Shown: one piece after another, positions 1-64,000 of the stretch
Numbering within the stretch: the stretch's first letter is position 1
How the letters are laid out: the number at the start of each line of letters is the position of its first letter
NCBI GenBank assembly: GCA_026770705.1
Contig: JANJGN010000150.1
Coordinates: 558,001 to 622,000 of the forward strand
Direction of reading: 5' to 3'
Length of the DNA: 64,000 nucleotides
From: Isurus oxyrinchus
Lineage: Eukaryota
Program-made: the position numbers and the translations under genes
The notes under the pieces: model-generated
The model's input: only the letters and a program-made list of their open reading frames with translations
Told to the model about the DNA's origin: nothing
The model's database searches: none

Positions 1-1989
1 GCTCCTCCTTCCTGCCAGACACTTACTATTTTACAAATTGTGTGCGTTGCTTTTATTTCGGACAAGGGGCCTCGAGGGGGAACTGATTTACGCTGAGGTT
101 TAGGGGTTAACAGCCATGTCATGTGTTGATCGGTCAGTGTTTACCATGTGGAGACTGTCTGTCACCAGCTTTGTTAATGGTTTATCCAGGAACATTGAAG
201 GGCATGAACGTTCTTGCTTTGTATGGAACAAGTTACCAACTGGGTTCAGTCATCGACTCAGACTCACATCAACATAAACTGGCTTCTGACAGGTAAGTTT
301 CTATTACATAAGGGTAGGAGGAGGCCACTTGGCCCCTCGAGCCTGCTCCACCATTCAAAGAGTTCATGGCTGATCTGCAAACTAGCCCCATATGCCTTTG
401 TCCCATCTCCTTTAATACCTTTGGATAACAAAAATCTATCAGTCTCACAGGTTTAAAATGAACAACTTGATCGTGCATCAGTTCCTGTTTGGGGAAGAGA
501 GTTCCAAATTTCTCCCACCCTTTGTACTTCCTAATTTAATTCCTTTTTAGGCTCTTACCCCGAGTCCCAGACTCCCCCCAACCAGGGGAAATGGTTTCTC
601 TTTATCGCCCCCGATCTGTTCCCCTTAATATCATGCGAACTTTCATCAAATCTCCTGCTTAACATTCTAACTTCCAGGGAATACAAGCTGAGTTTGTGTT
701 TAATCTCTCCTTGTGATTTAACCCTTGGAGTCCCGGTCTCATTCTGGTAAACTGACACTGCTCTCCCTCCGAGGTCAATATATCCTTCCTAAGGTGTGGG
801 GCCCAGAATGTCTCACAGTGACTCCAGGTGTGGTCTAGCCAGGGCTTTATGTAGACTGAAGCATGACCTCTGCCCCCTTATATTCTAATCCGTGAGATAG
901 AAAGGGCAGAGTTCCAGAATTGTTGTGTTTATTCGACAACAGAATAACAGAGGAAGGTTTCCTCTCTGCCCTCTTCAGCCCCACTGGGAAGGTCAGGATG
1001 AGAAGGTTGGGCTGGGTCCCCTGTACTGGACACTCGCTGAATCTTCCAATGATAGTTCTGGGCTGGATTTCAAAACGCATAGACAAGGATTCAGTGTTCC
1101 ATCACATTCTGCCTTTGTCTCTTTTCCTCTCGTTCTCTTTCTCTACCATCCTCTGTCTCTATCTATCTATCTTTCTCCTCATTCTCTCCTGCTTCATCTC
1201 TATCACTTTCTTTCTACTTCTTTGTGTGTCTCTGTCTGTCTCTCTCTCTCACTCTTTCTTTCCTTGTCCTTATCTCTTTCAGTGTCTCCCTCTTTCTCTC
1301 TCTCTCTCTCTCTCTAAATGTGACCCTCTCTAACAGTTTGGCCCAGTACTCTTATTTCCCTGTTTTACTGGTGTTCCATTTGAAGGTATACAAGACCAAT
1401 TCAGACCAGAATGTTTATTTTCCAGTGTTTACTGTGTTTTTTTCATTCTGGGTGTCTCTCGACTCTGTCTGTCCCTCTCTGTCCTTTTATTTCATTCTTT
1501 CATGTGATGTGGACATCACTGCCTAGGCCAGCATTTATTGCCCAACCCTAATTGCCCTTGTTCAGAGGCCACTTTTTAAAAGTGAACCACATTGCTGTGG
1601 GTCTGGAGTCACATGTAGGCCAGACCAGGTAAGGACAGCAGATTTCCCTCCCTAAAGGGCATTTGTGACCCAAATACAAGAATCAGCAATGGTTTCCTGG
1701 TCATCATCGGACTTTTAATTCCAGGTTTTTATTGAGTTCAAATTCCACCAACTGCTGTGGTGGGATTCTAACCAGGGTCCCAGGAGCATTACACTGGGTC
1801 TCTGGATTACTGGTCCAGTGAAAATACCATCAGGCCAACACCTCCCCACTCTTCCCTTCCACCATATTTCACACTTGTTCTCTCTCTCTCTCACTCTCCT
1901 TCTCTCTTCTCCCTCTCTCAGTCTCTGTCTGTCTCTCAATCTCTCTATTGCTCTCTCTCTCCCTGTCGCTCTCTCTCTGACTGTCTCCC

Positions 1990-2610
1990 TCCCTATATCT
2001 GTAACCTCCTCTCTCTGTCCCTTTCCTCCAGCCCCTACAACCCTCCCTATCTCTGTAACCTCCACCAGCCCCTACAATCCTCCCCATCTCTGTAACCTCC
2101 TCCACCCCCCACAACCCTCCCTATATCTGTAACCTCCTCCACAAGCCCATACAATCCTCCCTATCCCTGTAACAACCTCCAGCCCGACAACACCCCTATA
2201 CATGTCACCTCCTCTAGCCACTGTAACTAATAATCTCCCAAGCCTCCACCAGCCTTGACAATCCTGCCCATCTCTGTAACATCCTCCAACCACCACAACC
2301 CTCCCTATTTCTGTAATCTCTTCCAGTCCCTACAACCCTCCCTATCTCTACAACCTGCTCCACCCCCTGCAACTCGCCCTATCTCTGTGTCATCCTCCAG
2401 CCCCTACAACCCTCCCTATACCTGTAACCGCCTCCAGCCCCTACAACCCTCCCTATCTCTGGAACAGCTTCCAGCACCTACAAACCTCCCTATCTCTGTA
2501 ACCTCCTCCAGCCCCTACAACACTCCTTATCTCTGTAACCTCCTCCAGCCCCTACAACCCTCCCTATCTCTGTAACCTCCTCCAGCCCCTGTAACCCTCC
2601 CCATCTCTTG
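1990..2610 (+). repeat. 37-bp minisatellite (ctctgtaacctcctccagcccctacaaccctccctat)
   Basis: Period 37 seen directly. Confidence 0.9.
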
Positions 2611-2989
2611 AAGGGTTCTCAAAATTTCCAACTGTCAAGGAACCCTGGGTTGGTGAGCGTGACCCCTGACCTCTCCTAGTGCAATTTAGTTAGGGTTTCG
2701 GGGTGGGACAAGGGTAAGGGCATTAGTAGCGTGATTCTCCCTCGTTATGCCGTGTGTTCCCCATTCTTAACTCAGTGTACTTTGTAAGTCTGTATAATCT
2801 CAGTGTCATCCTAATGTTATAAGTTCATTTGTGACTTCAGTAAACTCAGTTTTTGTCTTGCACCAAAACCAGTTGTCTGCTGCACTTTGTGACAAGCCCC
2901 GAATAAGTCCAAGGTCTAGAACCCAGGGAGTGGGAGCGATTCAGACGGCTCAGAAGTCGCAGGTGAAGCTGACACACACCACCACAGCC

Positions 2990-3310
2990 TACAAGGGGCT
3001 GAATGGCCTCCTCCTGTTCCTGTATAACGGACATAAGTGGCAGAATGGCCTCCTCTTGTTCCTGTGTAATGGACATAAGTGGCAGAATGGCCTCCTCCTG
3101 TTTCTGTGTAACAGTCTTGAGGGGGCTGAATGGCCTCCTCCTGTTCCTGTATAACGGACATAAGTGGCAGAATGGCCTCCTCCTGTTCCTGTGTAACAGG
3201 CTCGAGGGGACTGAATGGCCTCCTCCTGTTCCTGTGTAACAGGCTTGAGGGGGCTGAATGGCCTCCTCCTGTTCCTGTGTAACAGGCTCGACGGGCTGAA
3301 TGGCCTCCTT
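2990..3310 (+). repeat. ~41-bp minisatellite (gaatggcctcctcctgttcctgtgtaacaggctcgaggggct)
   Basis: Tandem copies. Confidence 0.88.
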
Positions 3311-3559
3311 CTGCACTGTAAACTTGTTGTGATACTGTAACTGCCTCTTTGCTTTCATTCAGCTGAATCTTCAGCTCTTCAGTCTCTTCCTTGTATCTCT
3401 TGCCTTCCTCCTGGAACATTGGACATGGTTGGGTCTTCCCTGCCAACTGTTTCTTCAGTTTGCTCAGAGCGGCACAGAATTCGCTTTCTTTCTCTTCAGG
3501 ATTTTCCAGTGGAACCAACTCTGACCTGAGGGACACTTGCAGCCTGTGAGGATGCTTCA

Positions 3560-4684
3560 ATTCTTCAAACTCATTCCGAGATACACTCTCATATTCCCCC
3601 AGCAACTCAGCAACTCCTCCAGTGAAACATTTCAGAGCAGCTGAGCTTGGTTTTCTGGAACCAGTCTCGGCCCAGAAGACTAGGGCCCTCACCTGTCGCT
3701 ATGATCACTGGAAGCTGGGCTGTCTGCTGCCTGTAGGACACAGGTACTGGGATGAGGTCCTTTCCCTGTATGGATTCTCCAGTGTGTGTCTTCAGCTGAT
3801 CCATTGTTGGCTCTAAATTCAGCGTCTGGGTTCCTTCATTTAGCTGTTTAAATGTGGGCTCTTCCACCACTGTGTCTGAGGCTCCCGTATCTGCCCCATT
3901 ACTAGTGGCTGCCCATTCACTTGGGTTGTGATGGTTATAGGTTCAGTTTTTACCACTGTGACATTGGACAGGGAATAGACATCGGTATCAGCAGCTTCAG
4001 GCTCTGTGATATTATTCACTTCCATCATGTTGGTGCACTGTCTGATGGGCTGTCTCGATTTCACCCTGCATTGCTTTATTACCCGCCCCTTTCTTGTGGC
4101 AGTGATGGCATTCTGCTCCCTTGGACCTGCAGGTGTCCGGTACGAGCTCAATGCCCCCCACATCGAGAACAGGCCAACTTCGGAGTTGCTGCTGAAATAC
4201 TCCCACGAAGCCTTTTAGTTTCTGGAGCGGCAGAGACTGTCTCTCGCTTGGCGGCTGTCTCTCTCTCTCTCTCTCTCTCTCTCCAGTCTGAGCCTCACGC
4301 CCGGTGGTTGGTTCCTGTCCCAGCTGAGGACTGGTGCCATGTTGTACATCCTGTAAATCCCGCCAGTCTCTCCCAGCACTTTCCATGCCTGGCGCTATTT
4401 CCATGGTGCGCTTCAAATCGATGTCGGCTTCTGCGAGTAAACGGCTCTGAATGGCGTTGGGGTGAACGACACAAACCAATCGGCCCCGCAACATGTCATT
4501 GAGTGTGTCTCCGAGGTCCCAGTGCTCAGTCACCTGCTTCCACTTCACTGTATAGGTTGCGATGGACTCTCCCTGGGCCCTTACTCTGGAGTTAAACTTA
4601 AACCTCTGCATTATTACCCACGGCTTCAGCTGAAAACACATCTTCATGAGGACGACTAATTGGTGAAAAGATTTAGAATTGGGT
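3560..4684 (-). mobile_element. Degraded Ty3/Gypsy-like LTR retrotransposon internal fragment (gag, Zn knuckle, aspartic protease)
   Basis: QRFKFNSRVRAQGESIATY...LNDMLRGRLVC..IQSRLLAE (gag); CRSKGAECHHCHKKG (knuckle); VNGQPLVM..DTGAS..GPSLLGRDW (protease). Broken by frameshifts. Confidence 0.8.
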
Positions 4685-4974
4685 GTAATACACGTCACTG
4701 TCTTCAGCTCTGAGACTGTCAATCCTCACCAAACAATTCTTCCCTTCCAAGTCACCGATTATTTTAGCACGTCCCACGAATGTGGCCATCCCATAATTGG
4801 GATCTTTGGTGTATGTGATGGTATATTTCCATCTATACCAATATTTATACCAAGCTCCGTGCAGTGCTGTGTAAGAGTGGGAAGGAAAGTCAAAGCTACA
4901 CGGAATAACCACACAAGAGCTGCTGATGGCCCTCCGAGGCAGCGCCTTCATAGACCATCCCTCTGACGTCACTC
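4685..4974 (-). pseudogene. Siglec-like gene A V-set exon, truncated after DVYY by a Gypsy relic
   Basis: Acceptor tttcag. SCVVIPCSF...NCLVRI...EDSDVYY, then diverges abruptly from gene B into gag-like sequence, with a stop at 4673-4675. Confidence 0.85.
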
Positions 4975-5794
4975 CTGAAAGGCAACAAGGGAAGAGACAG
5001 GACATCAAAAAGCAGAATATTACTTCAATGGAGAGAGGCAGCAGAATGCGGTACAGAGGGATCTGGGTGTCCTTGTACATGAATCACAGAAAGTCAGCAT
5101 TCAGGAACAGCAGGGAATGAGGAAGGCAAGTGGAATGTTGGCCTTTATTGCAAAGGGATGGAGTATAAAAGGAGGGAAGTCTTGCTACAACTGTACAGGG
5201 CGTTGGTGAGATTGTATCAGGAGCAGTGTGTACAGTTCTGGTCTCCTTACTTAGGGAGGGATAGACTCTGCATTGGAGGCAGTTCAGAGGAGGATCACTG
5301 GGCTGATTCCTGGGATGAAGGGGGTTTGTCTTATGAGGAAATGTTGAGCAGGTTGGGCCCTGTATCCATTGGAGTTTAGAAGAATGAGAGGTGATCTTAT
5401 TGAAACATATAAGATTCTGAGGTGGTGGGGGGTTTGACAGGGTCGATGCTGAGGGGATGTTACCCCTTGTTGGGGAATCCTGTGAAGCAATAAGGATGTT
5501 TTACTGCACTAAAGGTGCTGTATAAATGCACTGTCATTCCTATTGAAACAAGCTCTCTGATGCACAAACAGAAAATGCTGGAAAAACTCAGCCGGTCTGA
5601 CAGCATCTGTGGAGAGAGAAACAGAGTTGGTGTTTCGAGTCCGTATGAGGCTTTTGCTTTTGCTAAATTCTCTGACTCGCTATTCACTCACTCTCTGTGT
5701 GATCACTAACCCTGTTCTCTAAAATTAAATGTTCACTTCCTCACTCCAGGAAAGAATCCAATTCCCTGAGTTCCGATCAGTAATGAATTTGTAC

Positions 5795-5840
5795 CTTGCA
5801 GCAAGCTGATGAAGATCAATATCAGACCGACCTCTCCCAT
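5795..5840 (-). pseudogene. Siglec-like gene A leader exon (MGEVGLILIFISLLQ)
   Basis: 46-nt phase-1 exon with donor gtac; inverted copy of 28227-28272. Confidence 0.85.
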
Positions 5841-6109
5841 CTTCAGTTCCTCATCTAAATGGAAATGATAAAGACAGAGACTTTTTCATAAATTGTCCCC
5901 AGCGTTTCTTCCTCAAACAACAACAACTTGTGGTTAAATGGCACCTTTCAGTGAGTTAAACAGCCCCAGGGAATAAACTAATGTCAAGACAAGGAAGGAG
6001 AGATTGAGAAGGGACATCGCAAACCGATTCACCAAACACGGCAAAAATTCATTGTTCCCTCACTCCCTGTGCTGGGTGTCCAGATTTTTCTCTCAGTGAG
6101 TTTAGTCCT

Positions 6110-7240
6110 CACAATATCTATCTATCGCACTCTTCTGCTCTATCTCTCTCTCTCTCTCACACACATTCTCTCTCCAACACTCACAATCTCTCTCTATCGC
6201 ACTCTTCTGCTCTATCTCTCTCTCACACACACACATTCTCTCTCTAACACTCACAATCTCTATCTATCACACTCTTCTGCTCTCTCTCTCTCTCTCACAC
6301 ACACACATTCTCTCTCTAACACTCTCAATCTCTCTCTATCACACTCTACTGCTCTATCTCTCTCTCTCTCACAAACATACATTCTCTCTCTAACACTCAC
6401 AATCTCTCTCTATCACACTCCTCTGCTCTATCTCTCTCTCTCTCACACACACACATTCTCTCTCTAACAAACACAATCTCTCTCTATCACACTCTTCTTT
6501 CTGCTCTATCTCTCTCTGTCTCACACACACACATTCTCTCTCTAACATTCACAATCTCTCTCTATCGCACTCTTCTGCTCTATCTCTCTCTCACACACAC
6601 ACATTCTCTCTCTAACAAACACAATCTCTCTCTATCGCACTCTTCTGCTCTATCTCTCTCTCTCACAAACACACATTCTCTCTCTAACACTCACAATCTC
6701 TCTCTATCACACTCTTCTGCTCTATCTCTCTCTCTCTCTCTCTCACACATTCTCTCTCTAACACTCACAATCTCTCTCTATCACACTCTTCTGCTCTATC
6801 TCTCTCTCTCTCACACACACATTCTCTCTGTCTCCCTCCCTCAAATACATTCTCTCTCTCAGACACAAACACTCTCTCACACACTCACACACTTTCCCTA
6901 AAACTAACACAATCTCTCTTTCTGTCAAGCACACACTCTCTCTCACACACACACACTCTCTCTCTCAGACACACACATTCTCTCTCTCTCAAACATTTAA
7001 CATTTCTCTTCATCTCGATCTTCTGCTGTCTCTCTCTTTCTCTCCCTCGCACACACACACACTCTCTGTCACAAACACACTCTCTCTCCCACACACTCTC
7101 TCTCACACATTCTCACATGCACACTCTCTCCCTCATATACAAACACTCTCCCTCACACATGCACACTCTCTATCTCTTTTTCTCTCTCACACAGTCTCTC
7201 TGTCTCTCTCTCTCTCTCAGACACTCTCTCTCTCTCTGAT
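6110..7240 (+). repeat. CT/CA-rich ~55-bp minisatellite and microsatellites
   Basis: Repeated ctaacactcacaatctctctctatcacactcttctgctctatct; shorter counterpart at 27320-27960. Confidence 0.85.
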
Positions 7241-9479
7241 ACAGAATGTTTTAAGACCTGCTCATGATTTCAGCTCAAAACCCAGGTAGATTCTCCCCAG
7301 TGAGGGAGTGGTGAGGGAGTGCTGCACTGTCAGAGGATCAGTACTGAGGGCGTGCTGCACTGTCAGAGGGTAAGTACTGAGGGAGTGCTGCACTGTCGGA
7401 GGATCAGTACTGAACACAATGTCCATTCAGAACAGCTCGGTCCCCGATCAGAGAAACAGCCTCAGACAGAACCAACTGACGCTGGAATCCATACAATTCA
7501 TCAACGTGTTGGGAGTTAGTTTGATGTCGGAGATGGAGTGTTACTGGGAAGGAGGGAACCCGTCAGGATGAACAGCTCGATGTACGACAAGGAAAGGATG
7601 AGCTAAGAGGGGTTGGTCACAGACAGACGGAGCGTGTGAAGACTCAACAAGCTAATGGCAGGTGAAGAGCTGGAAAGGTGTCTTTTCAACACAAGGTTTA
7701 GACACAGAACTCGATGTTTGATCGGGTATTTCAAACCAGAGAAACTCTTTACAGGGTGAATGGACCTTGTCAATAATCCATCCAGCCAACCTCGCCTGGA
7801 GATTAGTCCAATATTAGACACTAAACCGAGTCCCCCGTCTGCCCTCTCGGGCGGGTGTGAAAGATCCCACAGCCACTATTTGGAGGAAGAGCAGGGGGGA
7901 GATCTCCCCGGTGTCCTGGGACCAATATTTATCCCTCAACCAACATCACCAAAAACAGGTGATCACATTGCTGTTTGTGGGAGCTTGCTGTGCGCTAATT
8001 GGCTGCTGCGTTTCCTACATTACGACAGTAACCACACTTCGAAAAAAGGGTGAACTCACTTGTAAAGTGTTCTGGGACATCCAGAGACCATGCTGTACAG
8101 AAGACATTTGACAGGAGCAGCAAGTGTTTTACTTACAGGAGAATGAGTCCCCAGGGTTGTAGAGTCAATCCTGTCAGATGAATGTCTAACTGGAGACACT
8201 TCAGGGAGCTGATCTAATTCTGGAAATGTTCAGTTTACCAGGATCGGAGGAGAGATGATCTTCCTCTCCTGACTGCATCGGACACGAGGTGAACTGGCTC
8301 TGGGAGGAGGGTCAGTGTTAACCCAGTTTTTCTGTGTTTGAGGGAGATGTGAAACTGGGGAAGTCACGTGGTTTTTTGGTGTGGTAACTCCATGTCTTTA
8401 TTTGGTGCAGCACTCATTTAGTTCCTGTCGTTGTTTCAATGCTACAAAACCACAGCGCATTCTGGACTATTTCTGCCTGACCTGCTGTCAGATACACACA
8501 GTCTGACAGAGAGGCGGAAATGTGGTCCCTAGCAACGTGTGTAACTGTNNNNNNNNNNNNNNNNNNNNNNNNNNNNNNNNNNNNNNNNNNNNNNNNNNNN
8601 NNNNNNNNNNNNNNNNNNNNNNNNNNNNNNNNNNNNNNNNNNNNNNNNNNNNNNNNNNNNNNNNNNNNNNNNNNNNNNNNNNNNNNNNNNNNNNNNNNNN
8701 NNNNNNNNNNNNNNNNNNNNNNNNNNNNNNNNNNNNNNNNNNNNNNNNNNNNNNNNNNNNNNNNNNNNNNNNNNNNNNNCACTCTTTTGCACAAACACTC
8801 TTTCACGCACACACATGCACACACACACACGCACACAAATGCACAAACTCACTCACACACAAACCCTCACACACACACAGACACAAACATTAGCACACAC
8901 ACTCACACACACTCACACATGCGCACATACTCTCAAACACACACTGTTTTGCACAAACACTTTCTCTTTCACACACACACATACACACACACTCTCTCTC
9001 TCACACACATGTTCTCTCTCACTCCCTGTCTCAAACACACAATCTCCCCCTCCCTCAAACACTCACACCATCTCTTTCTCGCACACTCCCTCTCTCAAAC
9101 ACACACACCCTCTTTCTCAAACACACACACACACACGATCTCACACACACACTCTCACATACACAAACACTCTCTCACAGACACACACTCTCTTTTGCAC
9201 ACACACTATCTCACACGCACATTCTCTCTATCTTTCTCTCTCACACATAAATTCTCTCTCACTCTCACAGACGTTCTCCTTCTCTCACACACACTCTCTC
9301 TCTCACACACACAAACTCTACCTCTCTTTTGCTCTCTCACACATACACACTCTCAGTCTCTCACACATACATTGTCTCTCTCTCTCACATAAACGCACTC
9401 TCTCTCTCTGAGATGGAAGGTTGGGATTTTGAGACCGTCTCAAGGTTTCAGCTTAAAATGCGGACGGACTCTTCCCAGT

Positions 9480-9730
9480 GAGGGAGTGCTGCACTGTTGG
9501 AGGGTCAGTACTGAGGGAGTGCTGCACTGTCAGAGGGTCAGTACTGAGAGAGTGCTGCACTGTTGGAGGGTTAGCACTGAGGGAGTGCTGCACTTCCAGA
9601 GGGTCAGTGCTGAGGGAGTGCTGCACTCCCAGAGGGTCAATAATGAAGGAGTGCTGCACTCTCAAAGGGTCAATGCTGAGGGAGTGCTGCACTGTCAGAG
9701 GGTGGGCACTGAGGGAATGCTGCTCTGTCA
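9480..9730 (-). repeat. 33-bp satellite (cagtgcagcactccctcagtactgaccctctga)
   Basis: Period 33; also at 7310-7412 and 24290-24620. Confidence 0.9.
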
Positions 9731-10134
9731 GACCTGCCATATTTCAGATGACATTTGAAATTAGCAACATGCCTCATGTATAATTATATATCATCAGCTC
9801 AAAATAAATAGATTATTCCTGTACGTTTCACTTTACTGTAAATTGTTTGCAGTTTCATTTCCTTAGAAACCAGGCTTGTGTGATCACTATTTTTAAATAA
9901 CGTTAATAATAAAGATGCAACAATCCACACGCACACATGTACACACACACACACACTCACTCACAAGGGTACATAGACAGACACACACTCACNNNNNNNN
10001 NNNNNNNNNNNNNNNNNNNNNNNNNNNNNNNNNNNNNNNNNNNNNNNNNNNNNNNNNNNNNNNNNNNNNNNNNNNNNNNNNNNNNNNNNNNNNNNNNNNN
10101 NNNNNNNNNNNNNNNNNNNNNNNNNNNNNNNNNN

Positions 10135-12330
10135 GTTAGAGTCCAATAAAAATTTAAAAGAATATATGATTAATACAATTGCTTGTCTTTGAGGTGTAGA
10201 TTGTTGACGTTTGCAGCTGTTCAAGGTTAATTGGTTTCCTGTGGCATCCTGGTGGTGATTTGATTCAGATTTGCACTTTGTTGAAGATGCACTGTTAGCT
10301 TCAGAAAGAGAGAGAGAGAGAGGGAGAATTTCTGCTCTTTTCCAGCAGTGTTTTTGAGTGACTGCCATCTTTCTTTTTCCTCCTACTTTCTCTTATATCT
10401 GCTTGACAGAACCTGTTGTTAAACTCCTGTCTGTATATTCCCAAAGGGAATTCGATCAGCATGTCTTGCATTCATTGTCGCAGACCAAGTAATCCCTTTT
10501 TTGATCTTTGCATCTCTGAAACATTTGATGCATTTCAAGATATAAATCAACAGGAGATGAAGGCATTTCATCCTCCACAAGAGGTTTTGAATGACTGATG
10601 AATATCTGCATGGTGAGCAGTTCCCATTAGCTTGATAGACCTACAGTGATCAGAGTCCAGCGCTTTGCATTTTTAATGGAGCCCCTGTTTCAGGTGGACC
10701 CTGACACACCTCAGTGAGAACTTTCATGCAACATGTCTGTAGTGCAATTCATTTGAAGCTTTCCAGAGAAGTGATCAAGTTTGCAGTATCAGCAATCAGG
10801 TGACTCGTGACAGCCATTTTTGATCAATGCCTAATCTTGTACTTTTGAAAAACAGGTCTCCTTTAAACAGTTCAATACGTTTTTGGCTCATTGGTTAAGT
10901 TGAAGGAAGCTCTGTTATGACATAACAGATGGTAAATGCTGAGCTGTTCAAATCCTGGAGGGAAACTTGAAACAACTGTCACAACTAATTTCCAACTTGT
11001 ATGTTTTGAGATGTGGGCTTTGAATTCAGTAGTAATGAGATTAAGATGTTTAAGAGGTAATTATGGTTGGTTGAAAAAAAGGGTTTAAAATATATTTTCC
11101 CCCAAATACAATTTCCAAAGCAAGTCTCTTTGATTGTTAAGAATGAACCAATTAAACCACGTATGGTGGAGTCAAAGAAAGAGTAAGTTTATTAGTTACC
11201 TAACTGGAGGAAAAATAATNNNNNNNNNNNNNNNNNNNNNNNNNNNNNNNNNNNNNNNNNNNNNNNNNNNNNNNNNNNNNNNNNNNNNNNNNNNNNNNNN
11301 NNNNNNNNNNNNNNNNNNNNNNNNNNNNNNNNNNNNNNNNNNNNNNNNNNNNNNNNNNNNNNNNNNNNNNNNNNNNNNNNNNNNNNNNNNNNNNNNNNNN
11401 NNNNNNNNNNNNNNNNNNNNNNNNNNNNNNNNNNNNNNNNNNNNNNNNNNNNNNNNNNNNNNNNNNNNNNNNNNNNNNNNNNNNNNNNNNNNNNNNNNNN
11501 NNNNNNNNNNNNNNNNNNNNATAATTATAGAGTCCAATAAAAAATTAAAAGAGTTGTTTGCTTGTACTACAGCGTAGGCTGTGAAGTTTGAAGCTGTTTT
11601 AAATTAGTTGGTTTTCTGTAGATTCCTGTATTTTATCTGGCTCAGACTTGCACATTGTTGAAGACATTCTGTTAGCTTCAGACAGAGAGAGAGAGAGGGA
11701 GAAATCATTTCTGCTCTTTTCCAGCAGTGTTTGTGGAAGACTGCCATATTTCTTTTTCCCCTCCTTTCTCTTATATCTGCTTGGCAGAACCATTTGTTAA
11801 ACTCCTGTCTGTATATCCCTGAAGTCAATTCGATCAGCATGTTTTGCATTCATTGTTATAGACCAAGTATTCCCATTTTTTTATCTTTGCATCTCTGAAA
11901 CCTTTGATGCATTTCAAGATATAAGTCAACAGGAGACGGGGGTATTGTATCCTCCACAGGGGGTTTTGAATGGTTGATGATTATCCGCTTGGTGAGCAGT
12001 TCCCAATGTTTTGATTGAACTACAGCTGATCAAAGTCCAGCACTTTACATTGTAATGCCTTCCTTTTAAGAGTGTCTCTATTTGAAGTGGACCCTGACAC
12101 ACCCCAGGCGTGAACTTCCATGCAACAGGTCTGCAGTGCAATTCATTTGAACCTTTCCAGAGAAGTGATCAACTTCACAGTATCAGCAATCAGGTGACTT
12201 GTGTCAGCCATTTTTGATCTGTGTACAATCTTGTATTTCTTTGAAAAACAGGTCGCTTTTAGACAGTTCAATATGTCTTTGGTCTCTTAGTTAAGTTGTA
12301 GGACGCTCTTAATCGCAGTTTGTTGTCATT
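10135..12330. repeat. Two diverged direct copies of an unidentified ~750-bp segment (10135-10920; 11521-12310)
   Basis: Shared blocks such as ctgctcttttccagcagtgttt, atctttgcatctctgaaa and atcagcaatcaggtgact. Confidence 0.8.
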
Positions 12331-13389
12331 GGGATATTGTCTTTGTGTGTGTGTGTGTTTGTGTGAGTGAGTGTGTGAGTGAATGTGTGTGTGTGAGTGA
12401 ATGTGTGTGTGTGTGTGAATGTGTGTGTTTGTGTCTGTCTGNNNNNNNNNNNNNNNNNNNNNNNNNNNNNNNNNNNNNNNNNNNNNNNNNNNNNNNNNNN
12501 NNNNNNNNNNNNNNNNNNNNNNNNNNNNNNNNNNNNNNNNNNNNNNNNNNNNNNNNNNNNNNNNNNNNNNNNNNNNNNNNNNNNNNNNNNNNNNNNNNNN
12601 NNNNNNNNNNNNNNNNNNNNNNNNNNNNNNNNNNNNNNNNNNNNNNNNNNNNNNNNNNNNNNNNNNNNNNNNNNNNNNNNNNNNNNNNNACAGAGTGAAA
12701 CCTCCTTGAGTCTGGCCACTGTGTTTAACATTTAAGCCACACAGACAGGATGTGGTTAAAAGGTGAAACCACAAGGAGTGAGTGTGTTTCCCAGTGACTG
12801 TCTCTCTGTGGGTTTCCTGTGGGTTTCTGTGAACTGCCTGTGGTTTTAAAAAAAATCTTCCAACCCCACATGCACGGCATCAAATAAGGAATTGGAAGCT
12901 GCAGCTCAGAGAGTAACTAGTCCCCCGAGAATTCACAGCCCCTCAAACACAGATTAACAGCATTAATCCTGACCGTCAGCCCACTCACTCATTGCCTCTT
13001 GTCTCAGACACTAGAAAGTGGAAGTTAAGGCCGGATTTTCACTCCCAGGTCGGGGGACACAGAGACGGCAGGAAAAAATAACAAAATAGGTCTCGAGCAC
13101 ACAGAGCTCCAAGGGAAGGGTCGTGCTGCAGCTAAGGTGTGAGACATGGCACATTCCCCGGATGCAGCATTGAGGCTTGTATGTCTACACAGCTGATGTA
13201 GGTGCACATGGAACACATGTGAATGAGCACTGTGATGCACACACACCCTGGAGAGTAATATCCCTCCATGCACTACATATCAGGCTAACATCAACTCATG
13301 TTGTCATTGCTGACCAACAGGGTTGAAGCAGGTCACAGAGACGGCTGCGTCTGGGGTTGGGCCAGCCTCCCTGAGACTCACCGTCCTAA

Positions 13390-13895
13390 CATTTGATTGG
13401 ATCACGTCCGATCTGTATCTAAACCCCATCCACCCGCCTCGGTTCTGTAACCCTTAACCCCCCGACCCAACAAACATCTCCCAATCTCAGTTTTGAAATT
13501 TACAATTGACCCCTCCCAGTCTCGACAGCTTTTTCTGGGGGAGAGAGTTCCAGATTTCCACCCCCGCTTTGTGTGAAGAAGTGCTTCCTGACATCACCCC
13601 CTGAACGGCCTGGCTCCAATGTTAATGTTCTGCTCCCTTGTTCTGAACCCTCCTCATCTCAACCCCATCAGAGGAAATAGTTTCTCTCTATTGCCCGTAA
13701 CAAAGCCTTTAATGATCTTAAACCCCTCGATTAGATCACCCCTTAATCTTCGAGACTCGAGGGAACACAAGCCTGGTCTGTGCAACCTGTCCTCGGGATT
13801 TAACCCTTTCAGCCCCGGGATCGTTCTGGTGACTCTGCACAGCAGCCCCTCCAAGGACAATATATCCTTCCTAAGCTGCTGGACCCAGAACTGAA
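13390..13895 (-). mobile_element. CR1 LINE 3' fragment
   Basis: CSLESRRLRGDLIEGFKIIKG; related copies at 32460-33160, 31120-31450, 40050-40300, 50950-51520, 5130-5480 and 28590-28940. Confidence 0.85.
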
Positions 13896-14349
13896 ATCAG
13901 TGACACCAGATTGGTTGTGAGGGGATCTTAATAAAACTGTGCCAGACACTTCAAAAATCTCTTCAATTCAACCTTGTAAACGCAGTAGGAAAAATCCCAC
14001 GGGGCCATTGTATCTTAGCAACATCGTAAACTTGGTCAAAAGAATCCCCCTGGTCACTCCTGAGTGTTACTTATATTGTAAACACAACGTTTCCAGCTCC
14101 TCCAGTCTCTGAGAAGCAAAACTAGGACACTAAAGCACCACCACTGGCAGGAGGCTGTAATTACAGTGTGACATGTTTACATGGGAATGTTCCATTACCA
14201 ATGACACAGGAATTTAAATAATCAGAAGGACATGTGACAACAGGAAGTGGTGCCTTGGAGAATGGAATTATTCACTAGAGTACGTATTTAATTTGATAAA
14301 AAATGTACAGAAATGTCAGGGCATTTTAATTGCTTCTTTTTTGTATTTA

Positions 14350-16410
14350 TTCACTGACACTGGCTAGGCCAGAATTTATTGCCCATCCCTAATTGTCCTT
14401 GAGAATATGGGGATGAGCTGCCTTCTTGAACTGCTGCAGTCTCTGTGGTGTAGGTACACCCACAGAACTGTTTGGGAGGGTGTTGCAGGATTCTGACCCA
14501 GCGACAGTGAAGGAACGGTGATATATTTGCAAGTCAGGATGGTGAGTGACTTGGAGGGGAACTTCCAGGTGGTGGTGTTCCCATGTGTCTGCTGCCCTTG
14601 TCCTTCGAGATGGTAGTGATCATGTGTTTGGAAGGTGCTGTCTAAGGAGGCTTGGTGACTCCCTGCATTGCATCTTGTAGATGGTACACACCCTGCTGCC
14701 ACTGTGTGTCAGTTGTAGAGGGAGAGAATGTTTGTGGACGGGGCGCAAATCAAGCAGGGCTGCTTTGTCCTGGACGGTGTCGAGCTTCTTGAGTGTTGTT
14801 GGAGCTGCACTCATCTAGGAAAGTGGAGAGTATTCCATCACTTCTGACCTGTGCCTTGAGGTTGGTGGACAGGATTTGGGGAGTCAGGAGGTGAGTTACT
14901 CACCACAGGATTCCAAGGCTCTGGCCTGCTCTTATAGTCACAGTGTTTATATGGCTAGTACAGTTCAGTTTCTAGTCATTGGTAACCCCCAGAGTGTTGA
15001 TAGTGTGGGATTCAGCAATGGTGATGCTATTGGACATTAAGGGGAGATGGATATATTCTCTCTGGTTGGAAATGGTCATTGCCTGGCACTTGTGTGGCAT
15101 GAATGTTACTTGCCACTTGTCAGGCCAAGCCTGGATATTGTCCAGGTCTTGCTGCATTTGGACATGGACTGCTTCAGCATCTGATGAGTCATGAATGATG
15201 TTGAACGTTGTGCAATCATCAGCGACCTTCCATAATTCTGACCATCTGATAGAATGAATGTCATTGATGAAGCAGCTGAAGTTGGTTGGGCCTAGGACAC
15301 TACACTGAGCAACTCCTGCAGTGATGTCCTGGAACTGAGATGACTGACCTCCAACAACCACAACCACCTTCCTTTGTACTTGGTATGAATCCAACGAGTG
15401 GAGAGTTTTCCCTGTGACATGACATGGCAGATGATGTGTGCTTGGTGCTCCAAATCCACAAGGGAAAATTGGTCACGCTATCACAATAGTTTTGCAATTT
15501 GTATTTATTACAAGAAGCGTGCACTGAATTCAGGAGTAATGAGTTGACCACAACCTTTAGAGATTTTAAAAATTCAATTAAGATATTTATTAACAAAATA
15601 AAAGATTTCAAGCACAGACATAATACCACGGTTAGTTACAGCTAAAATATATATTCTCAAATTCCTAATTAACCTGACTCCCAGTTACATACCCCTTTTA
15701 AGGCAACAGTCCAAAATAAGATTTTAGATTAAAAACAAATCCAGCGAGTTAACACAGCACACACTTGACACTGGAATTCTAAATGGGTTTCTCCAACTTT
15801 ATTTACTGAACATAACAGACTTATGCACAAATGCCTGGAGGCTTCTTCAAGCCTGTTTCACACACTCCTGTTAGATCTTACATGGCCCCCAACATAGCCT
15901 TTCATTCTCCTTTATACATGTTTCTCTCTCATTGATGTGTAAATTCTTTGGAACTGTACCTTTCCCATAATATAAACTTTCATGTTGCCAATATTGTCAA
16001 TGAAGTTTGGGTAAAATTAAAAAAAAACTCCTTAGCTTTGCTTATTGGGCTTGTCCTAAACAGACCAACATCCCTTTGAAATCTAAACAACCCCTTCACA
16101 CCTTACATGCTAAGGTAGCCTCCATGTGTTCTCATTAGCATTTCAAGTACATTTCTACATCTAGCTTCTTTTGATAATCTCAAACTTGCAGTCTACCTGT
16201 CTCCAGATGTAATTAAACTACACAGACAGACCCATCTACACTCACACCCATAAACCTAGTTTACAACAAACCAGGAAAATATTAAGCAAATTATTATACT
16301 TTCGCACCACCCCTGATTCCCATTGACTCCAGTTTTACTCGGGATCCTAGATGCCACACTCGGTCAAATGCAGCCTTGATGTCAAAGGCAGTCACTCTCA
16401 CCTCACCTTG
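14350..16410 (-). mobile_element. CR1/L2-clade LINE fragment with a nested insertion
   Basis: ITAGVAQCSVLGPTNFSCFIND..VADDCT; LKKLDTVQDKAA. Confidence 0.85.
15413..16306. mobile_element. Solo-LTR-like insertion (TGTGA...TCGCA) within the LINE
   Basis: Interrupts the LINE motif gagagttttccc|...|gattcccattgactccag (intact at ~55536-55567); TG...CA ends. Confidence 0.6.
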
Positions 16411-16600
16411 TATTAACAGATGTAAAATTATACATAATTCATAAGCTTCTCACAATCTATAACAGCATGGAAAATGGTGCAGCATTCAGAAAGCTCAGTT
16501 AAAACCAATAAAAAAAAGTTGAGCAACATCATATTTGTGTTCATTACTATTTGGCCATGTTGGCTGCACACACCCCACAGCCCCGCTCCCTGTTTCACAC

Positions 16601-16848
16601 TCAGTTTTTCTGGAACCTGATCTGTGCGTATTCGTGTCCTCGCTCCTGTGCACAGTCCTGTCACCGCTGGGCAGCTTTGAAAAGTTGATGTTGGCGTAGA
16701 AAAGCTCGTCAGGTTTGTCGGAGTTCCCATGTCCAACATCGCCTCCCACTGGACCTTCAGAGAGACCCCGGGGAGCTGGGGTCTCCCCCTCACTAGTTGT
16801 GTCTCTGGTTGTGTTCCGGGGCTCAGTAATCAGCACGTTCTGTTTACC
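16601..16848 (-). CDS. Gene D last cytoplasmic exon: ITIM (LFYANI) plus ITSM-like (T)EYAQI reached only after a 1-nt frameshift
   Basis: Acceptor ctgtag, phase 0. GKQNVLITEP...DELFYANINFSKLP...RSED, then AC GAA TAC GCA CAG ATC AGG TTC CAG AAA AAC TGA. Uncorrected, the frame runs on to 16495. Confidence 0.85.
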
Positions 16849-17309
16849 CTACAGAGAAATAGAAACAGAAGACATCCTCACATCATTTACTGGTACTGAT
16901 AGGGTTAAATTATTCTGCAGCCTCGTTACTGTCAGTCATGTCTCAATGGGTTTAACCCTCTTTTTCACTCTCTTTCTCTGTCTCATTTTTTTCAATCTCT
17001 TTCTCTGTCTCTCTTTCTGTCTCTCTCTCTTGCTTTCTCTCTCTATTTATCATGTAATCTCTCTCGCTATCGCAGACCTGAGTCTTGAAGTCCTATGTTA
17101 CCATCCCAATCATGAGATTTGTGCCCCATTATTCACAAACACAGACACACAAAGAACCTCACGCCAATGAAGGAATTTTATTGAAGGGCGACACTGCTAC
17201 AGTGTTGGAAATGTGGCCATGGGACCAGGTAAGATGGTAAACATGGTCAGCATTATACAACTATTCTGAAAGAGGCACCTCGAACACTGCAATGTTCTCT
17301 CAGTGCTCT

Positions 17310-17685
17310 CTGCTGACAGTGCAGCACTCCCTCGGAACTGCCCCTTCAAGAGGGCAGCACCCCTTGAAAATGGACTCTTTGACAGTGCAGCACTCACTCA
17401 GTACTGTCCTCAGTACTGACCATCCGACAGTGCAGCATTCCCTCTGTACTGACCCTCCGACAGTGCAGCACTCCCTCAGTACTGACCGTCCGACAGTCCA
17501 GCACTCCCTCAGTACTGACCCTATGACAGCGCAGCACTCCCTCAGTACTGACCCTCTGACAGTCTAGCTCTCCCTCAGTACAGACCCTCTGACAGTGCAA
17601 CACTCCCTCAGTACTGACCTTCTGACACTCCAGCACTCCCTCAGCACAGACCCTAGGACAGTGCAGCACTCCCTCACTACTGACA
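17310..17685 (+). repeat. 33-bp satellite
   Basis: Same unit. Confidence 0.9.
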
Positions 17686-17896
17686 TCAGGTGCCTTGTCA
17701 TTATTGCGTTCAGGTTTCTGGTCAAAGAGCGAGTGATGGAGGGAAGAGGGGGAGGGAGCGAGAGACAATGCTACCTACTGAGCCATATCTGACTACACAG
17801 GTAGATATCTGTGGGTAACCTGGCTGGGAATCTGGGACACGTGTTGTCTACACACTGAGATTGAAGCTTTGGAGTGTGTGTAAACAGCTCCTGTAC

Positions 17897-17978
17897 CTGG
17901 TGTTTCACAGAGAGTGGACTGGGGGTCAATGCAATGTCACTGGTCCCTGAAACTCTCTCCTCCATCGCTGTCTTTCTC
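17897..17978 (-). CDS. Gene D first cytoplasmic exon (RKTAMEERVSGTSDIALTPSPLSVKHQ)
   Basis: Acceptor ttgcag, donor CAG|gtacag. 82 nt, phase 2 to 0, bridging the TM and last exons. Confidence 0.85.
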
Positions 17979-18519
17979 CTGCAATAACACAATATCACAC
18001 TGTGGTTATCATATAGCAGAGAGTCAGTGCAGCACAGACACAGAGCCCAGTGTAACCTTACACCAACGACTGGACTGTCTCTAGTTCCAATAAGGGATAT
18101 CAGCGTGACATCACTATAATGGAAGTGTGTCATGTGATCCAATCTTAGTTTGACTTTTGCTTTGAGCAGAACACACACTCACAGCTCTGATGCCTTCAAT
18201 CTTTCTCCATATGTATAACTGTTCTCGTGCCGAGTCTTGATAAACAAATCATTAACATTCTCACCCAATCCCTGTGAGCGATTGGTGCTTTGTTTCTTGT
18301 ACAATAAATAAGCCTAAGGTATAATATCATTATAATGACACGCCATATCTTTGACCCCCCCTCCACCCCTGCTCTTCCCCCCATAGCCCTTCAAATGTTC
18401 CCCCTTCAAGTATTTATCCAATTCCCCTTTTGAAAGATCCTATTAAATCTGCTTCCAGCGCCCTTTCAGGCAGCACCTTCCAGATCACAGCAACTGATTA
18501 TTATTCATCTGGATAACGG

Positions 18520-19010
18520 GCAATGAAAAACACTGTCTGGATCGTAAGGGACAAAAGAGACCAGTTACGGAGAGGCATCTGGCGCTTAACACAAGGGAAA
18601 CAATCACCGACTTCAGGAAAGAACATTGAAGCAAATATTTATCCAGGAGTAATCGTGCAGAGTGAGGAATCTCTGGGTCTCGTGATTGTTTACTGGATAC
18701 AGGACAATGAAAGGTTCTCTCCGGATCATAGTGGACACAGGGACCAGTTACGGAGAGGGACCTGGTGCTGATCCCAAGGGAAACAATCACCGACTTAAGG
18801 AAAGAACATTGAAGCAAATATTTATCCCGGAGTAATCGTGCAGAGTGAGGAATCTCTGGGTCTCGTGATTGTTTACCTGGATACAGGACAATGAAAGGTT
18901 CTCTCCGGATCAGAGTGGACACAGGGATCACTTACAGAGAGGGACCTGGTGCTGATCCCAAGGGAAACAATCACCGACTTAAGGAAAGAACATTGAAGCA
19001 AATGTTTATA
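18520..19010. repeat. ~183-bp tandem repeat (~2.7 copies) in a gene D intron
   Basis: caatcaccgactt recurs at 18601, 18784 and 18968. Confidence 0.88.
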
Positions 19011-19039
19011 TTAAAATCAAGTTAAATCTTCAGACTTAC

Positions 19040-19136
19040 TTTCTCACACAGATGAAGATGAAGATTCCAGCCAGGAAAACACTCAACATGATCCCAGCCG
19101 TGAACAATCCTACTGTCCATTTACTGGAGTCTCTAC
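19040..19136 (-). CDS. Gene D transmembrane exon (RDSSKWTVGLFTAGIMLSVFLAGIFIFICVRK)
   Basis: ttttacag / gtaagt, 97 nt, phase 1 to 2, uncharged hydrophobic helix. Confidence 0.9.
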
Positions 19137-19946
19137 CTGTAAAAACAGCCATTAATTACTGCACTACAGGTTTACAATGATGCTCCGATGTATCTCGAGA
19201 AGCGATACACTCACTCAGTGTTTAAATACTCATTCTCGGGCAATGCTGACATTTATTGTCCATCCCTAGTTTCCCCTTGAGAAGGTGGTGGGGGGTCTTC
19301 CTCCTGAACCACTGGTTTGTCCCAAACTGGGAGACCAGTTCAGAGGGCAGGTGTGAGTTAACCATGTTGGTGTCTGAGACTGGAGTCACATCCACATCGA
19401 GACATGCTTCCCTCCCTAAAGGGTATGTAGTCTCTACACATGTAACAACCAACCTCACTGAAATAATCGACTATCAGGTCATTATCACACGGTGGTTTGC
19501 GGGATCTTGCTGTGCACAAATCAGTACCTGTGTTTCCTACATTACAACAGTGAGCTCACTTCGATAATGCTGCATTGGCTGTTGAATGTTTAGTAATTTC
19601 TAAGCAATTTATGAATACAATAGTTGCATTTCAACATGTAACATTTATATATAATATTTATCAATTCAAGAATGAGAAGTTCAGCAATTAAAAGGGTTGT
19701 TCAGGACAGTTAGAGAGAGAAAGGTCGTCAAGTATGGAGATTGGAAACGAAGACCTGACAGCCTTGTCCTGACAACCATTGAAGGAGAAACTGAGAGCAA
19801 AAACAGAAAGGAAGAGGAAAAATTGGATGTGTGGATAACGTGGACTGAGCGAGGATTGAAGAAAACTGGATTAAAAACAACACGATCCCAATGGCTCCAC
19901 GGAGACCACGGAGACAACAAACAAACAAATGTATCTCCACACTCAC

Positions 19947-20228
19947 ATTCCACAGTGATGGTTATGAACCCCTCCACTGCTCCATGTTCATTCTCTGCCA
20001 CACACTGATAGTCTCCAGTGTCCCTGGATGTAACGTGAGGAATCACCAACCACAGCTCATTGTTGGAACTTGTTCTGTTCATTGGGACATTAAGATGTCG
20101 CCACGTCAGGTTAGAAGCTGGGAAGCTCTCGACAGAGCAGATTATCACTGCAGAATTCCCCTCAATTATATTGATTGATGAAGCGTAAATCATATTAAGC
20201 GAAGTAAATGAGAGATCCTGTGGTGCAT
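19947..20228 (-). CDS. Gene D C2/I-set Ig exon 4
   Basis: 282 nt, phase 1-1; CSVESFP..LTW..DTGDYQC. Confidence 0.9.
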
Positions 20229-20915
20229 CTAAAAACAAATCAAGTGTTTAATGTGAGCAAGCACAGTTTACAGCAAGACTCCATGCATCATCTCTCTGTA
20301 TCTGATGTCTGAATGCATAGCCAGGTCCCTCCACTCCATATAACTTCCATTGTCAAATTTATAGTGGGCACTGCCTATGTAAACTGTCAAACTGCAGTTA
20401 CATTCTCCCACCAGTAGAGGTGCTGTCCACCTAGAATGAAAGAAACTTTCACATCCTCAGGATATACCCAAGGGCTTGACAGGCAATGATTGTATTTGAT
20501 TGATGGAGCACTGAGGGGTAAATCTACAATTCTCTGTTCAGGAGGTTGCTCATCCAATTCAGGGTCTTGTTGATCTGGAGTTTACCTTCCTTCAACACAG
20601 AATCAGAGCTGATACCGAGACTCCAGTGCAGCACTGAGAGAGGACAGGGAACTCACACATGTGTTTGTGTTTGTGTGTTTTAGTGTGTTTGTGTTTCTGC
20701 ACAAGAGAGTATGTTTATGTGTGCGTGTGTGTATGTGTTTGTGCATGTGTGCGTGTGCCTGTTTGTATACATCTGTGCATGAGTGAGTGTGTGCATGTGT
20801 ATGTCTATGTGTGTGCACATGTGACTGTGTGTGTGAGTTGAGTGTGTGTTTGTTTCTGTGTATGTGTTTCAACATGCATCACTGTGTTTAAGTGTGCGTG
20901 TATGTGTCTACACAT

Positions 20916-20948
<33 letters not shown>

Positions 20949-20974
20949 TGATGTTGAAGTTTGCAGTAACTCAC

Positions 20975-21256
20975 GTTCCACAGTGATGGTTATGAATCCC
21001 TCCACTGCTCCATGTTCATTCTCTGCCACACACTGATAGTCTCCAGTGTCCCTGGATGTAACGTGAGGAATCACCAACCACAGCTCATTGTTGGAACTTG
21101 TTCTGTTCATTGGGACATTAAGATGTCGCCACGTCAGGTTAGAAGCTGGGAAGCTCTCGACGGAGCAGATTATCACTGCAGAATTCCCCTCAATTATATT
21201 GATCAATGAAGCGTTAATCATATCAAGAGAATTAATTGAGAGATTCTGTGGTGCGT
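20975..21256 (-). CDS. Gene D C2/I-set Ig exon 3
   Basis: 282 nt, phase 1-1, canonical ag/gt. Confidence 0.9.
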
Positions 21257-21681
21257 CTAAAAACAAATAAAGATTTTAATGTGAGCAAGCACAGTGCACA
21301 GCAAGACTCCATGCATCATCTCTCTGTATCTGATGTTGGAATGCTTTTCCAGGTACCTTCCCTCATGAAAAATTACTGTCATATTTATAATGGGCGCTTC
21401 CTATGTAAACTGTCACACGGCAGTTGCTTTCTCCCACCAGTAGAGTTGCTAACTGTCTAGAATGAAAGAAACATCCTTTAACACTCTCAAGATGTCCCCA
21501 AAGGCTTGACAGGCAATGAATTGTATTTGATCGATGGAGAACTGAGGGGTAAATCTACTGTTCAGGAAGTTGCTCATCCAATTCAGGGTCTTGCTGATCT
21601 GGAGTTTACCTTCCTTCAGCACAGAATCGGAGCTGATACCAAGACTCCAGTGCAGCACTGAGAGAGGAGAGGCCGCGCATA

Positions 21682-21722
<41 letters not shown>

Positions 21723-22020
21723 GCAAGTGAGTTTGTATTTGTGTGTATGCGCGTGTCTGTCAGCGCATATGTGGGTGTGTGTGTGTGTGTGTCTGTGTGT
21801 GTGTCTGTGTGTGTATGTCTGTGCTTGAGGGAGTGTGTGTGCATATGTGTGTCTATGTGTGCGCATGAATGATTGTATGTGTGAGTTGAGTTTGTGTGTG
21901 TTTCTGTGTATGTGTTTGAACGTATGTTTGTGTGTAAGCGTGCATGTTTGTGTCTACACATGAGTGTTTTTGCATGTGTGAGTATGTGTGTGAGAGATGT
22001 TGAAGTCTGTGTACACTCAC

Positions 22021-22302
22021 ATTCCACAGTGATGGTTATGAATCCCTCCACTGCTCCATGTTCATTCTCTGCCACACACTGATAGTCTCCAGTGTCCCTG
22101 GATGTAACGTGAGGAATCACCAACCACAGCTCATTGTAGCAACTTGTTTTGTTCATTGGGACATTAAGATGTCGCCACGTCAGGTTAGAAGCTGGGAAGC
22201 TCTCGACAGAGCAGATTATCACTGCAGAATTCCCCTCAATTATATTGATCGATGAAGCATTAATCATTTCAAGAGAAGTAAATGAGAGATCCTGTGGTGA
22301 AT
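22021..22302 (-). CDS. Gene D C2/I-set Ig exon 2 (extra Cys, NKTSCYNEL)
   Basis: 282 nt, phase 1-1, canonical ag/gt. Confidence 0.9.
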
Positions 22303-23072
22303 CTAAGAACAAATCAAGTGTTTAATGTGAGCAAGCAGCGTGCACAGCAAGACTCCATGCATCATCTCTCTGTATCTGATGTCTGTATGCATTTCCAGAT
22401 ACCTTCCCTCCATATAACTTCCACTGTCAAATTTATAATGGGCACTGCCGATGTAAACAGTCAAACTACAGTTACATTCTCCCACCAGTAGAGGTGCTGT
22501 CCACCTAGAATGAAAGAAACTTTCACATCCTCAGGATTTTGCCAAGGGATTTACGGGAATGAATTGTATTTGATCGATGGAGCACTGAGGGGTAAATCTA
22601 CAATTCTCTGTTCAGGAGGTTGCTCATCCAGTTCAGGGTCTTGTTGATCTGGAGTTTACCTTCCTTCAACACAGAATCGGAGCTGACACCGAGACTCCAG
22701 TGCAGACCTGAGAGAGAAGAGGGACCTCACCCGTGTTTATGTGTATGTGTTTGTGTTTCTACATATGTGAGTATGTTTGTGTGAGTATGCATGCATGTGT
22801 CTGTGTGTGCATGTGTGTATGTGTTTGCGCAAATGTGCGTGTGTCTTTGTGTATATTTCTGTGCATAAGTGAATGTGTGTACATGTGTGTGTGCATGTGT
22901 GTGTCTTTGTGTGCGCATGAATGTTTGTATGTGTGAGTTGAGTTTGTGTGTGTTTCTGTGTATGTGTTTGAACGTATGTTTGTGTGTAAGCGTGCATGTT
23001 TGTGTCTACACATGAGTGTTTTTGCATGTGTGAGTGTGTGTGTGAGAGATGTTGAAGTCTGTGTACACTCAC

Positions 23073-23354
23073 ATTCCACAGTGATGGTGATGAATCCCTC
23101 CACTGCTCCATGTTCATTCTCTGCCACACACTGATAGTCTCCAGTGTCCCTGGATGTAACGTGAGGAATCACCAACCACAGCTCATTGTTGCAACTTGTT
23201 CTGTTCATTGGGACATTAAGATGTCGCCACGTCAGGTTAGAAGCTGGGAACCTCTCGACAGAGCAGATTATCACTGCAGAATTCCCCTCAATTATATTGA
23301 TCGATGAAGCATTAATCATTTCAAGAGAAGTAAATGTGAGATTCTGTGGAGCAT
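23073..23354 (-). CDS. Gene D C2/I-set Ig exon 1 (extra Cys, NRTSCNNEL); no leader or V exon found upstream
   Basis: 282 nt, phase 1-1, canonical ag/gt. Confidence 0.9.
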
Positions 23355-26300
23355 CTAAGAACAAATCAAGTGTTTAATGTGAGCAAGCAGCGTGCACAGC
23401 AAGACTCCATGCATCATCTCTCTGTATCTGATGTCTGTATGCATTTCCAGATACCTTCCCTCCATATAACTTCCACTGTCAAATTTATAATGGGCACTGC
23501 CGATGTAAACAGTCAAACTACAGTTACATTCTCCCACCAGTAGAGGTGCTGTCCACCTAGAATGAAAGAAACTTTCACATCCTCAGGATTTTGCCAAGGG
23601 ATTTACGGGAATGAATTGTATTTGATCGATGGAGCACTGAGGGGTAAATCTACAATTCTCTGTTCAGGAGGTTGCTCATCCAGTTCAGGGTCTTGTTGAT
23701 CTGGAGTTTACCTTCCTTCAACACAGAATCGGAGCTGACACCGAGACTCCAGTGCAGACCTGAGAGAGAAGAGGGACCTCACCCGTGTTTATGTGTATGT
23801 GTTTGTGTTTCTACATATGTGAGTATGTTTGTGTGAGTATGCATGCATGTGTCTGTGTGTGCATGTGTGTATGTGTTTGCGCAAATGTGCGTGTGTCTTT
23901 GTGTATATTTCTGTGCATAAGTGAATGTGTGTACATGTGTATGTGTATGTGTGTGCATGTGTGAGTGTGTGTGTGTGAGTTGAGTGTGTGTATGTTTCTG
24001 TGTAGGTTTTTGCACGTGTATGACTGTGTGTAAATGTGCATGTATGTGCCTACACATGAGTGTGTGTGTGTGTGTGTGTGTACATGTGTGCATGTGGATT
24101 GTCGCATCTTTATTATTAACGTTATTTAAAAATAGTGATCACACAAGCCTGGCTTCTAAGGAGATGAAACTGCAAACAATTTACAGTAAAGTGAAATGTA
24201 CAGGAATAATCTATTTATTTTGAGTTGATGATATATAATTATACATGAGGCATGTTGCTAATTTCAAACATCATCTGAAATATGGCAGGTCTGACAGAGC
24301 AGCATTCCCTCAGTGTCCACCCTCTGACAGTGCAGCACTCCCTCAGCATTGACGCTTTGAGAGTGCAGCACTCCTTCAGTATTGACCCTCTGGAAGTGCA
24401 GCACTCCCTCAGTGTTAACCCTCCAACAGTGCAGCACTCCTTGAGTACTGACCCTCTGACAGTTCAGCACTGCCTCAGTACTGACCCTTTGATAGAGCAG
24501 GGTTTCCCTCAGTACTGACCTCCTGACAGTGCAGCACTCCCTCAGTACTGACCCTCTGACAGTGCAGCACTCCCTCAATACTGACCCTCCAACAGTGCAG
24601 CACTCCCTCAGCACTCCCTCACTGGGGAGAGTCCATCTGGGTTTTGAGCTGAAACCTTGAGACGGTTTGAAAACCCCAACCTGCTGTCTTGGAGAGAGAG
24701 AGAGAGAGAGTGAGTGCGTGTGTGAGAAAGAGTGACAATGTGTGTGTGAGAGAGTGACAGTGCGTATGTGTGCGAGAGAGAAGGATAGAGAGAAAGAGAA
24801 AATGTGTGAGAGAGCAAAAGAGAGGTAGAGTGTGTACGCATGAGAGAGCGAAGTAGCTGAATTGTGTGAGAGAGAGAGTGTGTGTGAGAGAAAGGGAATG
24901 TCTGTGTTAGAGAGAGAGCTTATGTGTGAGAGAGAAAGAAAGAGAGAGAATCTGTGAGTGTTAGATAGTGTGCGTGTGAAAGAGAGAGTGTGTATGTGAG
25001 AGAGCGTGTGCGTGAGACCGTGTGTGTGTGTGTGTTTGAGAGAGAGGGTGTATGTGTTTGAGAGAAGGAGTGTGCGAGAGAGGGTGTGTGTATTTGAGAG
25101 GGAGTGTGTGTGTTTAAAAGAATGAACAAGAGAAAATGTGTGTACGTGTGTGTGTGTGTGTCTGCGTGTGCATTCTGACTGAGCCGAGTTTACAGTTTCA
25201 CACGTTGCTAGGGACCACTTTTCTGCCTCTCTGTCAGACTGTGTGTATCTGACAGCAGGTCAGGCAGGAATAGTCCAGAATGCGCTGTGGTTTTGTAGCA
25301 TTGAAACAACGACATGAACTAATTGAGTGCTGCACCAAATAAAGACATGGAGTGACCACACCAAAAAACCACGTGACTTCCCCAGTTTCACATCTCTCTC
25401 AAACACAGAAAAACTGGGTTAACACTGACCCTCCTCCCAGAGCCAGTTCACCTCGTGTCCGATGCAGTCAGGAGAGGAAGATCATCTCTCCTCCGATCCT
25501 GCTAAACTGAACATTTCCAGAATTAGATCAGCTCCCTGAAGTGTCTCCAGTTAGACATTCATCTGACAGGATTGACTCTACAACCCTGGGGACTCATTCT
25601 CCTGTAAGTAAAACACTTGCTGCTCCTGTCAAATCTCTTCTGTACAGCATGGTCTCTGGATGTCCCAGAACACTTTACAGTTGAGTTCACCCTTTTTTCG
25701 AAGTGTGGTTACTGTTGTAATGTAGGAAACGCAGCAGCCAATTAGCGCACAGCAAGCTCCCACAAACAGCAATGTGATCATCTGTTTTTGGTGATGTTGG
25801 TTGAGGGATAAATACTGGTCCCAGGACACCGGGGAGATCTCCCCCCTGCTCTTCCTCCAAATAGTGGCTGTGGGATCTTTCACACCTGCCCGAGAGGGCA
25901 GACGGGGGTCTCGGTTTAGTGTCTAATATTGGACTAATCTCCAGGCGAGGTTGGCTGGATGGATTATTGACAAGGTCCATTCACCCTGTAAAGAGTTTCT
26001 CTGGTTTGAAATACCCGATCAAACATCGAGTTCTGTGTCTAAACCTTGTGTTGAAAAGACACCTTTCCAGCTCTTCACCTGCCATTAGCTTGTTGAGTCT
26101 TCACATGCTCTGTCTGTCCGTAACCAACCCCTCTTAACTCATCCTTTCCTTGTCGTACATCGAGCTGTTCATCCTGACGGGTTCCATCCTTCCCAGTAAC
26201 ACTCCAACTCCGACATCAAACTAACTCCCAACACGTTGATGAATTGCATGGATTCCAGCGTCAGTTGGTTCTGTCTGAGGCTGTTTCTCTGATCGGGGAC

Positions 26301-26689
26301 CGAGCTGTTCTGAACGGACATTGTGTTCAGCAGTTCTTATTGCAGATCAGGCTGTTCAACCAATGCTGCTGTTCACTGAGGTGACTTCGATTCTACATTC
26401 ACACATTAATGATCTCATGTCCAGCAGCAAACATCTGAATGAAGCCAGGTTCAAGAAAAATCCCAGCTGCTTGATCCGACAGTTATCTGTTCAGGCATGG
26501 CCCCTTGTTCCAAATAACAAACATTATTTAAAAATAGTCATCACATGAGCCTGGTTAACAAGGAAATGAAACCATGAACAATTTGCAGTAAAGTGAAACG
26601 TACAGGACTAATCTATTTATATTGAGCTGATGATATAGAATTTTAGATGAGGCATGTTGCTAATTTCAAACATCATCTGAATTACGGTA

Positions 26690-27255
26690 GTTCTGACAGT
26701 GCAGCACTCCCTCAGTACTGACCCTTTGACAGTGCAGCACTCCCTCAGTACTGACCCTCTGACAGTGCAGCACTCCCTCAGTACTGACCCTCCGACAGTG
26801 CAGCACTCCCTCAGTACTGACCCTCTGACAGTGCAGCACTCCCTCAGTACTGACACTCTGACAGTGCAGCACTCCCTCAGTACTGACCCTCTGACAGTGC
26901 AGCACTCCCTCAGCACTGACCCTCCGACAGTGCAGCACTCCCTCAGTACTGATCCTCTGACCGTGCAGCACTCCCTCAGTACTGACACTCTGACAGTGCA
27001 GCACTCCCTTAGTACTGACCCATTGACAGTACAGCACTCCCTCAGTACTGACCCTCTGACTGTACAGCACTCCCTCAGTACTGACCCTCCGACAGTGCAG
27101 CACTCCCTCAGGACTGACCCTCTGACTGTACAGCACTCCCTCAGTACTGACCCTCTGACAGTGCAGCACTCCCTCAGCCCTGACCCTCTGACAGTGCAGC
27201 ACTCCCTCAGCACTGACCCTCTGACAGTGCAGCACCCCCTGAGCACTCCCTCACT
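26690..27255 (+). repeat. 33-bp satellite
   Basis: About 17 units. Confidence 0.92.
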
Positions 27256-28226
27256 GGGGAGAATCTGCCTGGGTTTTGAGCTGAAATCATGAGCAAGTCT
27301 TAAATCCTTCCGTATCAGAGAGAAGAGGGAGAGAGTGTGAGAGAGAGAGAGAAAGAGAGGGAGAGAGAGACAGTGTGAGAGAGAAAAAGAGATAGAGAGA
27401 GTGTGTGCATGTGTGAGGGAGAGTGTGTGTGTATGAGGGAGAGAGTGTGCATGTGAGAGAGAGTGTGTTTGAGAGAGAGTGTGTGTGTGAGAGAGTGTGT
27501 GTGAGGGAGAGAATGTGCGTGTGAGAGAGAGTGTGTGTGAGAGAGAGTGTGTGTGAGAGAGAGTGTGTGTGAGAGAGAGTGTGTGTGAGAGAGAGTGTGT
27601 GTGTGAGAGAGAGGGTGCTTGTGTGTGAGAGAGAATGTGCGAGAGAGAGAGAGGGTACTTGTGTGTGAGAGAGAGAAAGAGGGAGACAGCAGAAGAGCGA
27701 GATAGAGAGAAATGGTGAAAGTTTGAGAGAGAGAGAATGTGTGTGTCAGAGAGAGAATGAGTGTGTTTGAGAGAGAGAGATAGAGCAGAAGAGTGCGATA
27801 GAGAGAGATTGTGTTTGTGAGAGAGAGAATGTGTGTGTGTGAGAGAGAGAGAGAGCAGAGGAGTGTGATAGAGAGAGATTGTGAGTGTTAGAGAGAGAAT
27901 GTGTGTGTGAGAGAGAGAGAGAGATAGAGCAGAAGAGTGTGATAGAGACAGATTGTGAGGGCTAAACTCACTGAGAGATAAAGCTGGACACCCAGCACAG
28001 GGAGTGAGGGAACAATGAATTTTTGCCGTCTTTGGTGAATCAGTTTGCGATGTCCCTTCTCAATCTCTCCTTCCTTGTCTTGACGTTAGTTTATTCCCTG
28101 GGGCTGTTTAATTCCCTGAAAGGTGCCATTTAAACACAAGTTGTTGTTGTTTGAGGAAGAAACGCTGGGGACAATTTATGAAAAAGTCTCTGTCTTTATC
28201 ATTTCCATTTAGATGAGGAACTGAAG

Positions 28227-28272
28227 ATGGGAGAGGTCGGTCTGATATTGATCTTCATCAGCTTGCTGCAAG
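28227..28272 (+). CDS. Siglec/CD22-like gene B leader exon (MGEVGLILIFISLLQ)
   Basis: ATG at 28227, donor CAAG|gtac, phase 1. Confidence 0.9.
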
Positions 28273-29092
28273 GTACAAATTCATTACTGATCGGAACTCA
28301 GGGAATTGGATTCTTTCCTGGAGTGAGGAAGTGAACATTTAATTTTAGAGAACAGGGTTAGTGATCACACAGAGAGTGAGCGAATAGCGAGTCAGAGAAT
28401 ATAGCAAAAGAAAAAGCCTCATACGGACTCGAAACACCAACTCTGTTTCTCTCTCCACAGATGCTGTCAGACCTGCTGAGTTTTTCCAGCATTTTCTGTT
28501 TGTGCATCAGAGAGCTTGTTTCAATAGGAATGACAGTGCATTTATACAGCACCTTTAATGCAGTAAAACATCCTTATTGCTTCACAGGATTCCCTCCCAA
28601 GGGGTAACATCCCCTCAGCATCCACCCTGTCAAACCCCCCACCACCTCAGAATCTTATATGTTTCAATAAGATCACCTCTCATTCTTCTAAACTCCAATG
28701 GATACAGGGCCCAACCTGCTCAACATTTCCTCATAAGACAAACCCCCTTCATCCCAGGAATCAGCCCAGTGATCCTCCTCTGAGCTGCCTCCAATGCAGA
28801 GTCTATCCCTCCCTAAGTAAGGAGACCAGAACTGTACACACTGCTCCTGATACAATCTCACCAACGCCCTGTACAGTTGTAGCAAGACTCCCCTCCTTTT
28901 ATACTCCATCCCTTTGCAATAAAGGCCAACATTCCACTTGCCTTCCTCATTCCGTGGTGTTCCTGAATGCTGACTTTCTGTGATTCATGTACAAGGACAC
29001 CCAGATCCCTCTGTACCGCATTCTGCTGACTCTCTCCATTGAAGTAATATTCTGCTTTTTGATGTCCTGTCTCTTCCCTTGTTGCCTTTCAG

Positions 29093-29449
29093 GAGTGACG
29101 TCAGAGGGATGGTCTATGAAGGCGCTGTCTCGGAGGGCCATCAGCAGCTCTTGTGTGGTTATTCCGTGTAGCTTTGACTTTCCTTCCCACTCTTACACAG
29201 CACTGCACGGAGCTTGGTATAAATATTGGTATAGATGGAAATATACCATCACATACACCAAAGATCCCAACTATGCGATGGCCACATTCGTGGGACGTGC
29301 TAAAATAATCGGCGACTTGGAAGGGAAGAATTGTTCGGTGAGGATTGAGAGTCTCAGAGCTGAAGACAGTGATGTGTATTACTTCTACGTGGATGCGGAG
29401 GGCTACACAGATCACACTTTTACACAACCAGTCCAACTCCAGGTTCTTG
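29093..29449 (+). CDS. Gene B V-set Ig exon (Siglec-type Cys pattern, no essential Arg: DVYYFYV)
   Basis: 357 nt, open, phase 1-1, tttcag / gtaagt. SCVVIPCSF, GRAKIIGDLEGKNCSVRI, EDSDVYYF. Confidence 0.92.
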
Positions 29450-29579
29450 GTAAGTCCCAGTTCCTTTCACACTCAGTCTATCAGCACAAGGGGGTCATGT
29501 TCTCATCTCAGAGCCAGGCAGTCATGGGTTGAATTCCTGCTCCAGGAGATGTCAGAACAAAGTCCAGTATGTGATCTGG

Positions 29580-29975
29580 TGCAGTACTGAGGGAGTTCCA
29601 CACTGTCAGAGGGTCAGTACTGAGGGAGTGCTGCACTGTTGGAGGGTCAGTACTGAGCGAGTGCCACACTGTCAGAGCATCAGTACTGCGGGAGTGCTGC
29701 ACTGTCGGACGGTCAGTACTGAGGGAGTGCTACACTGTCGGAGGGTGAGTACTGAGGGAGTGCTGCACTGTCACCGGGTCAGTACTGATGGAGTGCTGTA
29801 CTGTCGGAGGGTCAGTATTGAGGGAGTGCTGCACTGTCGGAGGGTCAGTACTGATGGAGTGCTGTACTGTCGGAGGGTCAGTACAGGGGGAGTTCTGCAC
29901 TGTCGGAGGGTGAGTACCGAGGGGGTGCTGCACCTTTGGGGGGTCAGTATTGAGGGAGTGCTGCACCATTGGGGG
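29580..29975 (-). repeat. 33-bp satellite
   Basis: Same unit, reverse orientation. Confidence 0.9.
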
Positions 29976-30624
29976 GGTCTTTGCCGAGTGAGTGCTGCTC
30001 TGTCTGAGAATCATCACTTGTATCAAAACGTTTTTAACTTTACTGTTGTTCCCACTTCAGCTGCAACTGCTCCACATCCCCATGTGTTAACTGGAGCATG
30101 TCAGCCTGGAGTTACGTGGAATTGCAGAGCAGAATCTGCTCTCACACATTGAAGCTGGCAATCGCTAAGTGTCCCTCAGTGATGATGTTTTCTGATGGAA
30201 TGAAACTTGGCAAAGCAGTGGGTAGTGATAAGGAGAGATTGGGCATGAGAGGGGCAGGATCAGGGTGAGGTGGGCAGACACATGGCTGATGCAGTTCACC
30301 GCAGTGTCGTGTGAAGTGACGCACTTTGTCAGGATGAATACAGACAGATATTGGACAGTAATGATTTGGACAGGTGTAGGTGAGCAGAGACCTGGGCGTC
30401 TCTCTGCACTCATTCTGAAAGATTAAAGGACAACTTGTTGAGGTGATGAAGAAAGAAAATGTCTTCCTTGTGTTAACAGACTGAGGAACCGAGTTAAAAG
30501 CAAAGAGATCATGCGGGAACTTTATAAATCACTGGTTAGAACTCAGCTGGAATATTGTTCAGAACGCTGGGCCTCCACACTTCAGGAAAGATGTAAGAGC
30601 TTCAGAAAGGGTGTCCAAGAGGAC

Positions 30625-31110
30625 AAAACTGTAAAAACTGGGACATAAGAGTCCTGCTCCAAACTCGTCTTGTATAGCTTAACATATAACAGTGGTAAAA
30701 CTGGGAAATAAGAGTCCTGCTCCAAACTGGTCTTGTATAGCTTAATATAAAACACCAGTAAAACTGGGAAATAAGAGTACTGGTCCAAACTGGTCTTGTA
30801 TAGCTTAATATAGAACACCAGTAAAACTGGGAAATAAGAGTACTGGTCCAAACTGGTCTTGTATAGCTTAATATAGAACACCAGTTAAACTGGGAAATAA
30901 GAGTACTGGTCCAAACTGGTCTTGCATAGCTTAATATAGAACACCAGTTAAACTGGGAAATAAGAGTACTGGTCCAAACTGGTCTTGTATAGAATAATAT
31001 AGAACACCAGTGAAACCGCGAGATAAGAGTCCTGGTCCAAACTGGTCTTGTATAGAATAATATAGAACACCAGTAAAACTGCGAGATAAGAGTACTGATC
31101 TGAACTGATT
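30625..31110. repeat. 61-bp minisatellite (~8 copies) inside a CR1 fragment
   Basis: aaactgggaaataagagtactggtccaaactggtcttgtatagcttaatatagaacaccag repeated. Confidence 0.9.
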
Positions 31111-31602
31111 TTTTGCTTCTGGGTGGAGAGGAGATTGAGCAGAATGGGTCCAGGGATGAGGGATTTTAGCTACAAGGTTGGGTTGGAGAAGCTGGGGTTG
31201 TTCTCCTTGGAGCAAAGGAGATTGAGGGGGGATCTGATCGAGGTGTACAAGATGATGATGGGTTTAGATAAGGTAGACGAAGAGAAGATGTTGCCATTAG
31301 CTGATGGTACAAGGACCGGGGGACACAGATTGAAGGTTGTGGGTGGGGGGCGATGTGAGGAGGAACTTTTTTACACAGCGAGTGGTAATGAGCTGGAACT
31401 CGCTGCCTACGAGGATGGTGGAAGTGGAGACGATGAACAATTTCAAAAGGAAGATGGTGGGTGGGATGCCAATCAATCGGGCTGCTTTGTCCTGGATGGT
31501 GTCGAGCTTCTTGAGTGTTGTTGGAGCCGCACCCATCCCGGCAACTGGAGAGAATTCCATCACACTCAGTGTTTAATGTGTTGATAATTTTGTATTTGAA
31601 AG

Positions 31603-31860
31603 ATTCTCCTCACAACACGTCTGTCAGGATGACACTGGAAAAAGGAAAGGTGATTTCTCTAAGTTGTTCCAGTGACGGGAATCCAGCAGTCCACAATTTC
31701 ACCTGGTTTAAGATCTCCCAAGGAAAGGTGACGAATCTCGCGCTCGCTGGTCAAACTATTACAGTTCCTTATGGATTCGATGAGGAAATCTCCTACTACT
31801 GTGAAGCAACAAGTATCCTGGGCAGTTCCCAGTCTCTGCCCATTAGAATTCCCACTGAAT
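31603..31860 (+). CDS. Gene B CD22-like C2 Ig exon
   Basis: 258 nt, phase 1-1; LSCSSDGNPAVHNFTWFK...YYCEATSILG. Confidence 0.9.
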
Positions 31861-33214
31861 GTGAGTAATTTCAATCCTGACTTTTAAACAATTCCACATC
31901 TTGTCCAAACTCCGAGGTGAATCAAATCTCCCCTTGGGTGTTGCTGAAAACATGCTGTCGAAGGTTTCAATCCTCGTCAGGACAGAGTCACGAGAAAACC
32001 CAATCTCAAAGGGAACAGCCATTTCTGATGCGGGGGAAGAGGGCGTGCTGATTGGCTGGCAAGTCGACATTTCTCCACAGTTTGTTCACAATTCTCAGTG
32101 ATGGTCACCATGAAACTACCAGATTGTTGTAAAAACCCATCTGGGTCAGTAATCTCCTTTAGGGAGGGAATTCTGCCATCCTTACCCGGTCTGGCCTACA
32201 TGTGACTCCTGACCCACAGCCATGTGGGGGAATCTTAACTGCCCCTCTGAATGGGCCGGGCATGCCACTCAGTTGTATTCGAGCGGGCGGCTCACCACCG
32301 CCTTCTCAAGGGGCAACTAGGGATGGGCAATAAACGCTGGCCCTGCCAGTGATGCCCACATTACTGAATGAATTCCAATAGAAGAGGAATCCTCCCATTC
32401 TAGAGATTGGCGATCCATACACTGGGCTGACATTCCCAGTCATTCAATAATCAGCCTGTTCCCCCATTCAATCAGATCACGGCTGGTCTGTATATTAACC
32501 CCATCCACCCAGCTCGGTTCCTTAAACCTTAAACACCCCCCGACCCAACAGAAATCTCCCAATGTCAGTTTTGAAATTTACAATTGACCCCTCCCAGCCT
32601 CGACAGCTTTTTCTGGGGGAGAGAGTTCCAGATTTCCACCCCCCCTTTGTGTGAAGAAGTGCTTCCTGACATCACCCCCTGAACGGCCTGGCTCCAATTT
32701 TAAGATTCTGCCCCCTTGTTCTGGACCCCCCCTCACCTCACCCCCACCCCCAACCCCCACACCCACCCTCACCCCCACCCCCACCCCCACCCCCACCCCC
32801 ACCCTCACCCCCACCCCCTCACCTCACCCCCACCACCAGGGGAAATAGTTTCTCTCTATCGACCCCATCAAATCCTTTAATCATCTTAAACCCCTCGATT
32901 AGATCACCCCTTAATCTTCAAGACTCGAGGGAACACAAGCCTGGTCTGTGCAACCTGTCCTCAGAATTTAACCCTTTCAGCCCCGGGATCGTTCTGGTGA
33001 CTCTGGGCTGCAGCCCCTCGGAGGGCAATATACCCTCCCTGAGGGGCGGGACCCACAACTGAAGCCACTAACTGCAGGTGGGCTCTGAGCAGAGATTTAT
33101 AACCTGATGCATCTCTCCGAGCCTCTTTGTATTCCCACTTCCTTGGGGTAAAGGCCCCAATTCCATCTGAATTCTCTATTGCTACGGTGTGACTGACACG
33201 GGATATATTAATGG

Positions 33215-35520
33215 GTGGTTTTCCTCTGAACTGTATCTCAGAATAAATGATCCCCTGGAAAACAGTGACCATAACCTGGTACAATTCAGCATTCCCTCTG
33301 AGACTGAGAAACTTGGGTCGGAAACAACTGTGCTGGACTTAAATAAGTGTAATTACAAAGGAATAAGGACAGGGTTGTCTGGAGTGGACTGGGAAAGGGG
33401 TTTAGCAGAAAAGATGCTGGATGAACAATGGCAGATCTTTAAGAAAATATCTCATGACTCACAACAAAGATATATCCCGGTGAGGAAGAAGGATTGTAGG
33501 AAGAGAATAAACCAACCTGGGTTACCCAAAGAAGTTAAGGCGTGTGTCAAATTGAAAGAGAAAACATGCAATATGGTTAGTGGTAAGCCAGAGGATTGGG
33601 AACGTTTTAAAAACCAACAGAAGATGACCAAAAAATAAATAAAGAGGCAGAAAACTATGTAAACTAGCAAATTATAAAAAAAGGACAGTAAAAGCTTCTT
33701 TAAATATATAAAAAGGGAGAGAGAGACCAAAGTGAACATAGGCCCCTGAGAGAACTAGGCTGGGGAAATAATAATGAGGAGCCAGGAAATGACAGAGGAG
33801 TTGAATAAATACTTTGCATCAGTCTTCACGGTAGAACACACTAATAGCATTCCAAAAAAACTAAATAATCAAGGGGCAAAAGGGGGGTGGGGGGAGGAAA
33901 TAAATACAGTAACTATCACTAGAGAATAATACTAGGGAAAGTCATGGGTCTCAAGGCTGATAGGTCCCCTGGACCTGATAGGTTGCATCTTAGGATATTA
34001 AAGGAAGTAGATGCAGAGATAGTGGATGCACTGGTTTTAATCTTCCAAGAATCCTTAGATTCTGGGAAACTCCCAGAGGATTGGAAATCTGCCAAAGTAA
34101 CACCCATATTCAAAAAGGGAGGGAGACAACAAACAGGTAACTATAGGCCAGTTAGCTTAACATCTGTCATTGGGAACATGTTAGAGTCCATTATAAAGGA
34201 TGTAATAGCAGACTATTTAGAAATGCATAATTTAATCACACACAGGCTTCATGAAGGGGAAATCATGCATGACAAATTTATTAGAATTCCTTGAGGAGAT
34301 AACAAACAGGATAGATAAAGGGGAACCAGTAGATGTAATATATTTGGATTTCCAAAAGTTGTTCAGTAAATTACCACATATAAGGCTACTTAATAAGATA
34401 AGAGCCCATGGTGTTGGGGGCAGTATATTAGCATGGATAGAGGATCGACTAACTAAGAGAAGACAGAGATTTGAGATAAGGGGGGCATTTTCAGGATGTC
34501 AACCTGTGGAGTGCCACAGGGATCAGTGCTGGGGCCACAATTATTTACAATATATATTAATGACTTGGATGAGGGAAATTAATGTACTTTCGCCAAGTTT
34601 GCGGATGACACAAAAATAGATGGGAAGGCAAGTGGTGAGGGTGACACGAAGAGTCTACAGAGAGACATAGACAGGTTCAGTGAGTGGACATCAACTTGGC
34701 AGATGGAATATAATGTGGGAAAATGTGAGCTGCTGCACTGTGGCAGGATGTATAGAGGAGCTGAATATTATTTCAATGGAGAAAGACATTGGAAAGGTGA
34801 AGCATATTGGAATTTGGGGGTCATCAGAAAGATAACTTACAAGTTCAACAGTTAATAGGGAAGGCAGGTGGAATGTTGGCCTTTATTTCAAAGGGAATGG
34901 AGTATAAAAATAGGGAAGTCTTGCTAAAACTATACAAGGCACTAGTTAGACCACACCTAGAATACTGTGAGCAGTTTTGGTTCCCTTATCTAAGGAAAGA
35001 TGTACTGGCATTGGAGGCAGTCCAGAAAAGGTTCACTAGGTTGATCCCAGTAATGGAGGGATTTTCATATGAGGAGAGGTTGAGTAGGATGGGCCTGTAC
35101 TCATTGGAGTTTAGGAGAATGAGAGCTGACCTTATTGAAACATATAAGATTCTTAGGGCGCTTGACAGGGTAGATGCTGAGAGGTTGTTTCCCCTTGTGG
35201 GAGAGTCTAGGACCAGAGGGCATAATCTCAGAGTAAGGGGGCACCCATTTAAGACAGAGATGAGGAGTTTCTTCTCTCAGAGGGTAGTGAATGTGTGGAA
35301 TTATTTACTGCAGAGAGCTGCAGAGGCTGGGTCATTAATTATATTCAAGGCTGAGATACACAGTTTTTTAATCAGTCAGGGAATCAAAGGCTATGGGGAA
35401 GAGGCAGGAAAGTGGAGTTGAGGATTGTCAGATCAGCCATGGTGCCATTGAATGGCGGAGCAGAGTTGATTGGCCGAATGGCCTCCTTCTGCTCTGACGT
35501 CTTGTGGTCTTATGGTCTTA
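33215..35520 (+). mobile_element. CR1-like LINE, 5'-truncated, degraded RT ORF
   Basis: SDHNLV, SPGPD, NYRPVSLTS, YLDFQK, FADD, LYKALVRPHLEYC..LYSLEFRRMR. Confidence 0.92.
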
Positions 35521-35524
35521 TCAC

Positions 35525-36480
35525 CCTCCAACAGTGCAGATCTCCCTAATTACTGATCCTCCGACAGTGCAGCACTCCCTCAGTACTGACCCTCCGACAG
35601 TGCAGCACTCCCTCAGTACTGACCCTGCAACAGTGCAGCACTCTTCCAGTACTGACCCTCCGACAATGCAGCACTTCCTCAGTAATGACCCTCCGACAGA
35701 GCAGCACTCCCTCAGTACTGAACATCTGACAGTGCAGCAATCTTCCAGTCCTGACCCTCCGACAGTGCAGCATTCTTCCAGTACTGACCCTCCGACAGTG
35801 CAGCATTCCCTCAGTACTGACCCTCCGACAGTGCATCACTCCCTCAGTACTGACCATCCAACAGTGCAGCACTCCTTCAGTACTGACCATCTGACAGTGC
35901 AGCACTCCCTCAGTACTGACCATCCAACAGTGCAGCACTCCCTCAGTACTGACCATCCAACAGTGCTGCACTCCCTCAGTACTGACCCTCTGACAGTGCA
36001 GTACTCTCTCAGTACTGACCCTCTGACAGTGCAGCACTCCCTCAGTACTGACCCTCTGACAATGCAGCACTCTCTCAGTACTGATCCTCCGACATTGCAG
36101 CACTCCCTCAGTACTGACCATCCAACAGTGCAGCACTCCATCAGTACTGAACCTCCAACAGTGCAGCACTCCCTCAGTACTGACCATCAAACAGTGCAGC
36201 ACTCCCTCAGTACTGACCATCCAACAGTGCAGCACTCCCTCAGTACTGACCCTCCGACAGTGCCGCACTCCCTCAGTACTGACCATCCAACTGTGCAGCA
36301 CTCCCTCAGTACTGACCATCCAACTGTGCAGCACTCCCTCACTACTCATTCTCCGACAGTGAAGTACTCGCTCAATACTGACTATGCGGCAGTGCAGCTT
36401 TCACAGTACCCACGCTCCAACAGTGCAGCACTCCCTCAGTACTGACCCTCCGACAGTACAGCACTCCCTCAGTACTGAGC
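35525..36480 (+). repeat. 33-bp satellite
   Basis: About 29 units. Confidence 0.92.
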
Positions 36481-36609
36481 TGTAGTGACTGCCTGAATTA
36501 AGTGCTTTGTGGTGAAGGAAGCTACATTGATATCAGACCTTTCACATTCTCAGGGTGTCTCAAAGTGCTTCACAGACAATGTAAGTAACTGATCTTTATT
36601 TGTTTTCAG

Positions 36610-36891
36610 ACACACCACAGAATCTCTCAATTAATTCTCTTGATATGATTAACGTTTCATTGATCAATATAATTGAGGGGAATTCTGCAGTGATAATCTG
36701 CTCAGTCGAGAGCTTCCCAGCTTCTAACCTGACGTGGCGACATCTTAATGTCCCAATGAACAGAACAAGTTCCAACAATGAGCTGTGGTTGGTGATTCCT
36801 CACGTTACATCCAGGGACACTGGAGACTATCAATGTGTGGCAGAGAATGAACATGGAGCAGTGGAGGGGTTCATAACCATCACTGTGGAAC
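36610..36891 (+). CDS. Gene B C2/I-set Ig exon (module shared with genes C and D)
   Basis: 282 nt, phase 1-1, ttttcag / gtgagt. Confidence 0.9.
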
Positions 36892-37370
36892 GTGAGTTAC
36901 ACAGACTTCAACAACTCTCTCAGATTTGAACACATATACATAAATGCACTCCCACACGCACTCACTGCACTGGAGTCTTGGTGTCAGCTCCAATTCTGGA
37001 TGGAACGAAGGTAAACTCCAGATCAACAAGACCCTGAATTGGATGACCAAACTCCTGAACAGTGAATTGTAGATTTACCCCTCAGTGCTCCATCAATCAA
37101 ATACAATTCATTGCCTGTAAAGGCTTGGCGAAATCCTGAGGATGTGAATGAAAGTTTCTTTCATTCTAGATTGATAGCACCTCAACTGGTGGGGGAATGC
37201 AACTGCAGTGTGACAGTTTACATAGGCAGTGTCCATTATAAATGTGACAGAGGAACTTATGCTGAGGAAGGTGCCTGGAATTGTATTCAGACATCAGATA
37301 CGTAGAGATGATACATGGAGTCTTGATGTGCATTGTGCTTGCTCACTCTAAAATCTTTATATGTTTTTAG

Positions 37371-37652
37371 ATGCTCCACAGAACCTCTCAATTACTTCTC
37401 TTGATATGATTAACGCTTCATCGATCAATATAATTGAGGGGAATTCTACAGTGATAATCTGCTCTGTCGAGAGCTTCCCAGCTTCTAACCTGACGTGGCG
37501 ACATCTTAATGTCCCAATGAACAGAACAAGTTCCAACAATGAGCTGTGGTTGGTGATTCCTCACGTTACATCCAGGGACACTGGAGACTATCAGTGTGTG
37601 GCAGAGAATGAACATGGAGCAGTGGAGGGATTCATAACCATCACTGTGGAAC
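37371..37652 (+). CDS. Gene B second C2/I-set Ig exon (shared module)
   Basis: 282 nt, phase 1-1, tttttag / gtgagt. Confidence 0.9.
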
Positions 37653-37689
37653 GTGAGTTACACAGAATTCTACATTCTCTTGTTATTAG

Positions 37690-38725
37690 CTCATGGGATG
37701 TGGGCATTGTTGACAAGGCCAGAAATTATTGCCCATCTGTAACTGCCCCTTGAGAAGGTGGTGGTGAGCTGCCTTCTTTAACCACTGCAGTCCATGTGGT
37801 GTAGGCACACCAACAGTGCTGTTAGAGAGGGAGTTCCAGGATTTTGACCCAACGACGGTGAAGGAACGGCCGATATAGTTCCAAGTCCCAGGGCAGACCA
37901 CCACCTCATGTTGATTTCCAAGTCACACACCTCACTGACTTGGAACTGTCTTGGTGGAAGAGGTTAAGGGTTTGGAAGGTGCAGTCGAAGAAGCTTTGGT
38001 GAGTTGCTGCAGTGCATCTTGTAGATGGTGCATACACTGCTGCCATTGTGTGCCAGTGGTGGAGGGTATGAATGTTTATGCTGGTGGATGGGCTGTCGAT
38101 CAAACAAGCTGCTCCTGGATGGTGTCGAGCTTCTTGAGTGTTGTTGGAGCTGCACTCATCCAGCCAAGTGGAGATTATTCCATCACAATCCTGACTTGTG
38201 CCTTGTCGATGGTGGACAGGCTTTGGAGAGTCAGGAGGTGAGTTACTCACCGCAGAGTTCCCAGCCTCTTACCCGTTCTTGTAACCACATTATTTCCTGT
38301 TGCCGGGTTGTTGCCAGGGCCAATAGCCTTTGCTGTATCCAGTATCATCAGCTGATTCCTGATGTCACGTGGAGTCAATCGAATTGTCTGAAAGCTGACA
38401 TCTGTGATGCTGGGACCCTCTGGAGGAGGCCGAGATGGAGCATCCACTCAGCACTTCTGGCTGAACATGGTTGCCAATGCTTCAGCCTTGTCGTTTGCAC
38501 TGATGTGCTGAGCTCCCCCATCATTAAGGATGGGGATATTTGTGGAATATCCTCCTCCTGTTAGATCTTTAATTGTCCATCACCATTCATGACTGGATGT
38601 GGCAGGACTGCAGAGCTTAGATCTGACCCGTTGGTTGTGGGATCGCTTTGCTCTGTCTATAGCATGTTGTTTCCGCTGTTTGGTGTGTATGTAGTCCTGT
38701 GTGTCACCTCAGCAGCTTGGCACCT
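37690..38725 (-). mobile_element. CR1/L2-clade LINE fragments
   Basis: Same family as 14350-15410; AKAIGPGNNPA, internally deleted. Confidence 0.8.
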
Positions 38726-38918
38726 CTGTTATATGTGAATCCTCCTTATAGAAACCTGCATGTACATGGATATTATCAATAAATATTACATAGATAAATG
38801 TTATTTGTATAGACCTTTCATGCATAGACAATATCACTTCACAAGTTCAGAATTACTATATGTACATAGGGAACCATTCTCAAACTGTACCGGAGTCATT
38901 CATTGGCTGATTTTACAG

Positions 38919-39015
38919 GGCGAGATTCCAATGAATGGAAAGCAGGATTGCTTGGAGCTGGAATCTGTTTGAGTGTTGGACTGAGTGGATTCTTCATCTT
39001 CAAGTGTATGAGAAA
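38919..39015 (+). CDS. Gene B transmembrane exon (RDSNEWKAGLLGAGICLSVGLSGFFIFKCMRK)
   Basis: ttttacag / gtaagt, 97 nt, phase 1 to 2; paralogous to the gene D TM exon. Confidence 0.9.
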
Positions 39016-39552
39016 GTAAGTGTGAAGGTTTAATTGGTTGTTTTCGAAAATGTTTTCTTCAACCTTCTCTCCTTATAGAAAGAACTTGCGTTTCTATAGC
39101 ACCTTTTACAATCCAAAACCCTTCACAGCCCCTGAAGAGTTTTGATTTTCACCTACTGTTTAACATCTCATCCAACACTCACTGTTTCACAACTCAGTCC
39201 TGTAACTGGCAGGGTTGACCCGGACCATAAGATACCTTGTGACCTCCTGAGTTTGTGAAAGGTGCGATATAAATGAAAACCTTTCTTTTGTTAGTGAATA
39301 CAATCTCTTTCCTTTTTCCATGTTTCATTCACTCTCTCTTACCTCCACTAATGCACGCCTTCTCATTCTCTCTCTCTCTCATTCACTCTCTCTCCAATCT
39401 CCACTAATGCTCTCCTTCTCATTCTCTCTCTCATTCTCTCTCTCTCTCCAGTCTCCACTAATGCTCTCCTTCTCATTCTTTCTCTCGTCCTCTTACACGT
39501 TGTTCAGTATCTCACATTTTTAAGGAGCGCTGAGCAACATCTGCTCCTTCAG

Positions 39553-39622
39553 AAGATCCACCTCAACACCTGGAGTGAGCAGTGAATTGAAACTCGCTCA
39601 ACGACTGCTCAGCTTTACACAG
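39553..39622 (+). pseudogene. Candidate gene B first cytoplasmic exon (RSTSTPGVSSELKLAQRLLSFTQ) lacking a GT donor
   Basis: Acceptor ctccttcag; 70 nt fits phase 2 to 0. It ends in CAG like the gene D equivalent, but is followed by gaatca. Confidence 0.4.
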
Positions 39623-40372
39623 GAATCACGTCACAGAGTCAGGACACAAAGGGTTAACAGTTTGTTAACAACACAACACTAAGGCCCTACGTTTCAATGA
39701 AAGGGTTTTCACAATTGTTCCCCAATTCCTGATTTGACTCACAGAGACACATCCACCCTTTCTCATTAAATACACAGAGGGAGCAGCACAGGAAGAGGTC
39801 ATTCAGCCCAAGCAGAGCGTGTGGGCAGTTCCTCCCCAGGCGAGCAGTCGGACAGGTACTGGGTAAGTAACGGAACGATTGGAATTCACTTCCACCACCA
39901 ACACCGTCCTTTGTTGATGTTGTGACTTTATAAAGACAGATTGCAATGATTGATGCCTTTGAAAGATTTCTACTGATTATTGAGATCTGGGTGTGAGGCT
40001 CAAGTCTGTTGTACAGAACATCTTTCTGGTTAAATTATGCAGACAGGTTACACACAGTCTACGATTATATTCACTCGGGTCTAGAAGATTTAGGAGGGAT
40101 CTAATTGAGGGGTTCAAACTGATTAAACACTCGATAGGGTCGATAGAGAGAAGCTATTCCCTCGGGTGGGGGTGAGGATGGGGGTCGGGTGGAGTCCAGA
40201 ACAAGGGGGCTGGAACTTCAGATTGGAGCCAGGCCGTTCAGGGGTGATGTCAGGAAGCACTTCTTCACACAAAGGGGAGTGGAAATCTGGAACTCTCTCC
40301 CCAATAATCAAACCCAACACCGAATACACATCATGTTGATTGTCATTCTGTCCATTTCCATCTCTATTTCGG

Positions 40373-40453
40373 AAGAGAGGTGAGGGGAAAGCAGGAATCA
40401 AATCGAACCACCGTGTTGATGAATATCGAGGTCCTGTTTATGAAAACTGTGAG
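40373..40453 (+). pseudogene. Gene B cytoplasmic exon relic (KRGEGKAGIKSNHRVDEYRGPVYENCE), acceptor reads GG
   Basis: Homologous to the 42238 exon and its acceptor (tctatttcgg|aagaga vs tctattacag|aagaaa); carries a YEN motif. Confidence 0.55.
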
Positions 40454-40609
40454 CGTGGTTGGGCTTTGAGGAATCAGGTGAGTCACACACCACAGGATCC
40501 CCAGCCTCTCAGCTGCTCCAGTAGCCTGGTTATTGATATGGCTGCTCCAGTCCTGTATCTGCAATGTTTTATACAGTCACTCCCAAACCCAACCAAACTC
40601 ACACCCAAC

Positions 40610-42140
40610 ACCATTCAGAATCAATAATCAAACCCCGATCAGAATCAATAATCAAACCCCGTTCAGAATCAATAATCAAACCCCGTTCAGAATCAATAAC
40701 ACACCCCGTTCAGAATCAATAATCAAACCCCGTTCAGTATCAATAACCAAACTCCGTTCAGTAACAATAATAAAACCCCTTCAGAATCAATAATCAAACC
40801 CCGATCAGTATCAATAATCAAACCCCGTTCAGAATTAATAATCAAACCCCTTTCAGAATAAATAATCAATCCCCGTTCAGTATCAATAAACAAACCACGT
40901 TCAGTATCAATAATCAAACCCTGTTCAGAATTAATAATCAAACCCCTTTCAGAATCAATAATCAATCCCCGTTCAGTATCAATAAACAAACCCAGTTCAG
41001 AATTAATAATCAAACCCCGTTCAGAATCAATAATCAAACCGCGTACAGAATCAATAATCAATCCCCGTTCAGTATACATAATCAAACCCCGTTCAGTATC
41101 AATAAACCAACCCCGTTTAGTATCAATAATCAAACCCCTTTCAGAATCAATAATCAATCCCCGTTCAGTATCAATAAACAAACCCCGTTCAGAATTAATA
41201 ATCAAACCCCGCTCAGTATCAATAATCAAACCGCGTTCAGAATCAATAATCAAACCCCGTTCAGTATACATAATCAAACCCCGTTCAGTATCAATAATCA
41301 AACCCCATTCAGAATCAATAATCAAACCCCTTTCAGAATCAATAATCAAAACCCAGTTCAGAATCAAGAATCAAACACCGTTCAGTATCAATAATCAAAC
41401 CCCGTTCAGAATCAATAATCAAACACTGTTCAGAATCAATAATCAAACCCCATTCAGTATCAATAATCAAACTCCGTTCAGGATCAATAATCAAACATCG
41501 TTCAGAATCAATAATCAAACCCCGTTCAATATCAATAATCAAACCCCGTTCAATATCAATAATCTAACTTCGTTCAGCATCAATAATCAAACCCCGTTCA
41601 GATTCAATAATCAAAACCCTTTCAGAATCAATAATCAAACCCCATTCAGTATCAATAATCAAACCCCGTTCAGTATCAATAATCAAACCCTGTTCAGAAT
41701 TAAAAATCAAACCTGTTCAGTATCAATAATCTAATCCCGTTCAGAATCAATAATCAAACCCCGTTCAGAATTAAAAATCAAACCCCGTTCAGTATCAATA
41801 ATCTAACCCCGTTCAGTATTAAAAATCAAACCCCGTTCAGTATCAATAATCTAACCCCGTTCAGTATCAATAATCAAACCCCATTCAGTATCAATAATCA
41901 AACCCCGTTCAGAATCAATAATCAAACCCTGTTCAGTATCAATAATCAAACTACGTTCAGGATCAATAATCAAACTCCGTTCAGATTCAATAATCAAAAC
42001 CCATTCAGAATAAATAATCAAACCCTTTTCAGAATCAATAATCAAACCCCGTTCAGAATTAAAAATCAAACCCCGTTCAGAATCAATAATCAAACATCGT
42101 TCAGGATCAATAATCAAACCCCGTTCAGTATCAATAATTA
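40610..42140. repeat. 24-bp minisatellite (aatcaataatcaaaccccgttcag), ~63 copies
   Basis: Period 24 seen directly. Confidence 0.95.
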
Positions 42141-42237
42141 ATGTATCTACTGTGGATGGAATTTTTTGATTTGGATCAATAATACTAAACACTGATCACT
42201 CTGATTGTCACTCTGATCATTTCTGTTTCTATTACAG

Positions 42238-42354
42238 AAGAAAGATGAGAAGGATCTGGAAATGAAATCTAACCGCGGAGTCAATCCTGATACAGATGAT
42301 GATCTTTACGCAAACTGTGATTTTGCCAAGGATTCTGTTTATGGGAATTTATAA
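42238..42354 (+). CDS. Gene B terminal cytoplasmic exon (KKDEKDLEMKSNRGVNPDTDDDLYANCDFAKDSVYGNL*) with ITIM-consensus SVYGNL
   Basis: Acceptor attacag, phase 0, 117 nt to TAA, two Tyr motifs. Confidence 0.75.
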   Translation, partial: KKDEKDLEMKSNRGVNPDTDDDLYANCDFAKDSVYGNL

Positions 42355-43689
42355 ACTGAGCAAGAATGAGACACACACAGTGTGGGGAGAATACAGAACG
42401 GGAGAATCATTCAAAACTCCAATTTACCTTCCTAATATCCACAGGAACTCACTCCCAGGAAATAGATTTAAACCTCTTGTTACAATCTGATGGAATTTCT
42501 TCGGAATGATCTATCCAGGATGATTGTCTGTGGGTTTCAATTCGAACATCCTCCTTCAGAATTGTCCCTCACTGTTGGAAACATCCTTCTCTCCATTCTG
42601 ATTGTAAATATCTTTAGATATCGTTCGATGATGTACCAGGACAGAATGGACAAATTCAATCCCGTGTCCGTGATTATGAGTTAATTTTCATTCTGTTATT
42701 CACCTTTCTGTCTGTCAGTGTTTACAGAATATTCATCAGCCAGTGTAGACTTCAGGAAATGCAGGATCAGTGGATAATTGGAGCAGAGGAGATTGGCAAA
42801 ATTTACTCAGCATTTTGTAGTCAAATGTATTTTCAGATATATATTTGGATTTTACACTTCATCGTTAAACAGCGAAACAAACAAGAATCTGGGAAACAGG
42901 GAAACAATTTGATTGGAGAGTTGAGAAATTCTCTGCAGCTTAGAGGATAACAGATGTGCTACAGTGCCACCACTGGTGGGAGGACATCATTTCAGCATGA
43001 CATGTTTACATTGATGTTGCCAATGAACATTGGAAACTATGATGTGAAAAATTGGTTGCAGGTTTATCTTCTTCAATATGTCATTGGATGGATGAGACAG
43101 CTTTGATAACAGAATGAGATAGAGCTGCAATAAACCACCATTTTAGTCCTTCACACTTGGAGAGTACAATTAGCATCCATCCTGAAGGCTGAGTGGATGG
43201 GTGGACTTTGCGATGTGTTACAGATTACAGAGACCAACATCCTCGATCCTGTTTCCGCTCTGTGTTTGATGAGATACTTGATTCAAAGATTGGGAAAATA
43301 AATAATCCTCCTGCATTGATCTGTAACTGGTCATTTCCTCTATCAATGCCCTGAGGACAGATTTGGGTTCGCGGTCCAAAATCAGGCACATGCTTTGACT
43401 GCCCATTGAATCGGAACAGGAGGAGGCCCCCTTGAGCGTGCTACACAGGAACAAGAGAGCACCTGAAATAAAAACAGAAAATCCTGGAGAAACTGAGTAG
43501 GTCTGGCAGCATCTGTGCAGAGATAAACAGAATAAACATTTCGAGTCCGTATGACCCTTCTTCAGAGTCTCAAAGCAAAAACTCTGTTTCTCTCTCCACA
43601 GCTGCTGCCAGACCTGCTGAGTTAATGCAGCATTTTCTGTGTTTATTTCAGATTTACAGCATCTGCAGTATTTATTTTTAATGAGAGGA

Positions 43690-45460
43690 GGACATTCAGC
43701 TCCTCGAGCCTGTTACACAGGAACAGGTGGAGGCCCATTCTGTTCCTTTAAGCCTGTTACACAGGAACAGGAGGAGGCCCATTCTGTCCCCTTGAACCTG
43801 TTACACAGGAACAGGAGGAGGCCTATTCACCCTCCTCGAGCCTGTTACACAGGAACAGGAGGAGGCCCATTCACCCTCCTCGAGTCTTTTACAGAGGAAC
43901 AGGAGGAGGCCCATTCTGTCCCCTTGAACGTGTTACACAGGAACAGGAGGAGGCCCATTCACCCTCCTCGAGCCTGTTACACAGGAACAGGAGGAGGCCC
44001 ATTCTGTCCCCTTGAGCCTGTTACACAGGTACAGGAGACCCATTCAGCCTCCACAAGCTTGTTACACAGGAACATTAGGGGCTCCATTCAGCCACTCAAG
44101 CCTGTTCCACATGAACGGGAACAAAAACAAAAATAGCTGGAAAAACTCAGCAGGTCTGACAGGATCTGCGGAGAGGAACACACTTGACGTTTTGGGACTG
44201 TATGACTCTTCATCAGAACTAAGGGAATCGAGAAATGAGGTGACGTTTTAGCTGGTAGAGGGGGGTGGGGCAGGTAGAGCTGGATTGTGGGCCAGTGATA
44301 GGTGGAGGTAAAGAAGAGGTTGCCAAAGATGTGATAGACAAAAGGACAAAGGGGTGTTGACGGTGGTGATATTATCTGAGGAATGTGCTAATGGGGACAT
44401 TAAGGGTAGAAAGCAGGACGAGCAAGAGACAGATAGTCCTAGTGGGGGTGGGGTGGGGGAAAGGATTGAAATAGGCTAAAAGGTAGAGATACAACAACAG
44501 ATGTAAAACATTTAAAAATAATGGAAATAGGTGGGAAAAGAAAAATATATCAATAAAATAAATATTAAAAATGATAAATTAATGGAAAAGGGAGATTGGA
44601 AAGGGGGTGGGGATGGAGGAGAGAGTTCATGATCTGAAATTGTTGAACTCAATATTCAGACCGGAAGGCTGTAAAGTGCCAGGTCGGAAGATGAGGTGTT
44701 GTTCCTCCAGTTTGTGTTGGGCTTCACTGGAACAATGCAGCAGGCCAAGGACGGACATGTGGGCATGAGAGCAGGGTGGGGTGTTAAAATGGCAAGCGGC
44801 AGGGAGGTCTGGGTCATGCTTGTGGACAGACCGAAGGTGTTCATCAGAGCGATCACCCAGTCTGTGTTTGGTCTGTCCCATGTAGAGGAGACCACATTGG
44901 GAGCAGTGAATGCAGTAGATTAAATTGAGGGAAGTGCAAGTGAAATGCTGCTTCCAATGATGCTCCTAATGTACTCGAGCCTGGTACACAGGAACTGGGG
45001 AAGGCCAATTCAGCCCCTTTAGCCTTTTACACAGGAACAGGAGGAGGCCCACTCAGCCCCATGAGCCTGGTACACAGTGAGAGAAGGAGGCCATTCAGCC
45101 CCCATGAGCCTGTTACACAGGAACAGGAGGAGGCCCATTCAGCCCCTCGAGCCTGTTACACAGGAACAGGAGGAGGCCCATTCAGCCCCTCGAGCCTTTT
45201 ACACAGGAACAGGAGGAGGCCCATTCAGCCCCTCGAGCCTGTTACACAGAACCAGGAGGAGACCCATTGTGCCCCATGAGCCTGTTACACAGAAACAGGA
45301 GGAGGCCCATTCAGCCCCTCGAGCCTGTTACACAGGAACAGGAGGAGGCCCATTCTGTCCCCTTGAACCTGTTACACAGGAACAGGAGGAGGCCTAGTCA
45401 CCCTCCTCGAGCCTGTTACACAGGAACAGGAGGAGGCCCAGTCAACCCCTCGAGCTTGTT
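43690..45460 (-). repeat. ~41-bp minisatellite split by a Penelope-like insertion
   Basis: Arrays at 43690-44115 and 44975-45460. Confidence 0.88.
44120..44955 (-). mobile_element. Penelope-like retroelement 3' fragment (GIY-YIG endonuclease)
   Basis: GQTKHRLGDRSDEHLRSV..PAACHFN..LEEQHLIFRPGTLQPSGLNIEF. Confidence 0.8.
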
Positions 45461-46139
45461 GCATGTGAACAGTCAATGGCCCTTCAAAAACATTCTTGGC
45501 ACGCAAAGGGTTAATAGTTTTCTAACAGTGCGAGGCAAAGAGCATCTTTCTCACTTGGTACCAAGCACTTCCTCATTTTGACTCACAGTGACACATCCAC
45601 CCTTTTTAATTAAACACACAGAGGGAGCAGCACAGGAAGAGGTCATTCAGCCCAAGCAGAGCTTGTGGGCAGTTCCTCCCCAGGCGAGCAGTCGGACAGG
45701 TCGGGGGTAAGTAACGGAATGATTGGAAATCACGGGGGGAGTTCTGAGGGCTCCTAATCCATTGTCCTGTCTTGTAAATCAGCACCTTAATACTGACCCT
45801 TCAACAGTGCGGCACTCCCTCAGTACTGATCCTCCAACATTGCAGCACTCCCTGATTAATGTCCCTCTGACAGTGCAGCACTCCCTCAGTACTCACCCTC
45901 AAACAGTGGAGATCTCCCTCAGTACTGATCTTACAATAGTGCAGTAATGACCATCCGACATTGCAGCACTCCCTCAGTACTGACATTGGGCAGTTTCAGT
46001 CTACTCTGTGGGGCAGACGTCCCCTGAATGGGGTCTTGAATCCCACAACATTCTGACCCCCTGAATTTGGCTGTGAAACCCACTGACCCACAGGAGAAAC
46101 TCCTGGTCAATGACTGTCCACCTGTGAGCAGAAATATCA

Positions 46140-46360
46140 ACACAGGGTCAGGACACAAAGGGTTAACAGTTCACCAACATCTCAAAACATGAGCTGCTCT
46201 GTCACTTTGATCCAACTTCCTCATTTTGACTCACAGAGACACATCAACCCTTTCTCATTAAATACACAGAGGGAGCAGCACAGGAAGAGGTCATTCAGCC
46301 CAAGCAGAGTGTGTGGGCAGTTCCACCCCAGGCGAGCAGTCGGACAGGTCCTGGGTAAGT
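46140..46360 (+). promoter_or_regulatory. Probable promoter and non-coding first exon of gene C (TGACTCA, TTCCTC/CAGGAAG ETS-like, attaaata, donor gtaagt at 46355)
   Basis: Lies ~400 nt upstream of the leader-exon acceptor; near-identical copies at 39630-40027 and 45500-45730. Confidence 0.5.
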
Positions 46361-46782
46361 AACGGAACGATTGGAATTCACTTCCACCACCAACACCGTC
46401 CTTTGTTGATGTTGTGACTTTATAAAGACAGATTCCAATGATTGATGCCTTTGAAAGATTTCTACTGATTATTGAGATCTGGGTGTGAGGCTCAGGTCCG
46501 TTGTACAGAACATCTTTCTAGCTCAAGGGATGAGGGAAGTGCAGAGACATGAGCTTTGGGATGTCCTGAGGTGCTGAAAGGTGCTATAGAAATGCAAATC
46601 CTTCATTGTTTGTCTTTCTTAAAGCCTTGTAACTCTCTGCAGAGCACCTATCATCCCACAGAGAATCAAATTAGTCTGTGAAGACATTGTCTAAAAGCAG
46701 TTCTGATCTCTCGAAAGGTGCTGGACAAGAGGTGAGATCTCATTAACTCCTTTCTCTTTCACAGCTTGAGAGTGAGAAGTGG

Positions 46783-46843
46783 ATGGAATATCTGGGAGTG
46801 GACAATGATCGGGAAATCTACTTCCTCTTGTCACTTCTCCAAG
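46783..46843 (+). CDS. Gene C leader exon (MEYLGVDNDREIYFLLSLLQ; or MIGK-IYFLLSLLQ from ATG 46805 with one base missing)
   Basis: Acceptor at 46763-46764, donor CAAG|gtaata, phase 1; ends in SLLQ like the gene B leader. Confidence 0.75.
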
Positions 46844-47546
46844 GTAATATCATCGTCAGCTTGGACAGATTTATAGTTAACAGTCTTTGTAAAAGATCAT
46901 TCTTATCTCTTTATCTCTGTAACCTCCTGCAACGCAACCAATCAACTTCCCAGGTCTCTGTGTTACTCCAATTCTGGCCTCTTGACCATCCCCCGATTCC
47001 CATCACTCCAATACTGGCGGCCGTGCCTACAGCTGCCTGGGACCTGAGCTCTGGAATTCACTCCCTAAACCTCGGCGATGGAGGAGATCAGAGGGTTTCA
47101 TTTTACTGAGAATCACCACGACCACATCACAGCTGCAGTGAGAATAGACAGAGAGTCCAGCCCTCACACTTACTGCACAGTTTCACCATAGCAACCACAA
47201 TATGGAAATTTAAAAATACTGAAAGTTAAACTGAAGCTCAGCCCATTCAGTGTTGAGAGATGAGATATTTACACAGTTTCCCTGTCTATCTTGTAGACAC
47301 TGTGTTGGGTGGAAGACTGGCTTCACTAAACAGGGTCCTGAGGACCATGAGCCAATGTAGAATGAACTTGTCCACTCCTGTGTCCAGGATTCTCTTCTAT
47401 CTGTTGTGAAACCTTGGGGAGTTCCTTGTGTGTCCTGTAGATGGTCCACACTGCAGCCACTGTGCCCCAGTGATGGAAGGGGTGGATATCGAGTCTAGTG
47501 GATCTACAAACCATCCAGAGTCAAATATTGATATTTCTCTCCCCAG

Positions 47547-47920
47547 TTGGACTGTCACAAGAGTGGAAAGGTGACACTCCACGAGAGGTGACAGCGCAGG
47601 AAGGTTCGTATGTACAGATTCCATGTCATTACAGTTACTTATCAAATTTCGTAGGGAGATCACGTGCGGAATCTGGTTGAAAGGAATAGATGGGAACCCA
47701 CAGCCTAAATGGTCTATAGCCTTTCACTCCGAGGGTCACAATCACAGGGATCAAAGATTCCGCCATCGTACCCGGCTGTCTGGAGACCTGAAAGATGGCG
47801 ACTGTTCCCTGATTATAAACAACATCAGACGGGAAGATGCAGGACCTTATTTCTTCAGGATAGAATTTGACAGCAGTAATAGTTACAACTACTATCCTGT
47901 AACCCAGCTTCATGTTTCTG
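47547..47920 (+). pseudogene. Gene C Siglec V-set exon with the essential Arg (PYFFRIE) but a 1-nt deletion near 47666
   Basis: ccccag / gtaagt; 374 nt (375 needed). AQEGSYVQIPC..GIW..RTRLSGDLKDGDCSLIINNIRREDAGPYFFR. Confidence 0.88.
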
Positions 47921-48320
47921 GTAAGTGCTGTGTTATAATTACTCAACAATTCACATTCAACACTCAATGGGAATTAACACAAACTGTGACGTTTACATAT
48001 TAACACAAAACACAGCTTATTATAACACACTGTCTGATTCTCAATAACCTGGTGATAGCTTCCAGTTCAGTCCTAAAGCAACCTCTAATACTCACTTTAA
48101 TATCAATGATTAAATGTATTGACTGTGTCCATCAAAGTTATCAGGTTATCCACTCTCATCGATCTCTCTAATCCTGTTTAAAATAATTTCCTGATCATTG
48201 TAACCTCTCAGTTCTGATATCATCCTTGTAAAAGTGCTTTCTCTTGTGGGACTGTGATTTCTATTTGAACTGATGCTTCACGTTATATTTCTCTAAAAGG
48301 ATCCATTCTCCGTCTGTTAG

Positions 48321-48617
48321 ATTTCACAGATAAACCCACGATATTCCCTGCTGAAATTATTGCAGGAAAGCCTGTGGATGTAAGCTGCACCTTCAACACA
48401 ACGTGCAATGGAACAGCAGCACCTGTCTTAACCTGGGACACTCCCACTGACGTACCTGGATCAGTCTCAAACACTGTAACTCAGCATGGTGTCACTCTGA
48501 CCTATACTTCTGTTCTGACCCTGATCCCATCACTCAAACACCACAGACACACTCTCAGCTGCAGAGTGAGATATCCATCTGTTTCATCGGAGCGGACCCT
48601 CGTACTAACTGTGCAAG
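48321..48617 (+). CDS. Gene C Siglec domain-2 C2-set exon
   Basis: 297 nt, open, phase 1-1. KPTIFP..VSCTFNTTCNGTAAPVLTW..SVLTLIPSLKHHRHTLSCRV, the CD33/MAG-type D2 with an extra Cys. Confidence 0.92.
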
Positions 48618-48940
48618 GTAAGTACGGACACCTTTCATTCTACATCAGCACTCCCTCAGCGCTGACCCTCTGACAGTGCAGCCCGTTCTCAGTATCCACA
48701 TTCTCATGCCTCTCAAAGTGCTTCACAGTCGATAGAAGTTAATTGATCTTTATTTGATTATTGCTGAATGAAGAGACAAGCTGTCTAAACTTCTCATATT
48801 GCAAACAGCATTCTCCACGGCAACACCTCCACCTATCAGAGACCACTTGCCAACCAATCAGCACTGTCTTCCCATTAAGTATAAATTGTTGTTCACTTCC
48901 TGTTGGTAATCATGCGAACGGGGTTCTTGATTCCTGCCCT

Positions 48941-49093
48941 GACATCTTAATGTCCCAATGAACAGAACAAGTTCCAACAATGAGCTGTGGTTGGTGATTA
49001 CTCACGTTACATCCAGGGACACTGGCGACTATCAGTGTGTGGCAGAGAATGAACATGGAGCAGTGGAGGGGTTCATAATCATTACTGTGGAAT
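48941..49093 (+). pseudogene. Gene C 5'-truncated copy of the shared C2 exon
   Basis: Only HLNVPMNRTS...ITVE plus the gtgagt donor remain; the acceptor and first ~130 nt are replaced by unrelated sequence at 48758-48940. Confidence 0.85.
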
Positions 49094-50756
49094 GTGAGTG
49101 TACACAGACATCAACATCTCTCTCAGATTCGAATACTACACAAACACCCTCAAATGTACAGACCTAAATAGACACATGCAGACACACATATATGACCACA
49201 CACAAAGACACACTCACAAACAAACACACTAGCACAAGACTCCCTCATGGGTTACCTGACCTCCCTCAGTACTACACTGGAGCGTGGGCTGAATTCTGGG
49301 ATTTGTGTTCCCATTCATATTTATAGAAGAATATGGAAATTACTCATACAAACACTCAGATGCATAGAGGCACTCATAGATACTCTCTGCTTCTCCAACT
49401 CTCTCTCTCCCTTCAAGGAGCTACCTGAATCCTAACCCGTTGACGAATAACTAGTCCCAACTCCTCTTTATCTGATTCTGTGATTTTTTTGTGAATCTGA
49501 GAGTAAGAGAGAGGTGGAGAGGTTTAGTAAGAGAATTCCTGCTGATGAAAAGCTTACATCCTGTTCTCACTATTTCCGTGCCCATTATGTCCAAAGCCCC
49601 TGTTTATAGTGATGACTGCCTATGTAAACGTCACACTGTAGTTACAGCCTCCCACCAGTGGTGGCATTGTAGCACTTAATCCTTGTGTTTCCCAGCTTTT
49701 CAAGCAAATCTACTTCCCAGTTTGCTACACAAGCTGGGAGTTCATCGGAATTCAATTATTTCTCAAAAGGTAGATTTGATAATTCATTTTATTGAAAACT
49801 TCCTCAACGCCTCCCTGAAGTGTTTACACTCTCCGGGAAGCAGGATTAGGCTGGATGTTGGGGAGTTCATCTTTTCCCAGAGAGTAGGGATCCTCGGGAA
49901 TGTGCTGTCAGTGGGTGTGGTGGTTGCTGATTCTCTGTCACCTTCAAGAGGGATCTGGAGTGGTTACTGACTGGGGGAGAGATCATGGAAGCGGAGAATG
50001 ATACAGCACAGGAGGAGGCCATTCAGCCCATTGTGCCTGTGCCAGGTCTTTCAATGTTCTATCCAATCAGATCCACTAACCACCACACCACTTTGCCCCC
50101 ATCTTCCTCCTTCAAGTGTTTATCCAATTTCCCTTTTGAAAGTTCCTATTGAATCTGCTTCCGCTGCCCTTTCAGGCAGCACCTTCCAGATCACAACAAC
50201 TCGCTCTGTCAAAACAAATTCTCCTCATCTCCCCCTCCGGTTCATCAATCTGTGTCCCTCTGGTTACCGACCCTCCTGCCCCTTAAATACATCGGTAGTG
50301 TTCACATCACACACTCCCTGTGGGAGCGAGTTCCACATTCTCCCCTCTCTCTGGGTAAAGATTGGAACTGTTTATTAAGCGGGGGGTGTATGTCCGTGGG
50401 GGAGTCCATCTCGATCCTGCCCGATTCGCACACACGTCCGAGATGGATTTCCACCCTGCACTAAACGTTTCCAGAATTTTCTACAGCACAATCCTGTACA
50501 CAGCGATGGAGAGAAACATTGGACAGGGAGTCCAACAGCACAATGATCCATTCTCACCAATGTTCCACGCTAAGGGGAAAGTTCCGATTGTCCACTCTTA
50601 GAGTGTTTACAATGAAAACATTCCTTCCACATTGAATCCCAGTGGATGGGTCAATATTACAGCAAATGTTGAAGTGATATGAAGCTTGATTGTTCAGCCA
50701 GAGTGAGAGATTGAAAGCGGAGAGTCAGTGATGATTTCTTTCTGTGTGTTCTCTAG

Positions 50757-50896
50757 ACAGTGGAGGAGAGATTCTGCACGTGATCCTGATCCTGGGAATA
50801 CGAGCTGTGATATTCCTTGTGGCTGTGGTTATCACTATCGCTGGAGTCTGTGTCTGGGAGAGACAAACAGTGAAAGGAAGTCGACAGACTGTTTAA
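50757..50896 (+). CDS. Gene C TM/terminal exon with an intramembrane Arg and a short Tyr-free tail (SGGEILHVILILGIRAVIFLVAVVITIAGVCVWERQTVKGSRQTV*)
   Basis: Acceptor ttctctag, phase 1, CGA at 50801-50803 inside a hydrophobic run, TAA at 50894-50896. Confidence 0.82.
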
Positions 50897-50949
50897 AGAT
50901 TTGTACAGCAACAATCTCATCATGGAACAGAAGAACGGCATTCGGCCCA

Positions 50950-51520
50950 TTGACTCCATGCTGTCTCTCTGTAGAGCAATCCACTCAGTCCCATTCCCCC
51001 GCTCTATCCCTGTATCCCTTCAAGTTTATTTCCCCTCAAGTGTCCGTCCAATTTCCTTTTGAAATGGTTCATCGTCTCCGCTTCCACCATCCTCGTAGGC
51101 AGTGAGTTCCAGCTCATTACCACTCACTGTGTAAAAAAGTTCCTCCTCAAATCCCCCTCTGCCCAAAACCTTCAATCTGTGTCCCCCAGTCCTTGTCCCA
51201 TCAGCTAATGGCAACAGCTTCTCTTTGTCTACCTGATCTAAACCCATCATCATCTTGTACACCTCGATCAGATCCCCCCTCAATCTCCTTTGCTCCAAGC
51301 AGAACAACCCCAGCTTCTCCAACCCAACCTTGTAGCTAAAATCCCTCATCCCTGGACCCATTCTGCTCAATCTCCTCCCCACCCTCTCAAGGACCCTCAC
51401 TTCCTTCCCAAAGTGAGGAGACCAGAACTGGACACAATACTCTAGTTGTGACCTAACCAGAGCTTTATAAATGTTCAGCGTAACCTCCCTGTGTTTGTTC
51501 TCAATCCCTCCATTTATGAA
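50950..51520 (-). mobile_element. CR1 LINE 3' fragment
   Basis: IYKALVRSQLEYCVQFWSP..LEQRRLRGDLIEVYK. Confidence 0.88.
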
Positions 51521-52224
51521 AAGCTTATTCTTTCCATCAGCACAAACAACAATTTCCAAGCGGACTCCCATCAGCAGACAGAGTGCAATGAAACATCGGC
51601 ATGCCTGCTTCTTAATGTACGGAGAGAAACCTGCAACGAGAGATTGTCCTTCTTCTCCTCAGCAAGCTGAAACTTTTCCTTATACCTGGTGCTCCCCAGT
51701 CCTGCTGTGTGGACACATCATAACCACGGCATTGTCTGGCTGTGTGCAGCCAACATGGTCGAATAGGAATGAACAGAAATGTGACGTTGCTAAACTCTGT
51801 TCTCTGATTGGAATGTGCTTTCTGAATGCTGCACCTTTTTCATGCTGCGATAGATTGTAAGAAGCATTTGGGTTATGAATAAAATTACATTGATTAACTC
51901 AAGTGATTAAAATGTTCAGGCTGTTCTGTAGATATTTAAAGATTAAAATTCTTGTTTTGCTGCAAAATACTTGGCTCAAAGACATTAATTCATGTTGTCA
52001 CGTTTTCCAATCAGATGAATTCCTCTGTCCATCTTTATAATAGAAATTTCCAATGTAAACATGTCACATTGTAGCTTCACAAACTTGCCAGTGGCTGGTG
52101 TGATATCAAAGCTGTCTTGCTGTCGAGAAACAGCGAGAAATATTCCTGTTGTGTGCATGAACTTCATGTTAGCATGAGACACAGGCATCAGATGCAATTT
52201 TGTGCAATTTGTACAATGTTCGTT

Positions 52225-52810
52225 AGACAGCGCAGCACTCCCTCAGTACTGACCCTCCAACAGCGCAGCACTCCCTCAGTTCAGACCCTCCTACAGTGCA
52301 GCACTCCTTCAGATCAGACCCTCTGACAATGCAGCACTCCCTCAGTTCAAACCCTCCGACAGTGCAGCACTCCCTCAGTTCAGACCCTCCGACTGTGCAG
52401 CACTCCCTCAGTCCAAACCCTCAGACAGTGCAGCACTCCCTCAGTTCAGAACCTCCGACAGTGCAGCACTCTCTCAGTTCAGACCCTCCATCAGTGCAGC
52501 ACTCCCTCATTTCAGACCCTCCGACAGTGCAGCACTCCCTCAGTTCAGACCCTCCGACAGTGCAGCACTCCTTCAGTTCAGACCCTCCGACAGTGCAGCA
52601 CTCCCTCAGTTCAAACCCTCCGACAGTGCAGCACTCCCTCATTTCAGAGCCTCCGACAGTGCAGCACTCCCTCAGTTCAGAGCCTCCGACAGTGCAGCAC
52701 TCCCTCAGTTCAGACCCTCCGACAGTGCAGCACTCCCTCAGGACTGAACCTCCGACAGTGCCGCACTCCCTCAGTTCATACCCTCCGACAGTGCCGCACT
52801 ACCTCAGTTC
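52225..52810 (+). repeat. 33-bp satellite (cagttcag variant)
   Basis: Same family; smaller arrays at 45790-45985, 59610-59850 and 61850-62095. Confidence 0.9.
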
Positions 52811-54309
52811 TTCTCCGCCGATGCTGCCAGACCTGCTGAGTTTTTCCACGTATTTCTTTTTCTGTTTCTGTTTTGAATTTCCAGCATCTGCAGTTTTTTT
52901 GATTTTAGTCCTGGGCAGTTCCTCAGCAAGGATTCGGGCCACAAAACATTGCGAGTGCTGTGGGTCTGCGCCACGATTTAGAGAGCTGTGCTTGGCACGC
53001 CTATTCTAGTCCCAGTCCAGTGTGGTGGGGACAGCCTGGCAGTCCTGGGTTGGTGGTGCCCAGCATGGTGTGAGTGACGTGGTCAGTCCCTCACACACGT
53101 CGGTCCTGGGGGTGGGTGGCTTGATACTAGGCCGCAGGTGGCACAATCCCAGTCAGGGGAGGCATCTGCAGCCGGTCAATGGGGAGCAGGTAATATAGAG
53201 AGTAGGGGTGGGGGTGGGAATCGAGGGGGGCCGGTGGTCTCTGTAAGTCACAGTACAATGGGCCTCTAGTTGGAGAGAGGTCATGTCTACATGGGGCATT
53301 GGGATGTCAACATCAGACGGTCTAGGTAGGAGGACTGGGATGTCAACCCCGAACACAATAAGATCAAGGATTAGAGAGGAAGGGAGGAGACTGATTGGAA
53401 GGAGGGGAATGTGCACATTATGCTCCTCCAGCACGATGGGAGTGACTGTGACGGTTACGGGGGTCGGGGGGTGACGTGTGAGGGGATAGACGCTTACCTG
53501 GTGGTATTGCCTCAGCCCCACCCTTTTTCAAGCTGATCCAATGTTGCAGTTGAAGAATAAGCTACAAAACAAATTGGCAGGGGAGGTCTCCCAGGGCCTG
53601 TGGGAGACATCACCCACTGCATCTTCGGCCTGGTTGAAGGGGCACCCGAACAATTCCGGCTTTTCCAAATGATGAGGAAGACACAGCTGCACCCCGAGTC
53701 CCCTACTGGGGATCCAGAAGGTTGCAATAGCGCTGCGAGGGACTCATGGGCTCCACAGTGACTCCCTAATTAGCGACTGGAAGGTTTATGTTCATTTATC
53801 TTTATTATCCGTTCATATTGAGCAATGGAGCTCCTGATTTGTCACCTTTCTGTACCTCGTCCAATGCTTCTGTTATCAGGACTTCCACATCGATGTGAAA
53901 GAGCCATGATGATCGCAGACAGTCGCACAATGGGAATGGCACTAGGCCAGTGATCCAGAGGCCCAGGTGAATACTTTGAAGGCACGGGTTCAAATCCCAC
54001 CACGGCAGCTGGAGGAATTTCAGTTCGATTAATCAATAAATTTAATTGATTGATACATTTTTTTCTTATTCATTTCAGGGATGTTGGTGTCGCTGACTAG
54101 GCCAGTATTTGTTGCCCATCCTCATTTGCCTTTAAGAACATATGGATATCTGAGTTACGATCAGGAGTAGGTCACTCAGTCCCTCGAACCTGTTCCGCCA
54201 TTCAGTAAGATCATGGCTGATCTGATTGTCACCTCAACCTCACATTCCTGTCTACCCCCAATGACCTTTCACCCCCTTGTTAATCAAGAATCTATCTAGC
54301 TCTGTGGAA

Positions 54310-56275
54310 GGGGAGCCAATCAATCGGGCTGCTTTGTCCTGGATGGTGTCAAGCTTCTTGAGTGTTGTTGGAGCTGTGCTCATCCAGGCATGTGGAGAGT
54401 ATTCCATCACACTCCTGACTTGTGCGTTGTAGATGGTGGACAGGCTTTGGGGAGTCAGGAGGTGAGTTACTGTCTGCAGGGTTCCCAGCCTCTGACCTGC
54501 TCTTGCAGCCACATTGTTTATCTGGCTGGTCCAGTTCAGTTTCTGCTCAATGGTAACTCCCAGGATGTTGATATTGGGGGATTCATTGATGGTAATGCCA
54601 TTGAATGCCAAGGGGCGATGGTTATGAATGGTCTGTGGAATATTCTGGTACAAAATTTCAACACTCGGACTCCAGATGCAATATTCAAGTGGTTCCTTTA
54701 TTACGCATGTGGGGAGCAAACGCTGAGCAGTCCAGGCGCTTCTCCACCGAGGTTCAAATGAGCGCAGTTTATATATTTTTTACTCTCAGTTACAAGGTAA
54801 TGGTATTAGTTAGACAAAGGCCACAGCACAATGATCCTCCGGTGGGCTGATAATTGTGTTCTTGTTCAGTAATTACAGGGCAGAGACTGGCTACTGTCCT
54901 TTTGAGACAGCAAAGAATCTATGTTTGTTCAATACAAAAGGTTTCCGGGGGCTGACTGGATGTGGTTCAAGGCCATCGGACGGTGTGAAATAACCTTCCC
55001 CATTTCTTGATTGAGTCACCCTGTGTCCTTGTGTGTGTGTCTCCCATTTCCTCATTGCAAATTTCCAGCTGAGCCCTTAGTACAGGTTTTTAAGTTTTCA
55101 TGTAAGGATGTGTACGCTTTGGCGCCCTAGCTGCTGGTCCTGGCTGGCTCTTGAACATAAATCCAAATTTTCTGCACCTTCAATTAGATTCTCTCTTGTT
55201 GGAGCTGGTCATTGCCTGGTACTTGTGTGGCATGAATGTTACTTGTCACCTGTCAGCCCAAGCCTTGGATGTTGTCCAGGTCTTGCAGCATTTGGACATA
55301 ACTTGCTTCAGTATCTGAGGAGCCGTGAATGGTGCTGAACATTGTGCAAACATCAGCAAACATCCCCACTTCTGACCTTATGATGGAAGGAAGGTCATTG
55401 ATGAAGCAGCTGAAGATGTTTGAGCCTAGGACACTACCCTGAGCAACTCCTGCAGTGATGTCCTGGAACTGAGATGATTGACCCCCAATAATCACAACCA
55501 TCGTCCTTTGTGCTGGGTATGACTCCAAGCAGCGGAGAGTTTTCCCCCCGATTCCCATTGACTCCAGTTTTGCTCGGGCTCCTTGATTTGCCACACTCAG
55601 TCAAATGCTGCCTTGATGTCAAGGACAGTCACTCTCACCTCACCTCTGGAGTTCAGCTCATTTGTGCATGTTTGAGCCAAGGCTGTAATGAGGCCAGGAG
55701 CTGAATGATCCTGGTGGAACACAAACTGAGCGTCAGTGAGCAGGTTCTTGCTAAGCAGGTGCTGCTTGCAAGCGCTGTTGATGACCCCTTCCATCACTTT
55801 AGTAATGATCAAGAATAGACTGCTGGGTAATTGGCTGGGTTGGATTTGTCCTGCTTTTTGTGTACAGGACGTACCCCATAGCCGGGCAGTTGCCAGTGTT
55901 GCAGCTGTACTAGAAAAGTCCAGAAAAGCTTGGCTAGGGGCGCAGCAAGTTCTGGAGCACAAGTCTTCAGTACTATTGCCAGAATATTGTCAGGGCCTGG
56001 AGCCTTTGCAATATCCAGTGCCTTCAGCCCTTTCTTGATATCACGTGGAATTAATCGAATTGGCTAAAGATTGGCATCTCTGATGCTGGGGACCTCAGGA
56101 GGAGGCCGAGATGGATCACCCACTCAGCACTTCTGGCTGAAGATTGTTGCGCATGCTTCAGTCTTGTCTTTTGCACCGATGTGCTGGGCTCCTCCATCAT
56201 TGAGGATGGGGATATTTGTGGAGACTCCTCCTCCAGTGAGTTGTTTAATTGTCCACGACTGGATGTGACATCTGG
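54310..56275 (-). mobile_element. CR1/L2-clade LINE fragment with a nested insertion
   Basis: VLDIKAAFD, GVAQGSVLGSNIFSCFINDLP..MFADVCT, QVRSVMEYS. Confidence 0.85.
54625..55182. mobile_element. Solo-LTR-like insertion (TGAA...TTCA), flanked by gtta/atta
   Basis: Interrupts LINE ggggcgatggtta|...|gattctctcttgttggag; 4-bp terminal inverted repeat. Confidence 0.6.
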
Positions 56276-59032
56276 AATGCGAAGCTAGTCTCAGTAATGG
56301 TGACCATGAAACTAAGGCCAATTGTTGCAAAAACCCATCTGGGTCACTAATGCCCTTTGGGGAAGGAAACCTGCCGTCCTTACCCATTCTGGCCTACGTG
56401 TGACTCCTGACCCACAGCAATGTGGTTGACTCTTAACTGGCCCCTGAAATGGCCGAGCAAGCCACTGAGTTATATCAAAACCTGCCACAGACCAGTCAAA
56501 CCAGGCGAACTGCAGCACTTCGAAAAGGCAGCTCAGCACCCCCTTCTCAAGGGGTCAGTCAGGAACAGGTAACAAACGCTGTCCACATCCCGTGAAAGAA
56601 TTTTGGTAAAAAGGTAGCCGTGTATCACCACCCACGGCCAGCGCCAACCCCCCCACCCCTACCTGATTGCACCAGTTTCAGATTACACCAGGTCAATGAT
56701 CGGATAGAAACTCAAACCAATGAGATGAGCACAGAGAAGGATCAAGCCAGAGAGAGTTGGTGGGAAGAATTGGGAAAGCAACAAAAAAGGCAGAGCGGAC
56801 ACTAACACTATAACAAAGTAAAGACCAGAGGAGGAAGGAAGCAAGTGCGAAGAGGAATTGAGAGCAGAGCTGGTAGGCTGCTTGTCGAAGCCAAGGAACC
56901 TCCATAGGGCACATCCACAGTGCTGTTGGGGAGGGTGATACATGATTTTGACCCAGGATCATCAAGTGTTGCACTGGCAGAGCCTTTAAAGTAAAGGGAC
57001 CTTTACTGCCCATGCACCCCCCCGCCCTACAAAGCTGTTGACCTGCTGAGTCCACCTGTACAGGCAACCTCCAGACAGTTGGCTACAGAGGCCATTGCAG
57101 CTGCTGAATATGACTTCCAGTTTCAAACCCTTCATGAATGCAAGGATGGAGAATTCAGCAGGAATATTCCTGCACACCCTGTGGCAGATCCTGTAAATAA
57201 AAGGGACCTTCACTCACTCCCCAAAGCTGCTGACCTGCTGATTCACATCTACAGGCAACCTCCAAATAGTCAACTAGAGAAGATAACGCAGCTGCTGAAT
57301 GTGACTCCTAGTTTTAAACCCTTCACTCTGGAAAGAAGGAATCCAGAGCAATGGCCTCAGTATGATTCTTCACAGAAACTGATTTTAAATCTCATGTCTA
57401 AGTATTATTTTTCCTTTGCTTACATTTTAATCCCTGCACCTGATGGCTTTATCGCTTCACATTTAATAACTTTCAGCAGGAGCCACGTTCAAATTGAATG
57501 GACAAGCTGGCTTGGGAGGCCAAAAGGCCTACTCCTGCTTCTGTTTATTTATGTTAGTGTTGTTATGTAGTGGAACTAGAGAGGTTATATCAGTTATGAG
57601 AACATTAAGCAAACAGCAGCAAGAATTGAACACCTACGTTGTGGTTTATGAAAAGGTTTTCAACCTGGTCAACTGGTAAAATCTGTTGAAAGTGGGCTAT
57701 CATGGCGTGTGCCCTTTGTGAGATATTTGTAACAACGTTCTCGATGTCGGAACAGCTTGCATTGAACAAAGCTGATCTTTACCCAGAACTTCAGAGGAAG
57801 GGGGGACAATTGTTCCCTGGTGTGGGGGGCATGGTGGGGGGGGAGGGTGAGGGAGAGACAAGTAGCCTGAAGTACCAAGCCAGACACTTTGTGAAGACAA
57901 AAGTTGTTTATTCATTTTTTTTTACAAATCATAATCTTTACAATTAAAGACCCGACAAGATAATGGTGAATCATGAACACATTGTCGGGGTGAATCTGTG
58001 CCCGGGAGCATAAAGCAGCAAAATCAGGAGCCCGCTTTACATCTCTCTGAATTTTAACTATCATTAACCCCAGTAACATCCATTCAAATGACTTAGTCAT
58101 AAGATTCCTCACACATTCACTTGCACACTCACACACCCACACCCACACAGACACACTGACACACTCACTCATTCACATTGACACACACTGACACAGTCAC
58201 ACACACCCACACAGACACACTGACACACTCACTCATTCACATTGACACACACTGAAACAGTCACACACACCCACACAGACACACTGACACACTCACTCAT
58301 TCACATTGACACACACTGACACAGTCACACACACACATACACACACACACGCTGACACAATCACACACATTCACATTGACACACACATATTGACAGTCAC
58401 ACATACACACACACACTCACTCATAAAGACAGACACAAACACAGCCACGCACACACTAACACATACTCACACACACTCACTCACGCACACACACATTGAT
58501 ACACTCAAACACTCACAGACACACTCACATACTCACACATAAACAAAGAAGTTTACATTATAAACACTATAAACACAGGTTAGATTAAAAGTGCAGTATA
58601 TTGGTACAAAGATAGGCCATAATGAAAACTTCAATATGAGATCGTCACTAATAAATCCAATGGGGATTTCAGGAGAAATCTCTTCACCCAGACAGTGGGG
58701 AGAATGTGGAACTCGCTCCCACAGAGAGTAGTTGAGGTGAATAGTGTCGATGTATTTAAGGGGAAGCTGGATAAACACACGAGGGAGAAATGAATAGAAG
58801 GATATGGTGATGGGGTGAGATGGAGAAGGGGTGGGCGGAGTCTCGTGAGGAGCAGGAACACCAGCATGGAGCAGATGGGCCAAATGGCTTCTTTCCCTGC
58901 TGTAAAACGCAGGTAAAGTTTCAGTTGGAATTAATGAACAGGGCCTGTGTTAAATAGATTGCTAAGCAGTAGATAAGGAGGGGAGAGGCTGTGGCATGGT
59001 GCAGGATGACCTTGCGTGAATGAGGCCAGGGT

Positions 59033-59149
59033 CTAATATCTACAGCAGAGACCACAAGTCTCATTTGGTTCTCTCCAATTACAGCAGTTACAGCAGAATC
59101 TGCAGAGCTGCTGTCTGCCCATTCTCTTCTGGCGCTGCAGCAAGGAGCC
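59033..59149 (-). CDS. HAMP: Hepcidin exon 3 (furin site + mature peptide)
   Basis: Acceptor ttttccag. 117 nt = 38 codons + TAG. Pattern C-x2-CC-x-CC-x8-C-x2-CC. Confidence 0.95.
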   Translation of the reverse strand, partial: GSLLQRQKRMGRQQLCRFCCNCCNWREPNETCGLCCRY

Positions 59150-62100
59150 CTGGAAAAGCAGGAGGACAATAGGTGAGAACATTCCGGAAAGAAAGAAGGC
59201 ATCATTTCAATCAGGCGCGTCATTGGAAGGAGGATGGCGCATTTCTATAGCGCCTTTCCCCTCCTCAGGATGGCCCAAAGTGTTCCACAGCTGAAGGAAG
59301 GACTTTTTCTGAAGTGAGCTCACCGCTGTAATGTAGGAAACGCAGCAGGCAATTCACGCACAGCAAGATCCCACAAACAGAAATGTGATAATGGCCCCGA
59401 TTTTCAGTTTTTTACCAATGTCAGTTGAGGGATAAATGTTTGCCCCAGGAAAGCAGACATAACTGCATCTCATCCACCCCCCACCACCCCCTCCACACAT
59501 ACCCCCAACTCCTGACGCACTTCATCTAAATTGTGGCCATGGAATCCTCTATATCCACCTGAGAGGGCAGATGTTGTCTCAGTTTAACATCTCATCTGAA
59601 AGACAGCGCCTTCAACAGTGCAGCACCCCCTCAGTACTGACCCTCCGACTGTGCAGTACTCCCTCAGTACTGACCGTCTGACAATGCAGCACCCCCTCAG
59701 TACTGACCCTCCGACTGTGCAGTCCCCCACCGGTACTGACCCTCTGACAGTGCAGCACTCCAAGACTGACCGTCTGACAATGCAGCACCCCCTCAGTACT
59801 GACCCTCCGACTGTCCTGCCCCCCCGCCGGTACTGACCCTCCGACAGCTCGGTAATTTCTCAATTACGCCTGGTGGTCCTTTTAACTCAGAGCTGAGAGT
59901 TGCAGAGAATCGAGCAGACACCCTGAACTGACACTTGCAGTGCAAGTACTGGGAGCGCGCTGGTCATTATCATGCTGCTGTCTGTGGGATCTTACTGTGC
60001 GCCAATGGCTGATTCTTTTCCCACAGTACATCAGTGACCTCACATGAAAGAAAAAAAGCACTTGATTGTCTGCGAAACACTTTGGGACGTCCTGATGTGT
60101 TGGAAGGCGCTAGAGAAATGCAAGTCCTCTTTGTCTTTCACTCGATCCTCTAAGGTGTCTGTTGATTAACCAGCCTCTCGGTGTATGATGTAGGCCTGGT
60201 TATAAACAGTTAGAAGGATCAAATATCAAAAGTGCTTTGGCTGACAGTCAAACCGATTGTGCATTCGGAGAGATTAGATATGGTCTGCACACAATGACTC
60301 CAGTCTCTGGCACTGACTGCCGCCTGGGGTCTCCCTTCCACATAACACTCACAACTTGCATTTACACAGCGCCTCTGACATTGCAAAATGTCCCAGCCCA
60401 CATTACCGGAGCGTAAATCAGAGAGAAGTCTAACACTGAGTCACATATGGAGATATTAGGGATAGGTGACCAAAAGCTTGGTCAAAGATGTCAGTTTTTA
60501 AGGAGCGTCTTAAAGGAGAGAGAGAGAGAGAGGCAGAGAGGTTAAGGGAGGGTATTCCGGAGCTCAGGGCCCCAGGCAGCTGAAGGCACGGCCACCAATG
60601 GTGGAGCGATGGGAATCAGGGGGACCCGGGAGATGCAGTAATGTCAGAGATTTTGGAGGAACATCGGGACCGGAGGAGGTGTTCTCCTGCTCCATATCTC
60701 TCTCTCTCTTCCTCTCATCCACTCCTCCTCTCCCTGTCTCTCTCTCTCCTACTCTTCCTCTCAATTGCCCTCTCTCCCAATCTTTCTCTCCTCTCTCCCT
60801 TTTCCTGTCTCTCTCCCTCTCTCTCTCCCTGTCTCATTCTCCCACTCTGTATCTCTCCCTCTCTCTCACACTATTTTTGTACCTTTCGCTCACTCTGTAA
60901 CTCTCCCTTTCCTGTTAATTTCTCTCTCTTGGACAATCTCTCTTCCCTTTTCACTTTCCCTCACTCTGCATCTCTTCTTTAATTTCTCCCTCTGTCACTC
61001 TCTCCCACCTATGTTCTTTCCCTTTCACCCCTCCCCGTCCCACTCTCTGTCTCTCTCTTCCAATCCCTCCCTCCCCCATTCCATCCCTCTCTCCGACTCT
61101 CGACTCCCAGCCTCTCTTTAACCCACTCCCAGGCTGGATCAGTCTCCCTCTCACTATTCCCGGCGTGGGTTACATTTAAAATTCCTGTGGGGATATGTTC
61201 ACTTCCTTGGAATTGCCTCTTCCCAGCTTTGCAAAAAAAGTTGGGGGGGGGGGCTCGATTTCAAACATGCCTCCTGAGTATAACCGAGACAGACTGCCAC
61301 TGAAATCAGCTTGAAATCAGAAAACTTTCTGTGGAAGAAACGAGCAGGGAGAAACCTTAAAATAAGGAATGAATTTCCACCTACCGTGTCCGGGGAATCC
61401 ACAGATTTCTCAATCGTCGAAGAACCTAAAGCAGTGTCAACCTGCAAAAAGAAAGAATTTATCAGGGAGAAAGTGAGAGGAGGATTGAGGGAGAGGGAGA
61501 GAGAGAGAGAGAGGTACAGGAGAGAGAGGGGGAGGAGGACAGACTTGCATTTCTCTAACGCCTTTCACCACATCCCAAAGCATTTCACAGCCACTGAAGG
61601 ATGTTTTTGAAGTGCACTCACACTGTAGGAAATGTGGCAGCTGATTTGTGCACAGCAAGATCCCACAAATAGCAATGTGATCATGGCCTAGATCATCTGT
61701 TTTTGGTGATGTTGGGTGAGGGATAAATATTGGTGCCAGGACACCGGGGAGAACTCCCCCTGCTCTTCCTCCAAATAGTGGCTGTGGGATCTTTCACACC
61801 CGCCCGAGAGGGCAGACGGGGGACTCAGTTTAATGTCTCATTCAACATTGTTGCGCTCCCTCAGTACTAACCCTTTGACACTGCAGCACTCCCTTAGTAT
61901 TAACCCTTCGATAGTGCTGCGCTCCCTCAGTACTGTCCCTCCGTCAGTGCAGCTCTATTTCAGTACTAACCCTTCGACACAGCAGCACTCCCTCAGTACT
62001 GACCTCCGACAGTATAGCACTCCCTCAGTACTGTCCCTCCAATAGTGCAACACTTCCACACTACTGACCCTCTGAGAGTGCAGCACTCCCTCAGCACGGA

Positions 62101-63713
62101 GCGTTTATCTACATTATGGGACTGAATTCCCTGGAGTGAGACTCAGACCAGTGATTTAGGTAGGGTTGTGGGGGCTGGAGGAGGTTACAGCGATAGGGAG
62201 GGCTGTAGAGGCTGTAGGAGGTTACAGAGAAAGGGAGGGTTGTAAGGGCTGTAGGAAGTTACAGAGATAGGGAGGGTTGTAGAGGCTGTAGGAGGTTACA
62301 GAGATAGGGAGGGTTGTAGGGGCTGGAGGAGGTTACAGAAATAGGGAGGGCTGTAGAGGCTGTAGGAGGTTACAGAGATAGGGAGGGTTGTAAGGGCTGT
62401 AGGAAGTTACAGAGATAGGGAGGGTTGTAGAGGCTGTAGGAGGTTACAGAGATGGGGGAGTTGTGGGGGCTGGAGGAGGTTACAGAGGTAGGGAGGTGTG
62501 TAGGGGCTGTAGGAGGTTACAGAGATGGGGTGGTTGTGGGGGCTGGAGGAGGTTACAGATGTAGGGAGGGTTGTAGAGGCTGGAGGAGGTTACCAAAATA
62601 GACACTGCTGTAGGGGCCACAGTAGGTTACAGAGATAGGGAGAGTTATAGTGTGGAGAGGAGCTTATAGAGTTCAGGAGGATTGTAGGGGCTGGAGGAGG
62701 TTACAGTGATTGTGAGGGTTGTGGGGCCTGGAGGATTTTACAGAGATAGGGAGGGTTGTAGGGTCTGGAGCAGGTTACAGAGATAGGGAGGGTTGTAGGG
62801 TCTGGAGCAGGTTACAGAGATAGGGAGGGTTGTAGGGTCTGGAGCAGGTTACAGAGATAGGGAGGGTTGTAGGGTCTGGAGGAGGTTACAGTGATCGTGA
62901 GGGTTGTGGGGCCTGGGGGAGGTTACAGAGATAGGGAGTGTTGTGGGGACTGTAGGAGGTTACATAGATAGGGAGGGTTGTCGGGTCTGGAGGAGGTTAC
63001 AGAGATAGGGAGGGTTATAGGGACTGGAGGAGGTTACAGAGATAGGGAGGGTTGTAGAGACTGTAGGATGTTACAGAGATAGGGATTGTTGTAGGGGCTG
63101 GAGGAGGTTACAGAGATAGGGAGGGTTGTAGGGGCTGGAGGAGGTTACAGAGATAGGGAGGGTTGTAGGGGCTGGAGGATGTTACAGAGATAGGGAGGGT
63201 TGTAGGGGCTGGAGGAGGTTACAGAGATAGGGAGGGTTGTAGGGGCTGGAGGAGGTTACAGAGATAGGGAGGGTTGTACGGGCTGGAGGAGGTTACAGAG
63301 ATAGGGAGGGTTGTAGGGGTTGGAGGAAGTTACAGAGATAGGGAGGGTTGTAGGGGCTGGAGCAGGTTACAGAAATAGGGAGGGTTGTACGGGCTGGTGG
63401 AGGTTACAGAGATAGGGAGTCGCTGAGGAGGGATTGAAAACAAGAATGAGAATTTCAGGGGAAATGACAGAAGGAAATGATGTTAAATTCATAGAGGGTG
63501 ACAATATTAAAGGCACGAACATAATAATATCAAACTGCGGAAGAGACCAGTCTATCTGGGTGGTAGACGTAGAGTCATGTGCAAGAAACACCTCACCCAG
63601 AGGGACATCTCTTAGCTTAACCTCGACAAGGAGAAGAAGTGACTCAGCTGCAGGGAGAGCAGCAAAGTCAGAGTGAACAAGACAAGTCGCCATTTCATCT
63701 GGGAGCTTCCCAT
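59033..63713 (-). CDS. HAMP: Hepcidin (prepro-hepcidin), 3 coding exons: 63713/63698..63622 (or ..63597), 61441..61385, 59149..59033; exon 1 frame is disrupted as assembled
   Basis: Exon 3 gives GSLLQRQKR|MGRQQLCRFCCNCCNWREPNETCGLCCRY*: an RQKR furin site plus the 8-Cys hepcidin pattern. Exon 2 is a phase 0-0 pro-region. Exon 1 is the hydrophobic leader MKWRLVLFTLTLLLSLQL. TATA and GGCGCC lie upstream, and Siglec/CD22-like genes are adjacent. Confidence 0.9.
61385..61441 (-). CDS. HAMP: Hepcidin exon 2 (pro-region VDTALGSSTIEKSVDSPDT)
   Basis: Acceptor ttctttttgcag, donor ACG|gtaggt. 57 nt, phase 0-0, in frame with exon 3. Confidence 0.8.
61545..61845. mobile_element. Short interspersed repeat (SINE-like); copies at 7820-8085, 25650-25925 and 59230-59610
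   Basis: Shared ~280-nt sequence (gcacagcaagatcccacaaa...ctccaaatagtggctgtgggatctttcacacc). Confidence 0.7.
62155..63420 (-). repeat. 37-bp minisatellite in hepcidin intron 1
   Basis: Same unit as 1990-2610, opposite orientation. Confidence 0.92.
63622..63713 (-). CDS. HAMP: Hepcidin exon 1 (signal peptide (MGSSQ)MKWRLVLFTLTLLLSLQLSHFFSLS)
   Basis: ATGs at 63713 and 63698, ~75-90 nt after a TATAA, encode a signal-peptide-like stretch. Donor gag|gttaag at 63621 is one base out of phase. The alternative donor tgg|gtgagg at 63596 is in phase but includes TAA at 63614-63612. Confidence 0.7.
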
Positions 63714-63779
63714 CTCTGCCTGTCTCTTCTGATCTTCTGGCTCTGCTTTGATGCTTTGGTTTGTAACTAGAGGAGCTTC

Positions 63780-63995
63780 CTGCTCTTATACCTGAAACAC
63801 TTGAAGGGGACAGCCGCGGGTGGGTTGCTGTGTGGTATTACACCCATTTCTGGATATTGCAGTGTCGATGTTCCCTGTCCCACTGGCCTGGGACCAGCAG
63901 TAAGGTCACTGGGACATTGACTGTCTGGCGCCGAGAACTATCAGTCCCTCCGCAACGCCCTTCACCTTGTGCAAATATGTGTTCATATTGATGCA
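63780..63995 (-). promoter_or_regulatory. Hepcidin proximal promoter: TATAA (63790-63786), GGCGCC (63927-63932) abutting GTCT/AGAC (63923-63926), C/EBP-like TTGCACAA (63974-63967)
   Basis: The motifs are read directly. GGCGCC BMP-responsive elements and C/EBP sites are established regulators of vertebrate HAMP. Confidence 0.65.
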
Positions 63996-64000
63996 ACACA

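Follow-up and report, generated by a model that had tools for sequence, protein, structure and literature searches.

A Siglec-like receptor cluster with two V-domain classes adjoins the hepcidin gene in the shark Isurus oxyrinchus

The presence of hepcidin beside several Siglec-like genes in this shark raises the question of whether the locus is the counterpart of the human USF2-HAMP-MAG-CD22 region, and what kinds of receptors occupy it. We analyzed a single stretch of 64 kb, which we call the window. Our main reading, to which we assign a probability of about three in four, is that the window is the edge of an elasmobranch Siglec cluster abutting the 3' end of hepcidin, most likely orthologous to USF2-HAMP-MAG-CD22, and marked by birth and death of genes, shuffling and paired signalling. 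A cartilaginous fish had been suspected as the source from the letters alone; every named relative was a shark or ray, and the source is a lamniform shark, with proteins 95-98% identical to those of the white shark.

Siglecs are immune receptors that sense sugars. There were four Siglec-like gene bodies, designated A to D, with the following parts.

4685..5840, minus strand: gene A, a pseudogene fragment (leader 5840-5795, class-C V 4974-4685)
4685..9971, strand not assigned: inverted duplicate, a copy of 24051-29382 (gene C upstream region, leader and V)
23354-16601, minus strand: gene B as a whole, lacking its 5' half
23354-23073, 22302-22021, 21256-20975, 20228-19947, minus strand: four near-identical C2 exons of gene B, 282 nt each
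19136-19040, 17978-17897, 16848-16601, minus strand: membrane and tail exons of gene B, with an uncharged transmembrane (TM) segment
28227-42354, plus strand: gene C as a whole, open frame, 541 aa
28227-28272, 29093-29449, 31603-31860, plus strand: leader, class-C V and C2 exons of the gene C 5' part
36610-36891, 37371-37652, plus strand: 3' C2 exons of gene C
38919-39015, plus strand: TM exon of gene C, uncharged
39778-39862, 40376-40477, 42238-42354, plus strand: tail exons of gene C, with YENC, YANC and an ITIM-like SVYGNL
46805-50896, plus strand: gene D as a whole, with two frameshifts
46805-46843, plus strand: leader of gene D, 1 nt short
47547-47920, plus strand: class-D V exon of gene D, 1 nt short
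48321-48617, plus strand: second domain of gene D, open
48941..49093, plus strand: orphan 3' half of a C2 exon in gene D
50757..50896, plus strand: last exon of gene D, TM with arginine (LGIRAV, codon 50801-50803)

The preliminary description had counted four bodies. All four are present, but A, B and D are broken as assembled, and only gene C has an open frame. The class-C V exon of gene A is truncated at 4685 by a retroelement remnant, just before the site of the essential arginine, and the inverted duplicate is 96-98% identical to 24051-29382 outside tandem repeats. There was no leader, V or second domain upstream of gene B on the minus strand, and its tail has the ITIM LFYANI followed by a TEYAQI-type motif that is out of frame through a 1-nt shortfall. 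Gene C has tyrosine at the essential-arginine site and lacks a second-domain exon, though the inter-domain cysteine of its V is kept; its alignment with Carcharodon P0008 spans 555 columns at 79% identity, with a gap where the domain is missing. Gene D retains the arginine, has tyrosine in place of the inter-domain cysteine, and has lost the acceptor of its orphan C2 half to an insertion of ~180 bp. Its last exon, with the TM arginine and a short, tyrosine-free tail, would be of the activating type. A scan with Rfam gave 0 matches.

We read gene C as the one open gene and A, B and D as decaying copies. The lesions in B, in D and in hepcidin, and the absence of a domain from gene C, might instead be artefacts of assembly in a repeat-rich region, the real genes being intact, a reading we consider unlikely but worth serious weight. 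Each of the three frameshifts in B and D is a shortfall of 1 nt and, as judged from protein sequences of relatives, sits in a run of two or three bases. There are also four N gaps separating A from B, and the B/C junction is inside a TG/CA microsatellite. Duplicate pairs speak the other way: of eight pairs aligned (4,204 columns), six have no indel, a seventh has one, and the eighth, an older pair, has ten gap events. The indels in these pairs are too few for an error rate that is uniform and close to 1 in 700. The retroelement that interrupts gene A and the absence from gene D of a cysteine kept in 135/135 relatives also argue for real decay.

The right-hand end of the window contains hepcidin, the gene of a peptide involved in iron regulation and antimicrobial defence, with these parts.

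63784..63974, minus strand: promoter motifs (TATA box 63790-63784)
63597..63698, minus strand: exon 1, signal peptide (start 63698)
61385..61441, minus strand: exon 2, propeptide (57 nt, phase 0-0)
59033..59149, minus strand: exon 3, the last, with an RQKR furin site and the mature peptide

The last exon matched the Pfam Hepcidin profile PF06446 above its cut-off (30.7 bits, E=4e-7; cut-off 27) and was the single hepcidin match among 352 ORFs scanned in the window; its match to bass hepcidin 1s6w was weak (E=0.26). Together with this score, the furin site and the eight-cysteine peptide (29 residues, net charge +2, a Cys5-Cys6 loop of 8 residues) place the gene among the hepcidins. Exon 2 was called on splice sites and an open frame only, with no homologue for comparison; its splice sites and those of exon 3 are intact. 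Exon 1 has an in-frame TAA (63614-63612) ahead of the better, phase-0 donor after 63597, and the alternative donor after 63622 is both weak and in the wrong phase. There is a further in-frame ATG at 63713. As assembled, no clean open frame leads from exon 1 to exon 2, and the splice filters left no other candidate for the middle exon. The window stops 302 bp above the ATG. Within that distance we found, besides the TATA box, GGCGCC at 63932-63927 with AGAC immediately after it and a second site at 63974-63967, which we take to be BMP-response-type and C/EBP-like motifs, respectively, and no STAT consensus. GGCGCC occurs 2 times in the whole window, and 0.01 occurrences are expected per 302 bp.

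In the exon arrangement assigned here, the shark gene resembles other vertebrate hepcidins (HAMP; teleost Hamp1 and Hamp2): it has three coding exons, a signal peptide, a basic furin site, an eight-cysteine peptide and a BMP-response-type promoter motif. It differs from them in its N-terminus, which is unlike Hamp1, its 8-residue loop, its exon 1 (interrupted as assembled) and the lack of a STAT consensus in the 302 bp covered. A word-index search found no candidate homologue among proteins of 31-100 aa, a full HMMER scan gave one 577-aa match (34% identity, in six stretches), the ESM Atlas returned one unrelated cluster only (0.76), and the hepcidin exons were matched by 0/141 stored relative proteins. 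A passage of PMC4453067 states that fish have no hepcidin; passages of PMC5665920 and PMC6887715 contradict it.

These features bear on a second alternative, which we regard as improbable: that this is a divergent hepcidin copy (HAMP2-like or a pseudogene) beside a Siglec-like cluster, the iron-regulating hepcidin and the true MAG/CD22 lying elsewhere or further along. The mature peptide has an unusual N-terminus that differs from that of sea bass Hamp1, a long loop, and a core closer to sea bass Hamp2 than Hamp1 (by the peptides given in PMC5665920), and Hamp2 is reported not to regulate ferroportin. The interruption of exon 1 would fit such a copy, as would the distance of ~1.1 kb from the stop to the nearest AATAAA and the failure of protein searches to retrieve any annotated hepcidin relative. 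Elasmobranchs also have more than one Siglec-like locus, and in three sharks there were matches on a second chromosome-scale contig. However, the TATA, BMP-response-type and C/EBP-like motifs, furin site, eight cysteines and exon 2/3 splice sites are all intact, HAMP2 is confined to acanthopterygians according to a passage of PMC6887715, and a tandem hepcidin copy would mark the same locus anyway.

Hepcidin is transcribed leftwards, on the minus strand, toward the Siglec cluster. The distance of ~8 kb given earlier from its stop to the nearest of the four bodies was measured as 8,137 bp, stop to stop, to gene D. The human order is USF2-HAMP-MAG-CD22-FFAR at 19q13.12, with ~7 kb between HAMP and MAG and with MAG on the same strand as HAMP. 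It had also been proposed that the 3' neighbour of hepcidin is a Siglec, as MAG is in human, and this agrees with the human order: in the mammalian block, too, the first gene 3' of HAMP is a Siglec-family member, at a distance comparable to the ~8 kb in the shark. The shark locus is a multi-copy cluster of mixed orientation, in contrast to single-copy MAG, and genes C and D (plus strand) face hepcidin and are not co-oriented with it, so that the nearest gene points at hepcidin, unlike human MAG. Cao and colleagues reportedly argued in 2009 that all Siglecs share this ancestral region. The ORFs scanned within the 64-kb window included no USF2, LSR, MAG, CD22 or FFAR, and hepcidin is the only marker of the mammalian block within it. 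Passages of PMC4453067 place HAMP, USF2 and MAG close to FFAR2 and do not mention CD22; there was nothing on the shark synteny in the passages retrieved from PMC6877629, PMC6795676, PMC3832898 and PMC8455134. We estimate the chance that the edge of a Siglec cluster would adjoin hepcidin at roughly a few in 20,000. The locus is likely orthologous to human 19q13, with its flanks lying beyond the window, and the linkage probably reflects positional history and not shared function.

The V domains had been called Siglec-type, and PDB matches, profile searches and cysteine pattern all uphold this assignment. With the gene C V domain as query, the best 17 of 86 PDB matches (E<=0.01) were all Siglecs (57 to 32 bits), followed by antibodies at <=29 bits. 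Cysteines in strands B and E, no cysteine in strand F, and an extra cysteine linking V to domain 2 were found in 20/20 class-C and 135/136 class-D domains, the sole exception being gene D of the window. An N-terminal V-set domain is followed by C2-type domains, a TM segment and a tail in genes C and D, and in part in A and B; one Ig protein is not distinguished from another by searching with the C2 exon.

The label "CD22-like" did not survive. The class-C profile scored 76 bits against CD22 and 211 against MAG, the class-D profile scored 66 bits against CD22, 126 against CD33 and 121 against MAG, and CD22 was missing from the 60 PDB matches listed for the gene C V and the 44 listed for the gene D V. 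CD22 identity, which entails closest similarity to CD22, seven Ig domains and a multi-ITIM tail, was rejected on these scores, far below those of MAG and CD33. Among PDB entries, class C matches MAG best (57 bits with V alone, 211 for the profile); the two have a V-C1-C2 layout in common, and many shark relatives have a MAG-type membrane-proximal domain. Unlike MAG, class C has tyrosine for the sialic-acid arginine, a variable number of domains, multiple copies and different tails. MAG identity, which entails a conserved single-copy gene with five Ig domains and that arginine, was likewise rejected, and there is no MAG or CD22 orthologue in the window. That the four bodies are the shark CD22 and/or MAG themselves, multiplied, is thus highly improbable: relatives automatically named "CD22-like" and "MAG-like", weak Pfam Ig_CD22 matches below cut-off and the MAG match of class C (which extends to the membrane-proximal domain of relatives) speak for it, but MAG and CD33 both rank well ahead of CD22, the V domain of gene C has only ~34% identity to mouse MAG (36/105 columns) and lacks its arginine, and the names carry little weight, and were set aside as evidence of orthology, because they are mixed across Siglec types (also Siglec-10, -12, -13, -14, CD33-like and sialoadhesin-like).

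The cluster also resembles the CD33-related Siglecs (CD33, Siglec-5, -7, -8, -9, -10; activating Siglec-14, -16), likewise a fast-evolving cluster, with pseudogenes, inverted duplication, an ITIM plus a distal TEY-type motif, and activating members with a basic TM residue. The tail of gene B (with its distal motif out of frame) and the TM segment of gene D have these features. The mammalian CD33-related cluster is not known to lie beside HAMP. Class D could not be assigned to one Siglec, its profile scoring 126 bits against CD33, 124 against Siglec-8 and 121 against MAG.

We compared the two V-domain classes across species. The candidates that passed numbered 25/2,407 and 156/329, and all named matches were from sharks or rays. 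At the essential F-strand site, class D (n=136) has arginine in 130 domains and lysine in 6; class C has tyrosine in 20/20 (13 species and the window), aligned with the arginine of MAG and sialoadhesin. Five residues of the CC' loop are invariant in the 20 class-C domains, in a loop that is near-invariant and aromatic, whereas the same columns vary in class D. Between sharks and rays, class-C V domains had an identity of 0.66 and class-D V domains one of 0.54; the class-C matches are biased toward conservation, having been gathered through words shared with the V of the window itself. In a tree, the 20 class-C domains formed a single clade (support 1.0), and class D divided into order-level groups. 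The expansion, previously described as lineage-specific, is so for sharks and rays taken together (20 species), with order-level bursts inside, and for no narrower group. Both classes were on equal-sized contigs in 9/12 species with data, and on different ones in 3/3 rays.

The tyrosine and the near-invariant aromatic loop suggest an old, non-sialic ligand for class C. Ape and human Siglecs that lose the arginine no longer bind sialic acid, according to passages of PMC7379906, in which the hominid losses are recent or polymorphic; in sharks and rays the arginine-less state of class C is fixed. Sialic acid is the probable ligand of class-D V domains, with a specificity that would vary, and class-C V domains probably bind not sialic acid but another conserved ligand. 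Class C, as its residues indicate, is Siglec-derived and would not be a functional Siglec in the strict sense. The class-C V domain was modelled poorly by AlphaFold (mean pLDDT 57.8), and the model was discarded, as was a fold search made with it (no match at E<=0.001, TM ~0.3).

An ITIM with TEYxxI was found in 22/141 relative proteins, spaced by 23 residues in 22/22. ITIM pairs ~23 residues apart also occur in unrelated receptors. The arginine TM exon was matched by 9/141 relatives from 5 species, a count of matches to that exon itself; an automatic count of charged TM segments, which included boundary lysines, was not used. Class-C V domains were paired with the tail of gene B (P0004), that of gene C (P0008) and one of a third kind (P0001, P0012), in automatic gene models that may be chimeric and so may inflate the apparent shuffling. 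A passage of PMC7226832 reports no ITIM-bearing CD33-related Siglecs in fish genomes, and in a table of PMC13262535 the Siglec family is placed under Tetrapoda.

We propose that the cluster evolves via birth and death and exon shuffling, the shuffled units being two V classes, C2 exons in variable number and membrane/tail modules of at least three kinds. Receptors with tyrosine tails would most likely inhibit by recruiting SHP-1/SHP-2, and short-tailed receptors with a TM arginine would most likely activate through an FcR-gamma-type adaptor. A bolder version, which we offer tentatively and think rather doubtful, is that sharks and rays have a complete paired inhibitory and activating Siglec system at the ancestral HAMP-MAG-CD22 position, with an ITIM-plus-TEY tail homologous to that of CD33-related Siglecs and dating from the jawed-vertebrate ancestor, and with an arginine-less class, its aromatic CC' loop frozen, whose recognition of a non-sialic ligand predates the divergence of sharks and rays.

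The synteny is expected and the receptor variant modestly novel; a search of open-access full text found no paper describing these features. By itself, the linkage usefully extends a gene order known from mammals to the oldest branch of the jawed vertebrates, and the shark hepcidin, absent among the matches from protein collections, gives a view of the peptide in the shark lineage. The receptor set is more interesting than the linkage. The arginine-less class would be a natural, long-conserved Siglec fold with a changed ligand, and the origin of paired Siglecs, whether by shared ancestry at the MAG/CD22 locus or by repeated convergence, becomes testable with a large cluster in sharks and rays that combines inhibitory tails like those of CD33 with activating partners.

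The window is vertebrate DNA, rich in repeats, with four N gaps at 8.5-12.7 kb. A Carcharodon carcharias protein matches the V exon at 29.1 kb with 95% identity, Cetorhinus maximus proteins match that exon with 90-93%, and for the second-domain exon at 48.3 kb the identity with a Carcharodon protein is 98%. The source is a lamniform shark. Hepcidin had been described as lying near Siglec-like gene bodies, and we confirmed this observation: there are four bodies, and the stop codon of gene D is 8,137 bp from that of hepcidin.

5840-4685, minus strand: gene A, Siglec-like
23354-16601, minus strand: gene B, Siglec-like
28227-42354, plus strand: gene C, Siglec-like
46805-50896, plus strand: gene D, Siglec-like
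61441-61385: hepcidin middle exon, phase 0
start at 63698: hepcidin signal-peptide exon
upstream of the 63698 exon: hepcidin promoter motifs (TATA box, GGCGCC-AGAC element, C/EBP-like site)

Hepcidin was identified among 352 stop-to-stop frames of at least 55 aa (tandem repeats excluded) compared with Pfam, one of which scored above the Hepcidin cut-off (59036-59206, minus strand, 30.7 bits). This frame codes for a furin site and, after it, an eight-cysteine peptide of 29 residues. The TATA, GGCGCC-AGAC (BMP-type) and C/EBP-like motifs lie upstream; no STAT consensus was found in the 302 bp available there. As assembled, exon 1 has no clean splice to exon 2: an in-frame TAA precedes the better donor (after 63597, phase 0, score 3.0), the donor ahead of that stop (after 63622, score -1.0) is in phase 2, and no alternative middle exon passed the splice filters. 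The peptide core is closer to sea bass Hamp2 than to Hamp1 (peptides from the available part of PMC5665920), in contrast to the BMP-type promoter element of the same putative gene. No shark homologue was found in the protein collections searched; hepcidin is among the proteins reported from nurse shark plasma, with the whale shark orthologue noted as absent (PMC9207270). Much of intron 1 is occupied by a 37-bp minisatellite (34 copies, 62157-63419), and its unit recurs in inverted orientation as an array at about 2 kb (2024-2608), with flanks not common to both.

The receptor cluster consists of modular exons arranged by tandem and inverted duplication, with three tail types and two V-domain classes, named C and D after their genes. 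Gene C has a spliced open frame of 541 aa (leader-V-C2-C2-C2-TM-tail), and its protein is 79% identical to P0008 of Carcharodon. It lacks the second domain that directly follows V in 22 of 25 relatives, and no remnant of that domain was found at 29450-31603. The acceptor of its second tail exon (40370-40376) appears shifted by 3 bases relative to P0008, with the frame intact. Gene D has the leader-V-domain 2-TM structure of Carcharodon P0035: its membrane segment contains an arginine, and its short tail has no tyrosine. One base is missing from its leader and one from its V, and a conserved cysteine is lost. Gene A, within an inverted copy of 24051-29382, consists of a leader and a V exon that is cut off at 4685, exactly where a degenerate LTR-type retroelement remnant begins (3300-4684, minus strand; weak gag-type aspartyl protease match at 3610-3942, E=0.007). 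Gene B comprises four C2 exons that are nearly identical, one TM exon and two tail exons; its 5' half is missing. The tail retains the ITIM, and the distal motif, TEYAQI in the relatives, is shifted out of frame by one base. The missing half breaks off at a TG/CA microsatellite (23790-24080), where the duplicated upstream block of gene C also starts; this junction is likely an inversion breakpoint or a misjoin.

A uniform assembly error rate is an unlikely source of these lesions because six of eight duplicate pairs (4,204 columns) have no indel; one pair has one and one older pair has ten. We therefore read A, B and D as probable decaying copies.

Other repeats are interspersed with the genes. 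Fragments of LINE reverse transcriptase, with Pfam RVT_1 scores below the cut-off, are present at 14975-15472, 33200-35420 and 55256-55600, with one long LINE piece inside a gene C intron, and the last gene C intron contains a 24-bp minisatellite (64 copies, 40607-42138). Between C and D, the first tail exon of gene C recurs with its flanks as two orphan copies (45501-45733 and 46096-46519, plus strand). One 33-bp unit forms eleven arrays (at 7312, 9479, 17408, 24290, 26692, 29582, 35523, 45791, 52226, 59615 and 61856), and a direct repeat of about 780 bp (81% identity, 10137-10913 and 11528-12309), without a Pfam match, is located between N gaps.

The human gene order is USF2-HAMP-MAG-CD22-FFAR. 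The first 3' neighbor of both human HAMP and shark hepcidin is a Siglec, and because this is unlikely to occur by chance in both, we put the probability that the locus is orthologous to the human HAMP-MAG-CD22 region near 0.8. We infer rather than assert orthology because no other marker of the human block lies within the 64-kb window and there are several Siglec-like loci. A common ancestral Siglec region was reportedly proposed by Cao et al. in 2009, which makes the synteny less novel, and the proposed hepcidin-Siglec linkage is expected. PMC4453067 places HAMP, USF2 and MAG close to FFAR2 in mammals and assigns MAG and USF2 to one linkage group in chicken. Searches of open-access full text found no description of Siglec clusters in sharks or of the synteny of their hepcidin; the relatives are already in NCBI with automatic annotation.

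The preliminary description, whose interpretation was supported in part, had called the cluster CD22-like. Its Siglec-type V domains were supported by PDB searches: the best 17 of 86 matches to the gene C V domain were Siglecs, MAG first, and the gene D V fragment matched sialoadhesin first, then mostly CD33-related Siglecs. The CD22 label did not hold. A class C profile (12 of 25 relatives) gave MAG 211 bits, Siglec-8 96, CD33 79 and CD22 76, and a class D profile (18 of the 120 relatives among the matches listed) gave CD33 126, Siglec-8 124, MAG 121, CD22 66 and Siglec-15 46, totals that vary with domain number per PDB chain. For chains of similar size, CD22 (323 residues) was below MAG (317 residues) with both profiles (76 vs 128, class C; 66 vs 120, class D). 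By these profiles "CD22-like" is the wrong label, "MAG-related" fits class C, and class D is assignable neither to MAG nor to the CD33-related group.

We compared V domains across 141 named proteins (25 class C search matches and 120 among the class D matches listed, minus two overlaps and two unnamed entries). Among these matches, 128 proteins contained 169 V domains, 154 of them distinct, to which two from the window were added. The sialic-acid site, the F-strand arginine of Siglecs, is Arg in 130 and Lys in six of the 136 class D domains (20 species and the window, among the matches listed). The six Lys domains are from carpet sharks only (P0109, P0115, P0133, P0134 and P0137). In class C (13 shark and ray species and the window) the site is Tyr in 20 of 20 domains. 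Class C forms a single clade with a long stem (FastTree support 1.0), and the tree contains 39 order-pure clades, the largest with 25 ray domains, among the matches listed. In the CC' loop, Tyr44, Trp45, Trp48, Lys49 and Tyr50 are the same in every class C domain, and these columns vary in class D. Between sharks and rays, which split roughly 270-300 million years ago, V identity is 0.66 in class C (3 x 17 pairs) and 0.54 in class D, although the word-based search used to collect class C may inflate its conservation. The Arg-to-Tyr change is older than that split, whereas in hominid Siglecs loss of the essential Arg, which stops sialic-acid binding, is recent or polymorphic (PMC7379906, available part). 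Genes of the two classes lie on sequences of equal length in nine of the 12 species with lengths; in three rays with both classes the lengths differ, which suggests that the cluster is split there.

An ITIM and TEYxxI spaced by 23 residues occur in 22 of the 141 proteins, and an arginine TM exon in nine (among the matches listed), none of them among the 25 class C matches. Mammalian Siglecs include paired receptors, with SHP-1/SHP-2 recruitment by tyrosine tails and adaptor pairing. By analogy, the tyrosine tails would recruit SHP-1/SHP-2 and dampen leukocyte activation, and the arginine segment, with an ITAM adaptor that is probably of the FcR-gamma type, would activate. Such pairs would place opposite signals on similar ectodomains under pathogen pressure, which, judging from mammalian Siglecs, would lead to rapid turnover and pseudogenes. 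There is no indication of joint action by hepcidin and the receptors. The aromatic loop of class C probably serves to bind a ligand that is conserved and non-sialic, and it is this arginine-less class, together with the paired tails, that is worth following.

Follow-up and report, generated by a model that had tools for sequence, protein, structure and literature searches.

Genes of an extensive Siglec-type immune receptor family in a 64-kb window of the Isurus oxyrinchus genome

Introduction

The activating/inhibitory Siglec pairs that are well known come from mammals. A stretch of 64 kb from the genome of the shark Isurus oxyrinchus, analysed here as a whole and called the window, raises the question of whether such a system exists there as well, since a sequence-only reading had proposed that three of its genes (B, C and D) form a paired activating/inhibitory Siglec-like receptor system, independently built or very ancient. 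The exon anatomy of the window revealed several genes that belong to an extensive Siglec-type immune receptor family. We conclude that the window is probably a slice of a large, fast-changing CD33-type Siglec cluster with interchangeable phase-1 exons and three signalling ends, and that the three copies named are no matched pair.

Results and discussion

Exon anatomy of the window

In a search of solved structures, the V exons matched sialoadhesin, MAG, CD33 and Siglec-5/7/8/10, and genes B and C have the layout of a V-set followed by a C2-set domain (Pfam V-set and C2-set_2/Ig_3, with Siglec structures as the best matches; Table 1). Gene D departs from this layout because no V exon was found; its leader and first C2 exon were likewise not found anywhere in the window. 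The exons suggest a modular construction from phase-1 modules swappable between genes: one for the V domain, one for the first C2 domain and one, which can be repeated, for the second C2 domain, joined to one of three signalling ends. The first consists of an uncharged TM and a tail with an ITIM plus TEYAQI, the second of an uncharged TM and a ...YANC...VYGNL tail, and the third, used by gene C (leader, V, C2, Arg-TM), of a TM in which an Arg is buried, followed by 13 tail residues.

Table 1. Exons and exon relics in the window (positions count from its first letter)
Feature	Position	Strand	Remarks
Gene A, truncated copy of gene B V exon	4685..5080	-	leader copy at 5855-5799
Gene D last exon	16495..16843	-	ITIM LFYANI at 16704-16687
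Gene D first cytoplasmic exon	17897..17978	-	
Gene D TM exon, uncharged	19040..19136	-	reads WTVGLFTAGIMLSVFLAGIFIFICV
Gene D four tandem shared C2 copies	23354-23073, 22302-22021, 21256-20975, 20228-19947	-	span 19947..23354
Gene B leader exon	28227..28272	+	MGEVGLILIFISLLQ; tblastn with Cetorhinus protein P0001; splice phase consistent
Gene B V-set exon	29093..29449	+	Pfam V-set; best solved match MAG, E = 1.3e-14
Gene B C2/Ig exon of different type	31603..31860	+	258 nt, phase 1-1
Gene B shared C2 exon, copy B1	36610..36891	+	
Gene B shared C2 exon, copy B2	37371..37652	+	
Gene B TM exon, uncharged core	38919..39015	+	93% identical to Carcharodon P0022
Gene B first cytoplasmic exon	39778..39862	+	
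Gene B last exon	42238..42354	+	ends ...DLYANCDFAKDSVYGNL and stop; SVYGNL fits ITIM consensus
Extra cytoplasmic-exon copies	45602-45721 and 46262-46354		
Gene C leader exon	46783..46843	+	ATG 46783, phase-1 donor; relatives begin MIGKSYFLLSLLQ
Gene C V-set exon	47547..47920	+	374 nt; Siglec Arg kept (YFFRIE)
Gene C first C2-set exon	48321..48617	+	297 nt, phase 1-1, intact; Pfam C2-set_2, E = 1.9e-7
Gene C dead half-copy of shared C2 exon	48941..49099	+	3′ part (~160 nt) and donor remain
Gene C TM exon	50757..50896	+	buried Arg, 13-residue Tyr-free tail, stop codon
Relic, downstream of gene C, of the 3′ untranslated part of a tail exon of inhibitory type	51738..51906	+	80% identical to 16575-16403(-)

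All 8 exons of gene B are in phase, and the protein ends in SVYGNL, as had been claimed: the last exon finishes ...DDDLYANCDFAKDSVYGNL before the stop. Its V domain reads SCVVIPC at the site of the Siglec C-x3-P-C strand-B pattern and has Tyr at the essential Siglec Arg site (YYFYVD aligned to YYFRGD of MAG), as does gene A.

For gene D, an uncharged TM and a tail with an ITIM plus an ITSM-like motif had been described. The uncharged TM is there and the ITIM LFYANI is in frame with the exons before it, but the second motif (HEYAQIRFQKN and stop, TEYAQI in relatives; motif and stop at 16632-16601) is out of frame. The Tyr codons are 68 nt apart vs 23 codons (69 nt) in relatives, which means a missing base at 16633/16632, and with this loss the open frame continues to 16495. 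The stop after HEYAQIRFQKN, at 16603-16601, is also where the region described in the sequence-only reading begins. The segment 16575-16403(-), which matches the relic downstream of gene C, sits behind the gene D tail.

The second C2 exon was found in six intact 282-nt copies of phase 1-1 that are 94–98% identical, four of them in gene D and two in gene B. A near-identical C2 exon had been ascribed to all three genes; this holds for B and D, but gene C has a skipped 3′ fragment, 95–97% identical to those in B and D, in which the aligned homology begins mid-exon, directly downstream of a stop and without an acceptor. Between genes, identity reaches 98.2% for the shared C2 exons (D3 vs B1) and 74% for the TM exons. 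Together with the clustering of the gene C first C2 exon described below, this makes homogenisation by gene conversion plausible.

Gene C and its splicing

The translated TM exon of gene C shows both the Arg and the Tyr-free tail of about 13 residues reported for it; the exon is preceded by a pyrimidine-rich ...tctctag acceptor, is of phase 1 and reads SGGEILHVILILGIRAVIFLVAVVITIAGVCVW-ERQTVKGSRQTV up to the stop. In the alignment, the Arg in YFFRIE falls on that of sialoadhesin and CD33, the F-strand residue that in Siglecs binds the sialic-acid carboxylate. The first C2 exon carries SCTFNTTC, which was examined for the Cys of the Siglec interdomain disulfide. As assembled, the V exon lacks one base that it would need to stay in frame, and its first conserved Cys is a Tyr (GSYVQIPC; SYVQIPC vs SCVQIPC in relatives). 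Where a variant carries one more T behind 46818, the leader would begin at the ATG at 46805.

The leader, V, C2 and Arg-TM exons are joined in contigs from three runs (X9, X17, X19) that we guess to be RNA and call RNA-like. The GT..AG joint 46843>47547 occurs in X17 and X19, 47920>48321 in all three, and 48617>50757, which skips the half C2 exon, in RNA-like contigs as well (X9, X17 and X19 jointly for the three joints); each is absent from DNA run X1. The TM exon is thus spliced to the Ig exons of gene C, and the objection that the sequence-only reading had raised against itself, that this joint might never be made, falls away. Spliced contigs were placed at a likeness of at least 90%, and some pieces of the V exon are just about 90% alike, so that at least part of the RNA evidence may derive from near-identical paralogs or another species. 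A basic TM residue, a short Tyr-free tail and expression, as in an activating member, are therefore all found in gene C, the expression being read from RNA-like contigs that possibly stem from paralogs.

These contigs also bear on a rival reading, according to which the copies in the window are decaying by-products of cluster turnover, with gene C a pseudogene, gene D an orphan 3′ fragment left by an inverted duplication, and only paralogs elsewhere functional, so that no receptor pair would be at work within the window. The short V exon of gene C, its Cys to Tyr change and 5′-truncated C2 exon would fit such decay, as would the one-base deletion before TEYAQI and the missing V and leader exons of gene D, the truncated V copy of gene A, the spare cytoplasmic-exon copies and the V-exon contigs of low likeness. 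However, DNA run X1 contains a contig, 98.7% identical over 154 nt, in which one additional T behind 47666 would bring the V exon back into frame, so the frameshift of gene C may be an assembly error or represent one allele. Moreover, the spliced contigs match the C2 and TM exons at 98–99%, and gene B is wholly in phase. We regard decay throughout the window as unlikely, if worth serious consideration, and retain the reading of a fast-changing CD33-type cluster.

No matched pair among genes B, C and D

Genes B, C and D were rejected as a matched pair: identity between the V domains of B and C is about 29%, and for D no V exon was found. In addition, the V domain of B is unrelated and lacks the Arg, D consists of the 3′ part of a gene whose second motif is frameshifted, and C is lesioned as assembled. 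Paired receptors combine near-identical ligand-binding domains with opposite signalling ends; in the window the second C2 exon alone is common to the genes, as a skipped fragment in C. The proposed paired system therefore survives in its Siglec type and in the presence of both signalling modules within the family, inhibitory (ITIM plus TEYAQI) and Arg-TM with a short tail, but not in the three genes named for it. Because the inhibitory genes of the window are without the V domain of gene C, pairing is visible at the level of the family only.

Relatives in sharks and rays

Matches to the family number 533 representative proteins at E ≤ 0.001, of which 93 reach ≤ 1e-10; each of the best-scoring 31 matches has one of the three signalling ends or no recognisable end. 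The elasmobranch matches that were looked up, from 15 shark and ray species, are named CD33-like, Siglec-n or MAG-like, with four exceptions (“hemicentin-1-like”, “hypothetical protein”, “uncharacterized protein” and one unnamed). The family has already been auto-named CD33-like or Siglec-like by RefSeq in sharks and rays; no published paper on this shark and ray CD33-like family was found in the literature. Eight of ten more distant matches looked up are from tetrapods, and four of these are named Siglec-12 (caecilian, anole, tree frog and primate).

Across the family, near-identity on opposite signalling ends does occur for the first C2 domain. The gene C exon is 97% and 95% identical to the inhibitory Carcharodon proteins P0162 and P0152, respectively, vs 87–91% for activating proteins of Scyliorhinus, and in the C2-exon tree it joins P0162 at 98/87 support, apart from the activating proteins of other sharks. 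Conserved copies of the Arg cassette (...VILILGIRA.IF...) occur in Scyliorhinus torazame, S. canicula and Chiloscyllium punctatum, and its conservation extends over three shark orders. The suggestion of an independently built or very ancient system divides between the two signalling ends: the inhibitory tail looks ancient, because its Tyr-Tyr spacing of 23 residues is the same in sharks and in tetrapod CD33-related Siglecs (primate Siglec-12, turtle Siglec), and the Arg cassette was found in sharks only.

Possible signalling and origin

By analogy with Siglec-14/15/16 and further charged-TM receptors, gene C would most likely signal by way of an ITAM adaptor chain, one acidic residue of which would pair with the Arg, and the ITIMs of genes B and D would be expected to recruit SHP-type phosphatases. 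To our knowledge, the basic-TM, short-tail design couples to DAP12, DAP10, FcR-gamma or CD3-zeta-type chains in every IgSF family that has been well studied. The strong conservation around the TM Arg across three shark orders fits a specific intramembrane contact and argues against the idea that the Arg-TM form is not activating and instead acts as a decoy or as a partner of another membrane protein, or uses its Arg for ER retention or assembly without ITAM signalling. We consider that idea improbable, even though an FcR-gamma chain was reported as not found in shark data by a survey of 2014 (PMC4016189) and the identity of the adaptor is not readable from sequence.

Gene A belongs to an inverted duplication (4685-9960 vs 29382-24062), and the assembly gaps adjoining it mean that some of the anatomy may be mis-assembled. 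An assembly artefact, in which repeats of a scaffold rich in gaps had been collapsed or put in the wrong orientation, would explain the 98% identical exon on opposite strands and the missing 5′ end of gene D. That the whole arrangement arose in this way is very improbable: satellites are abundant, and the region from 8549 to 12689 contains four N runs, of which the one at 9993-10134 abuts the edge of the 5-kb duplication, but the exon copies differ at many sites and keep their own flanking introns, the same modular architectures recur in independent assemblies of many species, and inverting the segment between the inverted repeats still leaves gene D without a V exon.

A study of fish Siglecs reported that CD33-related Siglecs are absent from fish genomes (teleost study, PMC7226832). 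We tentatively raise the possibility, to which we give somewhat less than even weight, that CD33-type Siglecs with an ITIM-x23-TEY tail were present in the jawed-vertebrate ancestor and were lost in teleosts, while sharks keep, shuffle and convert an old Arg-TM cassette, the pairing being old and modular. Under this ancestral reading, the cassette would predate the divergence of the shark orders and would have been put onto fast-evolving Siglec outer domains, making activating/inhibitory Siglec pairing an old modular strategy rather than a recent mammalian invention. Sharks and rays appear to have a large CD33-type family with the canonical double-motif tail, and sharks a conserved Arg-TM counterpart. 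If this holds, the origin of this receptor logic shifts back to early jawed vertebrates, and the family offers a natural system for studying adaptor choice in an early-diverging vertebrate lineage, the diversification of ligand-binding loops, and the exon shuffling and gene conversion that keep receptors of opposite signalling matched. The window alone has a smaller value, as it displays modular exons and high turnover rather than a working pair.

Comparison with known systems

With the CD33-related Siglecs (CD33, Siglec-5/7/9/12), the shark genes share a V-set domain with an F-strand Arg in YFFR(I/M)E (YFFRIE in gene C) followed by a C2-set domain, and, in relatives, a proximal ITIM and distal TEY..(I/V) motif 23 residues apart; the named matches outside sharks and rays are nearly all tetrapod Siglecs of this type. 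In contrast, the C2-exon tree places the elasmobranch genes in a clade by themselves, some of their proteins stack two to four V domains, and the extra C2 exon is repeatable in sharks, with up to four tandem copies in the window and about a dozen in Stegostoma P0021.

Siglec-5/14 and Siglec-11/16 likewise combine an ITIM form and a basic-TM, short-tail form with near-identical outer domains, the similarity of which tracks species and not signalling type. They differ in that shark pairing emerges only from a comparison across the family, as the inhibitory genes of the window are without the gene C V domain, and in that the shark Arg cassette is a separate conserved exon and not a recent derivative of a neighbour's TM exon.

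MAG (Siglec-4) is the best solved match of the gene B V domain, and a Cetorhinus relative is named “MAG-like” by RefSeq. However, gene B has Tyr at the position of MAG Arg118, its exons encode one V and three C2-type domains instead of the five-Ig plan of MAG, its tail is of the ITIM type, and it is located in an immune-type cluster. With KIR, LILR, PIR, teleost NITR and LITR, and Xenopus CEACAM, the shark genes share multigene clusters of modular phase-1 Ig exons, rapid gene birth and death with many pseudogenes, and ITIM forms beside charged-TM forms; unlike the C2 domains of KIR and LILR and the V domain of NITR, the ligand-binding domain in sharks is a Siglec-type V-set.

Siglec identity of the Ig exons

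All searches and trees were run on single exons, exon by exon. Satellites and LINE fragments abound in the window, a stretch of vertebrate DNA that has four runs of N, all between 8549 and 12689. Its Ig exons fall into the Pfam classes V-set, C2-set_2 or Ig_3. Against solved structures, the V exon of gene B (a gene with an inhibitory-type tail) matched MAG best (1.3e-14), followed by sialoadhesin and Siglec-5, and the top matches of the V exon of gene C (the gene with an Arg in its transmembrane (TM) segment) were sialoadhesin, CD33 and Siglec-5, -10 and -8. As Siglecs rank first for the V exons, the label "Siglec-like" given in the sequence-only reading is correct. The two V domains are only ~29% identical to each other, and that of gene B carries a Tyr at the position of MAG Arg118.

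Siglec-type genes, Ig exons and repeats (positions within the window)
Feature	Position	Strand	Content	Source
Gene A (truncated V copy)	4.7-5.1 kb	-		ORF listing, tblastn
Gene D	23.4-16.5 kb	-	four tandem shared C2 exons, uncharged TM, one cytoplasmic exon, last exon
Gene B	28.2-42.4 kb	+	leader, V, different C2, two shared C2, uncharged TM, two cytoplasmic exons
Gene C	46.8-50.9 kb	+	leader, V, first C2, Arg-TM exon
V-set exons	29.1 kb; 47.5 kb	+; +		ORF listing, tblastn
Shared C2 exon, six full copies	four at 19.9-23.4 kb; two at 36.6 and 37.4 kb	-; +	282 nt	ORF listing, tblastn
Shared C2 exon, seventh copy	48.9 kb		partial	ORF listing, tblastn
Inverted duplication	4685-9960 vs 29382-24062		5 kb
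Further copies of first cytoplasmic exon of gene B	45602-45721; 46262-46354	+; +
Element with hydrophobic open frame	25632-25883; 7857-8108; 61577-61771; 59294-59392; 19481-19564	-; +; -; -; +
LINE fragment, long intron of gene B	33000-35420	+
33-nt satellite	17300-17690; 24290-24615; 26690-27250; 29580-30010; 35520-36480; 52225-52810
24-nt satellite, last intron of gene B	40600-42140		1.5 kb

A hydrophobic open frame (25883-25632, ...MITLLFVGACCALIGCCVSYITTV...) was considered as a leader or TM exon and rejected: with its four further copies it occupies five places, on either strand, and Pfam gives no significant match. This element is probably a repeat rather than an exon of the Siglec-type genes.

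Gene C joins Ig exons to an Arg-bearing TM exon

The 50757-50896 exon, in phase 1 and preceded by a good acceptor, reads SGGEILHVILILGIRAVIFLVAVVITIAGVCVW ERQTVKGSRQTV up to its stop codon, in agreement with the earlier description of an Arg in the TM segment and a short Tyr-free tail. Searches with protein P0159 and with blastn found no second copy of it in the window. Placing public contigs on 46600-52000 revealed three GT..AG joints (46843>47547, 47920>48321 and 48617>50757), which occur in one RNA-like run of organism A (X9) and two of organism C (X17 and X19) and in no contig of the DNA run X1. Thus, the leader, V, first C2 and Arg-TM exons of gene C are spliced together, and joint 48617>50757 answers the earlier concern that the last of these might never be spliced to the Ig exons. 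This evidence consists of contigs from runs whose RNA nature we guessed. Because placement was allowed at 90% likeness and one V-exon piece is only ~90% alike to the window, paralogs or other species contribute to these contigs; likeness is 98-99% for the pieces of the C2 and TM exons.

As assembled, the V exon of gene C is 374 nt long, with the part encoding strands A-B and the remainder in different frames, hence one base is missing, near 47666. An X1 DNA contig (two differences in 154 nt) carries one additional T after 47666, with which the exon would be back in frame, so that the frameshift may be an assembly error, a single allele or a paralog difference. In the same exon, the first conserved Cys is replaced by Tyr (SYVQIPC vs SCVQIPC in relatives). 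The shared C2 exon of gene C retains only its 3' ~160 nt, lacks an acceptor, has a stop directly upstream and is left out of the spliced contigs.

In the leader exon, all organism-C contigs covering 46818 (two runs) and ~40% of the X1 depth carry an extra T, which shifts the start from MEYLGVDNDRE... to MIGKSYFLLSLLQ, the leader of most relatives; both versions occur in the Carcharodon isoforms P0010 and P0152. At 47637-47712, in the region of the C-C' loop of the V exon, RNA-like contigs match both sides and diverge from the window within; the divergence shows in loose contig ends and in a 78-nt "skip" without splice signals. The C-C' loop of Siglecs contributes to glycan specificity, and relatives vary most in this same stretch.

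Downstream of gene C, the stretch 51738-51906 shares 80% identity with the 3'UTR that follows the tail of gene D (the second gene with an inhibitory-type tail), which suggests that gene C derives from an ancestor once carrying an inhibitory tail exon. Only this 3'UTR homology survives; no coding remains of an ITIM or ITSM were found downstream of the gene. Some contigs, including X1 DNA ones, join across 50914-51536 and 51072-51758, and a fragment of a LINE reverse transcriptase (51026-51571, minus strand) lies within one of the bridged stretches, which points to insertion or deletion differences between copies or alleles in the 3' region. Just upstream of the gene C leader lie two more copies of the first cytoplasmic exon of gene B, where 46212-46519 is 96.8% identical to 39722-40027; they could be left over from another gene or have arisen by recent segmental copying.

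Inhibitory-type genes B and D and the shared C2 exon

The exons of gene B are consistent in phase throughout and end in ...DDDLYANCDFAKDSVYGNL before the stop. Its long intron harbours both a LINE fragment and the 33-nt satellite that is found all over the window, here as a 1-kb array; its last intron contains a separate 24-nt satellite.

For gene D, an uncharged TM and a tail with an ITIM plus an ITSM-like motif had been proposed. The uncharged TM and the ITIM (LFYANI), in the frame set by the upstream exons, stand; the ITSM-like motif does not, as HEYAQIRFQKN lies in another frame, with its stop at 16603-16601, where the sequence-only reading had placed the start of the receptor system. In the tail of relatives (...SGDRTVHRSEDTEYAQIRFQKN) the two Tyr are separated by 23 codons, in gene D by 68 nt, hence a G is missing at 16633/16632. 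A tiny intron linking the two frames was rejected, as it would measure ~20 nt and relatives show a simple one-base difference. Searches by tblastn on both strands, in which the queries were exons from the window and eight proteins of the family, detected neither a leader nor a V or first C2 exon belonging to gene D at 23.4-28.9 kb or elsewhere in the window. The space upstream of it is one arm of the inverted duplication, which is also the source of gene A.

The six full copies of the shared C2 exon are 94-98% identical to each other. The closest pair, D3 and B1 (98.2%), belongs to different genes on opposite strands, whereas identity between the TM exons of genes B and D is only 74%. Such a pattern is consistent with exon-level homogenisation of the shared exon or with its recent spread.

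Relatives in sharks, rays and beyond

Searching 1.84 billion representative proteins with the V piece of gene C yielded 533 relatives at E <= 0.001, 93 of them at <= 1e-10. Tails were read in the 31 best-scoring of the 533 and in 40 proteins of the first-C2 and V-plus-tail sets. They end in an ITIM plus TEY(A/S)xI, in ...YxNC...(V/I)Y(G/E/A)N(I/V/M), in the Arg cassette (the TM exon with its buried Arg and 13-residue Tyr-free tail), or in no recognisable module. The members looked up came from sharks (Carcharodon, Cetorhinus, two Scyliorhinus, Mustelus, Chiloscyllium, Hemiscyllium, Stegostoma) and from the ray side (Pristis, Hypanus, Hemitrygon, Leucoraja, Rhinoraja, Amblyraja, Mobula). Shark and ray Siglec-type genes are already auto-annotated in RefSeq, whose pipeline names these members CD33-like, Siglec-5/8/10/11/12/13/14/15 or MAG-like, with one each "hemicentin-1-like", "hypothetical protein", "uncharacterized protein" and unnamed. 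Among ten distant relatives looked up, eight were from tetrapods (caecilian, two turtles, anole, tree frog, elephant shrew, primate), four of these named Siglec-12; the remaining two were a CD33-like protein of a stingray and a V-set protein of a cichlid. When the Arg cassette and the inhibitory tail were used as queries in word-indexed protein searches, only close shark relatives came up; these searches are uninformative on wider distribution. No work on this family turned up in our literature searches on Siglecs of sharks, cartilaginous fish or elasmobranchs; a study of fish Siglecs that examined teleosts describes fish genomes as lacking CD33-related Siglecs (PMC7226832).

Around its Arg, the cassette is near-invariant (VILILGIRA.IF) in Scyliorhinus torazame, S. 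canicula and Chiloscyllium punctatum, and with the window it is present in three shark orders. None was seen in rays among the relatives examined. Two Pristis pectinata relatives (P0023 and P0056) have a canonical ITAM (YQEL-x7-YSEL) in the cytoplasmic tail; judging from these tails, rays may build an activating partner with its own ITAM instead of the Arg cassette.

Pairing and proposed mechanism

The first C2 exon of gene C is 97% and 95% identical to two inhibitory Carcharodon proteins; a third Carcharodon protein, whose tail is of the second type, follows at 92%, and the activating Scyliorhinus proteins at 87-91%. In the C2-exon tree, gene C joins the inhibitory Carcharodon protein with 97% identity (support 98/87), and the activating state requires at least four changes among the five activating rows, much of the tree being unresolved. 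From these identities and the tree, we infer that the outer domains track lineage and that the signalling cassettes are old. This combination is what characterises paired receptors, here seen across the family.

Anatomy, splicing and conservation are the parts of the mechanism that we observe. A 2014 survey did not find FcR-gamma in shark data (PMC4016189). Analogy with Siglec-14/15/16, KIR and receptors like them suggests that in the gene C type the buried Arg would pair with an acidic residue of an ITAM adaptor. By the same analogy, SHP-type phosphatases would be recruited by the ITIM tails.

Follow-up and report, generated by a model that had tools for sequence, protein, structure and literature searches.

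The window analysed here is a stretch of 64,000 nucleotides from Isurus oxyrinchus, and all positions given below are counted within it. It contains several Siglec-like genes, and one of these, gene B, carries the exons of an Ig-type receptor on the forward strand. The gene opens with a signal-peptide exon (28227..28272, MGEVGLILIFISLLQ) that ends in a phase-1 GT donor and matches the N-terminus of the Carcharodon protein P0010 at 89%, and it continues with a V-set exon of the Siglec D1 type (29093..29449, P0001; 357 nt, 118 aa, phase 1-1), which is bounded by canonical splice sites, an AG acceptor running to 29092 and a GT donor at 29450. Directly after the V exon comes a C2-type Ig exon (31603..31860), identified by Pfam, tblastn and boundary checks, and then two C2/I-type Ig exons (36610..36891 and 37371..37652), the second a tandem duplicate, a transmembrane exon in which a mid-membrane charge is absent (38919..39015), and a tail of two or three cytoplasmic exons. 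The first of these lies at 39778..39862; a possible optional exon with the motif YENC (40367..40477) matches the Carcharodon isoform P0009 at 92% over 37 aa; and the last (42238..42354) encodes DLYANC and the ITIM-consensus SVYGNL before the stop. Located by tblastn with relatives together with boundary checks, the exons splice at canonical sites to an open frame of 507 aa. The tail region (40367-42354) has up to three YxN motifs (YENC, YANC, YGNL), which several relatives also have in their tails, YxN being the Grb2 SH2 consensus.

The layout of gene B is that of Carcharodon P0010 minus the exon for domain 2 (D2), and its domains are 92-96% identical to those of Carcharodon. Neither tblastn nor an unfiltered HMM search found a D2 exon or a remnant of one in gene B, and these searches did find the D2 of the neighbouring gene C. 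As the intron between the V and C2 exons carries two tandem arrays, the exon may either have been truly deleted or have been lost in an assembly collapse. The equivalent in MAG of Cys20 (29152..29154), C37, bonds to D2 (C37-C165; PMC5150538), so that with the partner exon absent Cys20 is unpaired in this copy. The D1-D2 disulfide and the C2-set domain 2 of Siglecs are thus lacking in gene B, whereas at the sequence level they are present in 24 of 27 relatives; the three without D2 are all basking-shark models, in two of which V is spliced directly to the C2 exon that follows it in gene B.

The genes around gene B are in a poorer state. On the reverse strand, 4685..5840 is an inverted duplicate of the signal and V exons of gene B that ends right after DVYY; it differs from the original at 7 of 290 nt (3 synonymous and 4 non-synonymous changes between the two copies, which tell nothing about selection), with the aromatic segment described below identical. 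It belongs to an inverted duplication of about 4685-9960 versus 24062-29382 that takes in the upstream region of gene B. Beyond the DVYY break the sequence is unrelated and, by eye, retroelement-like; a Pfam scan of four ORFs of the intervening DNA, one of them past the truncated V copy, matched none of the four. Gene A (16600-23355, reverse strand) comprises four near-identical C2 exons, a transmembrane exon and a tail exon encoding LFYANI, whose frame is lost ahead of the ITSM known from relatives, and no signal, V or D2 exons for it were found upstream on its strand. Gene C (46780-49092, forward strand), which served as the comparator, has signal and V exons that are out of frame relative to its relatives and a 5'-truncated next C2 exon; its V exon (374 nt) is frameshifted and has Tyr for the first Cys (SYVQIPC). 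Gene C looks like a pseudogene, though the single-base differences might instead stem from errors of assembly. Just upstream of it are two orphan copies of cytoplasmic exon 1 of gene B (45602-45700 and 46262-46354, forward strand).

With such neighbours, gene C frameshifted, gene A without its 5' exons and the second V copy truncated, and with its own D2 exon not found, gene B might be a decaying duplicate within a functional family, its D2 loss leaving Cys20 unpaired. We consider this possible, though not probable, given the open frame of 507 aa with canonical splice sites, the high identity to the Carcharodon domains and the occurrence of D2-less models, two with V-to-C2 splicing, in the basking shark; the D2 exon may also have been dropped by the assembly between the two tandem arrays. 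In lacking domain 2, this copy of gene B may be a variant or impaired.

The V domain itself is of Siglec type. The initial annotation had placed a Siglec-fold V domain at these coordinates, which proved exact, and had noted Siglec cysteines (SCVVIPC, NCS), which are present in the translation together with WYKYWYRWKYTITY and DVYYFYV. The domain matches the Pfam V-set with an E of 7e-08, and by sequence the first-ranked solved structures are MAG (E 1e-14), sialoadhesin and Siglec-5; matches in the ESM Atlas were to generic V-set and CD22-like clusters only. Of five models computed from 63 sequences, the best had a pLDDT of 82 and the remaining four 60-67; this best model superseded an earlier one on 15 sequences (pLDDT 62, residues 29-48 below 50). 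Its strands are C (36-43), C' (50-53), F (93-102) and G (112-117), with the C-C' loop at 44-49. Compared with sialoadhesin, it gave a Z of 17.6 and an rmsd of 1.5 A over 112 aligned residues, and the top seven structural matches were all Siglecs, with which Foldseek concurs. The cysteines of the B-E intrasheet disulfide, C25 and C80, are invariant in the clade defined below, and the F-strand Cys is absent, F97 standing at that position. A homodimer prediction for the V domain, run without an alignment, scored 0.16 against a mark of 0.32 and is counted neither for nor against dimerisation. Overall, gene B has the organisation of a type-I Siglec with C2 repeats and ITIM-like Tyr motifs (signal, three further Ig exons, transmembrane exon, SVYGNL), and an ITIM/ITSM-like motif occurs in 12 of 18 full-length models of its clade.

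What sets gene B apart is the residue on strand F at which Siglecs hold the carboxylate of sialic acid. That the essential Arg is missing had been read from DVYYFYV in gene B versus PYFFRIE in gene C, and alignment bears this out: Tyr98 (29386..29388) aligns without gaps with MAG Arg118, with the F-strand Arg of sialoadhesin and with the Arg of the gene C motif, and all 23 clade domains have Tyr there. No conserved replacement Arg lies near the pocket by alignment position across the clade V domains, which speaks against a possibility raised at the outset, that another Arg might occupy the pocket: the sole invariant Arg is R68 in strand D, R83 and R88 lie well away from the pocket, and R47 is variable. 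The other contacts have changed less. His107-Thr108 (29413..29418) faces MAG Tyr127-Thr128, which contact the glycerol chain, and among 13 one-per-genus rows of the clade the aromatic position of strand G is His in 9 and Tyr in 4, with Thr108 in 11. Of the MAG pocket residues, which include Arg118, Y65, Y127 and T128 (PMC5150538), the last three face in the alignment Y46 (approximately), H/Y107 and T108 of the clade, and W6 of gene B matches a contact position of MAG and sialoadhesin. The F-G hairpin of the clade is acidic (D/E100, E/D102). As far as aligned positions go, the pocket of gene B appears to be a Siglec site retained apart from its salt bridge.

The second distinguishing feature is the segment W41-Y50 (29215..29244), which runs from the end of strand C through the C-C' loop into the start of C' and includes the sequon W45xxW48. 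It had been described as an aromatic and basic patch, WYKYWYRWKY, and the aromatic run is indeed beyond chance: only 160 out of 20000 shuffled versions of the V domain reached seven aromatics in ten residues, and never more than five occur in the segment among 122 Arg- or Lys-bearing V domains of sharks and rays. Two of its members have to be set aside. W41, in strand C and invariant in both clades, is the core Ig Trp and not part of a surface patch, and the patch Arg, R47, falls in a column of 6 Y, 3 S, 2 H, 1 R and one other in the 13 one-per-genus rows, so that the conserved basic residues, judged from the alignment, are K43 and K49. With 4-5 aromatics present in the corresponding stretch of sialoadhesin and MAG, the patch is the extension of an ancestral trait.

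The conservation of the segment in gene B's relatives is, nevertheless, unlike that in the paralogues. Y44, W45, W48, K49 and Y50 are found in 23 of 23 distinct Tyr-type domains and K43 in 22. The C-C' loop has a pairwise identity of 0.79 in the clade, with four of its six columns invariant, the top value of eight loops, versus 0.22 in the 122 Arg/Lys paralogues, of which it is the most variable loop. For the whole segment (41-50), identity is 0.84 versus 0.67 for the remainder of the domain in the 13 one-per-genus rows, and 0.36 versus 0.65 in the Arg/Lys domains, a contrast inflated by the Tyr set being mostly orthologues and the Arg set mixed paralogues. Among 109 ten-residue windows the patch ranks 11th in conservation, behind core strands. 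A subgroup of Arg-bearing shark proteins (8 rows chosen on a PWAP motif) also keeps a Trp-containing C-C' stretch (0.75 versus 0.74 domain-wide), so that a new ligand does not follow from a conserved loop by itself. The WxxW sequon is present in 23 of 23 clade domains versus 6 of the 122, and from this match W45 may be C-mannosylated. That the loop is unchanged in sharks and rays alike argues for a retained role in binding.

How old the change is can be judged from its distribution. A search with the single sequence returned 25 matches, all with the same Tyr motif, and a further search gave two more; removal of duplicates and one partial left the 23 distinct domains, window included, used throughout. 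The relatives, 62-96% identical, span 14 shark and ray genera out of 18 elasmobranch genera among the matches listed, and the nearest named proteins belong to the lamniforms Carcharodon and Cetorhinus (V-domain identity 91-96%); Mustelus, Heterodontus, Hypanus and Leucoraja had, among the matches listed, non-clade matches only. No chimaera or bony-fish member was found among the matches listed, an absence that carries little weight. When 1.84 billion representatives were searched exhaustively, the best 150 of 652 matches comprised seven at 64-92% identity and a rest at 40% at most. A census of the Arg site in 162 distinct V domains, drawn from 121 proteins, counted Arg in 121, Tyr in 24, Lys in 8, Trp in 7, and Ser and Thr in 1 each, and these domains offer better comparators than gene C. 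In a D1-D2 tree, which took in 20 of 77 Arg-clade rows, the Tyr-type genes fell on one side of a branch with an SH-aLRT of 99 (16 clade rows among 54), and in a V-only tree that included the window they did so at 100/99 (17 V rows among 44). The deep branching differs, the clade joining the shark Arg clade in the first (85) and teleost clades in the second (85/64); the trees were built without a named true MAG, and unnamed matches, possibly MAG or CD22 orthologues, were left out. Sharks and rays parted roughly 250-300 million years ago or earlier. On these comparisons, the Tyr-type genes are most likely an old, elasmobranch-wide offshoot of the Siglecs and not the decay of a single copy. The Tyr-type V-D2 head occurs with at least three different tails (ITIM plus ITSM, YANC/YGNL, and short basic) and with C2 arrays that vary (P0002-P0025), and these mixtures suggest exon shuffling within the cluster. 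Databases label the clade proteins as CD22-, MAG-, sialoadhesin- or Siglec-13-like despite the missing residue that defines such lectins. Because the Arg is absent and, in this copy, D2 as well, we do not file gene B as a sialic-acid-binding Siglec, although it is Siglec-derived and resembles an inhibitory Siglec in organisation.

The explanation that we favour, with confidence a little above even, is that gene B represents an old elasmobranch offshoot of the Siglecs in which the Arg was fixed as Tyr and which would bind a conserved, non-sialic ligand and signal inhibition. The fixation would have preceded the shark-ray split. The GFCC' face (F/Y42, Y44, W45, Y46, W48, Y50, Y96, Y98, H/Y107, T108) would then be a rebuilt ligand site, its carboxylate salt bridge gone and its flanks acidic at D/E100 and E/D102, while K43 is probably turned inward, where it would pair with the clade-specific D93, going by V-domain geometry. 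A surface without variation is more in keeping with a conserved ligand than with an arms race against fast-evolving pathogen proteins, and from a pocket kept minus its salt bridge, an acidic hairpin, the lack of a conserved Arg nearby and the invariant surface, we infer that this ligand is non-sialic. It would be held by aromatic stacking, with the Trp/Lys C-C' loop stacking on a head group and docking at the membrane, as K126 and W127 of Siglec-6 do. By that analogy a glycolipid or lipid head group in a bilayer is the class of ligand we would choose, though as a tentative choice and on balance an improbable one. Ligand engagement could lead to phosphorylation of SVYGNL (SHP-1/2) and of the YxN motifs (Grb2-type), and hence to damping of leukocyte activation; inhibition via SHP-1/2 is proposed here from established Siglec biology. 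In its fullest form the proposal is of an inhibitory family kept since the shark-ray ancestor, with an aromatic cage, an acidic rim and possibly a C-mannosylated Trp loop, that reads a non-sialic, conserved membrane signal such as a neutral glycolipid or a choline-type lipid head group, and so specified it is speculative, with the chances against it.

The initial annotation had already proposed non-sialic recognition through an aromatic platform, on the premise that the F-strand Arg is required. The loss of the Arg and the invariant loop lend that reading partial support; it is weakened by the conservatively kept remainder of the pocket, by the lack of domain 2 in this copy and by the premise, which holds for MAG, in that R118A abolishes binding to ganglioside liposomes (PMC5150538), but is not absolute. 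Siglec-6 binds gangliosides in bilayers largely independently of its Arg, via Trp127 and Lys126 (PMC12953582): in glycolipid-liposome binding W127A loses about 95%, and R122A retains about 75% (a further source on this non-canonical glycolipid or bilayer site is PMC10122656). It follows that gene B could conceivably be an Arg-independent sialoside lectin, in which the Tyr98 hydroxyl, the invariant K49 and the G-strand contacts bind Neu5Ac weakly and the loop adds specificity or avidity for gangliosides. Residues at MAG and sialoadhesin contact positions (H/Y107, T108, Y46, W6) and the R122A result favour such a lectin, but we think it unlikely in view of MAG R118A, of primate Arg mutants that fail to bind sialic acid (PMC6288428) and of an F-G hairpin that, with the Arg gone, is left acidic. 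We are equally doubtful that the aromatic face is a protein interface, be it with a conserved counter-receptor, with another copy of itself or with an Arg-bearing paralogue, as no candidate partner emerged and the sugar-pocket-like G-strand residues that were kept suit a small ligand, even though the face is invariant and strongly hydrophobic, GFCC' faces are common interaction surfaces of V-set receptors, and Tyr-type and Arg-type genes lie side by side in the window and are both contained in the models P0011 and P0026.

Among known systems, MAG is the closest in sequence. It is the best PDB match, with 57 versus 48 bits for V and 101-111 versus 68-83 bits for V plus D2, and it shares the Cys pattern, a similar F-G hairpin and G-strand residues, and a WxxW C-mannosylation site, modification at W22 having been demonstrated for MAG (PMC5150538). 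The differences are that MAG Arg118 is Tyr in gene B; that the WxxW of MAG is N-terminal and that of gene B in the C-C' loop; and that gene B, a member of a multi-copy cluster, has another C2 count and another tail, with four Ig exons (the number varies in relatives) as opposed to the five Ig domains of the MAG lineage. Descent from MAG, which the best PDB matches suggest, does not follow from them, given that an Arg-bearing teleost control also matches MAG best (120 versus 94 bits) and that the deep branches differ between the trees.

The Arg-bearing Siglec-like genes of elasmobranchs (CD33-like and Siglec-10/12/13-like) are in the same cluster and share its C2, transmembrane and ITIM exons. 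They differ in having V domains that are only about 22-32% identical, on a separate branch, with Arg or Lys in 122 near-full-length domains and mostly variable C-C' loops. Such shark and ray proteins (P0027-P0055) have tandem V domains, at least seven in P0027, and eight domains have Lys at the Arg site. Multi-V Siglec-like models from the teleosts Anguilla, Fundulus and Ophioblennius have the Siglec Cys pattern but carry Trp, Tyr or His in place of the Arg; these Arg-less models (P0059, P0061, P0070, P0258) have a WVD motif, sit on separate branches and lack the WKY loop, and from sequence their losses were probably independent of that in the shark clade. The literature on shark, elasmobranch, Callorhinchus and teleost Siglecs, including the accessible part of bioRxiv 10.64898/2026.08.25.746757, yielded no description of the Tyr-type lineage as far as listings and the openings of abstracts show; subscription reviews and supplements may mention it. 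The accessible part of PMC7226832 leaves sharks and cartilaginous fish unmentioned, and that of PMC8455134 mentions Siglecs once.

Siglec-6 offers a functional analogy only, based on its V-domain Trp/Lys pair and its Arg-independent binding of a membrane ligand (PMC12953582 and PMC10122656); it has kept its Arg, and its KW pair comes just after the Arg (K126/W127 versus R122), in another loop. If the proposal holds in its fullest, speculative form, the shark and ray genes would be the first family of Siglec fold to have a fixed alternative ligand, and would point to a second code of "self" beside sialic acid; the gene B-type V domain is, in any case, a defined and expressible domain with which to probe ligands of the Siglec scaffold apart from sialic acid. 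Siglecs without the Arg are already known, and what surprises is its ancient fixation as another residue together with an invariant aromatic loop. The known cases in primates, human Siglec-XII (R122C) and great-ape Siglec-5/14, likewise combine a Siglec fold, a mutated essential Arg and a retained signalling tail, but are recent and lineage-specific losses, and Siglec-XII is gathering null alleles (PMC6288428). Loss of the Arg, as in Siglec-XII, is usually read as the retirement of a receptor. In the sharks and rays it is old, with Tyr fixed across 14 genera and the loop newly invariant where the paralogues vary most, and this is the pattern expected for a change of ligand, not for decay.

Follow-up and report, generated by a model that had tools for sequence, protein, structure and literature searches.

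In vertebrates the master iron hormone is hepcidin, whose conserved active part is considered to be the first nine residues. On the minus strand of the 64,000-nucleotide stretch of shark DNA analysed here (the window), positions 59149-59033 encode a hepcidin-like peptide with an altered N-terminus and a lengthened loop. This locus raises the question of whether the peptide belongs to a genuine hepcidin gene, what such a peptide might do, and whether this particular copy is able to make it.

Read on the minus strand, 59149-59033 translates as GSLLQ, RQKR, a 29-residue peptide starting MGRQQL and a stop codon, which reproduces exactly the RQKR and the 29-residue peptide with all eight cysteines described in the initial annotation, as well as the N-E-T sequon that it had placed inside the loop NWREPNET. 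The plus-strand reading of the same positions was rejected, as nothing hepcidin-like appears in its translation. The elements of this exon are the following.

59033-59149, minus strand: coding part of exon 3, comprising the propeptide end, RQKR, the mature peptide and the stop codon (translation, Pfam match)
59123-59134, minus strand: RQKR, a furin/proprotein-convertase site (R-X-K-R), directly ahead of the mature peptide
59036-59122, minus strand: predicted 29-residue mature peptide with eight cysteines (translation)
59057-59080, minus strand: eight-residue hairpin loop NWREPNET, from the second CC pair to the next Cys (translation, alignment)
59057-59065, minus strand: N-E-T sequon within that loop (translation)

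The cysteines, located at the C-terminal end of the precursor, follow the pattern C-x2-CC-x-CC-x8-C-x2-CC, and in a six-frame scan of the whole 64 kb this pattern, even when reduced to its bare CCxCC core, occurred a single time. The Pfam Hepcidin profile (PF06446) matched residues 5-37 of exon 3 with 31.6 bits against a gathering cut-off of 27 (E = 2e-7), aligning 33 residues to 29 profile positions (24-52 of 53) and thereby revealing a net insertion of four residues. The match of exon 3 to hepcidin is not a chance event. Cleavage at RQKR would be expected from established hepcidin processing, and for the resulting 29-mer we computed an average mass of 3491 Da in the reduced form, which would become ~3483 Da once four disulfides have formed, a pI of ~8.2 and a net charge of ~+1.4 to +2.

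Other searches with this exon were less informative. Bass hepcidin 1S6W was the sole match in a PDB sequence search (E = 0.26) and was used for alignment rather than as proof, while AlphaFold2, run on exon 3 alone as a single sequence without an alignment, returned a low-confidence helical model for this disulfide-rich peptide (pLDDT 71, pTM 0.38). The one match to exon 3 in a protein-representative search, protein P0001, was discarded as a translated repeat that is not a hepcidin. A protein homology search with the stop-free stretch 59036-59206 (residues 18-57 scored) yielded no candidate with three shared words, a result that does not imply absence, and a protein atlas search likewise gave no usable match.

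To place this exon within a gene, we used contigs from four public runs (X1, X4, X5 and X7) mapped to 58600-63790. The assignment of these runs as RNA is a software guess, but the contrast in depth between exons and introns and the observed joints fit spliced RNA only. A genuine hepcidin (HAMP-family) gene with three exons emerges on the minus strand, with positions 59149-59033 as its last exon, and is organized as follows.

63785-63790, minus strand: TATAAG box, 77 nt upstream of the ATG (sequence; high X1 depth in the bin 63646-63790)
63621-63713, minus strand: coding part of exon 1, 31 codons, signal peptide that starts MGSSQMKWRLVLF, has the hydrophobic core LVLFTLTLLLSL and ends SLSR (sequence; mRNA joint at 63621)
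61442-63620, minus strand: intron 1 (mRNA joint)
61385-61441, minus strand: exon 2, 19 codons of propeptide, VDTALGSSTIEKSVDSPDT (sole open frame; joints on both sides; X1 depth 1.6e5)
59150-61384, minus strand: intron 2, canonical GT..AG, phase 0 (joint 59149/61385 in nine X1 contigs and one X4 contig)
58754-59032, minus strand: 3'UTR, at least 279 nt (X4 record 12 covers 58754-59148 ahead of its joint to exon 2)
62157-63419: 37-nt unit in 34 tandem copies within intron 1 (86% match, TRF score 1798)
59615-59847 and 61856-62094: two arrays of a 33-nt unit (CAGTACTGA... type, SINE-tail-like), one in each intron

Summed exon by exon, the precursor comprises 88 codons (31 + 19 + 38), beginning with the ATG at 63713 on the minus strand, which is followed by a textbook signal peptide, and continuing into an acidic propeptide spread over exons 2 and 3. 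The acceptor ahead of exon 3 consists of a polypyrimidine tract and AG (ttttccag). No AATAAA or ATTAAA polyadenylation signal was found within 1.1 kb of the stop codon. The PF06446 score, the eight cysteines, the R-X-K/R-R site and the three exons with a signal peptide in exon 1 jointly place the gene in the hepcidin family, such that the family call of the initial annotation, which had named the profile search as a check, is borne out.

The repeats in and around the gene left their own traces in the mapping. Contigs of all four runs pile up on the 37-nt array, so this unit is either repeated genome-wide or transcribed. False joints arise from contigs that jump between the two 33-nt arrays, and an imperfect, long CA-rich microsatellite with a 64-nt higher-order unit occupies 58124-58539, ~500 nt downstream of the stop codon.

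Elsewhere in the window, we found Ig-domain exons (Pfam Ig_3/I-set, E ~1e-12) at 19684-23373 (minus strand), 36585-37750 (plus strand) and 48943-49164 (plus strand). These exons are near-identical and tandemly arranged: the minus strand has four of them and the plus strand two, in inverted orientation, in addition to a partial one, and each is followed by a CA/TH-rich microsatellite, an arrangement that suggests a recently amplified array of Siglec-like receptor genes or exons. Mammalian HAMP adjoins MAG, a Siglec, and the Ig-domain exons in the window fit this linkage. Four runs of N (231, 142, 301 and 248 bases) lie within 8549-12689. Neither tblastn nor blastn detected a second copy of any of the three hepcidin exons within the 64-kb window.

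The long-loop peptide type is produced massively in this species, as judged from spliced RNA contigs. In X1, depth reached 6.8e5-7.5e5 in the two bins covering exon 3 and the proximal 3'UTR, 1.6e5 in the exon 2 bin and 2.8e5 in the exon 1 bin, compared with mostly 4e2-3e3 in repeat-free intron bins (~1e3 in most of them), amounting to about 100-700 times more depth in exons than in introns. The joint across intron 1 (61441|63621) was present in nine X1 contigs. Within the three exons no differing letters were listed for X1, although far weaker differences are listed for the introns, implying that the mRNA of the species encodes exactly this 29-residue peptide. A minor joint, carried by one X1 contig with a depth of 844, connects exon 2 (61384/61385) to a cryptic acceptor at 60194/60195 inside intron 2 and may represent a rare alternative or aberrant isoform.

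At the exon junctions two variants were seen. The last codon of exon 2 is either ACG (Thr) or ATG (Met), depending on position 61386, with the Met contig reaching a depth of 13,900, and the last codon of exon 1 is either AGG or CGG, depending on position 63623, both encoding Arg. These junction variants point to expression from several paralogs or alleles, and the presence of several sequence variants among the RNA contigs agrees with the initial description of the gene as a paralog.

Having a genuine and abundantly expressed peptide type, we compared it with hepcidins of known function. Human hepcidin-25 (HAMP) shares with it the organization into three exons, the signal peptide, the propeptide and the basic convertase site, as well as the order of the eight cysteines, the six residues before the first Cys and Phe9. 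The two differ in copy number (a single gene in human, apparently multi-copy in the shark), in the loop (4 residues in human and 8 in the shark, where it includes the N-E-T sequon) and in the N-terminus, in which Arg takes the place of His3 and Gln that of Phe4, leaving the shark peptide without an ATCUN motif and with an incomplete ferroportin patch.

The bioactive patch of human hepcidin is formed by His3, Phe4, Ile6 and Phe9 (PMC7915682). Two of these four positions are kept in the shark peptide (Leu6 and Phe9), together with the six-residue segment ahead of the first Cys (Cys7), while Arg3 and Gln4 occupy the other two. The peptide contains no His at any position and begins M-G-R, such that the ATCUN motif (X-X-His, with His at position 3) is absent. 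The absence of a ferroportin-type N-terminus, put forward in the initial annotation, was thus recovered in detail: no His precedes the first Cys, and His3, Phe4 and the ATCUN motif are all missing. In the iron-hormone subtype, as represented by mammalian hepcidin-25 and teleost Hamp1, the N-terminal patch comprises His3, Phe4 or Leu4, Ile6 or Leu6 and an aromatic residue at position 9; the shark peptide, with two of these four and no ATCUN motif, departs from that subtype.

The loop that had been described as doubled is so in comparison with human hepcidin (4 residues, HRSK) but not with sea bass Hamp1 and Hamp2, which have five residues each and over which the excess is three. In solved hepcidins the disulfides connect residues 7-23, 10-13, 11-19 and 14-22 (PMC7915682). 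By analogy, the mature shark peptide would fold as a beta-hairpin with four disulfides, in which the turn between Cys14 and the next Cys would be lengthened from 4-5 to 8 residues and the sequon would sit at its exposed tip. N-glycosylation is possible at this NxT sequon, which has no Pro after it and lies in a peptide of the secretory route.

Among teleost hepcidins, sea bass Hamp1 has in common with the shark peptide its family, its gene structure, Leu6 and the CC-N-CC core; unlike the shark peptide, which starts MGRQQL, it starts QSHLSL and regulates ferroportin (PMC5665920). The core CRFCCNCC is identical between the shark peptide and sea bass Hamp2 or hybrid bass hepcidin (PDB 1S6W) (PMC5665920). 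Sea bass Hamp2, which lacks QSHL, does not regulate ferroportin (PMC5665920). The likeness to the Hamp2 type extends to the C-terminal CG-x-CCR-aromatic segment, which is nearly identical, to the missing QSHL N-terminus and to the apparent multi-copy state, with more than one expressed variant among the shark RNA contigs. In the loop, the PN of bass hepcidin 1S6W aligns with the PN of the shark peptide, whose loop differs from the Hamp2 type by being three residues longer, by the NWRE inserted ahead of PN and by the sequon. Since teleost Hamp2 arose within teleosts, the shark likeness does not reflect common descent of the subtype, and on taxonomic grounds descent of the shark peptide from the teleost hamp2 lineage is unlikely. 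Among the papers covered by our literature search, none described a chondrichthyan hepcidin at the sequence level; in the plasma proteome of the nurse shark, hepcidin figures as a name without further detail.

What would a hepcidin of this composition do? With Arg and Gln replacing His3 and Phe4, the family would be a poor ferroportin ligand by mammalian and teleost rules, and the core and tail, equal or near to those of sea bass Hamp2, favour a Hamp2-like action in host defence. We therefore propose that the family may consist of secreted liver peptides that act in host defence as teleost Hamp2-type hepcidins do. This role is the leading candidate, at somewhat less than even odds, followed at some distance by a role as iron hormone or a dual role, with the smallest share falling to some other function. 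Set against the Hamp2-like reading are a net charge of only ~+2, the retention of Leu6, Phe9 and the six-residue N-terminal segment, and a motif in the promoter.

63923-63932, minus strand: GGCGCC with AGAC immediately after it, ~219 nt ahead of the ATG (motif scan)

GGCGCC occurs twice in the 64-kb window, one of the two occurrences lying within the 287 nt upstream of the hepcidin gene, where the probability of finding it by chance is ~1%. The proximal BMP-RE of human HAMP is GGCGCC, and the motif at 63923-63932 resembles a BMP-responsive element joined to a SMAD-binding element. Its presence weakly hints at iron regulation that was retained rather than lost.

The long-loop peptide could accordingly be the animal's iron hormone, that is, the true iron-regulatory hepcidin of this lineage, co-adapted with its ferroportin and encoded by many copies that raise the dose. 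Such a role would be in line with the very high expression, which is of the kind known for liver hepcidin, with the GGCGCC-AGAC motif being one of merely two GGCGCC occurrences in 64 kb, and with the retention of Leu6, Cys7 and Phe9 within the N-terminal region that includes the patch (PMC7915682). It is made doubtful by the Arg and Gln that stand where His3 and Phe4 should be, and by a core that is closer to that of sea bass Hamp2, a peptide that does not regulate ferroportin (PMC5665920). We keep the Hamp2-like role as the preferred reading of the family.

While the above describes the peptide type, the copy present in the window carries differences of its own.

63619-63620, minus strand: first two bases of intron 1, TT instead of a GT donor (mRNA joint and window sequence)
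58841, 58848, 58856, 58882 and 58951, minus strand: 3'UTR letters of this copy that differ from the bulk RNA, the first three being T, A and G as read on the plus strand (run contigs)

The joint observed across intron 1 skips 2179 bases and ends in TT..AG on the minus strand, and both junction-variant forms likewise net 2179 bases. Cutting the window sequence at a canonical GT-AG pair (GAG|GTTAAG ... TTGCAG|GTTGAC) would instead skip 2180. In the register of the mRNA, exon 1 ends with AGG at 63621 and the intron of the window starts TTAAGC, in which positions +2 to +5 (TAAG) correspond to the donor consensus. Use of the shifted GT at 63621-63620 would shorten exon 1 to 92 nt, shift the frame and lead to a TAG five codons into exon 2; an exon model built on this donor (GAG|GT), with a 92-nt exon 1 out of frame with exon 2, was overruled by the RNA joints. 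The simplest reading is that the T at +1 (63620) represents a G-to-T change of the first intron base, which belongs to the classical null splice mutations and here also gives rise to the shifted GT that breaks the frame. Deletion of one base from a GGG run is a possible alternative origin, but the donor left behind would then be far weaker.

The 3'UTR allowed us to ask which copies feed the abundant mRNA. In X1, the letters of the window accounted for 0.17% of the depth at 58848, 0.11% at 58856 and 4.6% at 58841, and at these three positions no contig of X4, X5 or X7 carried the letter of the window; the RNA shows a mixture of letters at 58882 and 58951. As contigs drop rare variants, the low share of this copy's letters does not amount to proof of silence, yet their near absence indicates that the bulk of the mRNA comes from sister copies or other alleles. 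X1 intron contigs (records 1 and 6) match this copy at 99-100%, showing that this copy, or a near-identical one, is transcribed at the level of pre-mRNA.

With T in place of G in the donor of intron 1, this copy probably cannot make the peptide, and most likely it is a non-productive duplicate of recent origin, in which decay has yet to reach the coding exons. Taken as a whole, a real long-loop hepcidin gene of an abundant type, with this copy dead and the family acting in a Hamp2-like manner, is the explanation that we consider best, with a probability of roughly 55%.

Alternatively, the gene may be intact and productive, with the T at 63620 owing to a mistake in assembly or polishing, or to a rare allele, in which case the locus itself would feed the abundant mRNA. 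The match of all three coding exons to the mRNA at every listed position, the TATA box in the promoter and the X1 intron contigs with 99-100% identity to this copy all speak for this possibility, as does the susceptibility of a single base in a multi-copy region to polishing with misplaced reads. It is nonetheless less likely in view of the 3'UTR, where the letters of the window at 58848 and 58856 make up at most 0.2% of the X1 depth and occur in no contig of X4, X5 or X7. Genuine non-canonical splicing of a TT..AG intron in this copy is highly improbable, for although the sole intron 1 joint seen falls exactly at the window's TT..AG, sister copies with GT would be expected to give that joint too, the RNA contains almost none of the 3'UTR letters of this copy, and TT donors are, to our knowledge, essentially without precedent for the spliceosome.

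Beyond the reading that we favour, of a dead copy within a living, Hamp2-like family, a broader scenario can be sketched, which we regard as speculative and rather improbable. In it, the lineage would have replaced or supplemented its classical hepcidin with a massively amplified and highly expressed long-loop form that bears an N-glycan at the hairpin tip and either regulates ferroportin without His3 and Phe4 or acts on a new target, encoded in an array that expands and degenerates in step with the Siglec genes beside it. If the N-glycan on the hairpin tip were real, this would be the first glycosylated hepcidin.

These results describe a real and unusual variant of hepcidin, with a lower value attached to this particular locus, which is one flawed and probably dead copy of the family. 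A shark, belonging to the oldest living branch of jawed vertebrates, produces large amounts of a hepcidin from which half of the active patch is missing and whose hairpin tip is doubled in length and possibly glycosylated. The finding offers a parallel to the teleost split between iron-type and defence-type hepcidins, and is relevant to the timing and manner in which the hepcidin-ferroportin axis became fixed.
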